From positions 800 to 64,799 of IMG/VR virus record IMGVR_UViG_3300044949_002421: a DNA stretch of 64,000 bases. One strand, 5' to 3'. The DNA is from a virus. Taxonomy: Duplodnaviria > Caudoviricetes. How positions within the stretch are numbered: position 1 is the stretch's first letter; the number at the start of each line of letters is the position of its first letter. Below the pieces are notes generated by a model. The model was given only the letters and a program-made list of their open reading frames with translations, did not search any database and had not been told where the DNA came from. Of the stretch, positions 1 to 64,000 are shown one piece after another. The position numbers and the translations under genes are program-made.

Positions 1-330
1 AAATTCGGTTCGCCTCCGGATAGGGTCAGGACAGCACCCCGCCCCTCTCAAGCCCATTATAGGCCTTTATAAGCCTATTAGCTGACATTATAAATTGACC
101 ATGCTTGGTCGAATAAGCTTGACCACTAGACCACGTCCCCTCCCCTGTACCCCACCCCGCTTTAGCGGGTAGCCATAACGCAAAAGCAAAGTCTCTTCAT
201 TGATTTTCAAATTAAAAATTGAGTCGTCGTTTACGCGTACACGGCAACTTCATATAGCGTTGGAGTGATGAGAAAGGGAAAGGAGAGCCAAGGAGGCAAA
301 GTCAGGGATGGGGGTTCCAAGGGGGAAGGG

Positions 331-347
331 AAACAGCTAGGGTAATT
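331..347 (+). promoter_or_regulatory. Early motif AAACA-N5-GGTAATT (copy 1)
   Basis: AAACA gctag GGTAATT gcattc ATG(354). Confidence 0.8.
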
Positions 348-353
348 GCATTC

Positions 354-665
354 ATGAAAGCCATACTGATCGACCCTCAAGGGAAACCGCCCGTCAGCGA
401 AATCGAAGTCGAAAATGAATTGGAGCCGCTCCAGAAAATGGTCGGCGGCTATCTGGAGGCCCACCGGCTGGAAGGCGGCGATGTCCTCCTTGTGGACGAG
501 GAGTGGACCATGAAGGCCAACCCAAACTTCAAGGGAAAGTTCACCCTCGGCCGGTTCACCTTTGGCGGCCGGGGCCTGATCGTCGGATCCAAGGGCGACA
601 ATTTCACCGCACCCAAACTCAACCTTCTGGCCGCCTCAAGCTTGGTTAATATACATATTAGTTAA
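354..665 (+). CDS. DUF3846-like phage protein
   Basis: MKAILIDP..EVENELEPLQKMVGGYLE..LLVDEE pattern; motif-led start. Confidence 0.7.
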   Translation: MKAILIDPQGKPPVSEIEVENELEPLQKMVGGYLEAHRLEGGDVLLVDEEWTMKANPNFKGKFTLGRFTFGGRGLIVGSKGDNFTAPKLNLLAASSLVNIHIS

Positions 666-680
666 ACTTATCGTCATTCA

Positions 681-832
681 AGTGTCACGAGTGTCCCAAG
701 TGTCACGAGTGTCTTTCACTAAAAAGATAAAAATACCCAAGCGTCACAAGTGTCACAGGGCGTACTGGAGGCTAGAGGAAGCTACAAAGTGTGTTGTGAC
801 AGCGTGACACTCGTGACAGACGTGACACTCGA
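681..832. repeat. 9-bp iteron array AGTGTCACG in direct and inverted orientation
   Basis: AGTGTCACG-like units at 681, 690, 699, 708, 740, 749; reverse complement CGTGACACT-like at 795, 803, 812, 821. Confidence 0.85.
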
Positions 833-837
833 CTTAA

Positions 838-854
838 AAACACGGCGGGTAATT
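838..854 (+). promoter_or_regulatory. Early motif (copy 2)
   Basis: AAACA cggcg GGTAATT ggtgt ATG(860). Confidence 0.8.
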
Positions 855-859
855 GGTGT

Positions 860-1450
860 ATGAACGCCGGCATCTACATCAGAGTATCCACCGAAGACCA
901 GCACACCGACCTACAAAAACAGGAGCTTATCGCCATCGCCCAAAAGCGGGATTGGCAATACGCCATTTATGAGGATTTCGCCATGTCGGGGGCCAAACAG
1001 GATCGCCCCTCCCTCGCCCGCCTCCTTGGGGACTGCCAGTCCGGGGCCATCCAAGTCGTCCTAGCCTACAAGCTCGACCGCTTGGGCCGGTCCACCCAGC
1101 ACCTCGCCGGCATCATCAACACCCTCTTGGAGTGCAACGCCGGCCTCTGCGTCCCGTCCCAAGGCATCGACACCTCCGCCGGATCCATCAACCCCGCCTC
1201 CAAACTCCAGCTCAACGTGCTTGCCGCCGTGGCCGAGTTCGAGCGCGACCTCATCCGCGAGCGCACCAAGTCGGGCATGAAAGCAGCCAAGGCCCGTGGC
1301 ATTCATGTCGGCCGGCGCGCCACCTACACCGAAGACCATAGAAATGTCGCACGAAAACTTTTGTCTTGCGGACCCCTCACCCTCAAGAAACTTGCACCCA
1401 TGGTCGGACTACCCATCACCACGACTTGGAGGATGCTGAAAACCTTATGA
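860..1450 (+). CDS. Small serine recombinase (resolvase/invertase family)
   Basis: YIRVST catalytic Ser, SG..DRP, KLDRLGRS, AVAEFERDLIRERTKSG, GR motif and short C-terminal HTH. Confidence 0.95.
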   Translation: MNAGIYIRVSTEDQHTDLQKQELIAIAQKRDWQYAIYEDFAMSGAKQDRPSLARLLGDCQSGAIQVVLAYKLDRLGRSTQHLAGIINTLLECNAGLCVPSQGIDTSAGSINPASKLQLNVLAAVAEFERDLIRERTKSGMKAAKARGIHVGRRATYTEDHRNVARKLLSCGPLTLKKLAPMVGLPITTTWRMLKTL

Positions 1451-1557
1451 ATATTTTGCTCGATATCCCAGCCCAGCCAAAAGACATCGACCTTCTCGGT
1501 CTTTTGATGCTCCCGATTTTTCTCATTTTGGCCGCGCTTTGGGTTTCCCAAAAATGA
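1447..1557 (+). CDS. Small membrane protein (36 aa)
   Basis: ATGA overlap with recombinase stop; one hydrophobic helix. Confidence 0.5.
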   Translation: MNILLDIPAQPKDIDLLGLLMLPIFLILAALWVSQK

Positions 1558-1763
1558 GCGTCAAGCGTCTTACCTACTTGGATGATGTTCTTGCCTTTGC
1601 TTCCGAAAGGATTCGGACCATCCGGAAAGGCTGGAGCAACGCAGAAGAACGGGCCAACAGGGACATTGTCGCCCACATCGACTTGGCCAGCCAAATCACC
1701 AAGGAGCTTCTCCGGCGGGCCAAAACATTTCAAAAACGCGACATGGAGGTTAAGAAAAAATGA
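1554..1763 (+). CDS. Hypothetical protein
   Basis: ATGA-coupled on both sides. Confidence 0.6.
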   Translation: MSVKRLTYLDDVLAFASERIRTIRKGWSNAEERANRDIVAHIDLASQITKELLRRAKTFQKRDMEVKKK

Positions 1764-1969
1764 AGTTTGAATGCGAAACAGCCGAGCTTGGCAGATATGC
1801 GTCCGAAAAGGTCCTGAAGGACGGGCTTTCCCAGATGACCGAGGCCAACATGTCTCTTTTTGCGGAAAACCAGATTTTACGCTCCCGACTCGACCGGATG
1901 GCCGAATACCTTCGCCACGTTTCCATGCTCCACGAGGAACACGAAACAGGCGGGGTAATTGGTGCATGA
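1760..1969 (+). CDS. Hypothetical coiled-coil protein
   Basis: ATGA-coupled on both sides. Confidence 0.6.
   Translation: MKFECETAELGRYASEKVLKDGLSQMTEANMSLFAENQILRSRLDRMAEYLRHVSMLHEEHETGGVIGA
1944..1960 (+). promoter_or_regulatory. Early motif (copy 3)
   Basis: AAACA ggcgg GGTAATT ggtgc ATG(1966). Confidence 0.8.
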
Positions 1970-2391
1970 AACAAATCATCGCATCCATCCTGATCGCAAC
2001 CGCAACCACCCAAGCCCAGCAGTCTTTCTGGCCGAAGGACATGCAAGTCATGTTCGAGGGCCGGGAATACGAGCTGTCTGCCACAGACGAACGAAAGCTT
2101 ATTTGCCGTGTTCATAAATACATGGGTGGCCACATGTACGAAGTGGAGTTGCCCAGAAAATTTAACTGGGTCGGGGGCGGTGGAACCGTCAGAGGCACAC
2201 GCCAAGGCGAGCCGGTGTATCAATATGAAACCGACCCCAAGAAGCGGATTATCTTGAACATCTCGACTTGGGCCTCGATTCGCGAGCTCCATGTGGACTC
2301 ACGCATGACTAGGGAGAAAAGGGAGACCTACGCCCACAAGGAAAACTGGGAGTCCATCGACAGGACATACGGCTCGGCCTCATGGAAATAG
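1966..2391 (+). CDS. Secreted hypothetical protein (start revised from 1771)
   Basis: Motif-led ATG gives the signal peptide MKQIIASILIATATTQA. Confidence 0.7.
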   Translation: MKQIIASILIATATTQAQQSFWPKDMQVMFEGREYELSATDERKLICRVHKYMGGHMYEVELPRKFNWVGGGGTVRGTRQGEPVYQYETDPKKRIILNISTWASIRELHVDSRMTREKRETYAHKENWESIDRTYGSASWK

Positions 2392-2861
2392 AACTCAGCA
2401 ACTACAAGTGGCCACAGGACGACTTCTCTACATGGAAATTTGCAATTCAGGAACACAATAGGTGGAAGCCATATATGGTCATCATAACCAGAACATTTCC
2501 GGTCGGAGATTTTGATTTTGAGAAACCATCCATCAGCGAGCCACATCGCATTTACAAAACAATGCGGGGATGGAGGGTTTTTTACACGGGAAGGATTGCC
2601 CCGGACATTACCGAAATGCGGTCGGTGATGAAGTACGACGGCGCGGACCCCGACTACATCAAGGTTCTTGGGAAATCAAAATACTACACCGCAAGACTGA
2701 CCCCCAAGATTGATAAATTATGCGCCGATGTCTTTGTCGGCGGAGACGTTGGCGTTGTCTCTTTTTTGTCTGAAAAGGGAAAAAGATTGCCGGAATGGTC
2801 GGCGTTTATCGACATCCACGACAAAATGACAAATGCCACAAACGCCCAAAGGCTTGTATGA
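2382..2861 (+). CDS. Hypothetical protein, possibly AEP-primase-like fold
   Basis: RIYKTxxGWRV..DPxY..ARLTPK pattern; fold guess is weak. Confidence 0.5.
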   Translation: MEIELSNYKWPQDDFSTWKFAIQEHNRWKPYMVIITRTFPVGDFDFEKPSISEPHRIYKTMRGWRVFYTGRIAPDITEMRSVMKYDGADPDYIKVLGKSKYYTARLTPKIDKLCADVFVGGDVGVVSFLSEKGKRLPEWSAFIDIHDKMTNATNAQRLV

Positions 2862-3079
2862 TTACCCAGCTAAACCCAGAGGTTTGGATGATGACCCCCA
2901 AGGGCGAGGGCTTGGCCTTTCTTGTCACCGACTACGGCCTAGACCACAACAAAGTCTTCACCGTCCTGCTCCAGTCCGGAGACATTCTTGATTTTGACCT
3001 TAAGGACTGTCGCAGATGCGAGAACGCAACATACGGCCTGACGGAAATGCCCAAGCCCCCTGCCCCGCACTATCCATGA
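2858..3079 (+). CDS. Conserved phage hypothetical protein
   Basis: MITQLNP..TPKGEG..DYG; ATGA-coupled. Confidence 0.65.
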   Translation: MITQLNPEVWMMTPKGEGLAFLVTDYGLDHNKVFTVLLQSGDILDFDLKDCRRCENATYGLTEMPKPPAPHYP

Positions 3080-3233
3080 GCTGCGAAATCGAGCTTAAGC
3101 TAATCACGGGGATCCCCGATTCAGCAAAAATAAAAACTATAGATATCCAGCATGGAGATATTTCCATGACAACAAGAACACCGGACCTCGACGAGGGCGA
3201 CGCATAAGCAGATAAAGAAATTGCGAACAGGGC

Positions 3234-3476
3234 ATGGTTAAGCACCTTGACGACATGCCCAAAACCAACGAGTACGCTGGCCCAACGGTAAAGGACCGCT
3301 CTTGGGAGGCCTATGACAATTGGGCGAAGAAAAACCCAAAAGAAGCGGCGCTTAATCTTACATCCATGCAGGACGACCCAAGCTTTCGAGAACACGCTTA
3401 CGGCAAGGAATATATCGACGCAGTCAATAAGCAGAAAAAGAAGGAAATGGAAACTTTTAACAAAAAGGTAAAATAA
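3234..3476 (+). CDS. Hypothetical protein
   Basis: Compact ORF in operon. Confidence 0.55.
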   Translation: MVKHLDDMPKTNEYAGPTVKDRSWEAYDNWAKKNPKEAALNLTSMQDDPSFREHAYGKEYIDAVNKQKKKEMETFNKKVK

Positions 3477-3477
3477 A

Positions 3478-3846
3478 ATGCCCTCCAAAGTATTCAGCAA
3501 AGGCGACATGATGGACAACCTCCCGCAGAAAACCTCGATGGGTGGCGGCGGAACTGCCGACTCCTATCGCGGACCCAGCGCCGGCGACATCAAGGCGTAT
3601 TACAAGGGCTTTAATGAGGGGGTTCGCAAGGTTGAGGGCGACATCTTCAAGAGCCAATCCAAGGTTGGGAAAGCCGCCGTCCCGGCGATTGCGGCCACGA
3701 TTGGGTATACCGGCTACAACATGGTCAAGGCGACCAAAGCCGCCAGCGAAATGGAAAACAAAAAAAGCCGAACGGAATACGCAAAGAAGGCTAAAATGGC
3801 CGACAAGCCCCCAAAAATTAACCTTCGTAAGGCCTACGAGGAATAA
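3478..3846 (+). CDS. Basic hypothetical protein, possible virion core protein
   Basis: Lys-rich; terminal motifs shared with 46312-46455. Confidence 0.6.
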   Translation: MPSKVFSKGDMMDNLPQKTSMGGGGTADSYRGPSAGDIKAYYKGFNEGVRKVEGDIFKSQSKVGKAAVPAIAATIGYTGYNMVKATKAASEMENKKSRTEYAKKAKMADKPPKINLRKAYEE

Positions 3847-6818
3847 TGTCAAACGCACCGTACTTAACTGGAGCGCTAGCCCAGCTTCCGGCAGTAGTGC
3901 TTCCACTCGCGGCAAAGGAGGACAAGAATCAGAAGGGAGTTCCCGATGGATACGCCCCGCTGGACTCGAATGCCAAAGTTCCGGTAGCAAATCTTCCCGA
4001 CCAGACATCGCTGGACGCCGAGGTGGACGCAAAGGTTGCGACTCATAACTCCAGCACAACCAATGTTCATGGCATAGCCAACACCGCAAACCTTGTTCTT
4101 ACAAATGATTCACGGCTTGCAGATTCAAGACAACCTACGGCCCACACTCATACTAAGTCAGAGATAACCGACTTTACTCACACCCATGCCGTAGCAGATG
4201 TAACCAATCTTCAAACATCCTTAGATACAAAGTTCCAGACTAACGTGGCGGTTCAAGATGTAACCATTAACAATTTTTTAACTCCGTACACAATACCTTC
4301 TGCAAGACTTAGTGCTTTTAGAATTTTCTTGGGAACCGAAGCGAACAGCGGAGTTGTCCGACTTCCAACAACAGCTAATGTTGGCGACAAGGTCTTTATC
4401 TTGATTGGTTTTTTGGGTTTTACGGGGGGTATTGGCAAAGGTGTTGAAGTGCAGAGTCAACAACTTGCTGGGCCACCACCGCCCTCACTTCAATGGGTGC
4501 AAATCAAAGCATGGCAAGCCAATACCGCCAATGGAGGAATCTTTAATCAAAAAGTCTGCTTTGAGTACAATGGGACGACTTGGGATATAGCATTAGATTG
4601 GACAGCCTTCAGACCTCCAACGCCAGAACTAATTGGCGCAGTATCTACGGGTGACTTCCGCCTTACAAATAGCAGAGCACCTACTGCCCACAAATCTTCT
4701 CACGCAACGGGGGGCACGGACGCCATAACGCCATCCGACATTGGAGCACAGCCAGCGGGGTCTTATGCAGCCGCAAGTCACACTCATGCAATCTCGGATG
4801 TAACAAATCTTCAGACCGAACTAAACAATAAGCAAGCCAGCGGAACTTATGCCACTCTTGTTGGCGGGAAGGTTCCATCCGACCAGCTCCCTAGCTATGT
4901 GGACGATGTTTTGGAATTTGCCAACAACTCCGCATTCCCGGCAACTGGTGAAACTGGGATAATTTATGTTTCGCTCGCAACCAACAAAACATTCCGCTGG
5001 TCTGGCTCTGCCTATATTGAAGTCAGCTCAAGCGAGGTGACGTCTGTAAATACCAAAACTGGAACAGTCACGCTCACCGCGAGTGATGTTGGCGCGCCGT
5101 CCACAACTGACTCATCGGTTACGCATTTGCGGTCCGGTCCGAACAATGTTTATGTTTCTTCGACTGCGCTTGCTTCCGCATCTCTTTCTGGCGGACAAAA
5201 CACGGCAGTAGGCGCTAGTGCGCTTGCTTCCAACACCACGGGAGAAAGTAACACCGCCGTCGGGACAAGTGCGCTTAGCTCTAACACCATAGGATTAGGC
5301 AATACGGGGGTGGGGACGCTTGCTCTTAACTCAAACACCACGGGGAATGCAAATTCCGCTTTTGGGGTAAGTGCCCTTCGGCACAACACCGTCGGCGCAG
5401 GCAACACGGCCGTCGGGACAAGTGCCCTCCAAAACAATACCGCGTTAAACAACACGGCCGTCGGGGTTTCCGCACTTCAATCCAACACCACAGGATCAAG
5501 TAACGCCGCTGTTGGCGCAAATGCGCTTCAAAACAATGATTGGGGAGTCAATAATTCAGCTTTTGGCAGTTCAGCACTTGCCGCAAGCAACGCCTCAGAC
5601 AATTCAGCCTTTGGCAGGAGCGCGCTTGCCGCCAACCTTTCTGGACGATTTAATGTAGCAGTCGGTGGATATGCGCTTAAAAGCAACACAAGCGCAAACG
5701 CCAACACCGCCTGCGGCGAGCAGGCTCTTTCATTTAACCAGACAGGCGCGAGCAATTGCGCAGTTGGACAAGCCGCAATGCTTAACAATGTGTCCGGCGC
5801 AAGCAACTCGTCTCTTGGCGCCGGGTCACTTCAAAGCAATTCTACAGGCTCAAATAATGTAGCCATTGGATTGAATGCAGGGTTGACCATTACTACTGGT
5901 GGCGAAAACACGATTGTTGGCACATCCGCGAATACAGACGCAAACAACAGAAGTAGGTGCGTTGTGCTTGGGGCAAATGCCACTTCCGCCAATGTAGATG
6001 GCTCGCTGTCCATCGGCGGTTCCGGCGGAAACGCAATGACTGGACTAATAACTTCGTCTAGTCCAACGGATTATTTAAGGCTTTGGTTGAACGGGACCGA
6101 ATATAAGGCTCCGATACAACTTGGAAGTGCAACAGCAACAGTTGTTTTGAATAACGATAGCCGTCTACGGGCTATCCCAGCCGCTGTCCCACCAGTATCA
6201 CGGTTTGGTACGGGGACTGTTGGCAGAATCTCAAACGGCCTTTCGGCTGGGGGCTCCATCAATATTCCCGCAAACACCATGAGTGTTTTCCCAATTTACT
6301 TGCCTCAGGCAATCTCGGTTGTCGCCATAAGCCAAAGAACGTCTGGCACAACAGCGAATTGGCCCGGAACTCAGGCCGCGATTTCCTATACTTACAGGTT
6401 TTATTCGCATGGATTAGACAACATGCCGGGAGCTGCGCTTATTGGTAACAGCACTTTTGGAACTCCGGCAAATATAGGAACAAACACAAACTGGACAATT
6501 GATACATCTGGTGGCGGTGGATTTTCCTTGCCGCAAGGCTGGGTATGGATGGGTATTTCCCCGATGGGGACTGCAATGGAAATCGCCGGCATTAGCACAA
6601 CCAATCTTTCTCTCGAGGGAATGATGTTTTCAAAATTAACTGGAGTTGGATTAAACCAGACAAGCACATTTAGTTCTTTTGCAACAGGAATAGCGACTGG
6701 CGGGATGCCGCCAGACACGCTGGCCGACAGAACGGTGGATCTGGCTGCAACAACCGCAAGCCAGTCCACCCTAAGGACCAGAGTGGGGGCACCAATGGTA
6801 TGGCTCCACTACGCATAA
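3846..6818 (+). CDS. Tail fibre / receptor-binding protein
   Basis: HTH..DVTNLQT tail repeats, VTSVNTKTG motif, many NTAVGxxALxSN beta-roll (YadA-like) repeats, distinct C-terminal head. Confidence 0.85.
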   Translation: MSNAPYLTGALAQLPAVVLPLAAKEDKNQKGVPDGYAPLDSNAKVPVANLPDQTSLDAEVDAKVATHNSSTTNVHGIANTANLVLTNDSRLADSRQPTAHTHTKSEITDFTHTHAVADVTNLQTSLDTKFQTNVAVQDVTINNFLTPYTIPSARLSAFRIFLGTEANSGVVRLPTTANVGDKVFILIGFLGFTGGIGKGVEVQSQQLAGPPPPSLQWVQIKAWQANTANGGIFNQKVCFEYNGTTWDIALDWTAFRPPTPELIGAVSTGDFRLTNSRAPTAHKSSHATGGTDAITPSDIGAQPAGSYAAASHTHAISDVTNLQTELNNKQASGTYATLVGGKVPSDQLPSYVDDVLEFANNSAFPATGETGIIYVSLATNKTFRWSGSAYIEVSSSEVTSVNTKTGTVTLTASDVGAPSTTDSSVTHLRSGPNNVYVSSTALASASLSGGQNTAVGASALASNTTGESNTAVGTSALSSNTIGLGNTGVGTLALNSNTTGNANSAFGVSALRHNTVGAGNTAVGTSALQNNTALNNTAVGVSALQSNTTGSSNAAVGANALQNNDWGVNNSAFGSSALAASNASDNSAFGRSALAANLSGRFNVAVGGYALKSNTSANANTACGEQALSFNQTGASNCAVGQAAMLNNVSGASNSSLGAGSLQSNSTGSNNVAIGLNAGLTITTGGENTIVGTSANTDANNRSRCVVLGANATSANVDGSLSIGGSGGNAMTGLITSSSPTDYLRLWLNGTEYKAPIQLGSATATVVLNNDSRLRAIPAAVPPVSRFGTGTVGRISNGLSAGGSINIPANTMSVFPIYLPQAISVVAISQRTSGTTANWPGTQAAISYTYRFYSHGLDNMPGAALIGNSTFGTPANIGTNTNWTIDTSGGGGFSLPQGWVWMGISPMGTAMEIAGISTTNLSLEGMMFSKLTGVGLNQTSTFSSFATGIATGGMPPDTLADRTVDLAATTASQSTLRTRVGAPMVWLHYA

Positions 6819-6843
6819 AGATGAGACAGGAAAGAAGTTGGGC

Positions 6844-6906
6844 ACAAAAAAACCGGAAACCCTTGCCTTGCCGGCTCACGCCGGCAGGGCTTTTTGGGTT
6901 TTTTGT
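6844..6906 (+). terminator. Intrinsic terminator after tail fibre
   Basis: Stem GCCTTGCCGGC-tcac-GCCGGCAGGGC (6865-6890) followed by T-tracts; upstream A-tract. Confidence 0.8.
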
Positions 6907-6984
6907 TTTGAAGACCTCAAACCAGAAGGAGATCACATCAATCTCTGCTGATGTCCCTGCGACATAGACCTGCCTCAACCCTTT

Positions 6985-7179
6985 ATGAGTCGTGAAAAGA
7001 AAATTATGTCCGCGCTTCAATACCTCTGGGACGAGGGCTTTCTAAAGCTCTGGGTGCAGGACGGAGAGGCAAGAGTGGCTCTTACAACAGAGGTTGAGGA
7101 AGCGCATGAGGCAATCCGGTCAAAATTTGCAATTAAAAAGGATTCGGCTGACTGGTGGAAAAATGAAACGAAAAAATAA
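6985..7179 (+). CDS. Hypothetical protein
   Basis: Short ORF upstream of TerL. Confidence 0.5.
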   Translation: MSREKKIMSALQYLWDEGFLKLWVQDGEARVALTTEVEEAHEAIRSKFAIKKDSADWWKNETKK

Positions 7180-7263
7180 AGCCAAGTCTTTGTCAGAAAA
7201 ACGCAGGCTAAACCCAAACTTCGGAATGTGGAAGACTGCGCCATACGGACCCCCGGTTAAAAA

Positions 7264-9000
7264 ATGGCCGAAAAAGAAATAACGCTCGAAACTGTTCAGG
7301 CTATTGCCAGAAAAGACTTTCTCGTTTGGTGGGAGACATGCACAAGGATCCTGAACAAGGATGCCAAGCTAATTGCCCCGCGAGCCAATTATCTTCAGAG
7401 ACGAGCTTCTGAAATTGTTAAATGGCTGCAAAAAAACAAGCACCCTGTTCGACTGGTTGTGCTTAAACCAAGACAGATGGGGTCTTCCACGATCACATCT
7501 GCAATTATCGCCCACTTTCTTAGGTCAAACCCAAACACCACGGCATGCCTTCTCGGAGACGAGCTTGATACATCTCAAAACCTATTAAACATGGTAAACC
7601 GGTATGTTGAGAACGACATACTGGATTGGGGGCAGACCTACTCCCAGAGTCGTGGAGAATTCAGCAACGGAAGCCGGCTTGTCAAGGAAACGGCCAATGA
7701 TCCGGGCGCTGGACGATCCATGACCCTGCAAGCCCTGCTCTGCTCTGAGGTTGCCCACTACCGAAGGGCCGGGGAGCGTTCCGGGGAAAAGGTTCTGCTG
7801 GCAATTCGAAACTGCGTCCCCTCCTCTCCCAATACTATTGTCATAGAGGAATCCACCCCGAATGGGGCCGGTGGGGCCTTCTACAACACTTGGCAATCAG
7901 CCGTTGAGTTCGAGGATTTTAAGAAAGGCATCATGGGCAACGGGTACATCCGCGTGTTTGCCGCTTGGCATGATTTCGATGAAAATGTTGCCCCGTCCGA
8001 CGACATTACCCTGACGTTCAGAGAGCAGGAGCTTAAGGAAAGATTTGAGCTGGACGACAATCAAATTGCTTGGCGTAGGTCTGTTGTAAAACTTAAGTGC
8101 GGCGGGGACAGCAAGCAGTTTGACCAAGAGTATCCATCCGACCCAGTTTCCTGCTTCCTTACCTCCGGAAGGCCAAGGTTTGACCAAGATGGGCTATCAT
8201 TTCAAGAGAAGAACATAAAAGACCCAATCTGTGGGGTTATTGATGTTCCAATGCAAATGACTCGCCCAATCTTTAGGGTAACCGATCCTCAGGAATCATG
8301 GGTGTGGCTATGGGAAATGCCCCAAGAAAACGGATGCTATCTTGTTTCGGTCGATTGCATGACTGGGAGCTCTCAGATTTCCGGGAAAGATCCCGACGCG
8401 CACTCAGTTTTGGTAATGAAGTCAGGATTCCATGACGCCGGCGGCGTTTATCACAAGCCGAAAGTGGTCGCCAGAGTCAGGCCGCCGTGTCGGGTTGATA
8501 TTGATGTCCTTGCCGACTTTGTTTTGAGGCTCTCCTCTTTCTACGGAGGATGTCTCATTGTTCCCGAGGTTAACGGACCCGGGCTTGCCCTAATTGAGCT
8601 TCTCAAAGAGGACGGAGCAAACATCTACCAGCGAGAAATATTTAACCTTCGGGAATCAAAGAGATCGAAGGCCTTGGGCTGGCAAACCACGGACAAGACA
8701 AGAAGGATGATTATCGAGGAACTCGCCTCGCAGATCAGGGATCATAACGAAAAGGACAGCGGCATTTTTGTTATGTGTAAAACAATTCTGGACCAACTCA
8801 GGAGTTTTGTTGTCTCTGAAAGCGGAAGACCTGAGGCCTCCTCCGGGAAGCATGACGACGATGTGTTGGCATTGGCCATCGGAAACGCAACACTCATGGG
8901 GGCAACTAGATACATATCGCCAAGAGCAATAAGGGAAATGCCCAAAGATTTGAGGGACATTTTCCAAACTAGAAAAACGGCATTAAGCAGCTTTAGCTAG
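7264..9000 (+). CDS. terL: Terminase large subunit
   Basis: LKPRQMGSST Walker A, LLCSEVAH Walker B, ESTPNG motif III, VPEVN and HDDDVLALAI nuclease motifs. Confidence 0.95.
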   Translation: MAEKEITLETVQAIARKDFLVWWETCTRILNKDAKLIAPRANYLQRRASEIVKWLQKNKHPVRLVVLKPRQMGSSTITSAIIAHFLRSNPNTTACLLGDELDTSQNLLNMVNRYVENDILDWGQTYSQSRGEFSNGSRLVKETANDPGAGRSMTLQALLCSEVAHYRRAGERSGEKVLLAIRNCVPSSPNTIVIEESTPNGAGGAFYNTWQSAVEFEDFKKGIMGNGYIRVFAAWHDFDENVAPSDDITLTFREQELKERFELDDNQIAWRRSVVKLKCGGDSKQFDQEYPSDPVSCFLTSGRPRFDQDGLSFQEKNIKDPICGVIDVPMQMTRPIFRVTDPQESWVWLWEMPQENGCYLVSVDCMTGSSQISGKDPDAHSVLVMKSGFHDAGGVYHKPKVVARVRPPCRVDIDVLADFVLRLSSFYGGCLIVPEVNGPGLALIELLKEDGANIYQREIFNLRESKRSKALGWQTTDKTRRMIIEELASQIRDHNEKDSGIFVMCKTILDQLRSFVVSESGRPEASSGKHDDDVLALAIGNATLMGATRYISPRAIREMPKDLRDIFQTRKTALSSFS

Positions 9001-9061
9001 CGTATGCGTCGCCTTGTGCGACAAAGATTTGAGATCCCGCCACGGAATGAAAAGTTAAGAC

Positions 9062-10684
9062 ATGGCGGAGAAAAAGACCCCCCTTAATACAAAACAATCT
9101 CCCGTTGACCGCAGGGCTATTCAAAATGGGCTAATTGAGGCTCGGCCAGAAGCCGAAGATCCGTTTGGTTATGCCGGCCCGGGCATTTACCCATCTGCCG
9201 AAGGAGATGCCCTAATGGGGCGAGTTGCCGAAGCGCGAGCGCGGGCAATTTACGAGGCCCACGGAAGAAACGCTAATGCCATCGCCAGAATGAAGCTTGA
9301 TCCAAGCTATGCAATTGCAACAGCGGCCGGAATTCAGCTTCCCGGGCACGGAATGGTAAATACGTATAATACGCAAACCGGAGGGCTGGTCGGGAATCCC
9401 GGAGCTGGTCAACGGCCTGCAGGCTCCGGAGGAGCAAACCCGGCGGCAGACAGGGCGCTTAGGAATAGCATTAGCTATAGGGACGCAGGGGCGGCTATGC
9501 GTGGGGCTGGAGATGCCAAGCCCATAAGTTACACCGAGTTTGCGGGCCCAGCGGCGGCAAACGAAACATCCAAGGGCCAGCGCATGGACACGGTTCGTGA
9601 TACAAGAAATTTGCCGGGCGGGATGAGCGCTCCAGCTCAAGGCCCGGAGCAACAGCCAATAGGGTCCAAGCCTCCGGCTCCAATGACTGACCCTACTTCA
9701 GTAACCCCTCCCCAGACGCCCTCCCAAGGCCAGCCTCAGGAGCAAAAAACTCCGACAGTTGAGAGCACAAAAGGCCCGAGACTTTCCACGAACAGATCAC
9801 AGCCGAGCAGAGACGAGGACATGGGCACAACTCGTGGGGCAACTCGCGATGAGGATAGGCGCGTTTCAGAAATATCCATGAGCGCAGATGCAAACCTTCC
9901 GTACGACGGAAGAGAGGGCCCCGGATCAAATCAGGAAAGGCGTGAAATCGCAAAGAAGAATTATGATGCAAGTGTTCAGTCGGAAGCCCGCAAGGATCCG
10001 TTTGCAAAATACAGGACCGAGGCCGGGGATACAGAGGTAGCCCAGCGTACAGGCGAGGTTCAGGACCGCTCTCGCTTTGGCGAAGACAGGGTGGCCGGCC
10101 GGCAAACCTATAAAAACAAAGACGGGAAGGAAATGATTGGCAACACCATGCAAAGGCCGGACGGGAGCACCTACTTCGTAGGCCTCCCCTCTGCCGACCA
10201 GAATAAGGCAGACGCTTTCAATGCCGGAACTAAGGGAGGGACACTTAATCCCTATAATAACTTTGAACCCACCCCTAAAAACTATAAGGCGTCTGCCGAT
10301 GATATAAGGGCAAACTACGCGTTTGGGGCTCCGGCGGGACAACAGGGGTCGCTAATGGCGGAAGCAGAGCCCGATTTCGGACGAGGCAATAGGTCTCAGC
10401 TTGACGCCGACACGGCAAAATTCAGCGCAGGATCGAATTATTCCGGGATTGATAGCCGTGGGAAGCAGTCCTCATCTCTTGCTGGCGGACCGGCTGAAAA
10501 GCCGCAATCCCAAGCGTTTTCCATTTCATCCCCCGGACTCCCCTTTCAGCAGGAGCCAAAAGAAACCTCTCAGGCATACAAGGGCCCTGAGGGCAGTCAG
10601 AACAACAATCAAGCTCAAGCTGAGCTAAAAGAAAAAAGCAAAAATCTTTCCAAAAAAGGCGGAGAGAGACTCACCTTCGCGTAA
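9062..10684 (+). CDS. Disordered P/Q/G-rich protein, possible internal virion protein
   Basis: 540-aa low-complexity ORF between TerL and the giant protein. Confidence 0.65.
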   Translation: MAEKKTPLNTKQSPVDRRAIQNGLIEARPEAEDPFGYAGPGIYPSAEGDALMGRVAEARARAIYEAHGRNANAIARMKLDPSYAIATAAGIQLPGHGMVNTYNTQTGGLVGNPGAGQRPAGSGGANPAADRALRNSISYRDAGAAMRGAGDAKPISYTEFAGPAAANETSKGQRMDTVRDTRNLPGGMSAPAQGPEQQPIGSKPPAPMTDPTSVTPPQTPSQGQPQEQKTPTVESTKGPRLSTNRSQPSRDEDMGTTRGATRDEDRRVSEISMSADANLPYDGREGPGSNQERREIAKKNYDASVQSEARKDPFAKYRTEAGDTEVAQRTGEVQDRSRFGEDRVAGRQTYKNKDGKEMIGNTMQRPDGSTYFVGLPSADQNKADAFNAGTKGGTLNPYNNFEPTPKNYKASADDIRANYAFGAPAGQQGSLMAEAEPDFGRGNRSQLDADTAKFSAGSNYSGIDSRGKQSSSLAGGPAEKPQSQAFSISSPGLPFQQEPKETSQAYKGPEGSQNNNQAQAELKEKSKNLSKKGGERLTFA

Positions 10685-10687
10685 GAC

Positions 10688-13600
10688 ATGGGCTTGGATT
10701 CAATATTGGGCGGAAGCCCGAGAAACAAGGGCGAGGCCTACGAGGGTCCGGTCGCCGGCGGGATCATGAGCGGGCTAAGGGGAATGAAGTCCGACGAGAG
10801 GTCCGCCGAAGGGGAGTTTGAGCAAGAGCAAAAAGAGCAAAACAAGGCCTTTGAGGGCGGCAAAAAAGAAGTTTTCGAAGGTGCCGGAATATCCACCTAC
10901 ACAGACCCGCAGGAAGGATTGCAGCCAAAGGTTTCTCTTGATCCCAATACCGGTATTAACAGGCTAGAGCGTCCCGAGGCCGAGTTCTCCGTCCAGCGTA
11001 GGCTCCCTACGGGCGAACTTGTCGACGATACCCTAAAGACAGACAAGTACGGCGGCGCAAAGGACAAAACTGCAAAGAAGCGGTCTCTGATAGTTGGCAA
11101 AGAGGCGTCATCTGATCCAAGAACCCCCAAAAGCGGTATTTACGAGGAATTCGAGGACCCAAGACAGCCCGACTTAAAAAACTACAAGTTTATCGGGGGC
11201 TACGAAGAGCTTTCAAATTCTCAAGACCTAGGGGTCCGCGATGTGGCAAGAAAGGGCCTTCTCGAGCAAAATCAAAAGGCATCTTCCCTGCTCTCATCGG
11301 AGCTCCAGACTCAAATCGACGAAATTGACCTCAAAGAACGAGAGCTCCGCGATATGGAGGCGGCCTCAAAGACAACTGGAGAGTTGCCCATCTTCGAGGG
11401 GAAACAGCTTCAGCCAGAGGATTCGGCAAAAACGCGCCTTGGTCTTCAGCAGCAAATCACAGAACTAAAAAAACAAAGGGTTGCGCTTAAGCAGATTGAA
11501 AAGCAGGGCGTTGCCATGGACTTACTTCGTCAGGCCAAAGAAAGGGCCCTGCGCGAAGGAAGAAACCCGTCCGACGATCCGGTTGTAAAAAGCCTTCAAG
11601 AAACCTACAGAACCATTGGAAGGGAGACACCGGAAGAGGCATTCATGGCCAAGCCGGATCAGGTTGCCGTTGCCGGCGGGAAAGGAACCTTGATGATTGA
11701 GGGGGCAACCCCAGATGTTCCGGAGCAGCAAAAATCATCGTTTTTCAAAACAGCCGGAAATGATTTGCGCTCAAAGCTGAAGATTGAGCAAGAGTCCGGA
11801 AACGTAAATGTGGAGAAGGCCAAGCTCTCGATCAAGGCTCAGGAAGAATACAATCAGGCCAGCAAGGAGATACTTCCCGCATCCATCAGGAAGCAGACAA
11901 TCAAGCAGCTGGTCGACATCTCCAACAGGGAGCTAGAAGAGGCAACGTCGCGCTGGGGCGAAATGAGCCAGCAGGAACAGGCAGAATTTAACGCCAGATT
12001 TGAGGGACGACGACAAGCAATCCAAAGGCTTGGCGATGAATATAAGGCCCTAGAGCCATCGGCAAACGCGGCCTCCGAGAGGGTCGGAACTATTTTTGAG
12101 ACAACTAGAGAGGCCGAAAAGTCTCTCAACGAGTCTTTTCAAAAAAAAACTGAAGAAATAAACAGAGAAGCCAACGCTTTTGCGAGAGCGCAGTCAGAGA
12201 GAGCGTCAGCAGGAATTCGGGACGAATACCTTAAGAAGCAGGCCAATTTCAATTCCATGGGCCAAAGATTTGGACAGCTGGCCCAAGCTGGTGATGACGC
12301 AGGAATTGTAAAACTTGCCCAAGATTACGTTGCAAGCGGCGGAAACAAGCAAGACGCCGACAGGATGATTTCAGACTACGGGAAATATAAAAAGTCAAAG
12401 GATGGTCAGGGGTGGCTGGCAAACTCTATCGCATCGTTTATGCGGGCCCCGCTTATTGCCTCCCAAGAGTCGGCGGCTGGACTTTTCAAAATAGCCGCAA
12501 GCGGGCTAAGGGCAAAAGCCGCAGGCAAGGACGACGTTATGGATGCCATCGGCCCATCGGGATGGCTGGCAAAAGTGCTTCCAAGCCTAGAGAGCAATCC
12601 AGCATTGGCCCCTGTAAGGGTTGCCTCAGATATGGCCGGACAGGCCATTCTGGATAAGATTTACCAAACCAAGGCCGCCAAGCCGTTTGTTGAATACATC
12701 GCCGACTGGATGGACGGGGCGGCATCATCGGCCAAGGGGAATGTTGAGTTTCTTAAGAAGGGCTTTTATGTCGATCCCCAGTTCGAGGCATCAACAGCCG
12801 GCAATTTCCTAAAGGGCATCGGCGACTATGCTTGGACAGCCCTCCCCTACATAGCTCTCCGCAGCAAGGGCATTCCAGTTGGATTGGCCACAAATGTTGG
12901 ACGTCTTTATACGGAAGCTAGGGACGATCAGGAGCAGACCTATCAGGCAAAGCTCGCCGAGTTCAAGGCCGGCAAAATCAAAGACGAGCCAAAGCCCATG
13001 GATGAATCTGATGCCCATATTGCCGCACTAAGGTACGCCGGGTTGGGCGGATTTATTGATACCGTATCCGACGCAATTGGCATGAGGCTGGCCTTTGGCC
13101 TTCTAAAGGGCGCGGCCGCAGTAACGCCAAAAACAGTTGGAAGCTTTTTCAGGCAAACGGCAATTCAGATTGGGGAAAAGAAAGTCCCGATGTGGCTGAC
13201 TCCTCCCCTCGCCGGCGCGACTGAGTTTGGTGCCGAAGGGTCCCAAAAACTGATTCTAAATGCATTGGCCGAGAAGTACGAAAACTGGGACCCCAATAGG
13301 CCTTGGAACGAGGGTGCATTCGAAGAGGCCATGATGGGCTTTATGCTTGGATTCGCCCTTCCTGTTATCGGTGGTGCCGGAGGGGCCATTTACAAGAAGA
13401 CCGTAGTCATCCCGTCGATGCTGATGGAAAATGATGGCCTAGACCAAGTCTCAGTCCAATACCAAAACCTTTCCGTCGACGTTCCTATGGGTGGATGGAG
13501 GCAATATGCAGAAACGGTTACTCCCTCCGAGGCAAGCCCTCAGTTTGAACTTAACGCCAGACAGCCGTTTTCCATTCAAAACGAGCTTCGGGGAACCGGC

Positions 13601-16600
13601 GTCACTTGGGCAATTGCAGTTGGCCAGAGAATTGATTCAGAGATTTCAGCGACCAACTCACAGATTCAGCAAGCCTCAGATCCGGCCCAAGGAAAAATAC
13701 TTCGCCTTAAAAGAAACGATTTACTCCTCCAGAGGTATAACCTTATTCAGGCGATGCAGGGAGACGCCGCCTTGCGCTTTTCCCTCCAAAATGAAATCGG
13801 CTCACTACCTGAACAGCCGCTTGCCAAGGGAGACGCAAGCCTACAGCAGGCCGCCCTAGCAGCAGCCAAGCATTCGATCGGCGCGCCAGTCACAAAGGCA
13901 GAATTAAAGATCAAGGTCGGCGGAACACAGCTTTTCCAGCAAACCGAGGACGGGAAAACAATTGTATCTCCATCATTTATGCGGTTCCTGTCCGGCAAGG
14001 CCCCGACGCTGGAATCGGTGGTGGCCAACAACCAAAACCTATTGGACTCTGCACCGCCAACCACCTTGGCCGAACAGCCGCCGGTTATTTCAGAGGTCAG
14101 GCCTCAGGAAGAGATTCGGGCAGAAAGGGATCAGGCGGCAAGGCAGCAGCTTGAAGCCGAGGCTCGGCCACAGCCAGCCACAGCCCCAGAGCAACAGCCA
14201 ACCCCCATGGGGCAAACTTGGGCCGTTCCATATACAAAGAACGGCAAAATCAAGGGGACTCTCACGATACAGGCCGATAACGAGAACAAGGCCAAACAGC
14301 TGGCCCTGCAACAGCTCAAGGAAGAGGGTGCAAAGAGCGTCTCTTTTGGGGATGTCCGGCTGGCCGAACAGCAAGACCTTGTGGGCCAAGAGCCAGCCGC
14401 GCTTCTTGCGGGTCCGGATCAGCAGAGAAAACGTGTCGGCGGAGCAGTTAATCCATACATGCGCCGGCTAGAGGGAAAAAACACAAAAGAAAGATACATC
14501 AACGCAAGGCGCAGATTTGAAAGGTTCGCCGGCGAGGCCAGATCAATCTTCAAGGCTTCGATAGGAATTCAGGAAAGCACGGAAGCCAAAAAGCCATTTT
14601 CAGCAAGACTGGCCGACGACGGGACAATCACACTCGTCGTAAATCCAAAGCTATTTTCTGCCTTTGATGCCAAAAACCCTGAATTTAACAATCGAGCCTA
14701 CTCAGAAGAATTTCGGCACATGGCCGACTTTATTGCCAGCAATCTAAAGGCAAATGAATCCGGCCGCTCCGACTACCAGCAGTTTTACAAGGAAGAGAGG
14801 TCAAGGCTCTATCAAAGAATTTTTGAGACCAGCAAGCAGGATCCTCGCGTCCTTAATGCCCTCATGGCGTCTGCATCTCTTTATTTTGGCGATCAAGGCC
14901 CCCCACTAAAGGAGGGTGGGTACACGGCAGAGGAATTCATGGATTGGGCTGAGGGCTCCGGGATAAGCGATGTGACCCTCATGGGAGAGCTTCTGCAGCA
15001 ACTTGGAACAAGGCGGAAGACCGAAGCCGCAGTTGAGGTTGCCACGGCCATGAATAAGGGAGGTGGATCTATTACGGCCAGCCTCATGGAGGTTATCCGA
15101 GATTACCTGAAGTCTATTCTTAGGGCCATCAACGGTCTTCGCCGAGCAATTACCGAAACAAACCCCGAAGTTGCGGCAGATTTGGATTCCCTGATCCAAT
15201 CGATCAATGATGTCTTGAATATGCAGGCCTCGCCACAGGAGGAGGCTCAGTCTGGCATCGACACGGCAACTCAAAGGCGGCTTAGGGACATGGGCTTAAC
15301 GCCGGCGGAGATCGCTCAGATGAATCCGGATCAGGCAAGGGAAAGGCTTCAGGGCCAAGTTCAGGTATCAGCCCCAGCCCAAACTCAGGGGCTAAAATCA
15401 ACCAACACCAGAAAGACCGAGTATGGCGTGGTGCGTTATGACCTAGATGTCGTTCCCCTGAGCGAGCTAAACAACATGGCCGGAACGGAGCTCCAGCTCC
15501 GGGATAGGACTGGAGACGAGGGATATGCGGCCAAGGTTGCCGTGATTGCCCGTGACTGGGATAAGGACGAGGCAGCGTCCAGAGACACGGGAGAGCTCGA
15601 CACAGGGCCGGCAACCGTGATTGCGGCAGAAAGCAACCCATACGGGGTCAATCAGGCCGGTTTTGACATTATCGCCGGCCACGGAAGGACTGAGGGCTAT
15701 TCCTCGGCCCCGGACGACAGAGTTGCCGACTATGTCGCAAAACTTAAAGCCAAATACCCCGATCTGGCAGCTAAGATTGACGCAATCATCGCCTCCGGCC
15801 AGAGGCCAATGCTTGTCAGAAAGATTGATTGGCAAAATACGTACAACCCATCCCTTGGTAACGAAAAGCAACATCTTCGCCGTATTGCAAGGGATGCCAA
15901 CCTAGGGACCGGGAACGAGAATGACGCTGAGGTGGCCCTAGCCGATGCCTTGGAAATCTCCGACGACAAAGACCTTAGCCTCCCTCAGGAAGTTATTGTT
16001 AACGGGCAACCCAGCCTCCTCAACCAAGATGGGACGCCGGCTGGCAACAATGATGAAATCTTAGCTAAATGGCTTCGCATTTTTAGCAACGACAGCGACA
16101 GGCGATACTATCAAAACGGAGTCTACACACCCGAATTTGAGGCGAGAATCCGAAGGGCAATCTTGGGCTATGTCTTCGCCCCTACAAATGAAAAGGGCGA
16201 GATGGCCCTCACAAAGCAGACCTTCGACACAATTAACATGCTGGTCTCTCCAACGATTGCTCGGAACAGCGGGATCGCGACCCTTCAGCAAGGACTTGAG
16301 AAGGCCTCCCCTTCCCTGTTCCGGGTAAAGCAGGATTTCCAGAAATACGAAAGCCTTCTTGGGCAAGACGCAAAAGACGCAAACCCAATTGTGGCCATAC
16401 AAAAGTCTCTTTCCGACTACCTTGCCTACAGGGCCGAGCGCGAGCAGGCGGCGAGAAAGAGTGGGGACAACAGGGCCATCGCCATGGTTGGGCTGGCTGA
16501 GTATGAGGACTACATCAATCAATCCGGATTGTTTGGGTCGATCAGCCCACAGCAGGCCATGGTGCTTGTTCCGATTGTAAGGGACGGAAGGCTTGACGGA

Positions 16601-19600
16601 ATCCAAGGGGTCGCGGCTCCCCTAGCGAAAATCCAGAACGCTCGCGGCATCAAGGGGTCCCCGGACCGGATTGCGGCCTATATCGCCAACTATTCAGACA
16701 TGGTGGCAAGCATCTACAGGGAGGCCTCGGAGGCGATGCTCCCCGGGCTGGAAACAAAGCTCACTCCGGACATGAACTTAAACATGATCCGGATTGCCCT
16801 AGACAAAGCCGGAGCCATCTATCCGGACAACTCAAGGCCTCAGGCACCGATATTCCCAGCCCAAAGGGATACGCTTGAAATGGCGGCGAGAACACCAGAG
16901 CTGGATTCATCTCTGGGCGAAGGCAAAGGCAAGGTGGAGATCCGACCGGAAATCAATTACTCGAGAATTCTCAATCTTCTTGGCCCCAAGATGTATGAAA
17001 AGAATCTTGTTGAGGTCGCCGTTAAGGAGCTTTTACAGAACTCGTTTGACGCCGCCCGGGCCGCCGGAGCAACCAACGAAAACCCCGGACAGGTAACGAT
17101 AAACCTAGATTATTCAAGTCGAACAGTCACGGTGAGGGACGACGGAGTTGGCATGACTCCGGAGATCATTCAAAAGGCCTTTTTCACAATTGCGGGAACC
17201 CACAAGGAGCAAAGCGCGGAAAACACATCGGGTGGGCTTGGCCTTGCCAAGATGGCGTTCCTGTACGGATCAGACAGGGTCAGGGTTGTAAGCGTTAGAA
17301 ACGGCATTAAGTCCACGGTTGCCACGGATCGCCAAACCCTCCTAAACCGAGACCCGATCAATGTTGTAACAGAGAAAACATCGGAGCCGTCCGGAACAAT
17401 CGTCGAGGTCGTCATTCCGCAAACAATTGAAGATTCAGAGGGAAATACGAAACAACTATTTTTCCCGCCAGAGCCGGCATTCCTAAGCAAGCCGTTGATT
17501 GGCCCGATTAAGGTAATACTTACCGCCGGGGATCCATCAAGCCCGTACAGAACAAACAAGATTCTAAATCTTGGCATAAACCAGCAGGACTACCAAAAAG
17601 AGACAAGGTTTGGATTTTCTTGGGGCAATATCGATGTCTACATCAACCCGGAAAGGCAGAAATATCCAGCTATTGAGATTCTTTCAGCCGGACTGCATCA
17701 GTTCGGCTTAAGTCGCTACGATGTGTTTGGGTGGCAGGAGGAGGACGTACTTCCGTACAACATAGTTCTCGATGTAAGGCCGTCGGTTAAACCTGAAAAC
17801 GCCGCCTACCCATTCAACAACTCCAGAGAGGGATGGCGTGGCACCATCAAGGAGGATGTAAACGCCATGTATGGATACCTCAGGCGCATGGCAACCGAGC
17901 AAAACCTCCTTGAGGCCAAAGAATCATTTTCAAACTTGGAAAAAATGCCTCAGTTTGACCCCCAGAAGGATCTTACGCCCGGTGAGCTTGCAGACATCGC
18001 GGCCGCCCGGCCCAAGCCGCGCCCCACGGCCCCCATTGAGAAGCCGGAATTTGTCGATTTTTCGGGCGACAATGTGGTTATAAGGTATTCCGAACAATCC
18101 GGGATAAAGCCAAAAGAAATTGCAAAAGAAGAGTACGTCAAAAAGTCGTTTAAGCCGGAAAAAGACATCAATTTCCAATCAGCGGCTCTTGATGTCAGCG
18201 GGATGGATCCTCGGGTACCCCTGTTTCACAACAATACCAACATCGATTTCTCGGCTCAGGCAGACGGAGGTGCGGCCAAGAAGATGTTCGCAAGCCTTGG
18301 CAACGCGCTTTCCGGATTTATGAGGGAGTTCGGAGCTAAGGTTGGGCCCAATGTTAACCCCTACTCCGCCATGGCCTCGACCGGTGCGGATGGGTGGTTT
18401 TCCGGCATCTCCATAGACAAGGAATACAGGGGCTTAAATATGATTAAGCCATTTAAGTCCATCTGGTTTAACCCCGCCGGCTTGTCAGAGGACGCCATGG
18501 TTAGCCCAGAGGCCGCCGCCCTTGAGACAATTCACGTTTTCATCCACGAAATAACCCACGTCAACGCAAGGAATGAGGGCTCCGGGTTCACCTCGGAGCT
18601 CGCAAACAACTATGCAAGAATCCGTGCCTTCGGCGTTGACGACATAGCAACAGAACGGATACTTGCTAGCATATATGCAAGACATTGGAAGGACATCAAT
18701 GACCTCAGAACAAAATACACCAACTTCAGCACAAAGAATAGTGCAAGAGGTTTTCAATCGTCATCGGAATCGCTCGGAACCGGAACAGAGGCAAGCCAAC
18801 CTAATCAGCCTCAAGACAATCCACAGGAATCTGTCGGAACTCAAGAACAGGGACGAGGCGGCAATAGCAGAGTTGGCGCAGAAGATAGCGGAACTGGAGC
18901 AAGCCTAGGCGAGATCATAGCCTCACGCGCCCGGACCGAGCGGGAGGCATTAAAATACCCAAATAGATACGCGCTTTCACTTCAGGCCAGATCCCCTGAC
19001 CTTTTCGAGTCATCTGAAGAGCCGGAAAGCGAGGAGGATGCCGAAACCGGAGCAACCGAAGAGTCGGCCAAGAATGCCTATTTAGTCATACAAGAAATTG
19101 CCCCAATGGAGGGGCTTACCCGCACCGACCAAGGGATGAAGGAGGGCAGAATCCGTCCCGGCGGCAAGATAATCACCTACCTAGTCAACAAATCGGATTC
19201 CAGCGGAATGTCAGTTGCGGATCGGTTCTTTTCTCGTGGTTACGGAGAGGAGCAACTTCGGGAAATTATCTACGACAAGATGGTCGACGTTCTTTCGAAA
19301 TCGGCCAGCGGGAAACAGCTTGCCAAAGACTTTTTGGCGACCCGAGTAAACGCAAGCTCAAGCGACTTGGCCCTCTACAGCGAAGCCAGAAAGGCCTTTG
19401 TTCAGAAGATCATCAGAAAACTTTTGGTCGGCGGAAACAAAAACCCATCCATTGAGGATGTTGTTGCCGAGATGAGCGACAACGACCGCGCCCTTGGATT
19501 TGAAATGAGGCACATTGTCGGAGCGCGAGAGGAAATACGCCTTAACAACTTCCTAATGCGCTCGGTGGAAAATCACATTCGAAAGCTCGTTGGAAACTAC

Positions 19601-22600
19601 GATCAAGAGGGAAGGTCTCTAATCGTGACATCGGCAGAGGCAAGGGAAAGAAGGCCCACCGAAATCTCTGACGAGGACACAGAATCCATGGTCGAAAGAA
19701 AGTTTGTCAATCCGGATACCGGGAACGAGCTAGACCAGAGAGCAGACGAGTCCGCAAACCTTCAGGAGACACTCCTCGCCGAGTCAGGGACGGCAGCCGA
19801 GGTCATGGCCAGATACCTTGGGCCAGACAGCCTTCGGATTATTGAGATGAAGGTTCGAGGAATGACCTTTCAGGCCATAGCAGACGAAGAGGGGTTCACG
19901 GGGAACCGGCCTGACAATATAGCAAGATCCAGATTTGAAGAGGCCTACTCCAAGGTTCTAAATGCCATAGATGGCATCTATTCGGTAAAGAAGTCGCTAG
20001 AAGCAAGAGATTATCTTGGCGATGAGGAAAAAACAAAACTTAATGATTTTGACAAATTTCTTTCTGGGAGACTTGGACGCGGGGAAACATTTGAGTCAAT
20101 CGCCTCGGCAAGGGCGGAGGCACAAAAGGCAATCAAAGACTCCGGAACTGGGGCTGGCCAGCTTGAGCTTGGGCTTGACGCCAGAACTCCTGACCTGCCC
20201 CCTCCCCGCCTTCTGGCAAAGTATTTTGAGCTTCGGGACAAGATTAAGTCCGGCGAATTCGAACCAAGCGATATGGACATGTTTGAGCGAATTGAGTCTA
20301 TGGCCATCAAGTTTGGCTGGCCAATTCCAGTCCAGCTGAGGCTTTTCGACATTCCAAATATTGTAAGGAGGGCTTCTGATCAGAGGAGCCAGCAGTCAGC
20401 GGGGCTTCAGGACGAGTTTGATTTTGGCCCTACTGAGCTTTTGTCGAGAACCCCTGACCTGATGAGTGCCGACGAGCTTCAGGAAGCTCTTGATGGTGAC
20501 TGGATAACAAATGACGAGATTCAGGCTGCACTCAGGAATGATTCTGCCGGCGACAAGCGCGGGTTGGTCGATTACGGGAAGGGATCCGAGGCAAGCGCGG
20601 TCATCAGGGCCGGAAGAGAAGCCACCCCTAACCCTGAGCCATACACCAACGAAGAGGCCATGGCGAAGGCAGGAACAATCAGCCGAGGCCAAATATTAGG
20701 CCGGCTGGCCGGGCTTGAGGCCGGCGAGGTGTTGTCCAAAGACGAGGATTACGCGGCCCAGCGTGAACTCAACCAGCTTGCTCTTGAGGCATTCGCATCC
20801 GAGGACGAGAAGCAGATCAACGATTTCCTATATTTACAGAGGCAGTATGACAAATCCGGAACAGAGGCGGCCAGATCCTTGCAGGGTAGGAAGCCATTCA
20901 ATCCTGACGACAGGAATAGGAAGGCCGTCTATACCCCCCTCACCGCCATCGACAGGCGCGACCTTCAAAAAGAAGCCATTAACCTGACGGCAAAGCTAAA
21001 GGCAGACCTTTCCGTAGCCGAAGCATCCCTAAACGAGCAAAAGGCTCGGGCAAGGGCTCAATTTGGGCCTAATTTGCCTCAAGAATGGGCTGATTATATT
21101 TCCCAGCAAGAGGGCGCAATCGCCCAAATGAAGGCTGACATTGAGGATGGCGGGGTGCGAGTTGCCGAAAGACAGATTTTAGACAGGAATGCAAAGAAAG
21201 CCGACGAGGCCTTGGGCAAGGTCGGCAAGAGCCTCAAGGGGCTCGAAGAAGACAGCATGAAGAAGAAGCTGCGGACCGGCCAGACAGCCGGGCAGATTCT
21301 TGAGTCCATCAAAGACACCCAGCTTCGGGATGCAGTCCAATTATACCTTTTGGGCTATTCCGTTAAAGATATTGAAGCTCAGACTGGAATCAAAAACGGC
21401 AGAAACAAAATTAAGCTGGCTATCCTAAAGGGGCTACGACCAGAGGCAGATCGCCGGTTTGTCAGAGTCCTTGAGCAAGTTAAGGCCGGCAAAATGAGCA
21501 AAAAGCAGCTCATGATGGCCCTGAAAAAACACTCTGAGGGCCAAAGCCTGCTTGCCAGAGCTCCCGAGGATCCCAACCAAGACAACTTCACCGTGGATGA
21601 GGCAAGAGAGATGCTTTACGACGCCTTCGGTCTAAACACGGAAAACCTAGAAAACAAAGAGAGCGATCCCTTGTTTGGCTACGACGACCCACACGCCGCC
21701 AACAAAATTTCCAGCATTATTTCCGAGGGCATCAATGGCCCTGCCTCATGGGGCAAAATAGCCTCCGATGTCTTTTCCTCCTTCATTTTCACGGGGGCCC
21801 CATCTCTCGCCGCCAACGTGGCAACAATCCCCTTCGCCAAGCTGGCCATACCAATCCACCTATTTGTCGAGGCGATGACCACGTACTACAGGGCCGGAAT
21901 TCGCGGCATCAAAATGACCGAAACGGTTTACGACAAAGTTCCTGTTTTCGATGAGGAGGGCAACCCAGCCGGGACGCGGGTAGCTCCTAAAGAAGTGGAA
22001 ATCGGTGCGCCATATCAAACCCTTGGTCAGGCAATAAAGGGCGGGTTTTCAGAAGCCTTCCGTGCCTACAGGGAGCTTGGCTGGCTTGGGTCAGATGGGG
22101 AGGCCCTGAAAAAGGCCGTGACTGCCTTTAACACCGAGACAATCCAGTTCGGCGTTGAGCAGGGCATTGTCAATGTTTCGGATGTCCGCCTTCGCGAATC
22201 TGGGGTTCTTGATAAATCAATCCCCGGCTTGGCCGGCAAGGCCGTCAGGCTCGGGGTAAACATCTTGCTCGCCGGCGACGAATACAACAAAACGATGCGA
22301 GCCAAGGCCTATGTCGGCGCATTCGCTTACCGGCTTGCCAAGGCAAAGGGGCTTGAGGGCGATGCGGTCAATGAATACGTAGAAAGCGAGTTTGCAGACA
22401 AGACATCCCTGTCTTGGAGACTTGCTGTCGACCGCACTCTTCGCGACACCTTTACCCAGCGTCTTTCCATACGTGGGGACGAGGAGCTCTTAACTCCACA
22501 ACCGCTTTGGGAGAAGGCCAAGGGGCTCACTCGCTCGCTCCGTGACTATCAGTCGACGGGCGAGCTTCTTGGGCTCGCCCCAGAGGCATTGACGATGATC

Positions 22601-23974
22601 AATATGGAGCTTGGCCGTGCCGCCAGCCGGGTTGCCCGTGGGTCCAAAATCAAGGTTTTTGGAAGAACTCTGAGCCCAACGGAATTGGCCCTCAGATTCG
22701 CCCAAAGCTTCTTAATTTTGATTAGAAGCCCATACAACATCGCCCGCGCTTCAGCGGCATACTCGCCGTTTGCCATGGCCAATGTTGCCCTAAGGGCGTC
22801 CCGTGGTCGCGTTGCCAACACGATGAATGTTTTTGACTTCAATACTCTATCCCAAAGGCATGCGGAAGCACTTCTGGGGATTACGGGGCTCGTATCCCTT
22901 TTTGCCTTTGCCGAGGGGGACGATGATGATGACGACAAGACTGTGCTCATAACCGGGTCTGGAGGTGTCAGAACAAAATATGGCAACCCATCTACTTCCG
23001 TCATTATTCGGACTCCACTTGGAAACTATGTGATCCCATACGGGAGGTACGAGCCCGTTAGTGCGCTCGCCTATTTGATTGATGCGGCAAGGGCTACGAA
23101 GCAAGTTACAAATGAGAGACAGCCCGCATCCGAGGCCGTTGGGAACTACGTTCAGGAGTTTCTCAGGTATCCATTCACAAAGACTTTTGCAAAGGCGGTT
23201 CGTGATTTTGGGAAGCTGACTGGTTTCGATAATCCGTCCGACACCGGCAAATACAAGGGCTACGATGTCTTGCGCGAAAGAATTTCCTCCATAGCCATCC
23301 CAAACTTCTTTAAGAGGCTATTTGAGCCCGGCGCAGTCACCTTTGGTGATGAGTCTTGGGATGTTGACAGAATGACCGGCTGGGGGCCGACAGAAATGGC
23401 CGGATGGGTTAACTCGTTTTTGCCCGGCCTCCCTGCCCTAACTGGAGAGGAAGACATCTCCCTGCCGCCAAGATATAGTGCCGACCTAAAGGTAAGAGAC
23501 AGGGAGATTACCGGAGCAGAGGTTCTTGCAAAGAATGTCGGGATTCCGGAGCGCGCGGCTAGACTTATGGGCGGATTAAGCAAGGGTCTGGTTCCGGACG
23601 GAATTGCCTATGTGGAATCGAAGAAAGGGAAACTCGATAAATTTGTGTCTGCCTACAACGCAAGATTCCCACAAACAAGATATCAGCCAAAGGCCCCCAA
23701 TCGCTTTATTCAGCTAAAGGATAAAGACGGAATCTCGACAAACGAAGAGATGACCCCGTCAGAATACAAAACCATGCTGGCCCTAGCCTCAAAATATGCC
23801 GGCGATAGAATTGATAATGTCCTTACCGACGAAAGAATTTCAAACCCAACCGAAGCCACAAGAAAACTTGTAGACTCCATCCGAGAGGATGCCGTAAGCC
23901 GTGCAAGACAAGCAGTTCGGAATGCGCGACGCGCAAAAGAGAAAAGGGCTGTTGAATCGGCCGGCGTTAGGTAG
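10688..23974 (+). CDS. Giant polyvalent (DarB/ejection-type) virion protein, 4428 aa
   Basis: N-terminal coiled coils and hydrophobic block; ddrB-like ParB region (LQLRDR..GPATV..IIAGHGR); GHKL ATPase (KELLQNSFDA, DDGVGM, GGLGLAK, GTIV); HEITH zincin; two sigma70-r4-like HTHs; LPD38-like C-terminus. Confidence 0.85.
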   Translation: MGLDSILGGSPRNKGEAYEGPVAGGIMSGLRGMKSDERSAEGEFEQEQKEQNKAFEGGKKEVFEGAGISTYTDPQEGLQPKVSLDPNTGINRLERPEAEFSVQRRLPTGELVDDTLKTDKYGGAKDKTAKKRSLIVGKEASSDPRTPKSGIYEEFEDPRQPDLKNYKFIGGYEELSNSQDLGVRDVARKGLLEQNQKASSLLSSELQTQIDEIDLKERELRDMEAASKTTGELPIFEGKQLQPEDSAKTRLGLQQQITELKKQRVALKQIEKQGVAMDLLRQAKERALREGRNPSDDPVVKSLQETYRTIGRETPEEAFMAKPDQVAVAGGKGTLMIEGATPDVPEQQKSSFFKTAGNDLRSKLKIEQESGNVNVEKAKLSIKAQEEYNQASKEILPASIRKQTIKQLVDISNRELEEATSRWGEMSQQEQAEFNARFEGRRQAIQRLGDEYKALEPSANAASERVGTIFETTREAEKSLNESFQKKTEEINREANAFARAQSERASAGIRDEYLKKQANFNSMGQRFGQLAQAGDDAGIVKLAQDYVASGGNKQDADRMISDYGKYKKSKDGQGWLANSIASFMRAPLIASQESAAGLFKIAASGLRAKAAGKDDVMDAIGPSGWLAKVLPSLESNPALAPVRVASDMAGQAILDKIYQTKAAKPFVEYIADWMDGAASSAKGNVEFLKKGFYVDPQFEASTAGNFLKGIGDYAWTALPYIALRSKGIPVGLATNVGRLYTEARDDQEQTYQAKLAEFKAGKIKDEPKPMDESDAHIAALRYAGLGGFIDTVSDAIGMRLAFGLLKGAAAVTPKTVGSFFRQTAIQIGEKKVPMWLTPPLAGATEFGAEGSQKLILNALAEKYENWDPNRPWNEGAFEEAMMGFMLGFALPVIGGAGGAIYKKTVVIPSMLMENDGLDQVSVQYQNLSVDVPMGGWRQYAETVTPSEASPQFELNARQPFSIQNELRGTGVTWAIAVGQRIDSEISATNSQIQQASDPAQGKILRLKRNDLLLQRYNLIQAMQGDAALRFSLQNEIGSLPEQPLAKGDASLQQAALAAAKHSIGAPVTKAELKIKVGGTQLFQQTEDGKTIVSPSFMRFLSGKAPTLESVVANNQNLLDSAPPTTLAEQPPVISEVRPQEEIRAERDQAARQQLEAEARPQPATAPEQQPTPMGQTWAVPYTKNGKIKGTLTIQADNENKAKQLALQQLKEEGAKSVSFGDVRLAEQQDLVGQEPAALLAGPDQQRKRVGGAVNPYMRRLEGKNTKERYINARRRFERFAGEARSIFKASIGIQESTEAKKPFSARLADDGTITLVVNPKLFSAFDAKNPEFNNRAYSEEFRHMADFIASNLKANESGRSDYQQFYKEERSRLYQRIFETSKQDPRVLNALMASASLYFGDQGPPLKEGGYTAEEFMDWAEGSGISDVTLMGELLQQLGTRRKTEAAVEVATAMNKGGGSITASLMEVIRDYLKSILRAINGLRRAITETNPEVAADLDSLIQSINDVLNMQASPQEEAQSGIDTATQRRLRDMGLTPAEIAQMNPDQARERLQGQVQVSAPAQTQGLKSTNTRKTEYGVVRYDLDVVPLSELNNMAGTELQLRDRTGDEGYAAKVAVIARDWDKDEAASRDTGELDTGPATVIAAESNPYGVNQAGFDIIAGHGRTEGYSSAPDDRVADYVAKLKAKYPDLAAKIDAIIASGQRPMLVRKIDWQNTYNPSLGNEKQHLRRIARDANLGTGNENDAEVALADALEISDDKDLSLPQEVIVNGQPSLLNQDGTPAGNNDEILAKWLRIFSNDSDRRYYQNGVYTPEFEARIRRAILGYVFAPTNEKGEMALTKQTFDTINMLVSPTIARNSGIATLQQGLEKASPSLFRVKQDFQKYESLLGQDAKDANPIVAIQKSLSDYLAYRAEREQAARKSGDNRAIAMVGLAEYEDYINQSGLFGSISPQQAMVLVPIVRDGRLDGIQGVAAPLAKIQNARGIKGSPDRIAAYIANYSDMVASIYREASEAMLPGLETKLTPDMNLNMIRIALDKAGAIYPDNSRPQAPIFPAQRDTLEMAARTPELDSSLGEGKGKVEIRPEINYSRILNLLGPKMYEKNLVEVAVKELLQNSFDAARAAGATNENPGQVTINLDYSSRTVTVRDDGVGMTPEIIQKAFFTIAGTHKEQSAENTSGGLGLAKMAFLYGSDRVRVVSVRNGIKSTVATDRQTLLNRDPINVVTEKTSEPSGTIVEVVIPQTIEDSEGNTKQLFFPPEPAFLSKPLIGPIKVILTAGDPSSPYRTNKILNLGINQQDYQKETRFGFSWGNIDVYINPERQKYPAIEILSAGLHQFGLSRYDVFGWQEEDVLPYNIVLDVRPSVKPENAAYPFNNSREGWRGTIKEDVNAMYGYLRRMATEQNLLEAKESFSNLEKMPQFDPQKDLTPGELADIAAARPKPRPTAPIEKPEFVDFSGDNVVIRYSEQSGIKPKEIAKEEYVKKSFKPEKDINFQSAALDVSGMDPRVPLFHNNTNIDFSAQADGGAAKKMFASLGNALSGFMREFGAKVGPNVNPYSAMASTGADGWFSGISIDKEYRGLNMIKPFKSIWFNPAGLSEDAMVSPEAAALETIHVFIHEITHVNARNEGSGFTSELANNYARIRAFGVDDIATERILASIYARHWKDINDLRTKYTNFSTKNSARGFQSSSESLGTGTEASQPNQPQDNPQESVGTQEQGRGGNSRVGAEDSGTGASLGEIIASRARTEREALKYPNRYALSLQARSPDLFESSEEPESEEDAETGATEESAKNAYLVIQEIAPMEGLTRTDQGMKEGRIRPGGKIITYLVNKSDSSGMSVADRFFSRGYGEEQLREIIYDKMVDVLSKSASGKQLAKDFLATRVNASSSDLALYSEARKAFVQKIIRKLLVGGNKNPSIEDVVAEMSDNDRALGFEMRHIVGAREEIRLNNFLMRSVENHIRKLVGNYDQEGRSLIVTSAEARERRPTEISDEDTESMVERKFVNPDTGNELDQRADESANLQETLLAESGTAAEVMARYLGPDSLRIIEMKVRGMTFQAIADEEGFTGNRPDNIARSRFEEAYSKVLNAIDGIYSVKKSLEARDYLGDEEKTKLNDFDKFLSGRLGRGETFESIASARAEAQKAIKDSGTGAGQLELGLDARTPDLPPPRLLAKYFELRDKIKSGEFEPSDMDMFERIESMAIKFGWPIPVQLRLFDIPNIVRRASDQRSQQSAGLQDEFDFGPTELLSRTPDLMSADELQEALDGDWITNDEIQAALRNDSAGDKRGLVDYGKGSEASAVIRAGREATPNPEPYTNEEAMAKAGTISRGQILGRLAGLEAGEVLSKDEDYAAQRELNQLALEAFASEDEKQINDFLYLQRQYDKSGTEAARSLQGRKPFNPDDRNRKAVYTPLTAIDRRDLQKEAINLTAKLKADLSVAEASLNEQKARARAQFGPNLPQEWADYISQQEGAIAQMKADIEDGGVRVAERQILDRNAKKADEALGKVGKSLKGLEEDSMKKKLRTGQTAGQILESIKDTQLRDAVQLYLLGYSVKDIEAQTGIKNGRNKIKLAILKGLRPEADRRFVRVLEQVKAGKMSKKQLMMALKKHSEGQSLLARAPEDPNQDNFTVDEAREMLYDAFGLNTENLENKESDPLFGYDDPHAANKISSIISEGINGPASWGKIASDVFSSFIFTGAPSLAANVATIPFAKLAIPIHLFVEAMTTYYRAGIRGIKMTETVYDKVPVFDEEGNPAGTRVAPKEVEIGAPYQTLGQAIKGGFSEAFRAYRELGWLGSDGEALKKAVTAFNTETIQFGVEQGIVNVSDVRLRESGVLDKSIPGLAGKAVRLGVNILLAGDEYNKTMRAKAYVGAFAYRLAKAKGLEGDAVNEYVESEFADKTSLSWRLAVDRTLRDTFTQRLSIRGDEELLTPQPLWEKAKGLTRSLRDYQSTGELLGLAPEALTMINMELGRAASRVARGSKIKVFGRTLSPTELALRFAQSFLILIRSPYNIARASAAYSPFAMANVALRASRGRVANTMNVFDFNTLSQRHAEALLGITGLVSLFAFAEGDDDDDDKTVLITGSGGVRTKYGNPSTSVIIRTPLGNYVIPYGRYEPVSALAYLIDAARATKQVTNERQPASEAVGNYVQEFLRYPFTKTFAKAVRDFGKLTGFDNPSDTGKYKGYDVLRERISSIAIPNFFKRLFEPGAVTFGDESWDVDRMTGWGPTEMAGWVNSFLPGLPALTGEEDISLPPRYSADLKVRDREITGAEVLAKNVGIPERAARLMGGLSKGLVPDGIAYVESKKGKLDKFVSAYNARFPQTRYQPKAPNRFIQLKDKDGISTNEEMTPSEYKTMLALASKYAGDRIDNVLTDERISNPTEATRKLVDSIREDAVSRARQAVRNARRAKEKRAVESAGVR

Positions 23975-23985
23975 GAGGTTTATCC

Positions 23986-26205
23986 GTGGCTTCACCCCAA
24001 ATCGAAAACCTTGTCAATCAGGCAGAAGAGCTGGAAAAGGCTCTTGAGAACGCAAAGCCCGAACAGAACGAGACTGCCTTGGGCGGGGGTGTGCCTGCCG
24101 AGACCGGGTTCTCGTCTCCCTATAAGCTCACCCAAGAGCAGGAAGCAATTCTTGTCGAGTATGCGGTAGAAAGACTTCGGAAAACGGAGACGGAAATGGG
24201 CCGCTCCCTGATTCGAGGAGTGTCTTGGGCCAGCCAAACCGGCACAATGGCTGCCCACGAGTCCTTTTTGGGCCGTCGTCAGGTTTACGAGTGGCTCTAC
24301 GAGAACAACGTTGAGTGGCGTCCTACTGTCATGGGGGGGATCTTTGAGCACAGCAACCTGATTGTGCCGGTGACCCGACGAATCGTCCGGCAGATGATTG
24401 CTCGGGCTCAAAAATATTTTATCGGCACAGATCCTTGGTTCAGCACATTCCCTCAGGGGCCTGCAGACCGAGATGTTTCCGAAAGGGTTGAAAAGTATGC
24501 CCGATGGAAGTTTGATAAAACCAAGCTGAAGGAGGCCGTAGCCATGATCCTCCAGATGGCTTTTGTTCGCGGAGAGTGCGTGGTAAAGACAACCCACCAA
24601 AAGAAAGAGTCAATCTTTCAGCGGAAGGCCAAGGTTTTGGTTGATGTGAACGGAAACGACATTTTGGCGTCCGACGGAGACATTATAACGGATATGGACT
24701 CGTTTGTCCCGGGTCCCGACGGAATAACCATGATCCTTCAGCGTGACGGGGTCACCCAGCAGCCAATCGTCCCAATCTTTATCGAAAAAACCATTACACG
24801 GAAAATCATTCTGCATGAAGGCCCGACAGCGGAGCCAGTCTACTATCAGGACTTTATTTGCCCGCTTAACGCAACCAGCGTTGACGATTCAGACTTTTGT
24901 GCCCACCTCTACGATGCTCCGGTCATGGAGCTTGCCGACTTCTATTCCAAGTCAAAAAGCGAGGAGACGCCAGAGGCCGAGCTTATGAGAATTCAGGCGG
25001 CCATTGAGCAGATTCGGCTCTCGGCCGGTGAAAGCAGCAATCCAAAGACAGCCGCAAAACAGGCCCGTAGCGAGCGCGGCGAGGCAGAAGTCACCAACGA
25101 TCAGGAGAACCCAACGATTGAGATTGCCGAGTGCTATTTGCGATATGACGCCAACGGCGACGGGATTACAGAGGAAATCATGCTGATGCTTGATGTCCGC
25201 AATCGAAAGGCGATCTACTATGACTACCTCGCCAACGTAACGCCGGATGGCAAGCGGCCCTTCACGGTTGTCCGGATCAATCCGGTTGACGGGCGCTGGT
25301 ATGGGCTCGGTGGCGTAGAGCAATTCAAGACATCGCAGGACTTCATCGATCTGACCATCAATCGCCTCAACTTTGCCCAAAGTGCCTCCGGAAGGGTCAC
25401 CTTCTGGCGGCCTGACGCCACTTTTGAGGGGTCGGCCAACCCAAACCTGATATTAAACACAGGTGGGACGTATACTCTGCGTCCGGGCTTCAACGCGGCC
25501 GATGCCCTCACTTATGTCACCCTGCCGGAAACCAAGAACCAAGACCTAAACTTCATGCTGAACTACTTTACTCAGCTCGTTCAGCTTGAGTCCGGTGTCG
25601 TGCATGCCGGCGATCAGGAGTTTTCGGGCCTCCCGAGCTCCAAGCTTGCAACCGGAATCCGCTCAATTGACCAAGCCGGAAGCGAGATGTTTAGCCAGTA
25701 TTTATTGAGTCTGGAGAGCGGTTTAAACCAAATCCTGAGCAGGCTCATGCACATTCTTTTGGACAACTTGGATCGAGCGGAAGCCTTTACCTATCTTGAG
25801 GGCGATGCAATTAGCTTGATCTCCGTTAAGCCGGAAGAGGTTAAGGACTTTAACCTAAATGTTAAAATACTGCTTACCCGATACCACGGAGAGCAACAGC
25901 TACAAAGTAATGCTCAGGCTGCAAATATGGTGGCCCAGTTCTACGGGCTCCCACCGGAAGTTCAGCAAAAGGTCTCCCTATTTTACAGGCAAAGCCTAAA
26001 GGCTCTTGGGGTCATGGAAGCTGATTCAATTATTGTCCCATTTGAGCCTCCCCCTGCCCCGGGCGGAATCACGCCAGACGGAAGGGTTTTTGGTCAGGCA
26101 GGATCTCCGGGGTCCCCGGCTCAGTCGGTCGGAAACGCGCGTCAAGTTCCTCTGGACGCCGGGCCGGCCGGCGGTGCAAGCCCGGCCACCGGCACCGCAG
26201 TCTAG
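23986..26205 (+). CDS. Portal protein
   Basis: GTG start with SD AGGAGG; P22/T7-like portal patterns (IAECY, PFTVVR..P..GRWYGLG, ATGI), Q/P-rich tail. Confidence 0.85.
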   Translation: MASPQIENLVNQAEELEKALENAKPEQNETALGGGVPAETGFSSPYKLTQEQEAILVEYAVERLRKTETEMGRSLIRGVSWASQTGTMAAHESFLGRRQVYEWLYENNVEWRPTVMGGIFEHSNLIVPVTRRIVRQMIARAQKYFIGTDPWFSTFPQGPADRDVSERVEKYARWKFDKTKLKEAVAMILQMAFVRGECVVKTTHQKKESIFQRKAKVLVDVNGNDILASDGDIITDMDSFVPGPDGITMILQRDGVTQQPIVPIFIEKTITRKIILHEGPTAEPVYYQDFICPLNATSVDDSDFCAHLYDAPVMELADFYSKSKSEETPEAELMRIQAAIEQIRLSAGESSNPKTAAKQARSERGEAEVTNDQENPTIEIAECYLRYDANGDGITEEIMLMLDVRNRKAIYYDYLANVTPDGKRPFTVVRINPVDGRWYGLGGVEQFKTSQDFIDLTINRLNFAQSASGRVTFWRPDATFEGSANPNLILNTGGTYTLRPGFNAADALTYVTLPETKNQDLNFMLNYFTQLVQLESGVVHAGDQEFSGLPSSKLATGIRSIDQAGSEMFSQYLLSLESGLNQILSRLMHILLDNLDRAEAFTYLEGDAISLISVKPEEVKDFNLNVKILLTRYHGEQQLQSNAQAANMVAQFYGLPPEVQQKVSLFYRQSLKALGVMEADSIIVPFEPPPAPGGITPDGRVFGQAGSPGSPAQSVGNARQVPLDAGPAGGASPATGTAV

Positions 26206-26208
26206 GTT

Positions 26209-26877
26209 ATGCCTATCTCCATATCTCCGACAGCCTCATCCCTTTCCTATTCAAACGGAGGGCCGTCAGATGCGTCTTCATTTACAATCATAGCGTCAGG
26301 GCTCACCCCTGTAAGCGGGGATCTCTCCGTTACGCTAACAGACTCAGCAAGCTTTGAAGTTTCAAAAACCAGCTCTTCCTCTGGTTTTGCGGTCAGCCAG
26401 ACGATTGCATACACCGGGTTTGGCTTCTCTGGAAATATATGGGTACGAATTAAGGCAGGTCTTTCCACGGGATCCTACGCTACAGACATCATCATTTCCG
26501 GCGGCGGCCAAGGCCCTGAGATTGCATCAGTCTTCGGCCAAGTAACAACCCCCCTAGATGTTGCATTTGGGGCTGGGAATGTGACGATTTCAACTGTCTC
26601 AGGCAAAACTAGAGTCTCCATTAAAAGAGACATTCTTCCCCTTGTGTCCGCCGCAGAGGCAAATGCATCAACCGGGGACATCAGAAAGCTGATGTATGGA
26701 CTGATGAATAAGTTTAATTCAACAATCAATAGACTTAAGGGGCAGGACTCGACACTTACAAGTATAACAACAAGAGAAAACTACGAGAATGTGTACCCAC
26801 CAGAGGACATCAAATACTCAACGGTTTTCACATTTGAAATTCAGCCAGCAATCGACGATGTAAAGCCGGAGCCATAA
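26209..26877 (+). CDS. Virion structural protein (Ig-like domain plus conserved small domain)
   Basis: S/T-rich beta-sandwich N-half; EANASTGDIRKLMYG C-half. Confidence 0.65.
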   Translation: MPISISPTASSLSYSNGGPSDASSFTIIASGLTPVSGDLSVTLTDSASFEVSKTSSSSGFAVSQTIAYTGFGFSGNIWVRIKAGLSTGSYATDIIISGGGQGPEIASVFGQVTTPLDVAFGAGNVTISTVSGKTRVSIKRDILPLVSAAEANASTGDIRKLMYGLMNKFNSTINRLKGQDSTLTSITTRENYENVYPPEDIKYSTVFTFEIQPAIDDVKPEP

Positions 26878-26878
26878 A

Positions 26879-29800
26879 ATGCCATTCAATCCAGCACCCC
26901 AGAGTTGGCTAACCAACTACAGCTTTTCGAGCGACACAATGTCGTTTGATCTGGCATCAAACTATACGTCGTCAATGTCCGATCCCGTAAAATTCATTTT
27001 TCGGGTAACGGATGACATTCTCAATAATTATTTGGCAAAGCCGTCCGCAGACCGGCCTGTGCATTGGGAGTCTTCGGCATCTTTCATCCAGCCAGTTTTA
27101 ACCAGCCCAAACACGCTAAAGAACATTACAAACACATTTCTTTTGGATGCCACCCTGTTCTCGGAGTTGCTTACCCCGAGCATACCAGTAACTCTCATAG
27201 CACCGGACTTGGTTTATAACGGGTTCCAGTATTCTGCCTTTTCCTATACTGCCCCAACAGGAAGCTCTGTTGCTGTTGAATTCAGTTCTGATGGAGGACT
27301 TACTTGGTTTACAACTGCCCCGACGGCAAGGGGTGCATACCTGATCCGGGTAACGGCATCGAAAGACGGAAGAACAGGGACGGCAACCGACTCATTCTCA
27401 ATCACAAAAAATGTTCCTAGCCTCTACGCCCCGTCAGACGTAAGCGAGGTTTTTGCGGCTGGGACAGCCAATTTGGCCTTTGGAGCTCCCTTAGGCGTTC
27501 AGTTTACTTCCGTAACATCGAGCAACCCGACCGCCGTTTCCGTGACTTCATTCACCGCCTCTGGCTCGGTGGTTCTTCAGAAAAACGCCTCAGGAGAGGC
27601 CGTCATAACCGCATCGACTGGCGAAACTAGCGACTATTTTGCAAGTCAAGTATCGTTCACTTTTCAGCTCACAAAGGTTCCCTCAGTCATAACAGCTCCG
27701 GCCACCCTGTCCCTAAACGCCTCCAATGGGCTTTCGCAGACCTTTGCATTCACAACAAACTTCACGATGACTACCGCAAGGTGGAATTTGATAACATTTG
27801 AGTCAAGTGACACATCTATTGCCACAATAACAAAGGGCGCGAGCTACCCAGCAACCATAAACATTCTTCAGGCCGGAGCATTTAGCCTGACAATTACCTT
27901 CCCGGGAGACAGCGAGTATGACGACACATCTGCAACAATAAATGTTGCGATTACGGGTATCCAGCCATTGATGAGGCCGACCATCTCCTTCCCCGGGCAA
28001 TCCGCCATTGTCACCGGGGAGCCGCTCAACACGAACTGGCTTCCCGGCAAGCAGGCCCAAATTCTGGCTGGACTGGATACAGATTCAGACGGAGAGGGCG
28101 ATGGCGAGGTGACCCTGCCCTTTTCTTTCACGATCAACATCAACCAGCCGACATCCGGAACGGGCTCGGCCGGAGCGCTGACCTATTCATTTAACACGTT
28201 CTTTCCCGGCAATACGAGCTGGATAACCTTTACCCAAGGAGCCTCATCTGTTGGGGTAACCATAAATTCCCTGCCGGGAACATCCAATGGGGAGATAAAC
28301 GGAGGCCAACTTACAATATCCCTAGCCCCAAATGCCGGAATTCTTGGTTGGACGGGGTCGTTTGACATAAACTTTTATAAACTAGGGCCCCGCCTAAGTC
28401 TTAGGCAGTCTGGATTTTACGGGGCAGCCAATACCACCTTTACGGAGGTGACAGCCTCAACCGTCGTTTTGAACAACGCCGGCGAGTATGCGTCCGAGTG
28501 GATCGTCTCGGAAGAGTGCTGCCCGCATGTCGCATACCTGAAGGTTGTTGGTATGGATGGAGCCCCAACAACCGGGAACGTAAGCCTTACGCTGAATGGG
28601 GCCAGCTGGAACGAGGATCCTGCGACATTTGAATTTGGGGCCACATCAAAAACAGTTCAGCTGAATACCCAGTTTGAAATTTATTTTGAGTATGGAGGGA
28701 TAACGACCCTTTCCATGGCTGTCCCCGGAACAAGCACTTACAACAAAAACATAATCTTGGATATCAAGAAGGTTCCCTCAAGCCTGTCAATTTCGAATAA
28801 ACCAAACAACGCGCTTAACCCAAATTGCGGGATCAGCACCGAAGATCAAACGGCGTACACCTTCACGGACAAATATCCGGGCTATATCATAAACACAACA
28901 CCGCCCAACTTGGGGTGGGACGGCCTTACCACATCGAGGATTACGACGTCTTTCTCAAACGGGAGGATGGACGTGCAGGACAAAGTTCAGGGGAACGGCG
29001 GGGCAACACTTCTTAATACCGTTCCGGACGAAAATGACTTAGGAACCTCCCTTTTTACGGCAACGCTAAGCGCAACAAAAAAATATTCCGAATTCACGAT
29101 CACAAGATCGTTTAGGTCAGCAAAGCCACTTTTGACAGTAACGACATCTTCGTACCAGAATTTTTGGGCCAACGCGCCAAGTTCCCGAGCGCATCAGGCA
29201 TGTGTGTACAGACCATGTGCTCCACCACCACCCTCTGGATCCCCTGCGGCAACAGGATTCAATCCATACAACCCCCACAATCACGAGCCGATGTATTTCA
29301 GGCAGGGCTCAGGCTGGAATGCGCCACAATGGAGTATCCCTGTTCTTGTAACAAGCACGGTGTACAACGGAATTGTGTGGAAGCTTCAGGATTATAGCCC
29401 CACATCAAGCCGCCCATACGGCCAGCTTGGCAACGCTGACAATGGACTATACGACATTTTTATCAATGATCCATCGACGTATACAGGAGCCGTTGTTAGT
29501 CCGGGATGGGCCAATGGAAGATATGCCTCCGGACGGCTTGTCCAAATGTCATCAAAGATGAATGAAGGGCTTGCCGTCAGCATTGAGACAAAAAGGATTC
29601 CAGACCCAAATCACCCGGGAAATATTCCTTACGGGTCCGCCTTTGCCGCCACACCATACCAAGACGGAAATACTGGTGGCACAACGACTCAGTTTGACCC
29701 AAGCTTTCTTGCCACTACAGATTCCCTGCAGTCGTCTTGGCAAAGAAACTGGACTTGGTCCGAGCGAGATAATAGCGGTTATCTATCACCATTTTACTAC

Positions 29801-30154
29801 GGCTATAATTCAACAACAACACAAGGCTTCGGGGCCGGAATAAACCAAGTTCCATACAACCCCCCCAACTCCCCCTTCCCAGATTATTCGATCTGGACAT
29901 CTCCGGACCTCCCATTTTTAAGCGGGTATGTTGGCGACTATTTCGAGCTTCCTGACTCGCCACAGGTAAGTCTGACGTATGGCGCCAGCCAAGACTTTAC
30001 AGGCGGGGATTGGCTTGGGCCGGACTATTTTACTTTTAATCCGACCATGAGCTTTGTTCGCATCTATAGCAATCAGTATACCTATCCAACCACCTCGCTT
30101 CCGGCGAACAGGGTCGAGGGAGACGGCATTGTAACTCACTCTCAATTTCCATGA
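26879..30154 (+). CDS. Large tail/adhesin protein with Ig-like repeats
   Basis: T/S-rich; FESSDTSIATI and SSNPTAVSV Big_2-like motifs. Confidence 0.7.
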   Translation: MPFNPAPQSWLTNYSFSSDTMSFDLASNYTSSMSDPVKFIFRVTDDILNNYLAKPSADRPVHWESSASFIQPVLTSPNTLKNITNTFLLDATLFSELLTPSIPVTLIAPDLVYNGFQYSAFSYTAPTGSSVAVEFSSDGGLTWFTTAPTARGAYLIRVTASKDGRTGTATDSFSITKNVPSLYAPSDVSEVFAAGTANLAFGAPLGVQFTSVTSSNPTAVSVTSFTASGSVVLQKNASGEAVITASTGETSDYFASQVSFTFQLTKVPSVITAPATLSLNASNGLSQTFAFTTNFTMTTARWNLITFESSDTSIATITKGASYPATINILQAGAFSLTITFPGDSEYDDTSATINVAITGIQPLMRPTISFPGQSAIVTGEPLNTNWLPGKQAQILAGLDTDSDGEGDGEVTLPFSFTININQPTSGTGSAGALTYSFNTFFPGNTSWITFTQGASSVGVTINSLPGTSNGEINGGQLTISLAPNAGILGWTGSFDINFYKLGPRLSLRQSGFYGAANTTFTEVTASTVVLNNAGEYASEWIVSEECCPHVAYLKVVGMDGAPTTGNVSLTLNGASWNEDPATFEFGATSKTVQLNTQFEIYFEYGGITTLSMAVPGTSTYNKNIILDIKKVPSSLSISNKPNNALNPNCGISTEDQTAYTFTDKYPGYIINTTPPNLGWDGLTTSRITTSFSNGRMDVQDKVQGNGGATLLNTVPDENDLGTSLFTATLSATKKYSEFTITRSFRSAKPLLTVTTSSYQNFWANAPSSRAHQACVYRPCAPPPPSGSPAATGFNPYNPHNHEPMYFRQGSGWNAPQWSIPVLVTSTVYNGIVWKLQDYSPTSSRPYGQLGNADNGLYDIFINDPSTYTGAVVSPGWANGRYASGRLVQMSSKMNEGLAVSIETKRIPDPNHPGNIPYGSAFAATPYQDGNTGGTTTQFDPSFLATTDSLQSSWQRNWTWSERDNSGYLSPFYYGYNSTTTQGFGAGINQVPYNPPNSPFPDYSIWTSPDLPFLSGYVGDYFELPDSPQVSLTYGASQDFTGGDWLGPDYFTFNPTMSFVRIYSNQYTYPTTSLPANRVEGDGIVTHSQFP

Positions 30155-30714
30155 AAACCTTTGAGCAAAAGTTTAGCGGAGCGGTAAACGCTCAGGACAT
30201 TGAGGGGCTTGGCGTAAGCCCGGCCAAGGGATACGGACATGTTCTCGGGACTGACGCTAGGTTTTTTGGCGGTGGAATTATTAAGCTCCCCAAGCTTATC
30301 AAAGACCACCCATTCAAGGTTTACCTCAGAAAAACACAGGCCGGGGGTTACGAGTTTAAGATAAGGAAGGGCTACGTTGACGGCAAGAAGGTCACCGGCA
30401 CCGGGGACGGATCTTGGGATAGGCTTCCAAGTTCCAACCACTGTGTAGTCGTTGAGGCCAACATAAGTGACCTCGAAATTCAGGAGGCAAAAATAAAAAC
30501 AGAGGTCGTATCGCAAAGCGGAAGCATGAATTGGAGAATAACGGTTGCATCTGGGAGGCAGACAAAGGGGAAAATAATTGTAGCCCAATTTGAAAATGAA
30601 AATAATTCCGTTGTTGTTATTCAAAATATTCAATCCAATTTGGTCGCGCCGCTGATTTGCTATGAGGGGTACGCCGCAAAGCTTCTTGGTCCGGAGCCGG
30701 GCTGCTACAATTAA
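30151..30714 (+). CDS. Putative tail structural protein
   Basis: HPFKV motif, beta-rich, ATGA-coupled. Confidence 0.6.
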   Translation: MKTFEQKFSGAVNAQDIEGLGVSPAKGYGHVLGTDARFFGGGIIKLPKLIKDHPFKVYLRKTQAGGYEFKIRKGYVDGKKVTGTGDGSWDRLPSSNHCVVVEANISDLEIQEAKIKTEVVSQSGSMNWRITVASGRQTKGKIIVAQFENENNSVVVIQNIQSNLVAPLICYEGYAAKLLGPEPGCYN

Positions 30715-31776
30715 ATGGCCGGTGGATACTACTGGTGCCTTCAGGGCTGTACGCTCGATCTTTTGCCAAAGGAAAAGCCGGAGGGAATGGACCAAAAGCT
30801 CTGGGAATCCAGAAAAAAGGTAAAAATAAAAAGAGACCAGCTTTTTAAGTGGATGAACGGAATTTGGGAGGGCAGGCGGACAATGTCGGGTTATTATCGG
30901 CAAAAAACATGCGCAGATGAGCCAAAGTGTTGCCCAAACCTTCCGAATTGCTACCCGCCCGGTCAGTCATGCCAAGGTTGTGGTTGCTGCCAAAGATCCG
31001 AGGAAACAACTCAGTCAAATATTACACATATTTTCGATCAACAGAATGATCGTGAAGACAAATGCCCAAAAATAAGAGCCCCATATTTCCCCCCGGGGGG
31101 TGGCGGTGTCCCCGGAACATACGAAGAGGGAAAGTGCGATGGTTTCAACAACTGGCCATCGTCAAGGGGAAGAAGGCCGGACTCCGATCTGATAAAAACA
31201 TCTTATAATGTTTGCTTCGAAAACCAATCAACAGCGTGGCATGAAACAACCTACCAAAGGCGTAACATTGGGCCGGTGTCAAAGTACTGCGATGAGCCGG
31301 CTCCTGACACAAATTGGATTCAGTACAACAACAACACGACCGACAGAACGCTACAGGCGTCCACATGCACAAGCTCGTGCTGTCCACCTCCGGGATCAAA
31401 CTGCAATTGCCCCGGACCCGGGGCCCAATCCCCTATTTGTCCGGTAAAGCCAATAAGATGCTACTACGGAAACTGCAGGGTTAGGTTTTTTTCGGTTACG
31501 TCAATACATATACCAAAGACTGGACATTGGTATGACCCAGAGAAGGGCGATGTTTACCCTAATATTGTTTTCAGCAGCACGTACCCAACCGTAGACTGGG
31601 AGCAGACCGGCTGCACTCAAGGCAGCAAAGAGGGCTTCTATCAAAAACATTCGACAAAAGTGACGATCACCGTTGATGGCGTTGTAATACCATCTGGAAG
31701 CACTTGGGGCAGAATGGGCTATATGGGAAATCTCACGGTAGCCGACACTTGGACTTGGGAGGAAAGGGAGAAATAG
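30715..31776 (+). CDS. Cysteine-rich putative virion protein
   Basis: About 23 Cys in 353 aa, with CC/CxxC/CxC clusters. Confidence 0.65.
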   Translation: MAGGYYWCLQGCTLDLLPKEKPEGMDQKLWESRKKVKIKRDQLFKWMNGIWEGRRTMSGYYRQKTCADEPKCCPNLPNCYPPGQSCQGCGCCQRSEETTQSNITHIFDQQNDREDKCPKIRAPYFPPGGGGVPGTYEEGKCDGFNNWPSSRGRRPDSDLIKTSYNVCFENQSTAWHETTYQRRNIGPVSKYCDEPAPDTNWIQYNNNTTDRTLQASTCTSSCCPPPGSNCNCPGPGAQSPICPVKPIRCYYGNCRVRFFSVTSIHIPKTGHWYDPEKGDVYPNIVFSSTYPTVDWEQTGCTQGSKEGFYQKHSTKVTITVDGVVIPSGSTWGRMGYMGNLTVADTWTWEEREK

Positions 31777-31838
31777 GATACGCGTCGCAAGTGCATAATA
31801 TTTTTGCGAGCTACACCCTGTAGCCCAAAAGAATATGT

Positions 31839-32891
31839 ATGAGCGAAAACACTCCGGCGCAAGCCGAGACAAACACTCAGACGGGCGTTTCTAACGAAAC
31901 GCAGAACAAGACTGTGGATGTGGCGGCGCTTGATGAGCGCGCCTATCACGAGTTAATCCAGACCTTGGACCCCAAGGCCATCGAAGCCAAACAGGCAGAA
32001 CCAGTTGCGAAGGAAGCTCCGCAACCCGAAACCCCTGCCGAACAGCCTGCAGAAGCGGCGGAAGCCCAAGAGCCGGCAAAAGCTGAAGAGGCCGAAAAGA
32101 CCGAGGAAAAGGAGCAGGAAGAACCCAAAGCCGATGAAACCGCCGAAACCGACCCGGAAAACCTCCCCGAGAGGATCCGGATCGGAAGCTGGTCAGAGGT
32201 TGAGCGAAAGGCCCTGCAAATCAGGGCCCGGAACCCGGACCTCTCGCTGGAGCAGGCGATGGAAATGGCCAAGGGCAAGGATCAGGCAGAGCCAGCCCAG
32301 CAGTTGCCGAACTTGACGGAAATCGAGAATCAACTTGATGCCAAAGCCACCCAAAAGGCCGAGGCAATCAAAGCGCTTGAATTCGACAAGGCCGCGCAAC
32401 TTGAGCTGGAAATCGCCAAACTGCAAAAAGAATTCCGCAAGGCTGAGAAGCTGGCGGAACGACAGGAGGAGGCCGAAAAGGTCGCCCGTCAGGAAAGCAT
32501 GAATTCCGCCAAGCAAAAAGCGGTGGATTTCTACCCTGACACGGCCAGCAAGGACTCCGCCCTGACAAAGAAGATGTATGAAATCTTCGATGTTTTGCAG
32601 GACACGGGCAATCCCCTCATCAGCGATCCCAACATGCCGTTCAAGCTGGCCCAAATGGCCGCCAACGAGCTTGGCATCGCCCCAAGGAACCCGAAGGCCC
32701 CCAAGGCCTCCCCTGCCCCGGCTCCAGCAAAGGCTCCCGCGCCCTCACCAAGCGCCGCCCGACGCAGTCCCACCATCCAACCCGCAAGCGGTAACGCTCG
32801 CACCAACACACCCCAACAACCAACCGCCTCTGATGTTTTGTCCAAAATTGAGGACGTGGACCAATTCCGCGAACTCATGGCCAAGCTCTGA
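31839..32891 (+). CDS. Capsid scaffolding protein
   Basis: Acidic E/A/P-rich N-terminus, coiled coil, directly upstream of MCP. Confidence 0.8.
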   Translation: MSENTPAQAETNTQTGVSNETQNKTVDVAALDERAYHELIQTLDPKAIEAKQAEPVAKEAPQPETPAEQPAEAAEAQEPAKAEEAEKTEEKEQEEPKADETAETDPENLPERIRIGSWSEVERKALQIRARNPDLSLEQAMEMAKGKDQAEPAQQLPNLTEIENQLDAKATQKAEAIKALEFDKAAQLELEIAKLQKEFRKAEKLAERQEEAEKVARQESMNSAKQKAVDFYPDTASKDSALTKKMYEIFDVLQDTGNPLISDPNMPFKLAQMAANELGIAPRNPKAPKASPAPAPAKAPAPSPSAARRSPTIQPASGNARTNTPQQPTASDVLSKIEDVDQFRELMAKL

Positions 32892-32915
32892 GGCTAAATT
32901 GAAAGGAGGCGATAC

Positions 32916-34439
32916 ATGAGCGTTGCTCTAAATATCCCTACCAACAATGCGACGACTGACTTCACAAGTCAGGCGTCCTCGTTTCTTCCCGAGCTTTGGA
33001 AGAAGGGGGTACAACTCTCCGAAGCCGCTGAGAACTTCTTCAACCAGTTCGAAGGGCCGACTGAGAGCTACCCTGTTATGTCCATCCGCGACCTGAGTCG
33101 CGGTGCTGGATCCAAGATCACGTTCCGCACGATGGCCCAACTCTACGGAGAAGGCGTCACCGGCGACACGCTGGTCAACGACAACACGGAAGATTTCCGC
33201 GTTGGCGCGTACAACCTGACCGTCGACTTCCTTCGGCATGCGGTTTCTTACAACCGCCGGCTTGAGGAGAAGACGGCTCTGGCCTCCGAGCTGAAGTCCA
33301 ACGTCCCCGTGATGCTTGGCAACTGGCTTGGCCGCATCAAGACCGAGAAGCTGATGAAAATGTTCCTGCACAAAGGCGGGAGCAAGAATTACATCTATGC
33401 GGGCAACAAGTCCGGCGTGAGCGCCCTGCGTTCCTCCGACGTTGTCAGCTATGATGGCATCATCGCCGCCGGTCAGCAGCTTCGCACTCGCGGGGCCCGT
33501 CCGGCCACGGTCGCCACGATCAACAAGAACAAAATCAACCGCTACGTGGTGGTTTCCACCGGTGAAGGCTTGCTCTCGCTCAAAAGCGAACCCAAGTACC
33601 TCGCCGCCGTGCAGGCCGCCGCCGCTGCCGAAGGCTATAATGGCGTTCAGTTCACCGGCGGGTTCGTTGACCTCGATGGTCACGCGATCCGTCAGTTCGA
33701 CCCGACCGACCACGATGGCTTTGGCGCGATTGGCTCGCCCCTCAACTCGAAGGCCTCTGCGGCCACCGCAGTTGACAGCACCACCGGAAGCTCCGCTATC
33801 TCCCTCAAGGGTGGTGGCGCTGCCTCCGCCATCGACAAGGCTGCCTACTTCAAGCACTTCTCTGGCTATGCCTACAAGTTCATTGAAGGTGACACCCTGT
33901 CGACCGGTGCCGGCTTCGGCCCGACCCAGCAGGCTGACGGCTTCGTTCTGTTGATCAACCCGACCAATGGGAAATACAACATTTTCCATTACTCGGCCAA
34001 TGACGGCAAAACGCTGACGCTGGACCGCACCCTCTTCTCGGGAACCACCGAGACCACGGGCGCGTTCCGCCGTTTGGCAAAGGCTGATTGGAATAGCACC
34101 TATTCCGCGAACGTTGATACCGCCGCAGATAAGCCGTTCCACTCCAATAACACCACCACCACGTTCCCCGTTGGTTCGCTCATCATCGAGTGCAACTCCA
34201 GCGGCGTGGCGATTGGTCGCTCCCTCGTTCTGGGTGCCATGGCCGCCGTGCGCGGTTACGGCTCCCTTGACGGCGAGCGTTCGGAAGAGAACCACGACGG
34301 CGAATTCGTGCGTAAGACCTACATTACGTCGATCTTCGGCCAGAGCCCGTATGTCCGCCCCGATGGCGAACAGCCCAACTACTTGGTGCTGACCCACGCG
34401 GTGAACTACGCCGGTCTGACCCTGCCGACCATTAGCTAA
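32916..34439 (+). CDS. Major capsid protein (N4-gp56/DUF4043-like)
   Basis: Strong SD GAAAGGAGG, high-GC3 codon bias, DLSRGAGSKITF..GEGVTGD..LTVDFLRHAV pattern, followed by a terminator. Confidence 0.88.
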   Translation: MSVALNIPTNNATTDFTSQASSFLPELWKKGVQLSEAAENFFNQFEGPTESYPVMSIRDLSRGAGSKITFRTMAQLYGEGVTGDTLVNDNTEDFRVGAYNLTVDFLRHAVSYNRRLEEKTALASELKSNVPVMLGNWLGRIKTEKLMKMFLHKGGSKNYIYAGNKSGVSALRSSDVVSYDGIIAAGQQLRTRGARPATVATINKNKINRYVVVSTGEGLLSLKSEPKYLAAVQAAAAAEGYNGVQFTGGFVDLDGHAIRQFDPTDHDGFGAIGSPLNSKASAATAVDSTTGSSAISLKGGGAASAIDKAAYFKHFSGYAYKFIEGDTLSTGAGFGPTQQADGFVLLINPTNGKYNIFHYSANDGKTLTLDRTLFSGTTETTGAFRRLAKADWNSTYSANVDTAADKPFHSNNTTTTFPVGSLIIECNSSGVAIGRSLVLGAMAAVRGYGSLDGERSEENHDGEFVRKTYITSIFGQSPYVRPDGEQPNYLVLTHAVNYAGLTLPTIS

Positions 34440-34452
34440 ATGGTATTGGACT

Positions 34453-34492
34453 GGGTGGGGGAGCTTAAAACACTCCCCCACCCTCTCCTTTT
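34453..34492 (+). terminator. Hairpin terminator after MCP
   Basis: GGGTGGGGGAG-loop-CTCCCCCACCC followed by a pyrimidine/T tract. Confidence 0.75.
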
Positions 34493-34495
34493 CTA

Positions 34496-34888
34496 ATGAG
34501 AGCCATTTGCATCATTCTGGGAGGATCCGCACATCTCCCGTATCTACGAATTCAGGACGCCAAGGGCGCCAACAGAACATTTGTATACTCGCCAATTCAC
34601 CGCGCACACCTATGGGACCGAGGCGAGCTTGGCCCAGAAGATTCCGCAGACTTGGAGTCCATGCTTTCGGTCCCAAACAAAATCTACATTCCGATTGTAA
34701 GGCTCCTAAAAGACCCGATCTCAGAAACAGAAACAAGAGGATCGCACCTTCCTGTTGTTGAGGCCTATATGACGGCTGAGAGGGTGTTTTCTCGCGATCC
34801 ATCCGACTTCAAGGACGAGGACAGAAACAATATCGACGACAGGGCTGAAAAGCCTCGCAAGCGTGGTCGCCCACGTAAAAACCCATGA
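34496..34888 (+). CDS. Hypothetical protein after capsid
   Basis: C-terminal KRGRPRK AT-hook-like tail, typical of post-MCP genes. Confidence 0.65.
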   Translation: MRAICIILGGSAHLPYLRIQDAKGANRTFVYSPIHRAHLWDRGELGPEDSADLESMLSVPNKIYIPIVRLLKDPISETETRGSHLPVVEAYMTAERVFSRDPSDFKDEDRNNIDDRAEKPRKRGRPRKNP

Positions 34889-35553
34889 AAGTTAACGAAG
34901 CAATCGACTCCATGTACGAGGTGTTCGGAATCCCAAACAACGCCTCTGCCCCGGACATCATGCGCCGGAGAATTTTTAATGACCTCAATTCTGCCATGCA
35001 GCTTCTTTGGACAAAGGGACACAGGCTCTTGGACTACTACACGAGGGGCGAAGAGACGATTACGGTAACGGCAAACCAAAAGGAAACCCTTCTTAGCGAC
35101 AACATTCAGTCGGTGCTCGGCCCTGTGCGTCGTGCAGACGGCATGTTGCTTCGCCCAATCAGGACAAGAGGCGAGTATGACAACTATGCATCAATTTATG
35201 CGGGAAGCATCACAACCCTTGCGGGTGCTCCGCCTCAGGCCTATTTCATCGATCAAAATCGCGGATCGGCTCCCGATGCAACTTCCATCTCAATTTTCGT
35301 TGTGCCTGTCCCGACTGTTAACACGACTCTTACCCTTGAGGTTTCGCTCAGGGCTCCGGCATTTACGACGGCCGATTACACAAATCAGACCCAAATCCCC
35401 ATCCCTCACAATTATGCAGAAACGCTTCTGCTACCGATTGCTAGATACCTTGTTTGCTCGTCCCTCTTCTTTGCCGACAAGTCCAAGCAAAGGGAGCCTC
35501 TTCTGAAGGCGGAATACGACAGAGCGCTCCAGACCCTATCGGAGGCCGCATGA
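34885..35553 (+). CDS. Head-tail adaptor protein
   Basis: N-terminal helices, G.PxAY, VPVP, IPHNY..LL pattern; position after MCP. Confidence 0.7.
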   Translation: MKVNEAIDSMYEVFGIPNNASAPDIMRRRIFNDLNSAMQLLWTKGHRLLDYYTRGEETITVTANQKETLLSDNIQSVLGPVRRADGMLLRPIRTRGEYDNYASIYAGSITTLAGAPPQAYFIDQNRGSAPDATSISIFVVPVPTVNTTLTLEVSLRAPAFTTADYTNQTQIPIPHNYAETLLLPIARYLVCSSLFFADKSKQREPLLKAEYDRALQTLSEAA

Positions 35554-36419
35554 CGACACTTCAGCTCGCACAGAGGGTTTTATCCTCAACCGCCCTGCCC
35601 CAAGACCCGACCAGTATAACGGCAGACCTAGCCTCCGTGGTGGTTGGGGCCATGAATTCCGGGGTTTCCCGCTATCACCTAAACGCCCCCAGCGGAAGGA
35701 AAGTAACTCCGGTAACCGCCTACATTAAGCCGCCGAGGAGCTATAGCTCTGTTTCACTAACGCAGGGTTCTTATGACTTTACCGGAATACCGGATTTGGC
35801 CCCAGATGACCTCGGGGACACCCTAAGGATCGGTGATAGGAGCCATCCGCTTGCGCTTGGATCGAAACTTCGCGACCCATGGGCTGGGCAAACTGGAATT
35901 TACAACGCCGTTCTATTCGACGATGTCGTCCCGATTTATGCACCCGTCCGCAGAATCGAGGGATCAGTAATTTACGACGAAAGGTACAGGCTATCCTACC
36001 TATCAAGCCTTCCCCTTGAGGAAGACGAGGTCCTTATCCCAAGGAGATCGAATATTCCCCAATATTACACCATCGAGCATCTGGGGGACGTTGTTGGGGG
36101 CCCAGTCAGAGCGTTTGTTAGGGTCTACCCGTTCCCAACCCAGCCAGCCACCATAAGGTTTTCCGCCAGCTTGGAGCCACAGCAGTTTTCAATCCAGTCA
36201 ATCTCCACTCCTTCCGATGTTTATATCGGAGGATTTGATATAGAGGCGTTTGTTATCCCGCTAATTTTAGCCGAGCTTGCACAGACTCAGGTCTGGAGCC
36301 CCGCGCTAGATAGAGGCATGGCGATTACCAAGGGGAAAGAAATTGAGGCCTACCTAAGGACTTATCATGAGCCAACCGGGTCAAATATCAGCAAGGTTCT
36401 GACCCCAGCAGGATACTAA
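35550..36419 (+). CDS. Second adaptor-like protein (start revised from 35454)
   Basis: ATGA-coupled start MTTLQLAQR; PQYY..RVYPFP motifs similar to the preceding gene. Confidence 0.65.
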   Translation: MTTLQLAQRVLSSTALPQDPTSITADLASVVVGAMNSGVSRYHLNAPSGRKVTPVTAYIKPPRSYSSVSLTQGSYDFTGIPDLAPDDLGDTLRIGDRSHPLALGSKLRDPWAGQTGIYNAVLFDDVVPIYAPVRRIEGSVIYDERYRLSYLSSLPLEEDEVLIPRRSNIPQYYTIEHLGDVVGGPVRAFVRVYPFPTQPATIRFSASLEPQQFSIQSISTPSDVYIGGFDIEAFVIPLILAELAQTQVWSPALDRGMAITKGKEIEAYLRTYHEPTGSNISKVLTPAGY

Positions 36420-36420
36420 T

Positions 36421-37206
36421 ATGGCAGTCATATCACCAATTCTGCTTACATCGAGCTTGGTTACGGATGTGCTGACAAAAATCAGGCGTGGCGTTGCCTT
36501 GGCCCGCATGGACAACACGGCGGACTTTGCGGCGGGAGTTATGTGCGATCTTCCGGAAAAGATTGATTTTGAACTTAATCTTGTATCAAAGCATCAATTC
36601 TTAACCAGAGAGGTAACAGTTGCCCAAAGCGAGAGCTCGATTGACAGCGACACCACCCATGAGCACGAGGCATCCCTGAGGAGGGAGTCCGAGCTTAGCC
36701 TTGGAACCAAGGTCCGCAGATCGGCATCGTTGGAGGTTGGCCTATCCTCGTCAACATCCGCAACCCGGGAATCCGAGGTACAGCAGGACACATCCAACCA
36801 GTCTGGAATCCAAGCAAGCAGAGACGGGTCGTCTGGAAATGACCGCGATTCAGACGGAACAGTTCAGGCTCAGGTAGAGTCGGACGCAGAAGCATCTGCA
36901 GGCGGGACCACATCATCTTCGAATGGAGTTGAGGCAGAGTCAGAAAGCAACAGCTCAGGCGGGAGTGGTACTGAAATGGATTTAACCAGCGAATCAGGAG
37001 CCGGCGGCGAAGCCGAAAGCAGCAACGAAACAAGAAGTGGAACCGGAACAACGCGCAACACTCAGTCAGATAATGAAAGTGATACTGGAAGCAAAAGCGA
37101 CAACTCCGTGGAGGCAGAATGTTCAGACAAGTGCCAGTTGATGGCAATTAACAGGAAGTATTGGCGCCTCGATGAGGAAACAGGAGCCATACAGCAAGCG
37201 TCATGA
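36421..37206 (+). CDS. Acidic S/E/G-rich protein A1 with Trypco-like N-terminal half-domain
   Basis: LTKIRRGVALAR..DLPEKIDFELNLV followed by ~170 aa of low-complexity sequence. Confidence 0.75.
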   Translation: MAVISPILLTSSLVTDVLTKIRRGVALARMDNTADFAAGVMCDLPEKIDFELNLVSKHQFLTREVTVAQSESSIDSDTTHEHEASLRRESELSLGTKVRRSASLEVGLSSSTSATRESEVQQDTSNQSGIQASRDGSSGNDRDSDGTVQAQVESDAEASAGGTTSSSNGVEAESESNSSGGSGTEMDLTSESGAGGEAESSNETRSGTGTTRNTQSDNESDTGSKSDNSVEAECSDKCQLMAINRKYWRLDEETGAIQQAS

Positions 37207-37847
37207 GTTACACCCTAGCAGATTACCTAAATCAACAGACCGGAAATTCCACAAATTCTGGATCTGGAAGTTCGTCTAGCTCGGGGTCCACATCAAGCTC
37301 CGGCTCAACCAGCTCATCTACCTCTGGGTCAACGTCGTCATCAAGCTCCGGCTCAACCTCAAGAAGTTCCAGCACTTCGAATTCTTCTTCAAGAAGCGTC
37401 AGTTCAAGCACAAGCAACTCCTCCTCAACATCAAGAAGTGTCAGCAAGTCAAACTCCTCGTCCGGGTCTTCCTCGACATCAAGAAGCGACTCATCCTCCG
37501 GCAGCAGATCCACAAGCTCAAGCGGATCAAGCTCAAAATCAACAAGCACAAGCTCTTCGGGCTCAAGGTCAACAAGCTCAAGCACAAGCTCTAGCTCAAG
37601 CAAGTCATCCTCTGGCTCCAGATCCACCAGCTCTAGCACCAGCTCAAGCACAAGCTCCTCTTCTAGCGGTTCGTCCTCGGGAAGCAGGTCCGGATCAACA
37701 AGCGCATCTTCGTCTCGCTCCACAAGCACATCAAGATCGACAAGTGGATCAACCACAAGAACTGAAACCGAGAAGGACGATGTCGGATGCGTTGTTCGTT
37801 TCAGCGTTCCAATTGTCGTTCAGTTCCCCGGGGACGTTCTCCCATGA
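37203..37847 (+). CDS. Serine-alternating protein B, (S-X)83
   Basis: Residues 19-184 have Ser at every second position; C-terminal CVVRFSVPIVV; ATGA-coupled on both sides. Confidence 0.8.
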   Translation: MSYTLADYLNQQTGNSTNSGSGSSSSSGSTSSSGSTSSSTSGSTSSSSSGSTSRSSSTSNSSSRSVSSSTSNSSSTSRSVSKSNSSSGSSSTSRSDSSSGSRSTSSSGSSSKSTSTSSSGSRSTSSSTSSSSSKSSSGSRSTSSSTSSSTSSSSSGSSSGSRSGSTSASSSRSTSTSRSTSGSTTRTETEKDDVGCVVRFSVPIVVQFPGDVLP

Positions 37848-38119
37848 ACATTGATATGGAGATTTCCGACATAAGAGACCGACTTCAGACGCAGGGAGAA
37901 AGGCTTGCGAGAATGGAGCAGAGGCAAATACAGATCCACGACTGGCTCCATGTCCATGTTCAAAAGCTTGACGATTTTGAAATTAGGATTGCGGAATTGG
38001 AAAGAGAGTCGCACAGCCTAAGGACGAAACTTTGGCTCGTTGGCGTAATCGCAGGCGCAGTTGTCTCTGCGGTATGGCAGGTCATTTCAGTTAAGGTTGG
38101 AATGTTTTTTGGCAAATGA
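37844..38119 (+). CDS. Coiled-coil protein with C-terminal TM helix (XhlA/holin-like)
   Basis: RLARME..LERE coiled coil, then LWLVGVIAGAVVSAVW. Confidence 0.65.
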   Translation: MNIDMEISDIRDRLQTQGERLARMEQRQIQIHDWLHVHVQKLDDFEIRIAELERESHSLRTKLWLVGVIAGAVVSAVWQVISVKVGMFFGK

Positions 38120-38937
38120 ACATTGTCCCACTTGCAGAGGTTGACGGATTTATTAGGACCGCCCTTACGGAGGTAAGGAAAGGCGTTGCCACGGCAAGGA
38201 ACAACAATCAGACCAATCCACTCAATGGGATTATGGTCGATCTTCCTGAAAAAATTGATTTTGAGATGATGGTTGTAACGGCATATCAGTCCCTCCTTAA
38301 ATCGTCATCGGCAACAGAGTCGGTTGGAAGCGGAGATAGGTTGTCGGTGGTATCTGGAGATATCGACTCTTCTTCCCTCTCCGAGACGTCCGGAGACTCA
38401 GAGGGCGAAATTGGGTCCTCTTTAGATGTTGGTCGCTCAACAGAGGCAGAGGCAAGCGGTTCGCTAGATTCCTCTCAGGAGCAATCAGTCGAAGCATCAG
38501 GAGAGACAAGCGGAGAGCTGTCCTCTTCCGCTGATAACGGAACCAGCAGGCAATCGTCATCAGAGGCCAACACAAAATCAGGCTCAGGATCCCAATCCGA
38601 CAGAGAATCAAAGAGAGACTCTGAGAATGGGGCGGGCGGAGGAACAGAGCGTGACTCAAAGAGATCCTCAGGTGGCGGCGGAAGCCAAGAAACATACCTC
38701 TCATCAGGGACCGGATCAGTTGGCGGATTAGAGTCTTCAAGCGACTCAAGGACTGGGACTGGAACAAAGAGGTCGACAAGGACGGAGACAACGACAGGGA
38801 AAAACAACACAAGGCAAAGCGGACTGGTTTTTGAGGAAAACTCTAGATTTTCGAGAACATTTGACCAAGCGACAGGAAGATGGGGGCAGCAAGTGTTCTC
38901 CCAAGCACCAAAACCATGCAATCTCAAGTGCTCCTAA
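38116..38937 (+). CDS. S/E/G-rich protein A2, paralog of 36421
   Basis: ALTEVRKGVATAR..DLPEKIDFEMMVV; similar low-complexity arm and R.F/W..D..TG tail. Confidence 0.75.
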   Translation: MNIVPLAEVDGFIRTALTEVRKGVATARNNNQTNPLNGIMVDLPEKIDFEMMVVTAYQSLLKSSSATESVGSGDRLSVVSGDIDSSSLSETSGDSEGEIGSSLDVGRSTEAEASGSLDSSQEQSVEASGETSGELSSSADNGTSRQSSSEANTKSGSGSQSDRESKRDSENGAGGGTERDSKRSSGGGGSQETYLSSGTGSVGGLESSSDSRTGTGTKRSTRTETTTGKNNTRQSGLVFEENSRFSRTFDQATGRWGQQVFSQAPKPCNLKCS

Positions 38938-39308
38938 TACTTGTCGCAATCGTTTTTTCAGGGTGCTCTTCGGTCTCCCGTCGGTCAGCCCCGGATTTCT
39001 CCGTTGCAGAAACTAGGCTTGAGCAGGCCTACCAGACCGCTGATCCCGCGACTAGAAAGCACTTGGACGAAGCCAGAAGGCAGCTGGCATCCGCCAAGGA
39101 GCTTTGCCTTACAAATACCGAGCAATTAGAGCAGGCCGTTAAAGAGCGAAACGATGCCCTTTCCAAGGCTTCCTACTGGAAGGAGAAGCAAAGAAAGGCC
39201 CTAAAGGAGCTATGGATATGGCGCGGAGCCCTTATTGTGGCTGTTTTGTTTTCCCTTAGAGGTCCCCTGCTCTGGATTGCCAGAAAGTTCGTGGGGATAC
39301 CTTGGTGA
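38916..39308 (+). CDS. Lipoprotein with C-terminal TM helix, candidate unimolecular spanin
   Basis: Lipobox VFSG-C, coiled coil, C-terminal hydrophobic helix; next to holin and endolysin. Confidence 0.65.
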   Translation: MQSQVLLILVAIVFSGCSSVSRRSAPDFSVAETRLEQAYQTADPATRKHLDEARRQLASAKELCLTNTEQLEQAVKERNDALSKASYWKEKQRKALKELWIWRGALIVAVLFSLRGPLLWIARKFVGIPW

Positions 39309-39652
39309 AGAGATTTTTCTCAACTCTGCAAGGGTTTTGGGCGTTCCTAATTGCCGGCATAGTCTTTTGGTTTTCGGGCCCAATTTTCCAACAGGCAGAC
39401 CCAACCGCCGGCGTTTGGGACAGAGGGTCAATTCACGGGCTTGCCATTGGGGCCGCAACCTATTTCTTGGCCGTATGGCTTGCTTGGCTGGCATTTCAAA
39501 TCGAGTGGCCGTCTCTGGACAATCACATCGACGAGAACCGATGGGCTCAGGACTGGAGGGCGTCCAGCCCGCAGACAAGGCTTTGGTACTCAATCGCTGT
39601 ATGGGGAGTTCTATTTCTGGGAGCAATTCTATGCCTTCTTTCATGGAGATAG
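39302..39652 (+). CDS. Putative holin (3 TM helices)
   Basis: Three hydrophobic helices, upstream of endolysin. Confidence 0.6.
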   Translation: MVKRFFSTLQGFWAFLIAGIVFWFSGPIFQQADPTAGVWDRGSIHGLAIGAATYFLAVWLAWLAFQIEWPSLDNHIDENRWAQDWRASSPQTRLWYSIAVWGVLFLGAILCLLSWR

Positions 39653-39656
39653 CCAA

Positions 39657-40169
39657 ATGCGTTGTTTTATTGCCTTGGCTCTTCTTTCGTTGCCTTTCAT
39701 CGCGAGCGGAGGACCAAGAGAGGACGTTGTCTGGGTCGCCTCAACCCTACTGGAGACAAAAGAAGAAGGCGGTCCAAACACCGGGCCCGTGGTGGACGAG
39801 ATCCTTGCTTCCGTGGGCCTTGCTCCCGGTCACCCTTGGTGCGCTGCCTTCAACTACTATGTCTTCAGAGGGGCCGGCCTTTCGGACCGAGTGCCGAGAA
39901 CGGGTTGGTCTCCGGCATGGCTATCAGGAGAAAGAAAGCCGGCCGAAAAGGCAGAGCGTGGTGACGTCTTCGGAATTTATTTTAGCAAACTCCGCAGGAT
40001 CGGGCACACCGGGATCATAGAGGACCCCAAGCCAAGGTACTGCATAACCATAGAGGGAAACACAAATGGAGCAGGATCAAGAGACGGAGACGGAGTCTAC
40101 AGAAAGCGCCGCTCAAACCAAACGATCGTCGTTAAAGACTGGATCGAAGCCAACACTTCGAGAAATTAA
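39657..40169 (+). CDS. CHAP-family endolysin with signal peptide (start revised)
   Basis: PWCAAF, GHTGI, TIEGNT motifs; N-terminal MRCFIALALLSLPFIASG. Confidence 0.85.
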   Translation: MRCFIALALLSLPFIASGGPREDVVWVASTLLETKEEGGPNTGPVVDEILASVGLAPGHPWCAAFNYYVFRGAGLSDRVPRTGWSPAWLSGERKPAEKAERGDVFGIYFSKLRRIGHTGIIEDPKPRYCITIEGNTNGAGSRDGDGVYRKRRSNQTIVVKDWIEANTSRN

Positions 40170-40506
40170 GAAGGATATAAAACCAGCCGAATGGCTGGAA
40201 AAGGCCCTTTCCCAGCCGGAAATTCAGCAGTCGATTGTTAAGGCTATTGCCGACTCGCTTTCAGCGGTAAAGCACCAATGGGACGGAAAAAGGCAACAGG
40301 CGGATGAGGTGCCAGACTACGCGACGCGCATCAAAGCCGCAGAACTGGCTCTTTCATATATCGTTGGTAGACCGGTAGAAAGACAACAAATTATGGTTGC
40401 TCATCAAAAAATGGATGACCCTGTGCAGCTGGTTAAGTCCAGCCCAGCCCTGAGGGTTGCCCTTAAGGAGCTTCTGGAGGAGGGCGATGAAAAACGGAGC
40501 AACTAA
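40066..40506 (+). CDS. Helical phage protein, possible terminase small subunit
   Basis: PDYATRIKAAELALSYIVGRPVER motif; start uncertain. Confidence 0.45.
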   Translation: MEQDQETETESTESAAQTKRSSLKTGSKPTLREIKKDIKPAEWLEKALSQPEIQQSIVKAIADSLSAVKHQWDGKRQQADEVPDYATRIKAAELALSYIVGRPVERQQIMVAHQKMDDPVQLVKSSPALRVALKELLEEGDEKRSN

Positions 40507-40807
40507 AGACTACGAGGCCGACGGCCATTCGATTTGGGCCTGCGCTTATGTGGACGGACGACGTAAGTACGAAAGCGGGCACGAAGAACATAAATCAAAG
40601 TTTTGGACTGCGGGAGCTCTTTGGTACGCAAATAACCTAAGAAGCGAGGCATTGGACGCAGTCGCCTACTCGCACCACCTGACTATATGCCTAAACAGGA
40701 TATTGAATGCGGCCATGAAGCTTGAGGCCGGAGAAATCAACGGGATTGAGGGTGGAGCTGAAATTCGAAACATCTTGGAAAATCTTCCAATCACGGAGGA
40801 TCAATGA
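40487..40807 (+). CDS. Hypothetical protein, all-alpha NTP-pyrophosphatase-like
   Basis: KYxxG..EALDAVAY pattern. Confidence 0.5.
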   Translation: MKNGATKDYEADGHSIWACAYVDGRRKYESGHEEHKSKFWTAGALWYANNLRSEALDAVAYSHHLTICLNRILNAAMKLEAGEINGIEGGAEIRNILENLPITEDQ

Positions 40808-41136
40808 GCGAAGATAGGTTTAATGTCGATATAGCCGCCGAAATGTATGGGTCACCGCCGGGTGGCCCCGGGCAGGCGATTGTTCCCGGGGTTGTAAACG
40901 AGAACATTGTCGGCAAACCGCCTCCTGCAATTGACATGGCGAAAAACCTCTACAGGGACACTATCGCTTGGGCTCAGTCAGGATTCGAGGTGTCGGAAAA
41001 GGATGAGATAGACAGGCGGCTTGAGATTTGTAACTTATGCGAGTTTTTTAAGGACGGTCGATGCACTATCTGTGGATGCTTTATGGCTCTGAAGGCAAGG
41101 CTGGCAACCGGAAAATGCCCGAAAGGCAAATGGTAG
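40804..41136 (+). CDS. Zn-binding protein (DUF6171-like)
   Basis: RRLEICxxC..RCxxCGCFM..K..CPxGKW. Confidence 0.75.
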   Translation: MSEDRFNVDIAAEMYGSPPGGPGQAIVPGVVNENIVGKPPPAIDMAKNLYRDTIAWAQSGFEVSEKDEIDRRLEICNLCEFFKDGRCTICGCFMALKARLATGKCPKGKW

Positions 41137-41883
41137 ATGTCCAAGCCAATCAAATTCGTGGCCGCCGGCGATGTTCATGGAAACGAACAGGACAAGTCAT
41201 CCGTAAAGGCCCTGCTATCGTTCATGGCCGAGTATAAGCCAGAGCTGGTTGTCATGATTGGCGACCTATGGGACTTCAAGGCAATCCGAAAGGGGGCGGG
41301 AGACGAGGATCAGGCGTCCTCGCTTGAGGAGGACTGGCAAGCCGGAGAGGAGTTTTTGAGGAAGTTCTTTTCGTTTGGCGACGAAAGGATTTTCTTGAGG
41401 GGCAACCACGACGAAAGAATTTTTGATCTGGCCCAAAACTCGAGTTCTGGAATTGCCAGAGACTACGCAAACGACGGCATCGAGAGCATTGAGTCTTTGA
41501 TGAAAGAGCTTCGGGCCAGAATGTTCGCCTACGACTCGGTTGGCGGGGTCTACGGATGTGGGACGCTTAAGTTTGTTCATGGATACGGACATGCCATGCA
41601 TGCCGCCAAGCAACATGCGGATGCTTACGGGAACGTGATGTTTGGTCACACCCACGCAATTGACTACTTCAAGTCCGTGTCAATCGACTCAAGGGAGGCT
41701 TGGAACATCGGATGTATGTCAAACCTTGCCCCGTCCTACAATAGAAACAACATGCGTAGGATGCGCTGGCAACATGGGTTTGCCTACGGACTTATCCACC
41801 TTGAGGACAAAAGCCACGATGTCTTCCTTGCCAGACAGAGAAAGGGCAAGTTCACCATTCCAACAGGAATTAAATCATTCTAA
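41137..41883 (+). CDS. Calcineurin-like metallophosphoesterase
   Basis: GDVH, GDLWD, GNHD, HG, GHTH motifs. Confidence 0.9.
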   Translation: MSKPIKFVAAGDVHGNEQDKSSVKALLSFMAEYKPELVVMIGDLWDFKAIRKGAGDEDQASSLEEDWQAGEEFLRKFFSFGDERIFLRGNHDERIFDLAQNSSSGIARDYANDGIESIESLMKELRARMFAYDSVGGVYGCGTLKFVHGYGHAMHAAKQHADAYGNVMFGHTHAIDYFKSVSIDSREAWNIGCMSNLAPSYNRNNMRRMRWQHGFAYGLIHLEDKSHDVFLARQRKGKFTIPTGIKSF

Positions 41884-42176
41884 TGCTTCACAGACTTCCA
41901 AAAACAAAAAATGCTTGGACCAATGCCCTTTATTCCGCGCTTTCGAAGGAGGCGGAAAAGGTCCCGAAGGACTGGCTTAATTCCGATCAGGTCGCCGAAC
42001 AGCTTGGCGTCAACAGAACCCAAGCCCTCAAGTTCCTTAAGAGACTTAGGCTAAAGAATCTTGTTGATGTGGCCTATTTCAAGGTTTGCGTAAATGACGA
42101 GTTCGGATTGGTCAGAAAGGTGCCGCACTACAGGCTCCCGAAGAAAACAAGGCTTACAAGAAATCCGCAAACCTAG
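41883..42176 (+). CDS. Winged-HTH DNA-binding protein
   Basis: SDQVAEQLGVNRTQALKFL. Confidence 0.7.
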   Translation: MLHRLPKTKNAWTNALYSALSKEAEKVPKDWLNSDQVAEQLGVNRTQALKFLKRLRLKNLVDVAYFKVCVNDEFGLVRKVPHYRLPKKTRLTRNPQT

Positions 42177-43203
42177 CCATCGCCGCTCCGCCATTACCAA
42201 TCCCAAGTTTCAATGATTCGAGCGCGGCTTGGGCCAAGGCCTCTCTGGCCTCGTAATCAAATGCCAGCATGCCAAGCCTATGAACAACTTGCTCGTCATT
42301 GTCGCATAGAAGCCCGTTTTCCCCGTCAGAAATAAATTCAGGCATCCCCCCGGTCTTGGAGCCGACCACGACGGATCCGCTTGCCATTGATTCAAATGCA
42401 ACTCGCGGGGCATTCTCAAGAAACGGGTAATACATCATGGTCACATGACTTGCCGCGAGCATATCGGAGAGAAGCAAGGGGTCATAAACATGGCCTACTA
42501 TTGTCCCCTTGATCTTCCCATTGTATGGGTGATCCTCCTTCCTGTAGTCACCAAGCTTCTCCTCCCCGTTCGGACCCCACCCGACCACATGCATGCCCTT
42601 GGGCTTTGGAGATGCATGCCGGTAGGCAATTTCCCACATATTGTCCGGATATTTTAGCGGGTCATCTCTACCTATCCGAATTACATCAAAACGCGATCTG
42701 TCCCTCTGGTTGAACCGGAACCGATTCCAAGGCGAGTATATGTTAAAATACGTGCCACAAATCCTAATCGGAGCCTTAATCCCGTACCCAAGCAAAATTG
42801 GCTCAAGCCTCGACTTTTGGAATCTGGACTGACAAAGAACCGCCGTTTGCGGCAATAGGGAAAGCCCAACAAGCTCCTTTTCTGAGAGCGAGTTCATGCA
42901 TGGCCAATAGGCAAACACGGCGGGCTTTTCGTTGTTTATGACCAGCTGGGAAAACACCTCGTCCTGACACCAGCACCACAATACCTTGCCCTCAAACATG
43001 CCCGGGCGGTACTCCTCTGTTCTTACGCCAATCCCGTCAAAATACTTCCGCCTAGGCTCTCCGGCCTCTAGGACGTCGGTGCCGGGGGTAAGGACGCAAG
43101 TCACATCATAACCATTGAACCTTAGGAGCTCTATGATGTGCCCAGCCTCAGGGCCGGCTCCACCGCATTGATGTAAATAGCCCCAAACGTAAATATGCTT
43201 CAT
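42154..43203 (-). CDS. GT-B glycosyltransferase (GT4-like)
   Basis: GGAG loop; ENAPRVAFESMASG..GGMPEFI..GENGLL. Confidence 0.9.
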   Translation of the reverse strand: MKHIYVWGYLHQCGGAGPEAGHIIELLRFNGYDVTCVLTPGTDVLEAGEPRRKYFDGIGVRTEEYRPGMFEGKVLWCWCQDEVFSQLVINNEKPAVFAYWPCMNSLSEKELVGLSLLPQTAVLCQSRFQKSRLEPILLGYGIKAPIRICGTYFNIYSPWNRFRFNQRDRSRFDVIRIGRDDPLKYPDNMWEIAYRHASPKPKGMHVVGWGPNGEEKLGDYRKEDHPYNGKIKGTIVGHVYDPLLLSDMLAASHVTMMYYPFLENAPRVAFESMASGSVVVGSKTGGMPEFISDGENGLLCDNDEQVVHRLGMLAFDYEAREALAQAALESLKLGIGNGGAAMARFADFL

Positions 43204-43520
43204 ACCATCCTCTGGATTGACCTACAGCTTCTTCTCATAATTCTTGATACCTCCCTGACAGTCAGCCCACCCCTAATCAGGATCCTTGCGATTTGGTATC
43301 TCGCATCCTGAAGCTCCCCAGTTCTGTCATGACTGAGAATCTGTTTTTCCGTGAAGCCCATTGAAGAGCAGGCCTTCTTAAAGTCCGTGCTCCCCTCGAT
43401 GGCCTCATCTGTATCAGACGGGGCTTGAAGCCTAGCCTCGATCGCCTCCAAGCGACGCTCCAGTCCCCCGATCCTCATAGAGAGCGCCTCAGCCACCGCT
43501 TTGTCTATGTCAACATACAT
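43200..43520 (-). CDS. DnaA-C-terminal-like HTH protein
   Basis: ILSHDR..DARYQIARIL..GLTVREVSRIMRR. Confidence 0.6.
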   Translation of the reverse strand: MYVDIDKAVAEALSMRIGGLERRLEAIEARLQAPSDTDEAIEGSTDFKKACSSMGFTEKQILSHDRTGELQDARYQIARILIRGGLTVREVSRIMRRSCRSIQRMV

Positions 43521-43896
43521 TGGGAATGCTCACCTTCTTGCCGTATTTTTTCTCGATATCAGCCACAAGCTCTTCGGTTCTTCGCTTGAACTCCTCATTC
43601 GACATCAAAAACATCTCTCTGGCTTTTTCGTACTGCTCGCCGTTGAGCATCTTTTTGAGCCAATTCCATCCGTCCGATGGAAGGCGAATGCATGCAAACC
43701 TAATTGAGTAACAAATCCCATTGGCAGCACAAAAGTTTTTGACCGGCTGGCCGACCCTCTCCCACTCCTCCGAGCCAAACCTTCCGGCCCTTCGTTCCCC
43801 GCCAAGCTCGCCAATGATGGACACGGCGTCGATATACCAATACTGGCTTTTAACATCCAAAATCTGCGGCTGGTATGTCTGGGTCTCCAAGTTCAC
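43510..43896 (-). CDS. Hypothetical protein
   Basis: Overlap-coupled in the leftward operon. Confidence 0.55.
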   Translation of the reverse strand: MNLETQTYQPQILDVKSQYWYIDAVSIIGELGGERRAGRFGSEEWERVGQPVKNFCAANGICYSIRFACIRLPSDGWNWLKKMLNGEQYEKAREMFLMSNEEFKRRTEELVADIEKKYGKKVSIPNVC

Positions 43897-44621
43897 GCCG
43901 GCACCCCCTCAAGCTCGCGCTTCCTTAAAATCAAATCCTCCTCGGACGGCTTTCCGGCCGCCTCCCATGCCTGTTTCGAGCCAAGCCCACACCAAGGACG
44001 GCCTGACGGAGGGCTGTAACAATGGAAATTATTTGGCCTTTCCTTTCTCTTTGGGGCAAGGGTTGGTATCGCGCGATTCATCCACCCAGTCACAAATTTA
44101 AGGCAGTACCTTTTGTCTGGGTGTGCCAGCAAATAGGCCTGAAGCTTCTTCATCTCAAGAGCCACATCAACACCCCTCTCACGAGATAGCTTTAGAACTT
44201 GCTCTATTTTTACCGCCTCGTCTTCCCCCTTGGCCTCGTTTATCTCCTTCTCAATCCTTGCCTGCTCCCGAACCATTCTTCTTGAGTAAATAACCCCCTC
44301 GGAGTTGCGGCTAAAAACCCCGGAGTTTTCCAGCTCGTTGCAGATCGAAATTGCGTGTTTCTTCTCAATTTTGAGCCTTTTTGCAATATCCCCGGCGTTA
44401 ATGAACTTTCCGTCGGCATTTAGCAGATATCCCCTTTTGGGGGATACATGCATAAGCAAAAGCATCTCCAGCCATAGGGCTTTCGCCTCTAAGGTCAGTC
44501 TCGCCGTGTCCCCCCACCAACTGGCGGGACTAAACTTTAGACACGATGATTTCGATGCAGGGGTTTTCGCCTGTAGCTCCATAAACCTTTGTGATGTCTC
44601 CGGTGACAACCTGAGCGTCAT
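43893..44621 (-). CDS. Replication initiator (replisome-organiser type)
   Basis: KFSPASWWGD..LTLEAKALWLEML..GYL..ELENSGVF..IYSRRMVRE; start may be downstream. Confidence 0.75.
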   Translation of the reverse strand: MTLRLSPETSQRFMELQAKTPASKSSCLKFSPASWWGDTARLTLEAKALWLEMLLLMHVSPKRGYLLNADGKFINAGDIAKRLKIEKKHAISICNELENSGVFSRNSEGVIYSRRMVREQARIEKEINEAKGEDEAVKIEQVLKLSRERGVDVALEMKKLQAYLLAHPDKRYCLKFVTGWMNRAIPTLAPKRKERPNNFHCYSPPSGRPWCGLGSKQAWEAAGKPSEEDLILRKRELEGVPA

Positions 44622-44946
44622 CCAGCCACCATTCGCTGGATGTCAAAGCGTCCATCACCGGCTTGATTAAATTGTCCCTATCCGGACGAACCGGGGCGTA
44701 TTCCCTAGCCCCCTTCTTTTTGCCCTTGGGCCTAGCCAAAACAAAAGTCACATCGGCCTTGAGCGGTCCCTCCAGCGGGCTTGCGGGCGCAGACTTGTTT
44801 GCGGAAAAAACAAGATCCCGCATGTAAAGTTTGTAAGCGGAATTGCGAAATACCCTCACCCCACCCTTAGAAACAAATCTGAGGGTGCTTTGGATGCTCC
44901 TAGGGGCAACCGGTAGCGTGGCAACTATCCTGTTAGAACTCGCCAT
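44530..44946 (-). CDS. rusA: RusA-like Holliday junction resolvase
   Basis: RPDRDNLIKPVMDAL..DDAQV motif. Confidence 0.85.
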   Translation of the reverse strand: MASSNRIVATLPVAPRSIQSTLRFVSKGGVRVFRNSAYKLYMRDLVFSANKSAPASPLEGPLKADVTFVLARPKGKKKGAREYAPVRPDRDNLIKPVMDALTSSEWWLDDAQVVTGDITKVYGATGENPCIEIIVSKV

Positions 44947-45173
44947 GCTCCAATCAGCCTTGTTTTAAGGCTCCTCCGCAGGCCCTCGACTCCCACGACT
45001 AGGCCCTTTTCGGTGCTTTGAATGTCCAAAACACCCTCAAATGGTTTCGGCTCCACCAAAATCGGCCCGTATTGGCAAACGCAGTAAGTGACCACATTCC
45101 GCCAGAAGGCCTGTTGCTTGCGTTCCTCGGCTACCATAATGGCCGGATTCGTCTTTTGGGGTCTACTTGGCAT
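44925..45173 (-). CDS. Hypothetical protein
   Basis: Coupled ORF in operon. Confidence 0.5.
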   Translation of the reverse strand: MPSRPQKTNPAIMVAEERKQQAFWRNVVTYCVCQYGPILVEPKPFEGVLDIQSTEKGLVVGVEGLRRSLKTRLIGAWRVLTG

Positions 45174-45378
45174 CTACGCCCCCAACTAGGCCCGCAATAA
45201 TCTCATCGCCAATTAGCTCGTCCCGCCGATCTGCAAGTGCATCACAATGATGCTGAAGAAGTTTCATCGCTAACTCAAAAGCTGGATGAACACCAAGCCC
45301 ATCTTCTTGCGCTATCGACTGACCACGAAATACCAAAAGAGCATCTACCAATTGTTCCGGTAACTCCATTTTTCTCAT
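45163..45378 (-). CDS. Hypothetical protein
   Basis: Coupled ORF in operon. Confidence 0.5.
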   Translation of the reverse strand: MRKMELPEQLVDALLVFRGQSIAQEDGLGVHPAFELAMKLLQHHCDALADRRDELIGDEIIAGLVGGVDAK

Positions 45379-45632
45379 GTGCCTTCCTTCTTTTTCTGGG
45401 CTATTCCTAGGCGTAGCCCTGCCTCTAACTGTTCAAACGACACAAAAAGGGCCCTAGCGCCCCGGTATTGCTGGAACCGGATCTCCCTAACCTCCGGGGT
45501 AACAGCCGGGTCAAGACAGGCGTTCTCCATCTTGGAAAGCTCGGAAAGTTGCTTGGACAGATACCATCCAAATGGCTCGTAATCCCGAAGCCTCTCCACC
45601 ATCTCAAGCGACTGCTGGGGATCTTCGCTCAC
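45375..45632 (-). CDS. Hypothetical protein
   Basis: Coupled ORF in operon. Confidence 0.55.
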   Translation of the reverse strand: MSEDPQQSLEMVERLRDYEPFGWYLSKQLSELSKMENACLDPAVTPEVREIRFQQYRGARALFVSFEQLEAGLRLGIAQKKKEGT

Positions 45633-45895
45633 TTCTTTGCCTTCTGAAGGCCGGCCGTGTAGGTAATTGCCTTCTTCACGACGTAGCTGATGACTGCTTC
45701 CTTGTCTTTTTTTAGAAGCTCGAGCCCCGCCTTAAACAAGGCCTTGCCGGCCTTGCCGTCATAGTGAATATCGACAATCACGTACTTGGTCTTGTCCGGT
45801 ACGGATTTCCCAAATGTGATAGTTCCAAGGTGCGATGTTTTCTCGCCCTTCTTGGCTTTCCTGACGGCAAGGCCGCTCCTCATCAGCAGTCCCAC
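45629..45895 (-). CDS. Basic hypothetical protein
   Basis: Coupled ORF in operon; start uncertain. Confidence 0.5.
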   Translation of the reverse strand: MGLLMRSGLAVRKAKKGEKTSHLGTITFGKSVPDKTKYVIVDIHYDGKAGKALFKAGLELLKKDKEAVISYVVKKAITYTAGLQKAKK

Positions 45896-46155
45896 TTCCT
45901 GAGGCTTTTATTGATTCGGCTGTCCGGATCGCTGGCCGTCTTTGAGGAGGTGTTCTTGCGCTTCATCCCCTCCATTCGGGCGCAGAAAGACCGCCGGCGA
46001 GACGCCGACTTGGGAGAGCGGGATGCCTCCTCCCTGCTGACCGGAGCCTTGAGGTTCCCGCCCGTGGCCCGATTGTAGCTACGGCGTCCGGCCTGATTAA
46101 GACCGCCCTCGGGGTTTTTACCCTCCTTCCTCTGCCAAGCTGGGCTACTCCCCAT
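45883..46155 (-). CDS. Conserved basic phage protein (DUF6321-like)
   Basis: AWQRKEGKNPEGGLN..RRRSFCARM..SRINKSLRKWDC. Confidence 0.75.
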   Translation of the reverse strand: MGSSPAWQRKEGKNPEGGLNQAGRRSYNRATGGNLKAPVSREEASRSPKSASRRRSFCARMEGMKRKNTSSKTASDPDSRINKSLRKWDC

Positions 46156-46315
46156 ACATGCTCCTTGCGTTGATCTTCTTGGCCGTCTTCTTGGATTTAC
46201 GGAAAGCCTCGGCGGTGGGCGCACCCTCCGACCCTGACTTCCTCATCTTCTCGCCCGAGCCGGCCTTGATTCTGGCCCTCTTGCGATGAATGTTGGCGTA
46301 TAGTCCGTCTTTCAT
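46145..46315 (-). CDS. Small basic phage protein (56 aa, not in ORF track)
   Basis: MKDGLYANIHRKRARIKAGSGEKMRK..GAPTAEAF; overlap-coupled. Confidence 0.75.
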   Translation of the reverse strand: MKDGLYANIHRKRARIKAGSGEKMRKSGSEGAPTAEAFRKSKKTAKKINARSMYGE

Positions 46316-46455
46316 TCTTGATACCCCTTTCTGATGTTTTTCTTGGTTGCCTTCTTCTTTGTAGGCTTCTTGATGAGCTTTGGCTCCATGTCCTCTCGGA
46401 TCTTGGGGGTATTGCTCACCATCTCGCCCTTGCTGATGAACGCCTGCTGGCTCAT
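46312..46455 (-). CDS. Small basic protein (47 aa, not in ORF track)
   Basis: MSQQAFISKGEMVSNTP...KKNIRKGYQE; ATGA-coupled on both sides. Confidence 0.65.
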   Translation of the reverse strand: MSQQAFISKGEMVSNTPKIREDMEPKLIKKPTKKKATKKNIRKGYQE

Positions 46456-47033
46456 TCGTATTCCTCCCAGTTGAATGCCCCGATCACCTTTTTCATGTTT
46501 TCGGCGAATAGCCTGTTGCTCTTGATGAGTTTCGGAACCCGCCTCACGGCATGAAGGACGGTCCCGTGGTCTTTGTTGAAGACTTGGCCAATGTCGATCA
46601 GCGTCATTTGCAGTTTTTCACGCATGACGTACATCGCCGCCATTCTCGCAAAGGCGATATGGTTCGGGCGTTCCGGTCCAAGCAGTTTATCGACCGGAAT
46701 CCCAAACGCGCTTGAGGTGGCCATGATGACGTGCTTCCCCTCGATTGCGCCCGGCTTGTTGAGCAGCCCCATCTTGTGAAGGGCCCCAACCTCCATCGCT
46801 AGGCGAAGGGTTACATCCCTATATGAGGCCATCTCCATCCTCATCGCCTGAACATCCGAAACCGCCTGTCTTATCTGGGAGATAATCCCCTCCAAACGGG
46901 CAACCTCGGAATTGGCCAGCGGATCCAGAATCCGGCTTGCGTTCTTCTCCAAGAAATCGCCCAGCATAGGGTTAGAGTCAAAATTGACCGCCCTGAGCGA
47001 GTTCACGCTTACATCAACTGCACCTGATTTCAT
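46452..47033 (-). CDS. Protein with DnaA domain IV (Bac_DnaA_C) HTH
   Basis: ARMAAMYVMRE..TLIDIGQVFNKDHGTVLHAVRRV. Confidence 0.85.
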   Translation of the reverse strand: MKSGAVDVSVNSLRAVNFDSNPMLGDFLEKNASRILDPLANSEVARLEGIISQIRQAVSDVQAMRMEMASYRDVTLRLAMEVGALHKMGLLNKPGAIEGKHVIMATSSAFGIPVDKLLGPERPNHIAFARMAAMYVMREKLQMTLIDIGQVFNKDHGTVLHAVRRVPKLIKSNRLFAENMKKVIGAFNWEEYE

Positions 47034-47527
47034 TGTTTCTCCTTGTCCAGCCTTTCCTGTTTTTTGCGATCCAAGAGCGCTTCAAGGCTGTGAAGCGGCC
47101 TCAGATGTCTATGCGGAACGAAGTAACAAATCGGCTCCTTGGAGTATTTGAACTGCTCGACTTGTCCTTCTGATGCATAAATCCATCCCTTGACCTCGTA
47201 GTCCGGGCATTTGCCCGCCACCGACACCACGATCCCGCTGTCATCGGGGCGTACTTTTACGTCCTCCCTGCTTGACCAACGGACCTCAAGGTTCGTGTCG
47301 GAAATGTCGGGTGAATGAAAGGTGTTCACCCCAAAGCCCCAGTAAATACCAAGGGCCTTCGAAACGGCCAACTCGGCGTGGGCCGACTCAATATGGAAGC
47401 CCCACAACTCCCCAGTCACCCGCTCTGGGAACCTAGGCTCGCGATGGCGAAAGTTGGCCTCGGCATTCCTTCGCATCCCGATGTAGCCGGCGACCAGCAC
47501 CTCGTTGGCGTTGAGCTTCACTTGCAT
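47030..47527 (-). CDS. Hypothetical protein, PD-(D/E)xK-like
   Basis: AELAVSKALG..PDI..LEVRW..KGWI. Confidence 0.55.
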   Translation of the reverse strand: MQVKLNANEVLVAGYIGMRRNAEANFRHREPRFPERVTGELWGFHIESAHAELAVSKALGIYWGFGVNTFHSPDISDTNLEVRWSSREDVKVRPDDSGIVVSVAGKCPDYEVKGWIYASEGQVEQFKYSKEPICYFVPHRHLRPLHSLEALLDRKKQERLDKEKQ

Positions 47528-48585
47528 CGCATCAGCCTTTCGAACTCGCGCTTCTCGATAAGCTCACCCAGCAGGGCATCCACCCGCTTGACGGCCTCGG
47601 CCTTGGAGCAGTCGTGCTTCTTCTGGATGGCCTTTTCTGCCTCAGTTAGGGAGATGCTTGCCACCTTGAGTGCCCCATCCGTTCCAAGCTCCTCGGCAAG
47701 CCTTTCAAGAGCCTCGGCATCATCGGCAACTTGCCGGCGTTTAACCGACTGAAGCTTCCAACCTTTGACCTCGCCCCCGTCAGAGAGGATCTCCCGAGCC
47801 CTCGACCGGACAGCCTCAATGACCGCCTCGGCCACCATGCACCCCTCCAAAAGCTTCGGTAGGTCCTGCGGGTTGATGAGGTCTCTTGCCTCAGGCTTGA
47901 TCTCGGCCAAGGCCATCGTCTGGCTGGCCGCCTCAGGGCAAATGCCAACCGCCCTGCAATATTGGCATTGAGGGCCAGAAACCCTCGTGTCGATCTGGGT
48001 CTCCAGCTTTTGAAGCTCGTTCTTAAGCCTCTCGGACTCCATGCGAAGAGCGGACTCGGAGAGCTTCTCGATCACCACCGACTTGCCCGGCTGAAGGATG
48101 GTCACATAGGCCGTCTTGACCTTGAATTCCTCAGCGGAAAGCACCGCCAAGGCCCGAAGCTGGGGATTCTCGGTGGAGTCGACCTCGACATATCCGGTCT
48201 TGTAGTCGATGACCAGAATCGTCTCGTCGTTGGAATAGACCACATCGGGCTTACCGGTCATCTTGACCTCGGAACCCTCGGCAAATCCAAGCCTTTGCTC
48301 CTTGAGAACAAGCGGCTTGCCCTCGTAGCCGATGTCCTCCTTCCATTGGCGCAGGGCCAACTTCTCAAGCTCGACCAACTTCTCCGCTATATCCAAGTCG
48401 TCGGGAGAAAGACCCGACAAGTCGCCACGATAAAGCGCATCATGGATTCGGTTGCCTTTTAGCAGGGCCTCGGTGGGCTCCTGTTCGGGCGCAAGCTTTT
48501 CAAGGGCATGCGACCCCGGACATTTGCTCCACCGCTCCCGCTTCGAGGCAGAGGGCAATCCCTTGCGATCATCAGCGACAATCAC
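47518..48585 (-). CDS. Cas4-like / DUF2800 PD-(D/E)xK exonuclease
   Basis: SAS..RWSKCPGS, GKPD, VIDYKTG, QLRAL, CQYC..C. Confidence 0.85.
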   Translation of the reverse strand: MIVADDRKGLPSASKRERWSKCPGSHALEKLAPEQEPTEALLKGNRIHDALYRGDLSGLSPDDLDIAEKLVELEKLALRQWKEDIGYEGKPLVLKEQRLGFAEGSEVKMTGKPDVVYSNDETILVIDYKTGYVEVDSTENPQLRALAVLSAEEFKVKTAYVTILQPGKSVVIEKLSESALRMESERLKNELQKLETQIDTRVSGPQCQYCRAVGICPEAASQTMALAEIKPEARDLINPQDLPKLLEGCMVAEAVIEAVRSRAREILSDGGEVKGWKLQSVKRRQVADDAEALERLAEELGTDGALKVASISLTEAEKAIQKKHDCSKAEAVKRVDALLGELIEKREFERLMRCK

Positions 48586-48800
48586 TTCTCCGACTCCTCT
48601 TTGGGCTTTAGCTTCTCAAGCTCCCGAATTTGCTGTTCGGTCGCATCCGACACCCACTCGGAGGGAACGCAGAAGATTCTCCGCATATCCTCACCGCATA
48701 GGTGAACGACTTTTTCCTCGATCTCCCGATTGCCCACCCAAACAAAGTGAAGGCCTTCGGGTCCATTTATGCTCAATGGTTTTTTGTCTTGCTCAGCCAT
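48582..48800 (-). CDS. Hypothetical protein
   Basis: Start MAEQDKK; coupled. Confidence 0.5.
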   Translation of the reverse strand: MAEQDKKPLSINGPEGLHFVWVGNREIEEKVVHLCGEDMRRIFCVPSEWVSDATEQQIRELEKLKPKEESEK

Positions 48801-48924
48801 GCATCTCCTTCCTGACCCTGTCCCAGAGCCAGAGCATGAATGAAACGACAAACACCAAGCCGGTGATCCCCGCCCCGACAAACAGGGCGTAGCCAACAAT
48901 AGTGAATGCCGTCTCGCTCAACAT
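48793..48924 (-). CDS. Small single-TM protein (43 aa)
   Basis: MLSETAFTIVGYALFVGAGITGLVFVVSFMLWLW; fills the gap between neighbours. Confidence 0.55.
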   Translation of the reverse strand: MLSETAFTIVGYALFVGAGITGLVFVVSFMLWLWDRVRKEMHG

Positions 48925-48944
48925 TTTTACGAATTCCCAGCTCA

Positions 48945-49769
48945 TCAGAACGGCACGTTGTCCAGCGTCTCGGGAGCAGTCTCAAGAAGCCGGCGGATGA
49001 TCTTGTTTCTGGCGATGTCGTTGGGGAACGGCTTGCCGTTCTTGCCCAGCTTGAGCTCCTGCCCCTCCAGCCAATGAAGGTACTTGCGACCCTCATCCTG
49101 ACGGGCGATCTGGCGAAGCGTCTGGCCCTTGTATTTGCCAAACGGAAGCACCATGTCCTCGACAGGGGCGTTAGGATCCACCGCCTGCATCGTTTGCCGA
49201 TTTTTTTCGGCAACTGCCGTGCCCTCGGTCTCGATCAGGGCTTGGCGGATTTCCTTGGCCTCCACCGGATCGGGCTGAACCTCGACGATGCGACCACGGG
49301 CCTCGTGATCCTTGAACCCGCCATCGGGGACTTCCTCCGCCGGCGTCGCGGAAAGATCGGAAACCCCCATCAAGGGAACCACCGAGGCCAATGCGGAGCG
49401 AACCACCTTGGACAAGGCCCTTGTCTGAGCCATCGACCGGATGGCATACGCAGGGGCGTTCTTCCAGCGTGGCTCGTCACGACCGCAGAATCCCTCTGCC
49501 TTCGCAACAACTACGCCGGTATCGGCCTTCCGCAGTTCCGCCGTGGCCACATAGCCGTCCCCCTCGGGACGAACCTCGGCCACTCCGGGGATGAATCCCG
49601 CCGCGTTGGCGAGCATGCCCCAGCCCTCAACCTTGATGTAACGCTTCCCCTGAATGGAGATCGTCTGGTCGAGGACGTTGTCTTTCACCACATGCGCCAA
49701 GGTCCGTAGCCCGTGGTGAAGGGCTGACGAATCTATGAGTTGATTTGTCGTGTTGGTTGGTTGTGTCAT
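48945..49769 (-). CDS. Putative ssDNA-annealing recombinase with DUF3820-like C-terminal domain
   Basis: SMAQTRALSK..TPAEEV; LPFGKYKG..YLHWL; DNVPF SSB-like tail; next to the exonuclease. Confidence 0.7.
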   Translation of the reverse strand: MTQPTNTTNQLIDSSALHHGLRTLAHVVKDNVLDQTISIQGKRYIKVEGWGMLANAAGFIPGVAEVRPEGDGYVATAELRKADTGVVVAKAEGFCGRDEPRWKNAPAYAIRSMAQTRALSKVVRSALASVVPLMGVSDLSATPAEEVPDGGFKDHEARGRIVEVQPDPVEAKEIRQALIETEGTAVAEKNRQTMQAVDPNAPVEDMVLPFGKYKGQTLRQIARQDEGRKYLHWLEGQELKLGKNGKPFPNDIARNKIIRRLLETAPETLDNVPF

Positions 49770-50076
49770 AAGCCGTTCCCGCTCTTGCATTCCTTTTCCA
49801 GCGGTGCGGAGCGATAACGCCCCCGAAAGCGACAATTCAAAAAGTCATCAAAATGACTGAGCGCACACATGATCTGGCGGGCGTCATTCCCGCTGAAGTG
49901 AACAAAATCGGTCTTGCGAAGACCACGAATTAGGAAATGCCTAATCCAGTCCCATTGATAATCCTTGGGAAACGGAACTGCTTTTGTTTTTTTGCGAAGC
50001 CTAGCGTCTAGCTTCGATAATCCCTTTTGGCTGATTGCTTGCTATGCGAAGCGATAATTTTTGCGTGTTCGAATAT

Positions 50077-50226
50077 TTATTGTGCGACAAACTTATCGCT
50101 TGGCACAACATCACCGGACACGTTTACAGCTTTACGCATCCTCCATCGTGCGAGTGCCGCAAGCCGAGCGGAGACACGCTTTTTCGGTGATGATTTTCTG
50201 CCCCCGAGACTCCCGAGGTATTGCAT
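50077..50226 (-). CDS. Small basic protein, first gene of leftward operon
   Basis: MQYLGSLGGRKSSPKK..ARW, just downstream of the sigma70 promoter. Confidence 0.45.
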   Translation of the reverse strand: MQYLGSLGGRKSSPKKRVSARLAALARWRMRKAVNVSGDVVPSDKFVAQ

Positions 50227-50257
50227 CCTTTTTCGTACAGCGGCTTCAACGTCGGGC

Positions 50258-50291
50258 ACACTATTTTTAGTGCCTAGTTGTGTCAACACAA
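50258..50291 (-). promoter_or_regulatory. Sigma70 promoter with overlapping operator palindrome
   Basis: Minus strand TTGACA-17 nt-TAGTGT; palindrome TTGTGT-ca-ACACAA (50278-50291) covers the -35 box. Confidence 0.7.
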
Positions 50292-50919
50292 AATTTTTTA
50301 CTCTCTTCTTTGCCGCCTCACGGCGGGTAGTTTTGGGGTCATTTTGGGGCTTGGAATTGCAGGCTCGTTTACATTCCAGACAGCAGGCCCTACAGCCCCG
50401 CCATCGCTCCTCGTCAGCCAGAAGGTTCTCGGGGTCGCATAGATAGACATTCTTGCCATTGATCGACCTGATCCTCACAAAAGTCGTCATATAGTCCGGC
50501 AAAGGGTTTTTAGGCTCAAATTCGCCCGCCAAGAGCAGCTGACCGTCCGGGTCCATGGGTCGTGTGTCTACGGATAGGTTCCCAAGCACAACTACACTTG
50601 TTCCTACCCCTAAAGGGACATGCGGAAATCTTTTCTGTTTCGGGCAATAAGTTCGCATCCATATGCAACTACACTCTGTGTTTTTACACCCAGACCTCAC
50701 AAGCAATCGGTTGTAGGGATTTACTTAAAAACCCAATTAACGCTACCGGCTCCGCTTCGAAAGTTTGGGGTATTCATAAATTAGCCCAATTTGATTAGTG
50801 GTAAAAAAAACAAAACCCCACCAATTTTGTCAATTTTAAAATATCATAAACCATTGATATTTAGGTGTTAAACACCAATTATATCCTTCTTTAGATGCAT
50901 TTATAGGGCATACACGCTT

Positions 50920-51159
50920 ATGCCCAATCAACGCCATAAGCATAAGGTCTTTCTGGGGCTATGGGTCCGCAAGGGACTCAGGGCTTGGCTCGTTATTGAG
51001 GCCCGCAGGGCCAAAGAAACCCTGACAGGCCTTGTTGAGCGACTTATCAGTTCAGCCCGGGCTCAAGCATCTGCCGGCGACGGGCGGTATCCTTCAGCAC
51101 GGAAAACTCCCTCGAAACGGCCATCTTCGCCAAAGAAACCTTCCCGCCGATACCGGTAA
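50920..51159 (+). CDS. Ribbon-helix-helix (Arc-like) regulator
   Basis: MPNQR..VFLGLWVRKGLRAWL..EARR..TLTGLVERLI; divergent from the leftward operon across an AT-rich spacer. Confidence 0.6.
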   Translation: MPNQRHKHKVFLGLWVRKGLRAWLVIEARRAKETLTGLVERLISSARAQASAGDGRYPSARKTPSKRPSSPKKPSRRYR

Positions 51160-51529
51160 GCAGCTCGTCCAAGCTGTCAGCCGACCCCCTTAGTTGCCAC
51201 TCCAGCCCGTGTCCGGGCGCATTCTTTAGCTTCTTAAACTCAAAGCGGGGCCGCACAGAGAATCCCCAAGCCCTGTAAAGACTCGTGGCCGGCTGGCATC
51301 GGCACCAGAGGTATCCGTGGGCACAATAGCCTCCCCCGCCCAAGGAGCCGTTGCGGTAGAAGCGGAGCAAGGCCACCCACTCTTGGGCCTCATCCTCCCC
51401 TCCCCGCATGCTCACCCAGCACCCCATAAAATCCGAGGCATCCAGCCCAAGGATCTGCTTGTAGGTGTGGGGATGGTTCTTCTTCATCTTCCGGACGTCG
51501 ATTGAGGTTTCAAAAAGGAACATAGGCAT
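51047..51529 (-). CDS. Hypothetical early protein (start revised from 51598)
   Basis: ATG placed by the minus-strand motif copy. Confidence 0.6.
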   Translation of the reverse strand: MPMFLFETSIDVRKMKKNHPHTYKQILGLDASDFMGCWVSMRGGEDEAQEWVALLRFYRNGSLGGGGYCAHGYLWCRCQPATSLYRAWGFSVRPRFEFKKLKNAPGHGLEWQLRGSADSLDELLTGIGGKVSLAKMAVSREFSVLKDTARRRQMLEPGLN

Positions 51530-51534
51530 ACGGC

Positions 51535-51551
51535 AAATACCCGCCGTGTTT
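51535..51551 (-). promoter_or_regulatory. Early motif (copy 4, minus strand)
   Basis: Reverse complement AAACA cggcg GGTATTT gccgt ATG(51529). Confidence 0.75.
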
Positions 51552-51634
51552 TTAAGCGCAAGCCTTTGTGGTGATTTATTAAAATAATCCTTGCCCACCC
51601 CACCGCCTCACGTAGCCGGATGGAGGTGAGCAAA

Positions 51635-51651
51635 AAACAACGCGGGTAATT
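51635..51651 (+). promoter_or_regulatory. Early motif (copy 5)
   Basis: AAACA acgcg GGTAATT gggtt ATG(51657). Confidence 0.8.
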
Positions 51652-51656
51652 GGGTT

Positions 51657-52031
51657 ATGAAGCCCAAATACGAAATACTAGATATCGCCTGCCGCTACAT
51701 CAAACAACGCACCGGCAAGGACAGCCCAACCGACGAATCCTGCCTGATCCTTTCCTTGATGGAGAGGGTGCTAATTGCCGCTGAAGAGGTGGAGAAAAAG
51801 ACTCCCCTGCACTCCACCGCTCTTGAGGTGGCCTACCTTCTCTTCTTTTTATCCATCTCGGTCTCCACCAAGAAGGGCCTGAGCCGCTGGGGGAACATGA
51901 TGTCGGGAGTCACGATGGCCGAAACTCCCCCGATCAAGGGCGAGCCAAAGTTCTTTTCCGAGATGCGCCAATACGGGAGCGGACTCAGGGACGGCTACTA
52001 TGACTTGGTCAAAAGGGCTTCGGCTGGGTGA
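51657..52031 (+). CDS. Hypothetical early protein
   Basis: Motif-led start. Confidence 0.65.
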   Translation: MKPKYEILDIACRYIKQRTGKDSPTDESCLILSLMERVLIAAEEVEKKTPLHSTALEVAYLLFFLSISVSTKKGLSRWGNMMSGVTMAETPPIKGEPKFFSEMRQYGSGLRDGYYDLVKRASAG

Positions 52032-52330
52032 AGCGATGCTTTCTCAAGCGCAAAACCCCGCTCAAGCGGTCTGGGAGGCTTCGTCCCTTTACCCAGAAGC
52101 GCAAAGGCCAGTTGGATACCTACAGAAAGTTAAGACTTTCCTATCTAAAAAAGTTCCCTTTCTGCCGTCTTTGCGGAAAGAAGGCGACCCAAGTTCACCA
52201 CAAACGGGGGCGTATCGGGTGGCGTCTTTGCGCCGAGGAATTCTTCATGGCGATCTGCCAAGGCTGTCACGCCGACATCCACGCCAATGGAAGATGGGCC
52301 AGACAAAAAGGCTTCATCCTTCCCGCCTAA
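52028..52330 (+). CDS. HNH endonuclease
   Basis: CxxC..ATQVHH..AICxxCHADIH. Confidence 0.8.
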   Translation: MKRCFLKRKTPLKRSGRLRPFTQKRKGQLDTYRKLRLSYLKKFPFCRLCGKKATQVHHKRGRIGWRLCAEEFFMAICQGCHADIHANGRWARQKGFILPA

Positions 52331-52331
52331 G

Positions 52332-52661
52332 ATGAGACGCAGGGGCTTTTGCGGAAGTTCGATGCAGGGAGACTCCCACAGGGTTGCCTCTGCCCTCACG
52401 GCCAAGATCCAGCTTTCCCACTACGGGATGCGCCCAACCCGTGGGGTCATGAAGTCCATGGAAAGGCGGGCCAAGCGCCATGCCAAGGCCGATCACCTAT
52501 GGTGCAAGCAGGACACCCCAGAACTTAGTTTCGCCTTGGTCGACAAAGACAGAAACATCATGAAGTTTTCGATGATGACCTACGTCGAGTCGTTTAAGCG
52601 CAACAGGGTCATGAAGGGATTTGGATTTGCTTGGGTCAGATGCGACAGGAGGAACAAATGA
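52332..52661 (+). CDS. Hypothetical protein
   Basis: Coupled ORF. Confidence 0.5.
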   Translation: MRRRGFCGSSMQGDSHRVASALTAKIQLSHYGMRPTRGVMKSMERRAKRHAKADHLWCKQDTPELSFALVDKDRNIMKFSMMTYVESFKRNRVMKGFGFAWVRCDRRNK

Positions 52662-53005
52662 GCTACGAAATCGACGACGCGCCGGACCCGATCCGTGCGC
52701 TTAACTGGATGCGGGACAACGCCGAAAAGCTGGCCAACGCAAAGGCAGAACGGGCCTACATCGAGCAGTTCATCAAAAGCAAAAAGGCCATGCTCATGCA
52801 ACAAGTGTCGGAAAACTCCCCCACCCTAGCCGCACAGGAACGGGAAGCCTTGGCCCACCCAGAATACCTTGAGCTCCTTAAGGCCCACAAAGAGGCCGTG
52901 TTTATTGAGGAGAAGGTCAAAGCCTTGATGACAGCCGCACAAAATCAGATCGAAATCTGGCGAACCCTAGAAAGCACCAAGAGGGCCGAGCTCAAGGCGT
53001 TTTGA
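52658..53005 (+). CDS. Coiled-coil phage protein (UvsY-like)
   Basis: AQEREALAHPEY..IEIWRT pattern. Confidence 0.6.
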   Translation: MSYEIDDAPDPIRALNWMRDNAEKLANAKAERAYIEQFIKSKKAMLMQQVSENSPTLAAQEREALAHPEYLELLKAHKEAVFIEEKVKALMTAAQNQIEIWRTLESTKRAELKAF

Positions 53006-53544
53006 TGGAAAAGGTCGACCTAGCCGTTACCGCCGGCGAACAGGGCCGTGAGGACACCCAATGGTTCACCCAAGGGCTGGCCGCAGCCCTATGCTCTCCC
53101 CTGCCCATGCCCAACCGGCTTTGGCTGGATGTCGGGGCCGGCCTTGGGAGGTCAAGGGAACGTATTGAGCCACATGGGTTTCGTGTCATCACTCAAGACC
53201 CTGCTCCGGATCTTCCGGTCGACACCGATCAGCCGCTTGAAAAAATCTATGGCGAGTTTGGGGTCGTCTCAGCGTTCGATGTCATCGAGCACGTTAAGGA
53301 CGTTCCGGCTTTCTCCAAGGAGCTCTCAAGGCTCAGTTGCGGGTATGTGGCCATCTCCGCCCCATTCGATGCAGACAGCACCTACCACTTCCAAGTCTTC
53401 ACACCGCAATCCCTGCTTCAGCAAACATCCTCAATCGGGACACTTGTGCTGGCTTACGAGCTGGGCGAAGGCTGGGTCAGGCGGATGGACCACCGCATCA
53501 AGGAAGGCTTTGGTGCCCTGCTTATATACAGCGTGGGTAATTAG
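53002..53544 (+). CDS. Class I SAM-dependent methyltransferase
   Basis: WLDVGAGLG motif I; FGVVSAFDVIEHV. Confidence 0.85.
   Translation: MMEKVDLAVTAGEQGREDTQWFTQGLAAALCSPLPMPNRLWLDVGAGLGRSRERIEPHGFRVITQDPAPDLPVDTDQPLEKIYGEFGVVSAFDVIEHVKDVPAFSKELSRLSCGYVAISAPFDADSTYHFQVFTPQSLLQQTSSIGTLVLAYELGEGWVRRMDHRIKEGFGALLIYSVGN
53526..53542 (+). promoter_or_regulatory. Early motif (copy 6)
   Basis: ATACA gcgtg GGTAATT aggtc ATG(53548). Confidence 0.7.
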
Positions 53545-53547
53545 GTC

Positions 53548-53652
53548 ATGAGAGCCGTCTTTTATGCGTTCTGGTTCAACCTTGGATTCATGGTCGGGCT
53601 GTTGCTGACCTTGGTGCCAATCCTCCTTATCCGGGGGATCTTCAAAATATGA
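53548..53652 (+). CDS. 34-aa membrane peptide
   Basis: MRAVFYAFWFNLGFMVGLLLTLVPILLIRGIFKI; motif-led. Confidence 0.6.
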   Translation: MRAVFYAFWFNLGFMVGLLLTLVPILLIRGIFKI

Positions 53653-53822
53653 TCGTCTCCCCCTCCAGACTCAAGAGGGTCGCCTTGGAGATTGCCGCAC
53701 GACGGCACCACAAGTTCACGCGCATATCCCGTGAGTTTATCGAGAAGGCTGACCGCCATCTTGTGCATTGGATCGAGTCCCACATCAGCTCGCTCCCTTC
53801 CAAGGGAAAGACAATCAAATGA
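53649..53822 (+). CDS. 57-aa candidate histone-fold protein
   Basis: MIVSPSRLKRVALEIAARRHHKFTRISREFIEKADRHLVHWIESHISSLPSKGKTIK; ATGA-coupled on both sides. Confidence 0.55.
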   Translation: MIVSPSRLKRVALEIAARRHHKFTRISREFIEKADRHLVHWIESHISSLPSKGKTIK

Positions 53823-53914
53823 CTGAACTAGACAAACAAGTGGCGTTTGCCCACCGGTGCTACATCGCCGGCATTGTCGTGGGCGCCCTGCTCGGTTCTC
53901 TTGCCCTGCTTTGA
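53819..53914 (+). CDS. 31-aa membrane peptide
   Basis: MTELDKQVAFAHRCYIAGIVVGALLGSLALL; coupled. Confidence 0.5.
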   Translation: MTELDKQVAFAHRCYIAGIVVGALLGSLALL

Positions 53915-54201
53915 GACAGGGTTCCAAGGTTGTCTGCGTCGATGACCGGTTCCCTCCGGAGATATTTATCTACTACACCCAGCTGCCCATCAAGGATCGC
54001 ACCTACACCATCAGGGACATGGGGGTGGGAATTTCTCACAAGGGCGAGGTCGGGGAGATCGTCGTTTACCTAAACGAGCTGACCAACCCAGCATCGAACA
54101 AGCCCCCTCACCCCGAGCGTGGCTTCGCACAATGGAGGTTTCGAGAGATCGAGCCCCCCGCCGAGGTCGAGGAGGAGCAAGTCTTAGAACAAGTCGGGTA
54201 A
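53911..54201 (+). CDS. SH3-like hypothetical protein
   Basis: GSKVVCVDD..YTIR..GFAQWRFR; TTGA-coupled start. Confidence 0.65.
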   Translation: MRQGSKVVCVDDRFPPEIFIYYTQLPIKDRTYTIRDMGVGISHKGEVGEIVVYLNELTNPASNKPPHPERGFAQWRFREIEPPAEVEEEQVLEQVG

Positions 54202-54203
54202 TT
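54187..54203 (+). promoter_or_regulatory. Early motif (copy 7)
   Basis: GAACA agtcg GGTAATT ggggc ATG(54209). Confidence 0.75.
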
Positions 54204-54208
54204 GGGGC

Positions 54209-54526
54209 ATGGAATGGGAAACAGTTGGAAGGCATAAGCTAAAAAGCTTCAAAAACAGCCCTTGGGTCATGGTCAAAAGGCGGGTCAAGATCCGGAAAGC
54301 CAAAAACCTCTGGGATTGCTACTGGTATAACACCCGAGCCCGCATCTTCACCAAATACATGGCGGAGCCCAGCTACAAAAGGGCTACAGGAAAAAAGGGC
54401 ATGGAGCTGGCCTCTTCCCTGCTCCTCTGTCTAGACCCAGCCGACGAATGGGCTCACCCCCGCCAGTCTGTCCGCTTTTTCCGTGGGATAGGCCAGATGG
54501 AGCTTTTCAAAAAACAAAGGGAGTAA
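54209..54526 (+). CDS. Hypothetical early protein
   Basis: Motif-led. Confidence 0.6.
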   Translation: MEWETVGRHKLKSFKNSPWVMVKRRVKIRKAKNLWDCYWYNTRARIFTKYMAEPSYKRATGKKGMELASSLLLCLDPADEWAHPRQSVRFFRGIGQMELFKKQRE

Positions 54527-54528
54527 TT
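54512..54528 (+). promoter_or_regulatory. Early motif (copy 8)
   Basis: AAACA aaggg AGTAATT gagtc ATG(54534). Confidence 0.75.
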
Positions 54529-54533
54529 GAGTC

Positions 54534-55202
54534 ATGCCAAACCACATCACAAACAAACTGACAATAATGGACGGGAAGCTCGGAAGCATCAAAGAGAGGC
54601 TGAAATACTATGTCTCCAAGGATGATGACGGCAAAGAGAGCATCGACTTCAACAGGGTCATTCGGATGCCCCCTTCCCTTCAAATCACCGCCGGCGGCTC
54701 GGTTGACGAGGCCATGGCTGCAATCAAGGAGGACACAAAGTTCTTTGCCGAGAGGTTTGAATGGTGGAGCGGCAAGGGCTCATGGCTTGAGACAGAGGGC
54801 ATCAAAACCCCCAAGGACTTGATGGAATACAAGCGGAGGACGCTTTCCAAAGAGGCTCTGGAGGAAGGCAGGAAGGCCATCGAGAACCTCAAGAAATACG
54901 GCCACAAAGACTGGTATGGCTGGTGTTGCGACAAGTGGGGGACGAAATGGAACTCCTACGACACAACTTGGGATGACAGCGAGGTGACCTTCCTCACCGC
55001 TTGGGCTCCCCCCGATCCGGTCATCCAGAAGATGGCGGACGAGACCGGACTCACCATCCAGAACGAATGGTGGGACGAGGGAGACCCCGACAACATCGAA
55101 ATCTCCATCTTCAGTCCGGAGATTGACGGGATCAAACCGGAATACGCCCCGATCCGCCGAAAGAGGAATTCAAACAAGCGATGGGTGGTCGCACTTCCAT
55201 AA
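54534..55202 (+). CDS. DUF1281/YubB ferredoxin-like domain protein
   Basis: MPNHITNKL..IDFNRVI..DWYGW..WGTKWN..FLTAWAPP. Confidence 0.8.
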   Translation: MPNHITNKLTIMDGKLGSIKERLKYYVSKDDDGKESIDFNRVIRMPPSLQITAGGSVDEAMAAIKEDTKFFAERFEWWSGKGSWLETEGIKTPKDLMEYKRRTLSKEALEEGRKAIENLKKYGHKDWYGWCCDKWGTKWNSYDTTWDDSEVTFLTAWAPPDPVIQKMADETGLTIQNEWWDEGDPDNIEISIFSPEIDGIKPEYAPIRRKRNSNKRWVVALP

Positions 55203-55218
55203 AACAAGAAAGGTAATT
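55202..55218 (+). promoter_or_regulatory. Early motif (copy 9)
   Basis: AAACA agaaa GGTAATT gagtt ATG(55224). Confidence 0.8.
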
Positions 55219-55223
55219 GAGTT

Positions 55224-55625
55224 ATGACAGCACTAGAACTTATCAGATCGAAACAGAGGATGGAAAAAGCGGCCAAGGATCACGCCGAGGCCGTCAAGCA
55301 ACGGCAGGAGGAGGAGGATGCTGAAAAGTTTGCCCCACTCAAAAAGATATATGAAGAGGTAAGGCATCTCCCCGCAAAGCCAAGATACAATCACTCTAAC
55401 TCTTGCACCGAAACAATTAAGGGTATGTGGGAGAGCAGGCTCACTCCCCGCCACATTGAGTTCTGGAATGACATTGGCGGTGGAGGAGGGTGGAACCTTA
55501 CGGCTGAAGGCGGAACAATCTACCTAGTCGATCACTATCGGGACATTGGCAAGACCGAGGATATCGAGGAGGCCAAGGGATGGCTGGTCGAGAAGCTCGC
55601 CACAATGCTGGAGGATGAGAAATGA
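55224..55625 (+). CDS. Hypothetical early protein
   Basis: Motif-led. Confidence 0.65.
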   Translation: MTALELIRSKQRMEKAAKDHAEAVKQRQEEEDAEKFAPLKKIYEEVRHLPAKPRYNHSNSCTETIKGMWESRLTPRHIEFWNDIGGGGGWNLTAEGGTIYLVDHYRDIGKTEDIEEAKGWLVEKLATMLEDEK

Positions 55626-55662
55626 GCATCTGCAAAAAGAAACAACAAACGGAAGCGATGAA

Positions 55663-55809
55663 ATGAAACAAGCATTAACAAAAATAGTTAAACTGATTGA
55701 GGGCTGGGCAGACGATCAAAAACAAAGGCACGAAGATGTCCTGCTCAAGATTCTAAATACGGCATTAAAAGCCTTAAACCCGAAGCCGAAAAACAAGCGG
55801 GGTAATTAG
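55663..55809 (+). CDS. Hypothetical protein
   Basis: MKQALTKIVK..; stop lies at the next motif; start uncertain. Confidence 0.5.
   Translation: MKQALTKIVKLIEGWADDQKQRHEDVLLKILNTALKALNPKPKNKRGN
55791..55807 (+). promoter_or_regulatory. Early motif (copy 10)
   Basis: AAACA agcgg GGTAATT aggtat ATG(55814). Confidence 0.8.
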
Positions 55810-55813
55810 GTAT

Positions 55814-55915
55814 ATGAAAACAATCAATCTGGACGGATTCAAGGAGCATAAGCCATCCCGCAAGAAGGGGGCGGGAAATAAACAAACAACAAAGAAAGGA
55901 AACACACACAAATGA
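55814..55915 (+). pseudogene. Truncated duplicate of the 5' end of gene 56316
   Basis: 55814-55868 matches 56316-56370 at 51/55 nt; 33-aa ORF MKTINLDGFKEHKPSRKK... Confidence 0.75.
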
Positions 55916-56127
55916 AAACGACGCAACCAGCCGAAGCGATGACGGCCAAAGATCATCTTCGCATTAAAGAATTGTTGGAAACTATTTCGACGCTTCGTTC
56001 TGCTCTCGACGAGTGTCTTGACTTTGTTCAGCAGGAACACGACTACGACAATCCGAGCGGAACAACTGCTCGCCTCATGTCGGAAATTGATGAGGCGATC
56101 TGGCAAGCTGATGAGGTGACAAAATGA
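55912..56127 (+). CDS. Hypothetical protein
   Basis: SD-like AAAGGA with an AC-rich leader. Confidence 0.6.
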   Translation: MKTTQPAEAMTAKDHLRIKELLETISTLRSALDECLDFVQQEHDYDNPSGTTARLMSEIDEAIWQADEVTK

Positions 56128-56312
56128 AATACTTACACGCCTTTGATCTTGCATCTTGCGTGGAAAACGAACACGAAGACTTTTACAACACGCCCAAAGG
56201 GGAACTTATCAATGCGATGAGGGCAAGGCTGTCCGGCCTAACGGACGAAGAGGTCTTTGATGCGTTTGGCCACATTGAAACTAATTGCATTGAAAACAAG
56301 GAGACTAATTAG
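56124..56312 (+). CDS. Hypothetical protein
   Basis: ATGA-coupled. Confidence 0.6.
   Translation: MKYLHAFDLASCVENEHEDFYNTPKGELINAMRARLSGLTDEEVFDAFGHIETNCIENKETN
56294..56310 (+). promoter_or_regulatory. Early motif (copy 11, degenerate)
   Basis: AAACA aggag ACTAATT agatc ATG(56316). Confidence 0.65.
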
Positions 56313-56315
56313 ATC

Positions 56316-56906
56316 ATGAAAACAATCAATCTGGACGGATTCACCGAACACAAGCCATCCCGCAAGAAGGAACCCAAGCCCCTTCTGAAGGTCGATGGCA
56401 AGCCCGTGACAACCTTTGTGAAGGCCAAGCAAGCCTTTGACCACGCCGAGTCCGACCTTCGCAAGGCCAAGGAAGACCTGCTGGATGCGGCATCCCTCGA
56501 ATTCTGGCGCATGAACCACGCCCGAACCACGGCTGGCGAGCTTCCCGCATCCACCGCCGAGATGCAGGGTGAGGACTGCACGGCAAAGATCACGATGGCG
56601 AGAATGTATCCCGCCGTCACAGGCGAGGAGGTTTTGTCGGTATTGCCCAAGCCAATCTTCGAGACTGCCTTTCAGCAGAGCTTCGATTTCAAAATTGATG
56701 GCTCCAAGCTGAATCCCGAAACCGCTGGCGAGTTTGTCACCGAGCTTCGGATGCTTGTCGAAAAGCACCGCAGTTCACAGGCGATCACAATCAAGCGTGG
56801 ATTTCAGCCCACCGAGCAGTTCCACCTTGAGCGACACAAGATTCTGAAGCCAGAGCAGAACCTACAACTTCAGTCGGTTTGCCCTGCGAGAATCTATGTC
56901 AGTTGA
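56316..56906 (+). CDS. Hypothetical early protein
   Basis: Motif-led, 196 aa. Confidence 0.7.
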   Translation: MKTINLDGFTEHKPSRKKEPKPLLKVDGKPVTTFVKAKQAFDHAESDLRKAKEDLLDAASLEFWRMNHARTTAGELPASTAEMQGEDCTAKITMARMYPAVTGEEVLSVLPKPIFETAFQQSFDFKIDGSKLNPETAGEFVTELRMLVEKHRSSQAITIKRGFQPTEQFHLERHKILKPEQNLQLQSVCPARIYVS

Positions 56907-57492
56907 ATCAGCCACCACCCTGCTCACGAAGTCGCCGAGGCTACCGCTCCGACCCTACTCCTGCATCACGGCACTTCAGTTGCAGTCTTTTTGCGACTGG
57001 AGTTTTGAGCCGAAGATAAACGGATGGAGGTGCGTTGTGGATGCCGAGCGTGGAAGGGTGATTTCACGGCACGGCACAACCTTTGCCGAGTCGGGACACA
57101 TACTGGACATAGTCTCCAACACGCCGACCCTTGCCGGTCTCGGTTTACTCGACTGCGAGTTCCTTGGAAGGAGAACCAAGGCTGGCAAGGGATCGGTTGT
57201 GGTGATGGATGTTATGGATTCCACCCTCCCCTATCTGGAAAGACGCACCATGCTCGACAGCCTTTGCGAAGTCCCGCTGGACGACATCCCCACAAACGCA
57301 ATCCTCCGATTCCCCGCCTACACACAGGAACAGGCCAGAATGATCCTTGAGGATATGCGGGAGGTGAATGACCGCCGTTGCGAGGTGATTTGGGAGGGTT
57401 TTGTGGCCAAGCACAACGCCTCGCCCTACCCACGCAAATACGACCAGAACGAATGTCGCTACTGGGCGAAAGCCCGACTCCTCACCGCATAA
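56896..57492 (+). CDS. Minimal ATP-dependent ligase / covalent nucleotidyltransferase domain
   Basis: EPKINGWR (motif I), LDCEF (III), VMDVM (IIIa), EGFVAK (IV), WAKAR (V); no OB fold. Confidence 0.8.
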   Translation: MSVESATTLLTKSPRLPLRPYSCITALQLQSFCDWSFEPKINGWRCVVDAERGRVISRHGTTFAESGHILDIVSNTPTLAGLGLLDCEFLGRRTKAGKGSVVVMDVMDSTLPYLERRTMLDSLCEVPLDDIPTNAILRFPAYTQEQARMILEDMREVNDRRCEVIWEGFVAKHNASPYPRKYDQNECRYWAKARLLTA

Positions 57493-57493
57493 C

Positions 57494-57510
57494 AAACACG
57501 CCGGGTAATT
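57494..57510 (+). promoter_or_regulatory. Early motif (copy 12)
   Basis: AAACA cgccg GGTAATT gagcc GTG(57516). Confidence 0.75.
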
Positions 57511-57515
57511 GAGCC

Positions 57516-58739
57516 GTGAAGAGGCTCACACTCGGAGGATTCAAAAGAAAGTTCGGCATCACAGGGCTGGACGAAATCGACTCCGACCCAAACACCCTCA
57601 CCGCCTACATCAAGACCCTTCGGGAATATGCGGACGGCGGGTGGATGGAGCAAACCGAGCCAGAAAACTTGGAAAACGGGATCAAACCCAAAAACACAGG
57701 GGGTAATTCTGGCATGAGATTAAGCAAACAACTCCGTGATAGGTGGTATGCACGATGCCTTAACATCAGCGTCAACGAGCTGGACAAGGAAAAGAAACGC
57801 TGGGAAACCCGCAGGGAGAACTGGGGCAAGCTATCCTTTGTCCGACACAACCTGAAGGCCAACAAGGTCAATCCGACCATCGAGGAAAAATACTTCGAGA
57901 CCTTTAAGGGCGACCTTTGCTCGGTTGAGTTGGAATGCGTTTTCGAGAGTGCCGAGATGATCCCCAGCCTCAAATCCGTTGGACGCTACTTGGTCGACAA
58001 GGAGGATGACGGCTCCTTGGAGTATTATCCCCAGCGGGAGGATCGAAACAGGGACGAGGACAACGAGGACGAGTCGGAATGCTCGGATGACTGGGGTGCC
58101 GCCGAGTTCAAAGTCACCTTCCGGCACGAGCGTCCCCTCCGACTCCGATCCGTTGTGGACAAGCTGAATGCTTGCGGTGCGGAGGTGAACACCACTTGCG
58201 GAATGCACCTTCACCTCGACCAGCGGGGCATCTCCTCTGCGATGGCCAGCAAGCGAGCCAAGCGTCTTATCAAATGCCTTCCCGCATTGACGCAGATTGT
58301 GGCTCCCAGCCGTCTTCGAAATAGCTACTGCCATATCAACCGCCCGATCCGTAGGGGCGTGAACTATCGCCACCAGACCAACCGCTACTTGGCGATTAAC
58401 CACGCTTCCGCCTACCTCGAACACACGACAACCGAGAACAGGCTACACGGCGGGACGCTGGACTTCTGGAAAATTATGGGATGGGTCGATCTGAACAAAT
58501 GGATTATGCGGTCGGCCGAGGTCGATGCAGTCGCCGATGCCAACAGCCTACGCCATCCAGAGGGCGAGATTAGCGTCAGCTTCGATGACATGATTCGGTT
58601 CAAAACGCTCCCCGAAACGATCCGCAGTTATATGTGGAGACGCTATCGCCAGTTTCACCCCGCCGAGGCCATTACCCTTCGGGAGAAGTTGCTTCGGGAA
58701 GACCAACACAGGCTTACGGATGGCTACGCCGTCAGCTGA
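57516..58739 (+). CDS. Putative amidoligase (COOH-NH2 ligase, Amidoligase_2); second in-frame start at 57714
   Basis: VELEC, DGSL, EFK, TCGMHLHL, RYLAIN, TTENRLHGGTL. Confidence 0.85.
   Translation: MKRLTLGGFKRKFGITGLDEIDSDPNTLTAYIKTLREYADGGWMEQTEPENLENGIKPKNTGGNSGMRLSKQLRDRWYARCLNISVNELDKEKKRWETRRENWGKLSFVRHNLKANKVNPTIEEKYFETFKGDLCSVELECVFESAEMIPSLKSVGRYLVDKEDDGSLEYYPQREDRNRDEDNEDESECSDDWGAAEFKVTFRHERPLRLRSVVDKLNACGAEVNTTCGMHLHLDQRGISSAMASKRAKRLIKCLPALTQIVAPSRLRNSYCHINRPIRRGVNYRHQTNRYLAINHASAYLEHTTTENRLHGGTLDFWKIMGWVDLNKWIMRSAEVDAVADANSLRHPEGEISVSFDDMIRFKTLPETIRSYMWRRYRQFHPAEAITLREKLLREDQHRLTDGYAVS
57692..57708 (+). promoter_or_regulatory. Early motif (copy 13, intragenic)
   Basis: AAACA caggg GGTAATT ctggc ATG(57714), in frame with 57516. 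Confidence 0.75.
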
Positions 58740-58740
58740 A

Positions 58741-58757
58741 AAACAGAAAGGATAATT
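58741..58757 (+). promoter_or_regulatory. Early motif (copy 14)
   Basis: AAACA gaaag GATAATT aagtt ATG(58763). Confidence 0.75.
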
Positions 58758-58762
58758 AAGTT

Positions 58763-59833
58763 ATGTGCAGACTAATTGGATTCAGCGTTGAGAAACCCCT
58801 TACGAAGGAACAGCTGGAAAAAATGATTAACACCAGCCGTGACCTTCTGAAGGATCAGAAAGACGGATTCGGCTATGCCCTATCGGGCGGGGAGATTGAT
58901 GGCATCACCCATCTTCGCCTTGTGACTGGCTCCCTGCTTGGCTACGGATACGATCCGCTTGGCGAGTGGGAGTCAGTTGCCCGACCCACTTTCGACTCCA
59001 AAGGATTGGTCAAACCCTGCACGGCTGGATTGTTTCACGGACGGACTTCGACCAACGACATTGGGATCAAAAATACCCATCCGTTTGTGAACGATGAGCT
59101 GGCCTTGGCTCACAACGGAATTGTGGATTACACCGGACCGAACAGGAAAAAGATCGGGACTTGCGACAGCGAAGACCTTTTCAATACCTTCACCAAGGGC
59201 AAGGGCTGGAAGGAGCTTTCCAAGTATTACGAGGGCTACGCCGCCCTTCTGATTCTACGCAAGGACGGCCATCTTACCCTATATCGGGACGAGACCCCTT
59301 CCCTCTATGTGATGCGTTTTAATGGCGGGTTTATTGTCTCAACCAGCAGTTATGACGGCACGGAATTGGTCAAAGCGGTCTTCGGGCAAGTTTCGCAAGC
59401 CCCGATCCAGATCAAAGCCAACCATGTAGTCACAACGAAACATGGTGCAATCCTCGACAAGAAGCGGGTCAAACCGATTGCCAGAAAGAGCTACGCCAAA
59501 GACCAGTTGTCCCTTGGATACAGCACAACCTTCGACTACCCCAAAAAGAAAACCAAAGGCGGATGGGCGGACGGCGACAGCGAAGACAGCGGTATCGGGG
59601 ATTACAGCGGGAGCGGGACAGATGCCGACTACCAGAACGGATATGACGAGGGCTACCACGACTCGGTAAACGCCTCTGGCTACTACGAAGACCGAACACA
59701 ATCCAAGAAGTTCCTCGATGGCTACCAAAAGGGCTACCTAGAGGGCGAAAAGGAGATGGCAAAACTCGATGAGGTGGAAGTTGCCGAGGGAGCCGAGGAC
59801 GAGGTGGACGAGCTGGAGGTCGCCAGCCCGTAA
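58763..59833 (+). CDS. Class II (Ntn) glutamine amidotransferase
   Basis: Cys2 (MCRLIG), DGFG, HGRTST, NTHPF, AHNG, DSE; acidic GYxxG-repeat tail. Confidence 0.9.
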   Translation: MCRLIGFSVEKPLTKEQLEKMINTSRDLLKDQKDGFGYALSGGEIDGITHLRLVTGSLLGYGYDPLGEWESVARPTFDSKGLVKPCTAGLFHGRTSTNDIGIKNTHPFVNDELALAHNGIVDYTGPNRKKIGTCDSEDLFNTFTKGKGWKELSKYYEGYAALLILRKDGHLTLYRDETPSLYVMRFNGGFIVSTSSYDGTELVKAVFGQVSQAPIQIKANHVVTTKHGAILDKKRVKPIARKSYAKDQLSLGYSTTFDYPKKKTKGGWADGDSEDSGIGDYSGSGTDADYQNGYDEGYHDSVNASGYYEDRTQSKKFLDGYQKGYLEGEKEMAKLDEVEVAEGAEDEVDELEVASP

Positions 59834-59834
59834 A

Positions 59835-59851
59835 AAACAACGGGGGTAATT
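59835..59851 (+). promoter_or_regulatory. Early motif (copy 15)
   Basis: AAACA acggg GGTAATT taagt ATG(59857). Confidence 0.8.
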
Positions 59852-59856
59852 TAAGT

Positions 59857-60105
59857 ATGACAAATTCAAATAACCTCCAAACCATTCGGAAGAAGCTTGT
59901 CGATGCAGTTGTGGAAGTCGGGAGCTGGAACAATGCGATGATCCAACTCTCCCACAAGCCGAGGAAGGACAGGGACACCGAGCTTGTTGAGATGCTTGAC
60001 CACGCCTACGCCATTCGGGACTACGCCGAGCAGTTGCAAACCCTCCTTCGGGGATACCAGATTCAGAAGGACAAGGTCATCCAAGCGATGGAGATGGCAA
60101 TATGA
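59857..60105 (+). CDS. Hypothetical early protein
   Basis: Motif-led. Confidence 0.65.
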   Translation: MTNSNNLQTIRKKLVDAVVEVGSWNNAMIQLSHKPRKDRDTELVEMLDHAYAIRDYAEQLQTLLRGYQIQKDKVIQAMEMAI

Positions 60106-60296
60106 TCCCCTTCGACACGCTAAAGGGGTGGGTCAGACAGGACTTGACCGAGCTTTCCAAGCTTGGGAGCCGGTTTGCGGACGATGCCGTCAGGGCGGTG
60201 GACTCTGGAAAGTATGACGATGTTATCGGGGATTTTGGAGGCGGGAGTGTCACCGACTTGTCCGACCTAATCATCTCACTTGAGGAAACACGCTAG
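60102..60296 (+). CDS. Hypothetical protein
   Basis: ATGA-coupled. Confidence 0.6.
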   Translation: MIPFDTLKGWVRQDLTELSKLGSRFADDAVRAVDSGKYDDVIGDFGGGSVTDLSDLIISLEETR

Positions 60297-60302
60297 GTAA
60301 TT
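60286..60302 (+). promoter_or_regulatory. Early motif (copy 16)
   Basis: AAACA cgcta GGTAATT cttat ATG(60308). Confidence 0.8.
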
Positions 60303-60307
60303 CTTAT

Positions 60308-60622
60308 ATGAACGACCTAACAGACGACACGAAACTGAATTGTGCGGGCGAATTTATGACGGCCTGCGAAAACTCCCACCAACTCAGCCAAGCAGTTTCA
60401 ATTCTGTCTTCCCTGCTTGATGACGGACTTGTGGGCTTGGAGTTTGTGGAAAACATCGCCGATGCCTTGGCTTACTCGATTGAACAGGCAAAAGAACACT
60501 ACAAGGACATAGAAGATCAAGAGGATCGGGAGAATCTTCAGAGCGAGACACTAAACGGAATCCTTGAGTTTTCCCACGCCTACCTAGCCAAGACTTACGA
60601 GAAGAAGGTTGGGAGGGCTTAA
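60308..60622 (+). CDS. Acidic hypothetical early protein
   Basis: Motif-led. Confidence 0.65.
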   Translation: MNDLTDDTKLNCAGEFMTACENSHQLSQAVSILSSLLDDGLVGLEFVENIADALAYSIEQAKEHYKDIEDQEDRENLQSETLNGILEFSHAYLAKTYEKKVGRA

Positions 60623-60639
60623 AAACATTATGAGTAATT
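60623..60639 (+). promoter_or_regulatory. Early motif (copy 17)
   Basis: AAACA ttatg AGTAATT attat ATG(60645). Confidence 0.7.
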
Positions 60640-60644
60640 ATTAT

Positions 60645-60764
60645 ATGCAAATCAAAGAAACCAAAGAGCAACTATTAGACGGCAGAATCAAAGTCGTCCG
60701 AACCATCAGAAAACCAAACCTATCAGTTGTCGATATTGTGACCTACGAGGGGGCAAGAAAATGA
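60645..60764 (+). CDS. 39-aa hypothetical protein
   Basis: MQIKETKEQLLDGRIKVVRT..; motif-led and ATGA-coupled to the next gene. Confidence 0.6.
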   Translation: MQIKETKEQLLDGRIKVVRTIRKPNLSVVDIVTYEGARK

Positions 60765-61162
60765 GCAAGTCAAAGACCCCAAAAACCGATGTTAGCGACA
60801 GGCTTCTGACCTTTGTATCGGGATGTCTTGGACTTGCGGGGAGCTTTCCAGAAGGCCGAGTGAGCAACGCCTTGGCTGATTCACTCCTAAAGCCATCCGT
60901 TGCCTCTTATTTTCGCCACGGAGAGGCGGAAGGCTCGCCCTCGGCCAAGGAGTTTACGGAGAAATTTCGGGAAGTCTTGAAGGAGCTACGCACAACCCGC
61001 AGGGCTTTGCAGATGATTCAGAAAACAGCCGTGAAAGGATTGATATCGCTGGGTGACTCCTGCGACTTGGATTCGGTAAAGGACTTGCTTGAGCAAGCGG
61101 ACGAGCTTGTGAGGACTTTCTTCCAGTCGGTCAGAGTCCTCGAAAACAAGGTGGGTAATTGA
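60761..61162 (+). CDS. Four-helix-bundle protein (23S rRNA IVP / Avd-related family)
   Basis: DRLLTF..LADSLLK..GEAEGSPSAKEF..KELRTT..L..ADELV. Confidence 0.75.
   Translation: MSKSKTPKTDVSDRLLTFVSGCLGLAGSFPEGRVSNALADSLLKPSVASYFRHGEAEGSPSAKEFTEKFREVLKELRTTRRALQMIQKTAVKGLISLGDSCDLDSVKDLLEQADELVRTFFQSVRVLENKVGN
61144..61160 (+). promoter_or_regulatory. Early motif (copy 18)
   Basis: AAACA aggtg GGTAATT gaatt ATG(61166). Confidence 0.8.
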
Positions 61163-61165
61163 ATT

Positions 61166-61426
61166 ATGAAGCAAAAAACCAACCGACAAATCTTCAAACA
61201 GGCGATTCAAAACTTGGACGACATCACGCTGGCCATCCTTCGGGAGAGGATTCTCTCGATCACCGAGGCCACGCTTCGGGACAAGGAGGAGGTCAAGAAG
61301 CAGATGACTGGCTCCTTCTTCAATCCCGACAGCTGGATTGGGTTTATTGAGAAGATTCACGAACAATTCAAATTCGAGAACAGCGGAAAGTTCTTTTTCA
61401 ACACGCCCACCACAAAGGCCGGATGA
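61166..61426 (+). CDS. Hypothetical early protein
   Basis: Motif-led. Confidence 0.65.
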   Translation: MKQKTNRQIFKQAIQNLDDITLAILRERILSITEATLRDKEEVKKQMTGSFFNPDSWIGFIEKIHEQFKFENSGKFFFNTPTTKAG

Positions 61427-61776
61427 GCAAAAAAGAAATAGATTACTACGGCGATAAGGACAACTACATCCACCTCAAATTCGGGGATTGCAGAAAAGCC
61501 TACAACTTCACAACGGAGTTCAAAAAGGCACATCCAGAATTTGCGGAAAAATATAAGCGATATTGGGATTGGGAGAATGGGGGCTTTGAAGACTTCAAAA
61601 ATCCCTTCCAAGTGGTGGCTTATGCCTTCAAGAAAAACATTCCAGTTCGCTTTTATTACAACTACACGGACGAACCTGCAAAGGGGTATGAGGACATCAT
61701 CGACTACTTGGTGCGAGAAAACACCTTCGTTCCAGATGCGGGAGCAATCCAAGCCAAAAACTTTAAGGGTAATTAA
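61423..61776 (+). CDS. Hypothetical protein
   Basis: ATGA-coupled; aromatic-rich. Confidence 0.6.
   Translation: MSKKEIDYYGDKDNYIHLKFGDCRKAYNFTTEFKKAHPEFAEKYKRYWDWENGGFEDFKNPFQVVAYAFKKNIPVRFYYNYTDEPAKGYEDIIDYLVRENTFVPDAGAIQAKNFKGN
61758..61774 (+). promoter_or_regulatory. Early motif (copy 19)
   Basis: AAACT ttaag GGTAATT aaggt ATG(61780). Confidence 0.75.
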
Positions 61777-61779
61777 GGT

Positions 61780-62082
61780 ATGAACCCCAAAATCAAAGAA
61801 GCGATCAAAAAAGAATTAGACCCTATTGATGTCGAGCAACGCTATCGGGACTTGCTCGATGAAGTGTATCCAGAGGTCAAAATAGGATACGCAACCTATT
61901 CCCCTTCCCAAATCGTGGAAGAGCTTTCTCCCACGGACTTTAGGGTCGGGGTAGCCGACTACACAGGAACCGAGGAAAACCTTACCGAGGTGGACGGCGA
62001 GTATTACGACACAAGCGAGGTGGATGAAATCACGGAACGAATCGAGGACGAGGAAGTCAAAACACAAGGCGAAGACCAATGA
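61780..62082 (+). CDS. Acidic early protein
   Basis: YRDLLDEVYPEVKIG..YSPS..PTDFR pattern; very E/D-rich. Confidence 0.7.
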   Translation: MNPKIKEAIKKELDPIDVEQRYRDLLDEVYPEVKIGYATYSPSQIVEELSPTDFRVGVADYTGTEENLTEVDGEYYDTSEVDEITERIEDEEVKTQGEDQ

Positions 62083-62237
62083 CTTGGGAGGAGCGAGTCA
62101 CACAACTGGAGGAGCAAGGCCTCACACGGAGCGATGCACAGGGAGCCGTTGATGTCGAAATTCTGGAGGGATGGAGGCCAAGCGATTTTCAGCCGTGGAT
62201 GTTATGCCAGAAAACAGCCGAGGTAATTAGGGTATGA
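62079..62237 (+). CDS. 52-aa hypothetical protein
   Basis: MTWEERVTQLEEQGLTRSDAQG; ATGA-coupled on both sides. Confidence 0.6.
   Translation: MTWEERVTQLEEQGLTRSDAQGAVDVEILEGWRPSDFQPWMLCQKTAEVIRV
62212..62228 (+). promoter_or_regulatory. Early motif (copy 20)
   Basis: AAACA gccga GGTAATT agggt ATG(62234). Confidence 0.8.
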
Positions 62238-62383
62238 ACAATACAACCACAACCATCACAGACGGCGAAAAAGAGCAGAACAAGCGGATCAAAGCCAACT
62301 TGGCAGAGGTGGATTGGACTCACACCTCACTTGAGGAGTTGGAGGATGTTTTCGAGGACAGAGACCCCTTGGAATTCCTTTGA
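62234..62383 (+). CDS. 49-aa acidic protein
   Basis: Motif-led MNNTTTTITDG...DPLEFL. Confidence 0.6.
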   Translation: MNNTTTTITDGEKEQNKRIKANLAEVDWTHTSLEELEDVFEDRDPLEFL

Positions 62384-62407
62384 TCGGGGAAAACAAGAGA
62401 ACCCAAG

Positions 62408-62424
62408 AAACATCCAAGGTAATT
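62408..62424 (+). promoter_or_regulatory. Early motif (copy 21)
   Basis: AAACA tccaa GGTAATT aggat ATG(62430). Confidence 0.8.
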
Positions 62425-62429
62425 AGGAT

Positions 62430-62846
62430 ATGAACGAAACCAACCAGCAGATCGCAAATGTCGCCAAGGAAGCGATTGAGAAAATCCTCACCCTTCTGGA
62501 AACGACACAAACCCCAACCGAAACCCAAGACCAAGAGACGATTGAACGGCATCGTGAAAGCGTTATCGATAAGGCGGTCGATTCGATCCTTGAGGATTCG
62601 AGCCAGATTAAGGACGACATCGTGGACAAGGTCGCCGACTCGATCGACAACTCCGACATAAGCGACTCCGTTTATGACCGCCTCGATGTTGACGACATTG
62701 TCAGCGGGGTGGCCGAGCGGATCGATGACGATGAGGTCGCCCAGAAGGTGGCCGAGAACCTCGACACCGATTCGACAGAATTCTACCGCAATCTTGCAAA
62801 GGGCTTGCTGGAGGTGATTAGGGAGGAGGCGAAAGTATCCGCCTAA
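62430..62846 (+). CDS. Highly acidic protein with ~13-aa repeats
   Basis: [IL]DxxD[IV]xxxVAxx units. Confidence 0.7.
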   Translation: MNETNQQIANVAKEAIEKILTLLETTQTPTETQDQETIERHRESVIDKAVDSILEDSSQIKDDIVDKVADSIDNSDISDSVYDRLDVDDIVSGVAERIDDDEVAQKVAENLDTDSTEFYRNLAKGLLEVIREEAKVSA

Positions 62847-62887
62847 ACTTGGGGGATCGGGGTGGGAGGTGACTAACCACGCCCGAA

Positions 62888-62904
62888 AAACGCCAAGGGT
62901 AATT
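62888..62904 (+). promoter_or_regulatory. Early motif (copy 22)
   Basis: AAACG ccaag GGTAATT aaagc ATG(62910). Confidence 0.75.
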
Positions 62905-62909
62905 AAAGC

Positions 62910-63068
62910 ATGAACAACCTAACCGAAATCTACTGGATGCTTGAAAACTGCACGGATGAAATCAATCGGGTCGATGCCTTTGACCGACTCTTAAACGAGA
63001 TCGGAACCTCGACACGAGTCCACCGCACGATTGGGCGGGTGGAGGAGCTGGCCATAGGGGTCGAATGA
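62910..63068 (+). CDS. 52-aa hypothetical protein
   Basis: Motif-led MNNLTEIYWMLE... Confidence 0.6.
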   Translation: MNNLTEIYWMLENCTDEINRVDAFDRLLNEIGTSTRVHRTIGRVEELAIGVE

Positions 63069-63232
63069 TGAGCGTATTATCACAGGACGCTTGGAAATAT
63101 GCCGAAGGCGACCCGAGACGAGACCTTTTTCCCAGTAAATGGGACAACGAACTCCCCCCGAAGGAATGGCAGTCGATCCTGCTCCCCCAAGGCGGGGAAA
63201 AGGGGAATCCCAAAAACATCACAGGTAATTAA
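63065..63232 (+). CDS. 55-aa hypothetical protein
   Basis: ATGA-coupled; stop lies at the next motif. Confidence 0.5.
   Translation: MMSVLSQDAWKYAEGDPRRDLFPSKWDNELPPKEWQSILLPQGGEKGNPKNITGN
63214..63230 (+). promoter_or_regulatory. Early motif (copy 23)
   Basis: AAACA tcaca GGTAATT aagac ATG(63236). Confidence 0.8.
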
Positions 63233-63235
63233 GAC

Positions 63236-63454
63236 ATGAGCAAAAAACACTTCGAAAAACTGGCCGTAATGGTCGCCAGCATCAAAGACCAGATTGAAAA
63301 GGAAACGATGACCGAAAGAATGATCGAATTCTGTAGGGAAATGAACCCCAACTTCTCCCCCTACCGATTTAAAGAGGCAGTCAACGACCTCTCTTTAGGA
63401 GTCCGCCCTTGCGGATTCTCCAAGGCAACCTTTGAAGGGATTGCCCGCAAATGA
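63236..63454 (+). CDS. Conserved small phage early protein
   Basis: MSKKHFEKLA..NPNFxxxRF pattern. Confidence 0.7.
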   Translation: MSKKHFEKLAVMVASIKDQIEKETMTERMIEFCREMNPNFSPYRFKEAVNDLSLGVRPCGFSKATFEGIARK

Positions 63455-63639
63455 TCCCCCAAGTCGATCCCCCTTGGAAATGGGGCGTTTATACTGGGAA
63501 GGGAGTCGCCGAACCTCCAAAGCCTCGCACACGCGAAGGGGGGGAGGTAAACCCCGACTGGACTTGTGAGGAGCGAGGGAACGGAGTTGTCTTGAGTAGT
63601 TTTTCAAAAGGGAACCCTACCGAAAAACAGACAGGGTAA
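63451..63639 (+). CDS. Hypothetical protein
   Basis: ATGA-coupled; stop inside the next motif. Confidence 0.45.
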   Translation: MIPQVDPPWKWGVYTGKGVAEPPKPRTREGGEVNPDWTCEERGNGVVLSSFSKGNPTEKQTG

Positions 63640-63641
63640 TT
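63625..63641 (+). promoter_or_regulatory. Early motif (copy 24)
   Basis: AAACA gacag GGTAATT aaggt ATG(63647). Confidence 0.8.
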
Positions 63642-63646
63642 AAGGT

Positions 63647-63895
63647 ATGCAAACATTCACCAAGTCAGCATCAAAGAAGTCAGTCAAAGAGTTTGTCAAC
63701 GAGGCGAAGCGGGTGGGCTACTCTGTAAAGGGTGGCATCAGTAAGGCCAAGCTTGAGGTCTTTACCGATGAATGCGAACAGCATCCCGCAGGGGAGCTGG
63801 TCTTTAAGGCAATCGCCCCCTTCCCTAATTCGAGCTTCTGGCTGATGACATTCAACGCCGAGTATTGGAAAGAGGGAGCCACAGCGACAGCGTAG
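63647..63895 (+). CDS. Hypothetical early protein
   Basis: Motif-led. Confidence 0.65.
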   Translation: MQTFTKSASKKSVKEFVNEAKRVGYSVKGGISKAKLEVFTDECEQHPAGELVFKAIAPFPNSSFWLMTFNAEYWKEGATATA

Positions 63896-64000
63896 GCCAC
63901 CCCGACCCACCCCCGAAATCGGGCTCTGGGTCACTAGCGGGTAGCGGAATAAAAAAAAGTATGGGACCCACCCCGCCCCCCCCCAGTGTTTTTTGGGGGT

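Follow-up and report, generated by a model that had tools for sequence, protein, structure and literature searches.

The window, by which we mean the entire stretch of 64,000 nucleotides analysed here (positions 800 to 64,799 of IMG/VR record IMGVR_UViG_3300044949_002421), carries three small genes designated A1, B and A2. Like the other genes of the region described below, they reside on the plus strand. A1 (36421-37206) encodes a protein of 261 aa, B (37203-37847) one of 214 aa and A2 (38116-38937) one of 273 aa. The start of B overlaps the stop of A1 in a 4-nt ATGA, as pointed out in the preliminary description of this locus, and the same overlap joins B to the following gene, ccTM (37844..38119), and ccTM to A2. 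The product of ccTM, 91 aa long, contains a coiled coil, ends in a TM helix and yielded weak XhlA-like matches (phrog_5225, 2e-5; phrog_1193 'hemolysin', 2.4e-3; PF10779, 0.31). Two further genes, p222 (34885..35553) and p289 (35550..36419), are located upstream, the latter immediately 5' of A1 with the junction TAAtATG. The downstream context is formed by a lysis cassette (38916..40169), which lies outside the assembly proposed below and whose gene starts were chosen from orthologues. It consists of genes for a u-spanin-like lipoprotein with a C-terminal TM segment (38916-39308; phrog_456, Rz-like spanin, 2.5e-4), a TM protein (39302-39652) and a secreted CHAP endolysin (39657-40169; phrog_9589, 8e-15; CHAP, 2.2e-4).

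The statement that the trio follows head-tail adaptor genes was borne out by structure comparison. Foldseek searches of the PDB with an AF2 model of p222 (pLDDT 82) resulted in 22 matches with E<=1e-3, all of them portal-tail or adaptor chains, with TMq values of up to 0.61. They include GP4 (8jov_G, 2e-7), VP1, A4, Pa223, SU10 (7z47_A/B), N4 (9lc0_H) and T7 gp11 (7box_M). The model for p289 (pLDDT 80) retrieved the same adaptor chains more weakly (8jov_G, 1.4e-5; two matches with E<=1e-3; TMq 0.28-0.43), and the two families cross-match in phmmer with E values of 5e-5 to 8e-4. Judged by these predicted structures, p222 has the T7 gp11-like fold of a head-to-tail adaptor, and p289 is an adaptor-like paralog of p222 for which the structural agreement is weaker. 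The source virus is a podovirus, and the missing tail tube and tape measure are simply part of its podovirus nature. No nozzle gene was recognised by sequence, so that the tail architecture is incomplete. Comparison of profiles for p222, p289 and proteins of 1091 and 540 aa with PDB sequences returned nothing useful.

A1 and A2 are paralogs (BLASTP E 3e-21, 32% identity over 236 columns) with the common motif L..R.GVA.AR...G.M.DLPEKIDFE, and in this respect the reading frames agree fully with the preliminary description. The A1 N-domain (36421..36606, residues 1-62) comprises an amphipathic helix followed by the strand DLPEKIDFELNLV and is kept in 56 protein clusters. It is followed by an acidic, S/T/G/E/D-rich arm of 165 aa (36607..37101, residues 63-227) and a C-terminal motif, ECSDKC...SRKYWRLDEETG...QAS, which is kept across A1 orthologues (37102..37206 including the stop). 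A2 is built in the same manner from a paralogous N-domain (38116..38298, residues 1-61), an acidic arm of 174 aa with D/E in period 2 (38299..38820, residues 62-235) and a C-terminal motif, ..SRFSRTFDQATGRWG...PCNLKCS (38821..38937 including the stop), in which N242, G254 and C272 do not vary among 23 sequences. In the A family as a whole the C-terminal motif takes the general form R.[YF]..[FL][DE].[DE]TG plus Cys, with CxxxC in A1 and A2. B starts with the motif MSYTLADYLNQQTGNS.. (37203..37256), whose residues M1, D7 and N10 are invariant among 16 orthologues. Its arm (37257..37754) leads into a C-terminal motif, ..TETEKDDVGCVVRFSVPIVVQFPGDVLP (37755..37847 including the stop), an amphipathic closing strand with 12 invariant columns in the same 16 orthologues. 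The protein ends in ...GCVVRFSVPIVVQFPGDVLP, and distant lineages carry related endings, ..CRISFSIPILGRVP and ..GFTVTFKLKISDFL. The conserved C-terminal motifs of A1 and A2 and the conserved N-terminal motif of B are absent from the preliminary description. Neither signal peptides nor TM segments are present in the A and B sequences.

In the net basic arm of B, serine occupies every second residue 83 times without interruption, exactly at nt 37257-37754 as reported previously. The residues in between are S26, T22, G15, R10, N3, K3, V2, D1 and A1. The fixed positions draw on all six serine codons (AGC 26, TCA 21, TCC 12, TCT 11, TCG 8, AGT 5). On this ground, together with high synonymous turnover and a TRF analysis that found degenerate repeats only, a plain DNA repeat was rejected as the source of the periodicity. 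An antisense ORF of 174 aa (37232-37756) was likewise rejected as a mirror artefact of the codon periodicity in B. Comparison with the related cassette L004 revealed 35 identical, 47 synonymous and just 1 non-synonymous among the 83 fixed-serine codons, which are hence under strong purifying selection. For the intervening codons the corresponding numbers are 39, 34 and 10. The arms of A1 and A2 each differ from those of L004 by 74 non-synonymous codons (74/165, i.e. 45%, and 74/174, respectively) and zero indels, while the N-domains show 2 non-synonymous and 37 synonymous (A1) or 2 non-synonymous and 26 synonymous (A2) changes.

The net charge of the arms amounts to -20 for A1, about -12 (-11 to -12) for A2 and +12 for B. 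The assignment of acidic arms to A and basic arms to B made in the preliminary description holds for most cassettes (acidic A1 in 19/20, acidic A2 in 18/20, basic B in 18/20) and fails in L020 (A1 +3), L025 (A2 +11, B -1) and L026 (B 0). Its suggestion that the arms are of beta type agrees with the two-residue period that we found in the arms of both A and B. In the virus studied here, the z values for D/E alternation are 7.5 for the A1 and 7.1 for the A2 arm, and z>=3 is attained by 17/20 A1 and 16/20 A2 arms in the set of triples introduced below. Alternation of S/T in the B arms was detected in all 20 triples (z 2.3-12.6).

The A1-B-(ccTM)-A2 module is no chance arrangement, since 23 out of 26 loci from related viruses have it. 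In the remaining three (L008, L018 and L023) it is cut by contig ends, and these were dropped from the module statistics. Wherever a contig encodes the B C-motif, A is also present (23/23). Co-variation of arm lengths between orthologues had been put forward as a check on the original idea, and this check was passed very strongly. For 20 distinct A1/B/A2 triples from related viral contigs, arm lengths correlate with a Pearson r of 0.975 (A1-B) and 0.996 (A2-B). With 19 independent contrasts, the coefficients are 0.995, 0.998 and 0.995 at slopes of 0.97 and 1.00, and a correlation as high as the one observed did not arise in any of 10,000 permutations. Node differences for the three arms include -6/-6/-6, -32/-32/-33, 51.7/51.7/51.3, 64.3/64.3/64.0 and 70/68/72.5. 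Across related viruses, the arms of A1, B and A2 thus change in length at a ratio of about 1:1:1. L027 (246/176; A2 246 after trimming of a false 5' extension) was kept outside the statistics and fits clade 2. Lineages with only two genes, A and B, follow the same rule, with the pairs A110/B79, A109/B80 and A169/B137 and a step of +59/+58. The A169/B137 pair contains matching hexapeptide repeats of opposite charge, (TDTSTG)n on the A side and (SSSKSG)n on the B side. A further lineage, A157/B120, was connected through homology of its A protein (hhalign Prob 89.7%, E 1.8e-6). Overall, the shortest arms have about 50 and the longest about 180 residues, at genome sizes of 64.1-64.9 kb and constant spanin length. 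This wide range at near-equal genome size, along with constant spanins, indicates that arm length is not tuned to one envelope width, a point against the tail assembly proposed below. The length of ccTM stays within 83-91 aa throughout while arm lengths vary.

Information on the relative orientation of the chains came from length changes within otherwise near-identical cassettes. L007 and L005 differ by a 6-aa insertion in each arm, located at residue 124 of A1, residue 124 of A2 and residue 123 of B. Its distance is 61-62 residues to the N-domain in the A proteins and 61 residues to the B C-motif. This position fits antiparallel pairing of A with B. Indel positions in L012/L013, L020/L024 and L028/L010 are roughly consistent with an antiparallel register and those in L006/L009 do not fit it, with the placement of indels in low-complexity arms being ambiguous by about 6 residues. 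Cross-correlation of arm charges, matching acidic positions of A with basic positions of B, did not separate the parallel from the antiparallel arrangement. When A1(1-80), A2(1-80) and B(165-214) were folded together, the median ipSAE was 0.41 (runs 0.42, 0.33 and 0.41) compared with 0.03 for the best control; in calibration, the ipSAE mark was reached by 58/80 solved complexes and 2/110 mismatches, and at values of 0.60 or below by just 7/80 solved complexes but by both of the mismatches that reached it. The runs have at least 57% of contacts in common, and the partner pLDDT of 48-50 leaves the partner fold uncertain. The prediction lends weak support to contact between the N-terminal ends of the A proteins and the C-terminal end of B. 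Antiparallel pairing, as originally proposed, is therefore favoured by the concerted insertion and, weakly, by the modelled contact, while L006/L009 speaks against it.

Searches with A1, B and A2 in Pfam, PHROGs, NCBIfam and PADLOC gave compositional matches only. In Pfam, no family was found even at E<=10, whether the proteins were submitted whole or as ends, and a comparison with ejection-protein families did not reveal any PHROG, Pfam, NCBIfam or PDB sequence match. An N-domain profile found nothing useful among PDB sequences, and ESM Atlas contained no usable neighbours of A1. Neither A1 nor the capsid protein had a tblastn match in 50,697 GenBank phage records. The A-family pattern occurs in 360 stretches within 185,579 species genomes, and none of these is a relative, such that no prophage or host clue is available.

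The residue-for-residue co-variation in length of low-complexity arms from three proteins is a strong evolutionary signature of side-by-side pairing, and the coupling persists through many independent length changes. The reading that fits best, quite possible though by no means probable, is that A1, B and A2 together build a single hetero-oligomeric beta assembly in the podovirus tail, with their chains in register, and that this assembly is perhaps a polar tube. The proposal builds on established observations, namely paralogy, conservation, length coupling, periodicity, the selection pattern, one clean concerted indel set and the upstream adaptors. From here we infer the beta conformation, tube closure, stoichiometry, virion location and function of the assembly, including a putative role as a DNA conduit. 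In each subunit, conserved ends of small size flank a long polar arm that has the two-residue periodicity of a beta-strand, and the three arms are held equal in length, residue for residue. B would run antiparallel to A1 and A2, so that the A N-domains would meet the hydrophobic C-terminal strand of B at the base, and the A C-motifs would meet the B N-motif at the opposite end, the tip. One face of the sheet would expose small residues (Ser in B; S/T/A/G in A) and the other would present charges, acid from A and base from B. A sheet of this type, which lacks a hydrophobic core, would most plausibly be stabilised by self-closure, and several units are therefore proposed to form a long water-filled polar beta-tube or else a rod. 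Attached close to the adaptor/nozzle, the tube or rod may lengthen the tail and serve to deliver the genome.

A more specific version, which takes up the main point of the preliminary description, has two or three separate proteins zip their arms antiparallel and in register and several units close into a water-filled beta-nanotube that carries DNA across the envelope, the base of which would resemble the Pepco barrel through convergence or very distant kinship. We regard this version as unlikely. Its length would be set by the number of dipeptide units and would be free to evolve provided that all chains change together, making it a beta-sheet counterpart, in uncultured podoviruses, of the phiX174 H-tube. 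A three-strand unit cannot close as an all-antiparallel barrel at 1:1:1, which counts against a barrel. Overall, the preliminary interpretation is partly supported. Should the arms prove to form a tube or rod, they would represent a new building principle for virus appendages and a natural, length-programmable beta-sheet nanostructure. They would also be a concrete candidate for envelope bridging in uncultured podoviruses with unrecognised nozzle and ejection proteins. Because short-armed pairs occur naturally (A 110 aa plus B 79 aa), the idea lends itself to direct testing in vitro.

Much of the evidence would also suit a solid fibre or needle, i.e. an in-register beta ribbon of two or three chains or a beta-helical rod, which would serve in spacing, host contact or plugging and would not allow passage of DNA. 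We consider it rather unlikely that the arms form such a rod. Length coupling, periodicity and register evidence apply to it equally, three chains suit it better than an all-antiparallel barrel, and the A arms change rapidly in sequence while keeping their length, just like exposed host-contact parts. Absolute length varies freely, as in a free-standing appendage, and in a small lineage fibre genes, including a collagen-like one, lie beside the A/B pair. On the other hand, a ribbon without a hydrophobic face has no obvious stability unless it is closed or stacked, a B face made strictly of Ser points to tight packing or to a lumen and not to free solvent exposure, and family-library scans of both ends revealed no receptor-binding domain. 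Alternatively, the arms could be disordered tethers or entropic bristles, with A and B bound via their ends only and equal in length because the ends are pinned. Composition of a disorder type, poor conservation of the A arm sequence and an ESM Atlas single-chain model of A1 with a pLDDT of 0.27, in which the arms are predicted to be disordered, agree with this. We nevertheless find it improbable, since pinned loops need no residue-level match of the kind documented by slopes of 0.97-1.00 and by steps of 6/6/6 and 32/32/33. Nor are period-2 patterns in all three arms, near-absolute retention of the 83 serines at alternate positions in the face of 57% synonymous change, or a concerted insertion at matched distances from one end expected for tethers.

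The genomic neighbourhood bears on a further possibility, according to which A and B, together with ccTM and the spanin, form a late, non-virion lysis or envelope-disruption module that spans the periplasm or acts on the cell wall. The A/B genes adjoin lysis genes in three lineages (clade 1, clade 2 and L225) with spanin, TM protein and endolysin, and in clade 1 the XhlA-like ccTM is coupled by ATGA within the trio. However, ccTM resides elsewhere in clade 2, upstream of p289 and not inside the trio, and in the small lineage fibre genes and not lysis genes follow the pair. The constant neighbour is adaptor-like p289, which directly adjoins the A/B genes in 4/5 lineages seen; in L225 a 661-aa gene lies between the A/B pair and the adaptors. 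Given also that A and B lack signal peptides and TM segments and that their arms are polar on both faces, there is little to recommend this explanation.

The possibility that A and B are a split and stretched homolog of Pepco/Trypco2, used by the phage as a pre-assembled beta-barrel pore toxin, is highly improbable. In bacterial defence systems, Pepco/Trypco2 (PF19631) acts as an effector that forms beta-barrel pores after activation by a protease. Its gene lies next to that of a trypsin-like or caspase-like protease with a sensor (STAND/Avs), and the entire unit of helix, hairpin and strand sits on a single chain of about 80-120 aa. The likeness concerns small proteins with an amphipathic helix, an amphipathic strand, a polar hairpin region and a closing strand that ends near Pro. 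This layout, given in the preliminary description, proved accurate for natural Trypco2 domains, and the order of elements in A and B is identical. According to a preprint (10.1101/2025.11.14.688446), Pepco (= Trypco1/2) forms SDS-resistant beta-barrels of 9-10 subunits with a hydrophobic outer face, which the arms of A and B do not have. Further differences are that the elements in A and B are split over two or three chains, that the arms comprise about 50-180 aa compared with about 25, that they are polar on both faces and that the genes lie in a phage tail/lysis neighbourhood. A six-frame search of the whole 64.8-kb record with the PF19631 model returned zero matches at E<=10 (cut-off 24.2 bits), while the same model found 8 domains in 4/5 actinomycete genomes. 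Alignment by hhalign with 12 natural Trypco2 domains yielded a Prob of 0.5% for the window-type N-domain, a Prob of 1.1% for the broad N profile and an E value of 0.22 for the B C-end. The joined A and B halves scored 12.1 compared with 11.4 for the reversed sequence and 10.4 on average for 30 shuffles (maximum 17.7). A missing profile match for the rejoined halves had been named in the preliminary description as a result that would refute it, and the homology part of its claim was therefore not upheld. A B-type ending was present on A-family chains in 0/56 clusters, which were found without a length filter. Scans of the neighbours did not detect a protease family or a STAND partner near A/B, and the neighbours are adaptors, ccTM, spanin, endolysin and fibres. 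The short-armed A relatives gave a marginal hhalign alignment with Trypco2 over helix plus strand (34 columns, score 20.3, equalled in 2/100 shuffles).

Known conduits of short-tailed and tail-less phages comprise the phiX174 H-protein tube, the T7 gp14-16 and P22 gp7/16/20 ejectosomes and the pore-forming loops of phi29 gp9, and these are helical or parts of larger folded proteins. The likeness to podovirus conduits is that a short tail needs an envelope-spanning channel and that the A/B genes are placed in the structural module near the adaptor. We know of no phage conduit made of separate chains with length-matched low-complexity arms, and no description of such a length-matched phage system was found in open-access papers and bioRxiv, which suggests that a rod or tube of A1, B and A2 would be without a described precedent. 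Long (Ser-X)n dipeptide runs like that of B also occur in Ser-Asp adhesins (ClfA, SdrC/D), which, like SRRPs, are single secreted, wall-anchored and glycosylated chains. Matches of A1 and B with the ClfA/Sdr repeat regions were compositional (E 5.5e-4 to 0.22; 9-18 bits at cut-offs of 999-2500). The adhesins do not have length-matched partner chains, whereas A and B have neither signal peptide nor wall anchor; the adhesin-type signal peptide, ligand-binding domain and wall anchor were not found flanking the repeat, and the sequences start with a conserved N-domain of cytoplasmic type. The rope-like nozzle protein of phage A1002, an extended polypeptide of roughly 300 angstrom along the podovirus tail beside adaptor and nozzle, offers no true parallel: it forms a single chain within the nozzle protein, carries fibre dimers and has no length-matched low-complexity multi-chain arm. 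In heterotrimeric collagens, coiled-coil fibres and tape measure proteins, chain length sets or must fit a physical length. Collagens and coiled coils differ from the A and B arms in period (3 or 7) and composition and have no homology to them, and the length of tape measures co-varies with that of the tail and not with that of two other proteins. What these systems and the A and B arms have in common is that chain length is under selection.

The three genes of the trio, A1 (36421-37206), B (37203-37847) and A2 (38116-38937), lie exactly where the preliminary description had placed them, and its claim that A1 (261 aa) and A2 (273 aa) are paralogs is borne out by BLASTP (E 3e-21, 32% identity over 236 columns). 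The unbroken run of 83 consecutive Ser-X pairs in the 214-aa protein B (nt 37257-37754) was likewise located exactly; all six serine codons are present at its fixed-Ser positions, and only degenerate DNA repeats were detected in the region. ATGA overlaps join A1 to B, B to ccTM (37844-38119) and ccTM to A2, the product of ccTM being a 91-aa protein with a coiled coil, a C-terminal membrane helix and weak XhlA-like matches. Beyond what had been described before, A1 and A2 share a conserved C-terminal motif (R.[YF]..[FL][DE].[DE]TG, together with cysteines) and B carries a conserved N-terminal motif, and each protein thus follows the plan of a small end, a long polar low-complexity arm and another small end. 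Cysteines are found as CSDKC ahead of the C-terminal motif of A1 (37102-37203), as C.LKC at the extreme end of A2 (38821-38934) and as a single invariant residue in the closing strand of B, with an additional one near the N-terminus in the B proteins of clade 2, the lineage with the trio that is distinct from the window type. Judging from this pattern, disulfide or metal links at both ends of the proteins are a possibility. An antisense 174-aa open reading frame within B (37232-37756, minus strand), which is rich in L/E/D/V and open in relatives too, was read as a mirror of the serine codon periodicity and not as a gene.

The order A1-B-A2 recurs in 23 of 26 related viral loci, the remaining three being interrupted by contig ends, and A is present on all 23 contigs recovered independently via the C-terminal motif of B. 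Examples of A1/B/A2 lengths are 196/145/207, 207/160/220, 220/171/236, 238/187/248, 257/210/270, 261/214/273, 267/220/279 and 271/225/286 aa, and in the second clade 165/96/160 and 234/164/234 aa. Co-variation of arm length between A and B orthologues, the check proposed in the preliminary description, proved very tight: A1-B and A2-B lengths correlate with Pearson r values of 0.975 and 0.996 (n=20 distinct triples), and independent contrasts over a tree built from the conserved ends (n=19) yield r values of 0.995, 0.998 and 0.995 with slopes of 0.97 and 1.00, a result reached by 0 of 10,000 permutations. Differences at the nodes include -6/-6/-6, -32/-32/-33, 51.7/51.7/51.3 and 64.3/64.3/64.0 for the three proteins. 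In a tree built from the adjacent adaptor genes, strongly differing length classes appear as neighbours, which points either to frequent length change or to frequent exchange of the cassette. Two-gene lineages possess one A and one B behind the same two adaptor-like genes, with pairs of A110/B79, A109/B80 and A169/B137, the last differing by +59/+58; in this longest pair, A contains (TDTSTG)n and B (SSSKSG)n, repeats of equal six-residue period and opposite charge. Another pair, A157/B120 on the related contig L225, contains a supported A homolog (hhalign Prob 89.7%), and two further contigs, L224 and L226, may carry a still more distant A/B pair, the match of their A being weak (Prob 7.3%). 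There is good support for a single complex of A1, B and A2 (or of A and B) whose arms run alongside one another in register.

Codons were compared between the window and the related locus L004, whose arms are equal in length; neither the A1 nor the A2 arm contains a single indel. For the fixed serines of the B arm, 35 of 83 codons are identical, 47 are changed synonymously and one non-synonymously, and for the 83 X positions the corresponding numbers are 39, 34 and 10. Non-synonymous changes affect 74 of 165 codons in the A1 arm (45 identical, 46 synonymous) and 74 of 174 in the A2 arm (46 identical, 54 synonymous), and only two codons each in the N-domains of A1 (62 codons; 23 identical, 37 synonymous) and A2 (61 codons; 33 identical, 26 synonymous). 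S/T alternation with a period of two occurs in the B arms of all 20 triples (z 2.3-12.6), and D/E alternation of the same period reaches z>=3 in 17 of 20 A1 arms and 16 of 20 A2 arms. By net charge, the A1 arm is acidic in 19, the A2 arm acidic in 18 and the B arm basic in 18 of the 20 triples. Taken together, periodicity and charge make the three arms resemble long beta-strands with a small-residue face and a charged face. A1 (36421-37203) also gives a weak match to the NCBIfam FomA porin family (residues 31-126, E 1.7e-4; 20.9 bits, cut-off 125), which was taken as a reflection of amphipathic beta-strand composition, and porin homology was set aside.

The arms are likely beta-strands, with B running antiparallel to A. 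The loci L007 and L005 (82-95% identical) differ in each of the three proteins by a gain of six residues, located at A1 124, A2 124 and B 123. The distance is 61-62 residues to the A N-domains and 61 to the C-terminal motif of B, and these positions fit an arrangement of B antiparallel to both A chains. Among other indel pairs, three fit this register roughly and one (L006/L009) does not, with indel placement being uncertain by about six residues. A predicted complex of A1(1-80), A2(1-80) and B(165-214) lends weak support to pairing of the A N-ends with the B C-end: its ipSAE is 0.41 (runs 0.42, 0.33 and 0.41; best control 0.03), contacts agree between runs by at least 57% and the pLDDT of the partner does not fall below 48. 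The ipSAE mark is attained by 58 of 80 solved complexes and 2 of 110 mismatches, but with a value no higher than 0.60 by just 7 of those 80 complexes and by both mismatches.

The preliminary description had regarded the trio as a split and extended Trypco-like domain. The layout it gave is correct, natural Trypco2 domains consisting of a helix, a '.FEVG.IE.EF' strand, a polar hairpin and 'THR...TL.P', and a 2025 preprint describes Pepco proteins (= Trypco1/2) as 9-10-mer beta-barrels that resist detergent and have an amphipathic helix at their base (10.1101/2025.11.14.688446). Homology of the trio to this family was undetectable. A1, A2 and B have no Pfam match, Trypco2 included, even at E<=10; in hhalign against Trypco2, the N-domain reached Prob 0.5-1.1% and the end of B E 0.22; and A and B halves joined by script scored 12.1, compared with 11.4 for the reversed control and a shuffled mean of 10.4 (maximum 17.7). 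Short-armed relatives produced a marginal match to Trypco2 over 34 columns of the helix and first strand (score 20.3, equalled in 2 of 100 shuffles). In its mode of action the module may resemble a stretched, split Pepco, but membership of the Pepco/Trypco2 family cannot be claimed for it. With a profile of the 66-residue N-domain, an exhaustive search collected 56 protein clusters at E<=1e-3 (40 at E<=1e-10), mostly of 185-318 aa and with the same three-part plan; 11 short members (98-162 aa) have shorter S/T-rich tails. None of the 56 clusters contains a Pfam family or a B-type ending, and no fused A-B form was seen. GenBank phages and PDB sequences gave no match to the A family, and 360 pattern stretches in prokaryotes (185,579 species, one genome each) included no relative.

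The IMG/VR virus record (64.8 kb, judged complete) has assigned genes for a large terminase, an SU10-type portal, a Phage_capsid_3 capsid protein and a tailspike-like protein, and the phage is a podovirus. The placement of the trio after head-tail adaptors holds: p222 (34885-35553; 222 aa), in a predicted fold with pLDDT 82, has 22 PDB matches at E<=1e-3 to podovirus head-to-tail adaptors, including GP4, VP1, A4, Pa223, SU10, N4 and T7 gp11, and its weak paralog p289 (35550-36419; 289 aa), immediately 5' of A1, matches the same adaptors more poorly. These tandem genes (34885-36419, plus strand) precede the A/B genes in every lineage seen; among the PDB matches, the GP4 and SU10 entries likewise list two adaptor-like chains each. 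No nozzle gene was recognised by sequence in the phage. A tail tube and tape measure are indeed absent, as had been pointed out, but this is nothing unusual, being expected of a podovirus.

The sheet formed by such arms may close into a polar tube for DNA delivery, a reading suggested by the lack of any hydrophobic core, the Ser-only face, the adaptor genes next door and the fact that a podovirus needs a channel spanning the envelope. The main rival is a solid fibre instead of a tube. Arm length ranges over a factor of about 3.5 in phages whose genomes are equally large and whose spanins do not vary in length, which counts against a conduit tuned to the envelope. A role linked to lysis is also conceivable, as the A/B pair adjoins lysis genes in three lineages. 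In the window, a lysis cassette immediately 3' of A2 comprises a u-spanin-like lipoprotein, a TM protein and a secreted CHAP endolysin. The unimolecular-spanin-like protein (38916-39308, plus strand) combines a lipobox at its N-terminus (..FSGCSS) with a coiled coil and a C-terminal TM helix and implies a Gram-negative host; with the start set by orthologues, its gene shares 22 nt with the end of A2.

A single 4428-aa open reading frame (10688-23974, plus strand) is flanked by a 540-aa gene and the portal gene. A ddrB-ParB-like domain spans residues 1583-1713 and a GHKL-type HATPase domain residues 2108-2231 of its product, a giant 'polyvalent'-type protein that may be packaged and injected. 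In a two-gene lineage, the gene following B (contig L057, 4934-6142, plus strand) encodes collagen-like G-X-Y repeats at its start and then a long G/A/S/T-rich repeat region, and its product is probably a tail fibre. Further downstream in the window (40804-41883, plus strand), two genes conserved in relatives encode, in this order, a 110-aa protein with paired cysteine motifs (C..C ... C..C) and a 248-aa protein whose GD/GNHD motifs resemble those of metallophosphatases.

Follow-up and report, generated by a model that had tools for sequence, protein, structure and literature searches.

A two-box element abutting the start codons of 24 non-structural gene units in an uncultured freshwater phage, a candidate compact promoter for leaderless mRNAs

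The window analyzed here is a 64,000-nt stretch of the 64.8-kb genome of an uncultured freshwater phage. The genome encodes a capsid protein of the N4-gp56 family and, beside the portal gene, a giant protein belonging to the virion gene cluster. An 18-gene replication operon lies on the minus strand and an array of small accessory genes on the plus strand. A short motif was found in front of 24 non-structural gene units, and the 24 copies that an earlier note on this sequence had listed as AAACA-N5-GGTAATT-N5-ATG were all recovered at the positions it gave (Table 1). As that note had stated, no structural gene is preceded by a copy; its claim that replication genes also lack the motif did not hold, since the copy at 51551 on the minus strand heads the replication operon. 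No further copy was present in the 799 genome bases beyond the window. The label "early" for the motif-led genes is putative, and two of the 24 led ORFs, starting at 53548 (34 aa) and 55814 (33 aa), are very short.

Table 1. Copies of the motif, with the start codon included, and the genes that they lead.
Element	Position	Strand	Gene and context
Motif + ATG, 6-nt second gap	331..356	+	DUF3846 gene 354-665
Motif + ATG	838..862	+	Serine recombinase (resolvase) gene 860-1450
Motif + ATG	1944..1968	+	141-aa gene 1966-2391; final copy ahead of structural genes
GGTATTT variant + ATG 51529	51527..51551	-	Sole minus-strand copy; heads replication operon (to about 42154)
Motif + ATG	51635..51659	+	First plus-strand gene, 51657-52031
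ATACA variant + ATG	53526..53550	+	Hydrophobic ORF, 34 aa, start 53548
GAACA variant + ATG	54187..54211	+	Gene 54209-54526; cassette joint at 54211
AGTAATT variant + ATG	54512..54536	+	Gene 54534-55202; TAA of box 2 is the upstream gene's stop
Motif + ATG	55202..55226	+	Gene 55224-55625
Motif + ATG, 6-nt second gap	55791..55816	+	33-aa truncated duplicate of the 56316 start
ACTAATT, 2 mismatches, + ATG	56294..56318	+	Gene 56316-56906
Motif + GTG	57494..57518	+	Long start of amidoligase-domain gene 57516-58739
Motif + in-frame ATG 57714	57692..57716	+	Inside ORF 57516-58739; 341-aa short form
GATAATT variant + ATG	58741..58765	+	GATase-like gene 58763-59833
Motif + ATG	59835..59859	+	Gene 59857-60105
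Motif + ATG	60286..60310	+	Gene 60308-60622
AGTAATT variant + ATG	60623..60647	+	39-aa ORF, start 60645
Motif + ATG	61144..61168	+	Gene 61166-61426
AAACT variant + ATG	61758..61782	+	Gene 61780-62082
Motif + ATG	62212..62236	+	Gene 62234-62383; copy entirely within upstream ORF 62079-62237
Motif + ATG	62408..62432	+	Gene 62430-62846
AAACG variant + ATG	62888..62912	+	Gene 62910-63068
Motif + ATG	63214..63238	+	Gene 63236-63454
Motif + ATG	63625..63649	+	Gene 63647-63895

Exact matches to AAACA-N5-GGTAATT numbered 15, all on the plus strand, as compared with a mean and a maximum of 0 in 100 shuffled sequences. With up to two mismatches allowed in the 12 fixed bases, 29 matches were obtained on both strands, 24 of them with a start codon next to the motif, and the enrichment expected from the earlier description was thus borne out. 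The other five (5333+, 50683-, 21929-, 21722-, 6288-) have two mismatches each and no correctly spaced start codon, and were discarded as chance matches. Among the 24 copies, 15 are exact, eight carry one mismatch and one carries two (56294), and every copy is in sense orientation relative to the gene it leads. The spacing is as rigid as had been described: the first spacer is 5 nt long in all copies, and the second, between box 2 and the start codon, has this length too in 22 copies and is one base longer, 6 nt, in the other two (331, 55791). The start codon is not always ATG, being GTG in one case (57516) and ATG in 23. A position matrix of the full signal, which holds approximately 24 bits with the ATG left out, extended box 1 to AAAACA (-23..-18), followed by GGG (-13..-11) and an invariant TAATT (-10..-6), an AU-rich island between G-rich flanks. 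The spacers had been said to vary freely and proved to be constrained. Where the second gap is 5 nt (22 copies), position -13 holds G 17 times and A five times, and position -3 is usually G. Position -1 is a pyrimidine in 24/24 copies, compared with 19/52 other genes, and the first base of the start codon (+1) is a purine in all 24.

Within the minus-strand replication operon, the motif stands before the first gene and no other. Most plus-array genes without a copy share a 4-nt overlap with the gene before them or have their own Shine-Dalgarno (SD) sequence. The divergent copies (minus 51551 and plus 51635) are separated by 83 bp, in which no sigma70-like site was found. Terminator-like sites amounted to 12, with 19.6 expected. 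The RNA data consisted of assembled contigs from one RNA library, which cannot reveal RNA starts; one contig (57194-57567) crosses the motif at 57494, so at least some RNA reads through and the motif may also be a signal inside a polycistronic message. The density of the copies, 24 would-be promoters in about 14 kb, is unusually high.

The geometry was also searched for in related phages, as the earlier note had advised. Two close relatives share the boxes, both retain the internal copy at 57692..57716, and relative G001 has 23 copies with at most one mismatch. In 32 orthologous pairs with the two close relatives, box identity was 0.88-1.0, compared with only 0.31-0.66 for the first spacer (-17..-14), the upstream flank and positions -4..-1. 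More distant relatives have other boxes than those of this phage (type A). In relatives at 65% MCP identity we observed GCAACAC-N3-[AC]GGACT-N7/8-ATG (type B; 9-15 copies of the boxes on one strand vs about 1 expected), and in one relative at 55% MCP identity CGGAC-N7-GTTTAA-N4-ATG (type C; 8 copies vs 0.02 expected). Both types keep the register of type A, with mostly T at -1, and box 2 of type B (GGACT) is not AT-rich. These comparisons point to a lineage-specific reader, which would be neither the ribosome nor a housekeeping sigma factor. They also support the earlier proposal of a non-sigma70 class of signal read by something other than the host housekeeping factor.

Pairing with the ribosome was computed against a generic 9-nt anti-SD sequence. 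For the motif-led genes it was weak, at a median of -4.7 kcal/mol, and strongest in a window that begins at -16/-17, too distant from the ATG for SD use; pairing 5-10 nt ahead of the start, as in an SD sequence, was not seen. The weak pairing is not shared by types B and C. These genes thus lack a consistent SD, as had been noted, and the AGGAGG-type SDs reported for the portal and MCP genes are present. The late genes had a median of -4.2 kcal/mol, and SD use is weak genome-wide. No conserved RNA or DNA structure was predicted (0 pairs over 22 copies, no hairpin), and the motif matched no Rfam family.

The motif could act on RNA, either as an operator or enhancer of translation initiation in long polycistronic messages or as an unusual ribosome-loading site. 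In the former case the phage would specify an RNA-binding protein for it, which could be an activator or, like RegA, a repressor that turns early proteins off; RegA of T4 exemplifies an operator placed where early genes begin. A translation signal would show a constant distance to the ATG just as a promoter would, and such a role would also suit a motif that occurs gene by gene, save where genes are coupled, and that is spanned at 57494 by an RNA-library contig. The weak SD use suggests that the host may begin translation without an SD, and lineage-specific boxes would also suit a co-evolving RNA-binding protein. However, in an 18-gene operon only the first gene bears the motif, as one would expect of a promoter but hardly of a translation signal, and the information content of the motif is far beyond that of ribosome-site signals. 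RNA structure is not conserved, no single conserved rRNA could be complementary to all three unrelated box sets, and the motif-led genes would still be left without a ribosome-binding site. The invariant pyrimidine at -1 ahead of a purine has, to our knowledge, no role in bacterial translation start. We consider an action on RNA unlikely.

The motif could instead mark where RNA is cut. A sequence-specific endoribonuclease, either phage-derived or the host's RNase E acting at the AU-rich TAATT, could cut long transcripts just upstream of the start codon and leave monocistronic messages with a short leader. The AU-rich island between G-rich flanks in type A, the presence of read-through RNA and the fixed distance to the ATG are in line with such processing. 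Against it, box 2 of type B is not AU-rich, the motif is devoid of structure, and two boxes around an unconstrained 4-nt core are unlike known RNase sites. Moreover, the copy of the minus-strand operon has nothing upstream to cut unless a promoter lies within the 83-bp gap, and this explanation seems very improbable.

A scan for the sigma70 consensus between 50500 and 64000 returned 7 sites vs 8.1 expected, of which only one, a weak 9/12 site at 56290, coincides with a motif copy. The hexamer GGTAAT is found at -12..-7 in 22/24 copies, and its end, 6 nt ahead of the start codon, is in the register of sigma70-type leaderless genes (6-7 nt). Only T-7 of the TANNNT -10 consensus (T-12, A-11, T-7) is matched, with G at -12 in 19/22 copies and G at -11 in 20/22. 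A leaderless promoter could still be read by the host alone, through an alternative (e.g., ECF-type) or an unusual housekeeping sigma factor. Such a reader would agree with the failure to find one encoded by the phage and would remove the bootstrap problem described below. The AAC of box 1 and the GGTA of box 2, like the GGAC and GTT of type C, are words that we take to resemble the -35 and -10 words of ECF factors, though about 10 bp closer together. We know of no sigma family that would fit a 5-nt box spacing, and relatives at 55-65% MCP identity use three box sets. The idea that candidate hosts might carry the same geometry found no support. The only candidate host phylum, a weak assignment, is that of a MAG harboring a distant relative; 151 of its genomes were sampled, and the motif was at chance level in them (1 match vs 2 control matches). 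It had 0 matches in the two MAGs holding distant relatives. We regard recognition by the host alone as quite unlikely.

The earlier note had recognized no RNA polymerase in the window, and our searches agree. No phage RNA polymerase, whether of the T7-like, N4, AR9/phiKZ or two-barrel virion type, and no sigma factor was recognized by Pfam or PHROGs among 45 proteins or fragments, which cover part of the ORFs, and a PDB sequence search and motif scans likewise recognized no RNA polymerase. The giant virion protein has GHKL, ParB-like and polyvalent-protein features without a polymerase signature. Atlas gave no polymerase for residues 560-1560. The conserved C-terminal 1090 aa, the part used for fold comparison, have a helical predicted fold with no PDB match at E <= 0.001. 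If every non-structural gene depends on the motif, a reader made by the phage would meet a bootstrap problem, which delivery with the virion would remove.

The explanation that we favor, at a probability of about 0.5, is a compact phage-specific promoter that abuts the ATG and yields leaderless mRNAs. We infer an action on DNA, a transcription start (+1) at the A of the ATG, and a reader specified by the phage. Judged from the sequence, the high information content and the lack of workable SD-like pairing would fit a promoter that starts RNA at this A. The pyrimidine at -1 and purine at +1, the usual start-site preference of RNA polymerases, would fit a start at the ATG. The presence of the motif at unit-heading genes only, the others being coupled or having an SD, also appears to fit a promoter, as does, by analogy, a hexamer register like that of Deinococcus leaderless genes. 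Box 1 (AAAACA, -23..-18) and box 2 (GGGTAATT, -13..-6), with about one helical turn between them, would be recognized on double-stranded DNA by a factor other than the host housekeeping sigma. The first RNA base would be the A (once G) of the start codon, preceded by a pyrimidine at -1, and each motif-led gene could give a leaderless mRNA for which no SD is needed. For later genes of each small unit, translation would depend on coupling through 4-nt overlaps or on an SD of their own. The entire minus-strand replication operon would be driven by one copy, and the 23 remaining copies would serve the plus-strand array of small accessory genes, where the absence of terminators between units would allow read-through as well. 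Counting against a promoter, box 2 lacks the T-12/A-11 of a sigma70-type -10, and type B box 2 is not AT-rich. The leaderless promoter proposed in the earlier note is thus in keeping with the -1/+1 bases, the register and the operon logic, and its reading of GGTAAT as a -10 is a positional analogy only.

The copies also act as breakpoints for gene-cassette exchange. In variant genomes, genes were gained and lost with ends at the motif, and 8/20 joint ends fell within -23..+10 of a motif-led start vs 1.1 expected (P about 1e-4). Variant joints from 55807/55813 to 56316 link the region of copy 55791..55816 with the start at 56316. A recombination or cassette-boundary site, for the neighboring serine recombinase or an integron-like system, could be the primary role of the motif, and the earlier note had raised this alternative. 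The clustering of joint ends, a serine recombinase gene that is itself motif-led and the 19 identical bases shared in inverted orientation by two copies would agree with it. However, neither dyad symmetry nor a hairpin was seen in the motif, and 23/24 copies are direct repeats locked to start codon and frame, which such a site would not need. The 19-base inverted identity is lost in relative G001, and homologous exchange between repeats explains the joints, as described for PeSLs (PMC2839356). An integron attC or other site-specific recombination site was rejected for want of symmetry or fold, one small resolvase-type serine recombinase being present. A primary role in recombination is therefore highly improbable, and the cassette-boundary behavior is most readily viewed as a side effect of having repeated copies. 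With the favored promoter, the same 25 bases recurring every few hundred bases would provide homology for cassette gain, loss and exchange.

Several known systems resemble this arrangement in part. The virion-RNAP early promoters of bacteriophage N4 (Schitoviridae) are DNA hairpins. The phage studied here shares with N4 a capsid of the N4-gp56 family and a giant virion-cluster protein beside the portal gene; unlike in N4, a short DNA hairpin is not conserved in the motif, for which this promoter type was rejected, and the giant protein has no polymerase signature. Poxvirus late promoters (TAAATG) are compact per-gene promoters whose initiator overlaps the ATG, in a eukaryotic virus with its own multisubunit polymerase and slippage-made poly(A) heads. 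They are alike in being per-gene compact promoters at the ATG, and their sequence is unrelated to the motif. In Deinococcus, leaderless genes typically have a -10 motif approximately 6-7 bp upstream of the ORF (PMC12340547). The Deinococcus-Thermus genes described there likewise have an element ending 6-7 bp ahead, no SD and a start codon presumed to be +1. Their TANNNT is read by host RpoD (PMC12340547), whereas the phage motif has G/G at -12/-11 and a second obligatory box (-23..-18), and its sequence differs between related phages. Promoters of phage RNA polymerases include the AR9 late promoter AACA-N6-T-A/G(+1), the phiKZ late TATG (PMC5312081) and the P23-45 virion and non-virion RNAP motifs (10.1101/2022.12.01.518664). 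Like the motif, they are short, high in information, phage-specific and placed before many genes, with a specificity that varies between related phages (PMC5312081; 10.1101/2022.12.01.518664). The AACA word is common to AR9 and this motif, but it lies 17 nt from the start here vs 7 in AR9, and the proposed leader is zero vs 26-491 nt (PMC5312081). Unlike in those systems, no RNA polymerase was recognized in this genome within the searches made. PeSL (promoter-early stem-loop) cassettes of the T4-type phages RB49 and phi1 place many promoter copies in plastic early regions (PMC2839356). They combine sigma70-like promoters with terminator stem-loops (PMC2839356), whereas the boxes here are non-sigma70-like, have no stem-loop and abut the ATG, and a PeSL-type cassette in the strict sense was rejected. 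In both cases many small non-essential genes of a plastic region are each preceded by a copy of one short regulatory repeat, and recombination from copy to copy shuffles the modules (PMC2839356), the joints in this phage falling at the motif copies.

Scanning the window for AAACA-N5-GGTAATT returned 15 exact copies, all on the plus strand, versus none in 100 shuffles. When up to two mismatches were allowed, 29 matches were obtained, and the 24 of these that run into a start codon do so at exactly the places proposed in the earlier note; the remaining five, each with two mismatches, lack a start codon. The gap lengths were also as described there, the first being 5 nt in all copies and the second 5 nt except in two copies, where it is 6 nt. 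ATG, claimed for all starts, was found in 23 cases and GTG in one. The ORFs led by the motif encode 33 to 407 aa. A position matrix, numbered back from the start codon with +1 as its first base, showed an A-rich -24/-23 continuous with AAACA, G at -13, -12, and -11 in 17, 19, and 20 of 22 copies, a TAATT (-10 to -6) invariant save for one A-to-T change, a weakly purine/G-rich stretch from -5 to -2 and A at +4 in 16 of 22 copies. All copies have C or T at -1, versus a pyrimidine in 19 of 52 other genes. With these biases and the constant pyrimidine, the spacers are not entirely free, contrary to what had been claimed. The signal extends from about -24 to +4 and holds approximately 24 bits without the ATG.

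The ends of the virus record, which is 64,799 bp long, overlap each other by about 137 bp (96% identity), hence the genome is closed or terminally redundant. The window has a GC content of 52% and its gene set includes terminase, portal, an N4-gp56-family major capsid protein (MCP) and a tailspike-like protein, as well as a minus-strand block with exonuclease and replisome-organizer-like genes; no tRNA genes were found in it. Of the 24 motif copies, 23 belong to an array of small plus-strand genes extending from 51657 across the genome junction to approximately 2391. The other copy, on the minus strand, precedes the first gene of an operon in which none of the approximately 17 genes behind carries the motif. 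This is the replication operon, contrary to the claim that no copy stands before replication genes; no structural gene is preceded by a copy, as had been stated. For 16 of the 23 plus-strand copies, the upstream ORF closes no more than 24 nt away from the ATG: its end immediately precedes box 1, uses the TAA of box 2, immediately follows that box or overlaps the ATG itself. Genes of the plus-strand array without a motif mostly overlap the preceding gene by 4 nt or have a run resembling a Shine-Dalgarno (SD) sequence. One copy lies inside an ORF with an amidoligase domain, ahead of an in-frame ATG, and this arrangement is kept in both relatives; the gene therefore has two motif-led starts. The amidoligase-domain gene adjoins a class-II glutamine amidotransferase (GATase)-like gene, and together they suggest a pathway for modifying small molecules or DNA/protein.

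Selected features of the phage genome (window coordinates)
Feature	Position	Strand	Remark
Inverted 19-base identity	833-851 and 51538-51556		Shared by motif copies 838 and 51551(-)
Giant protein gene	10688-23974		4428 aa; beside portal gene
106-aa protein	43200-43520		C-terminal helix-turn-helix by eye
Minus-strand motif copy	51551	-	83 bp from copy at 51635, back to back
HNH-like zinc-finger protein	52028-52330		By eye; GTG start; overlaps first plus-strand gene
Duplication	55791-56370		Motif + first 18 codons of gene 56316, repeated at 55814
198-aa protein	56896-57492		KxDGxR-like word EPKINGWR
Amidoligase-domain and GATase-like genes	57516-59833		Adjoining

The non-coding junction region (genome bases 1-250 and window 63896-64000) contains words of the CCCACCCC type, found 11 times in the window versus 3.1 expected; a further one, at 51594, falls in the interval separating the divergent motif copies. 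The junction region also has T-runs, the perfect palindrome GGTCACAA/TTGTGACC and a hairpin of CCCCCG/CGGGGG, and it may be a packaging end, an origin or an operator region. The 120-aa gene downstream of it has no motif.

We compared the motif with known classes of signals. Strong SDs at a suitable position do precede the portal and capsid genes, for which AGGAGG had been claimed, and the motif itself was rejected as an SD: the 25 nt upstream of the starts paired weakly with a generic anti-SD (median -4.7 kcal/mol, best window from -16/-17). RNAalifold predicted no conserved pair in 22 copies and no Rfam family matched across the entire window. A consensus scan revealed no excess of sigma70-type sites in the array region and none in the interval between the divergent copies, so that by sequence the motif is not a sigma70-type promoter, in agreement with the earlier note. 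Terminator-like sites in the array region were rarer than in shuffles. The motif could instead be an ordinary signal of the host. A search with the window found no match among named phage records; its close DNA relatives come from lake, lagoon, and freshwater metagenomes. A search for the MCP family yielded 58 metagenome proteins, the most distant of which sits in a Verrucomicrobiota MAG, and GTDB genomes yielded two MAG contigs with relatives, which leaves the host assignment weak. Across 151 genomes sampled from that phylum, the motif followed by ATG occurred at chance level (one match versus two reversed-control matches), and it was absent at up to one mismatch from the two MAGs holding distant relatives. 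The lack of enrichment argues against an ordinary host signal, although the check is a weak one, as is the host assignment.

The full-pattern scan of IMG/VR identified two contigs with six and seven exact copies amid about 110 chance-level single matches. Their DNA is 68-96% identical to the window, and 16 and 14 copies were counted in the parts examined when one mismatch was allowed. The complete relative G001 (64,882 bp) has 23 copies at the same threshold. Over 32 orthologous pairs, the boxes are 0.88-1.0 identical, and the -17 to -14 spacer, the upstream flank and positions -4 to -1 are 0.31-0.66 identical. This motif, hereafter type A, is absent from four complete relatives at 50-65% capsid identity. 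Counting hexamers at fixed offsets ahead of ATGs uncovered other start-linked motifs in three of these four. Type B, GCAACAC-N3-[AC]GGACT-N7/8-ATG, occurs in G002, G003, and also G006 (9-10 copies of AGGACT-N7/8-ATG and 13-15 of the two-box core, on a single strand, versus about one expected). Type C, CGGAC-N7-GTTTAA-N4-ATG, has eight copies in G004 versus 0.02 expected. When anchored on the ATG, box 1 falls at about -23 to -18 and box 2 within -13 to -5 in all three types, and -1 is almost always a pyrimidine. AACA at -21 to -18 and GG at -12/-11 are common to types A and B. Types B and C are also linked by a similarity, in that box 2 of the former ([AC]GGACT) and box 1 of the latter (CGGAC[GT]) look alike with a displacement of about 10 bp. 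The same count, sensitive to at least five copies, revealed no start-linked motif in G005 and G007 to G010 (MCP identity 34-52%). Apparent signals in G005 and G007 were false and came from long coding tandem repeats with 12-nt units of the GGAACGAgaata type in a structural-region gene (approximately 14080-14870 in G005).

A linear signal of about 24 bits that is swapped in the same register among relatives excludes the anti-SD of the ribosome as its reader and argues against a housekeeping sigma factor. Judged from these sequences, the reader would seem to be a specific, co-evolving protein. Whether such a protein acts on DNA or RNA is where the readings divide. The first is that the motif is a promoter that starts the RNA on the start codon, to which we give a probability of about one half. 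RNA polymerases usually start on a purine at +1 preceded by a pyrimidine at -1, and the invariant pyrimidine before a purine at +1 favors such a start. The single copy heading a long minus-strand operon also fits a promoter, as does the fact that motif-led genes lack a usable ribosome site and those downstream rely on coupling or an SD. In addition, GGTAAT ends 6 nt before the ATG, which matches the -10 to ORF distance of approximately 6-7 bp reported for Deinococcus leaderless genes (PMC12340547). The second reading is that a phage-specified RNA-binding protein or nuclease works at the initiation region, which is possible. In X20, consisting of contigs from one metatranscriptome run, three contigs cover the window at 51681-51906, 56612-57223, and 57194-57567, their ends and the uncovered parts being uninformative on RNA starts. 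The last one bridges the motif at 57494, as expected for a promoter array with no terminators; it fits equally well a single long message with internal signals, as the RNA-level reading has it. No X20 contig covers 44001-51337, although DNA runs do, and no inference was drawn from this. The contig at 51681-51906, of very high depth (763), is confined to that stretch of the first plus-strand gene and is self-joined, from 51906 to 51681 with six additional letters; misassembly could account for it, as could a fragment that is stable or circular.

If the motif is a promoter, all non-structural transcription units rely on it, and a phage-made reader would therefore have to come with the virion or from a basal transcript. 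No polymerase, in line with the earlier note, and no sigma family was detected in 45 proteins or fragments (Pfam, PHROGs). In 20 non-structural proteins, Pfam identified resolvase, amidoligase, GATase, methyltransferase, DUF3846, and DUF1281_C, and neither a sigma factor nor a polymerase. Presence or absence across eight relatives did not narrow the list of candidates, since clades differ in their entire non-structural module. A virion RNA polymerase within the giant protein was not supported by family, motif or fold searches. Pfam matched only a GHKL ATPase (near aa 2108-2245) and ddrB-ParB (near aa 1583-1713), PHROGs gave GHKL/RIIA-like matches only, and a sequence search of PDB gave nothing. 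A T7-type Rx3Kx6-8YG match at aa 2384 is isolated, without motifs A and C. The middle part of the protein is replaced in the close relative G001, and the C-terminal 1090 aa are the sole part conserved in all five relatives. They contain an invariant EGDxDD(D) run, which we considered as a possible DxDxD metal/catalytic loop following the logic applied to P23-45 gp96 (10.1101/2022.12.01.518664). AlphaFold modeled this part as almost all helix with no barrels (29 sequences, mean pLDDT 67, pTM 0.55), and a Foldseek search of PDB at E <= 0.001 was negative, its hits amounting to helical-repeat noise. For residues 560-1560, the ESM Atlas showed a resemblance to large polyvalent-protein domains (best score 0.90, a lead only), and no catalytic-looking invariant residues stand out in their alignment; from its sequence, the giant protein looks polyvalent. 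Sigma-like modules were likewise rejected, as Pfam found no sigma family in four 351-aa fragments of this protein at E <= 5; the same fragments gave a weak Terminase_5 HTH (E 0.021).

Separately, the HNH-like protein and the 106-aa helix-turn-helix protein are conserved across motif types A, B, and C. So are the 198-aa protein and the 196-aa partner to which it is coupled. The word KxDGxR, which we take to be nucleotidyl-transferase motif I of ATP-dependent ligases, is approximated in the 198-aa protein.

Contigs from three DNA runs holding relatives showed deletions or replacements with respect to the window that end at the motif. In one variant, the end of box 2 at 55807 is joined directly to the ATG at 56316, so that a truncated duplicate start is missing together with two genes led by an SD. 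These two genes lie between the duplicated copies in the window, and the whole insert is absent from relatives in two DNA runs. Further variants break at 54211/54511 and 62211. Within 51530-64000, 8 of 20 joint ends fall between -23 and +10 of a motif-led start versus 1.1 expected (P ~1e-4). The same cassette turnover at repeats is described for the promoter-early stem-loop (PeSL) cassettes of T4-type phages (PMC2839356), but PeSL sequences and stem-loops are absent here. The two motif copies sharing the inverted identity flank the accessory array, and the one at 838 adjoins a serine recombinase gene. This identity is not kept in G001 and the motif has no symmetry, hence we do not interpret the identity as a site for the recombinase.

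A broader reading, which we put forward tentatively and with some doubt, is that an uncultured freshwater phage clade with N4-type capsids has an unrecognised transcription system. A virion-borne or phage-made reader (either a polymerase concealed in unannotated protein or a sigma-like factor of a new kind) would recognize boxes about 10 bp apart at -22/-10, RNA would start on the start codon, and at least three mutually distinct specificities (AAAACA/GGGTAATT, GCAACAC/GGACT, CGGAC/GTTTAA) would keep one register. If so, one compact signal would express nearly all non-structural genes of the clade and couple transcription start with translation start, and its specificity would have changed at least twice among relatives with the geometry unchanged. 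This would offer a natural set of orthogonal expression signals needing no ribosome site, as well as a natural system for studying the co-evolution of a promoter reader and its sites, the large-scale use of leaderless messages by phages, and repeated regulatory sites driving cassette turnover in an accessory region. Annotators would also gain a precise marker for the start codons of small ORFan genes, ORFs of 33-39 aa among them, and for the internal in-frame start.

A literature search found no paper describing this motif, which is not proof of absence. Where high-information motifs recur ahead of many phage genes, they have proved to be promoters, which again favors a promoter here. AR9 has 41 early and 94 late promoter sites, with the late consensus AACA-N6-T-A/G, and the late promoters of phiKZ are TATG (PMC5312081); P23-45 has two motif classes (10.1101/2022.12.01.518664). 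What is particular to the phage studied here is that its two-box signal is not of sigma70 type, has a box separation of only about 10 bp and serves the whole non-structural genome; particular to its clade are three box sets in one register.
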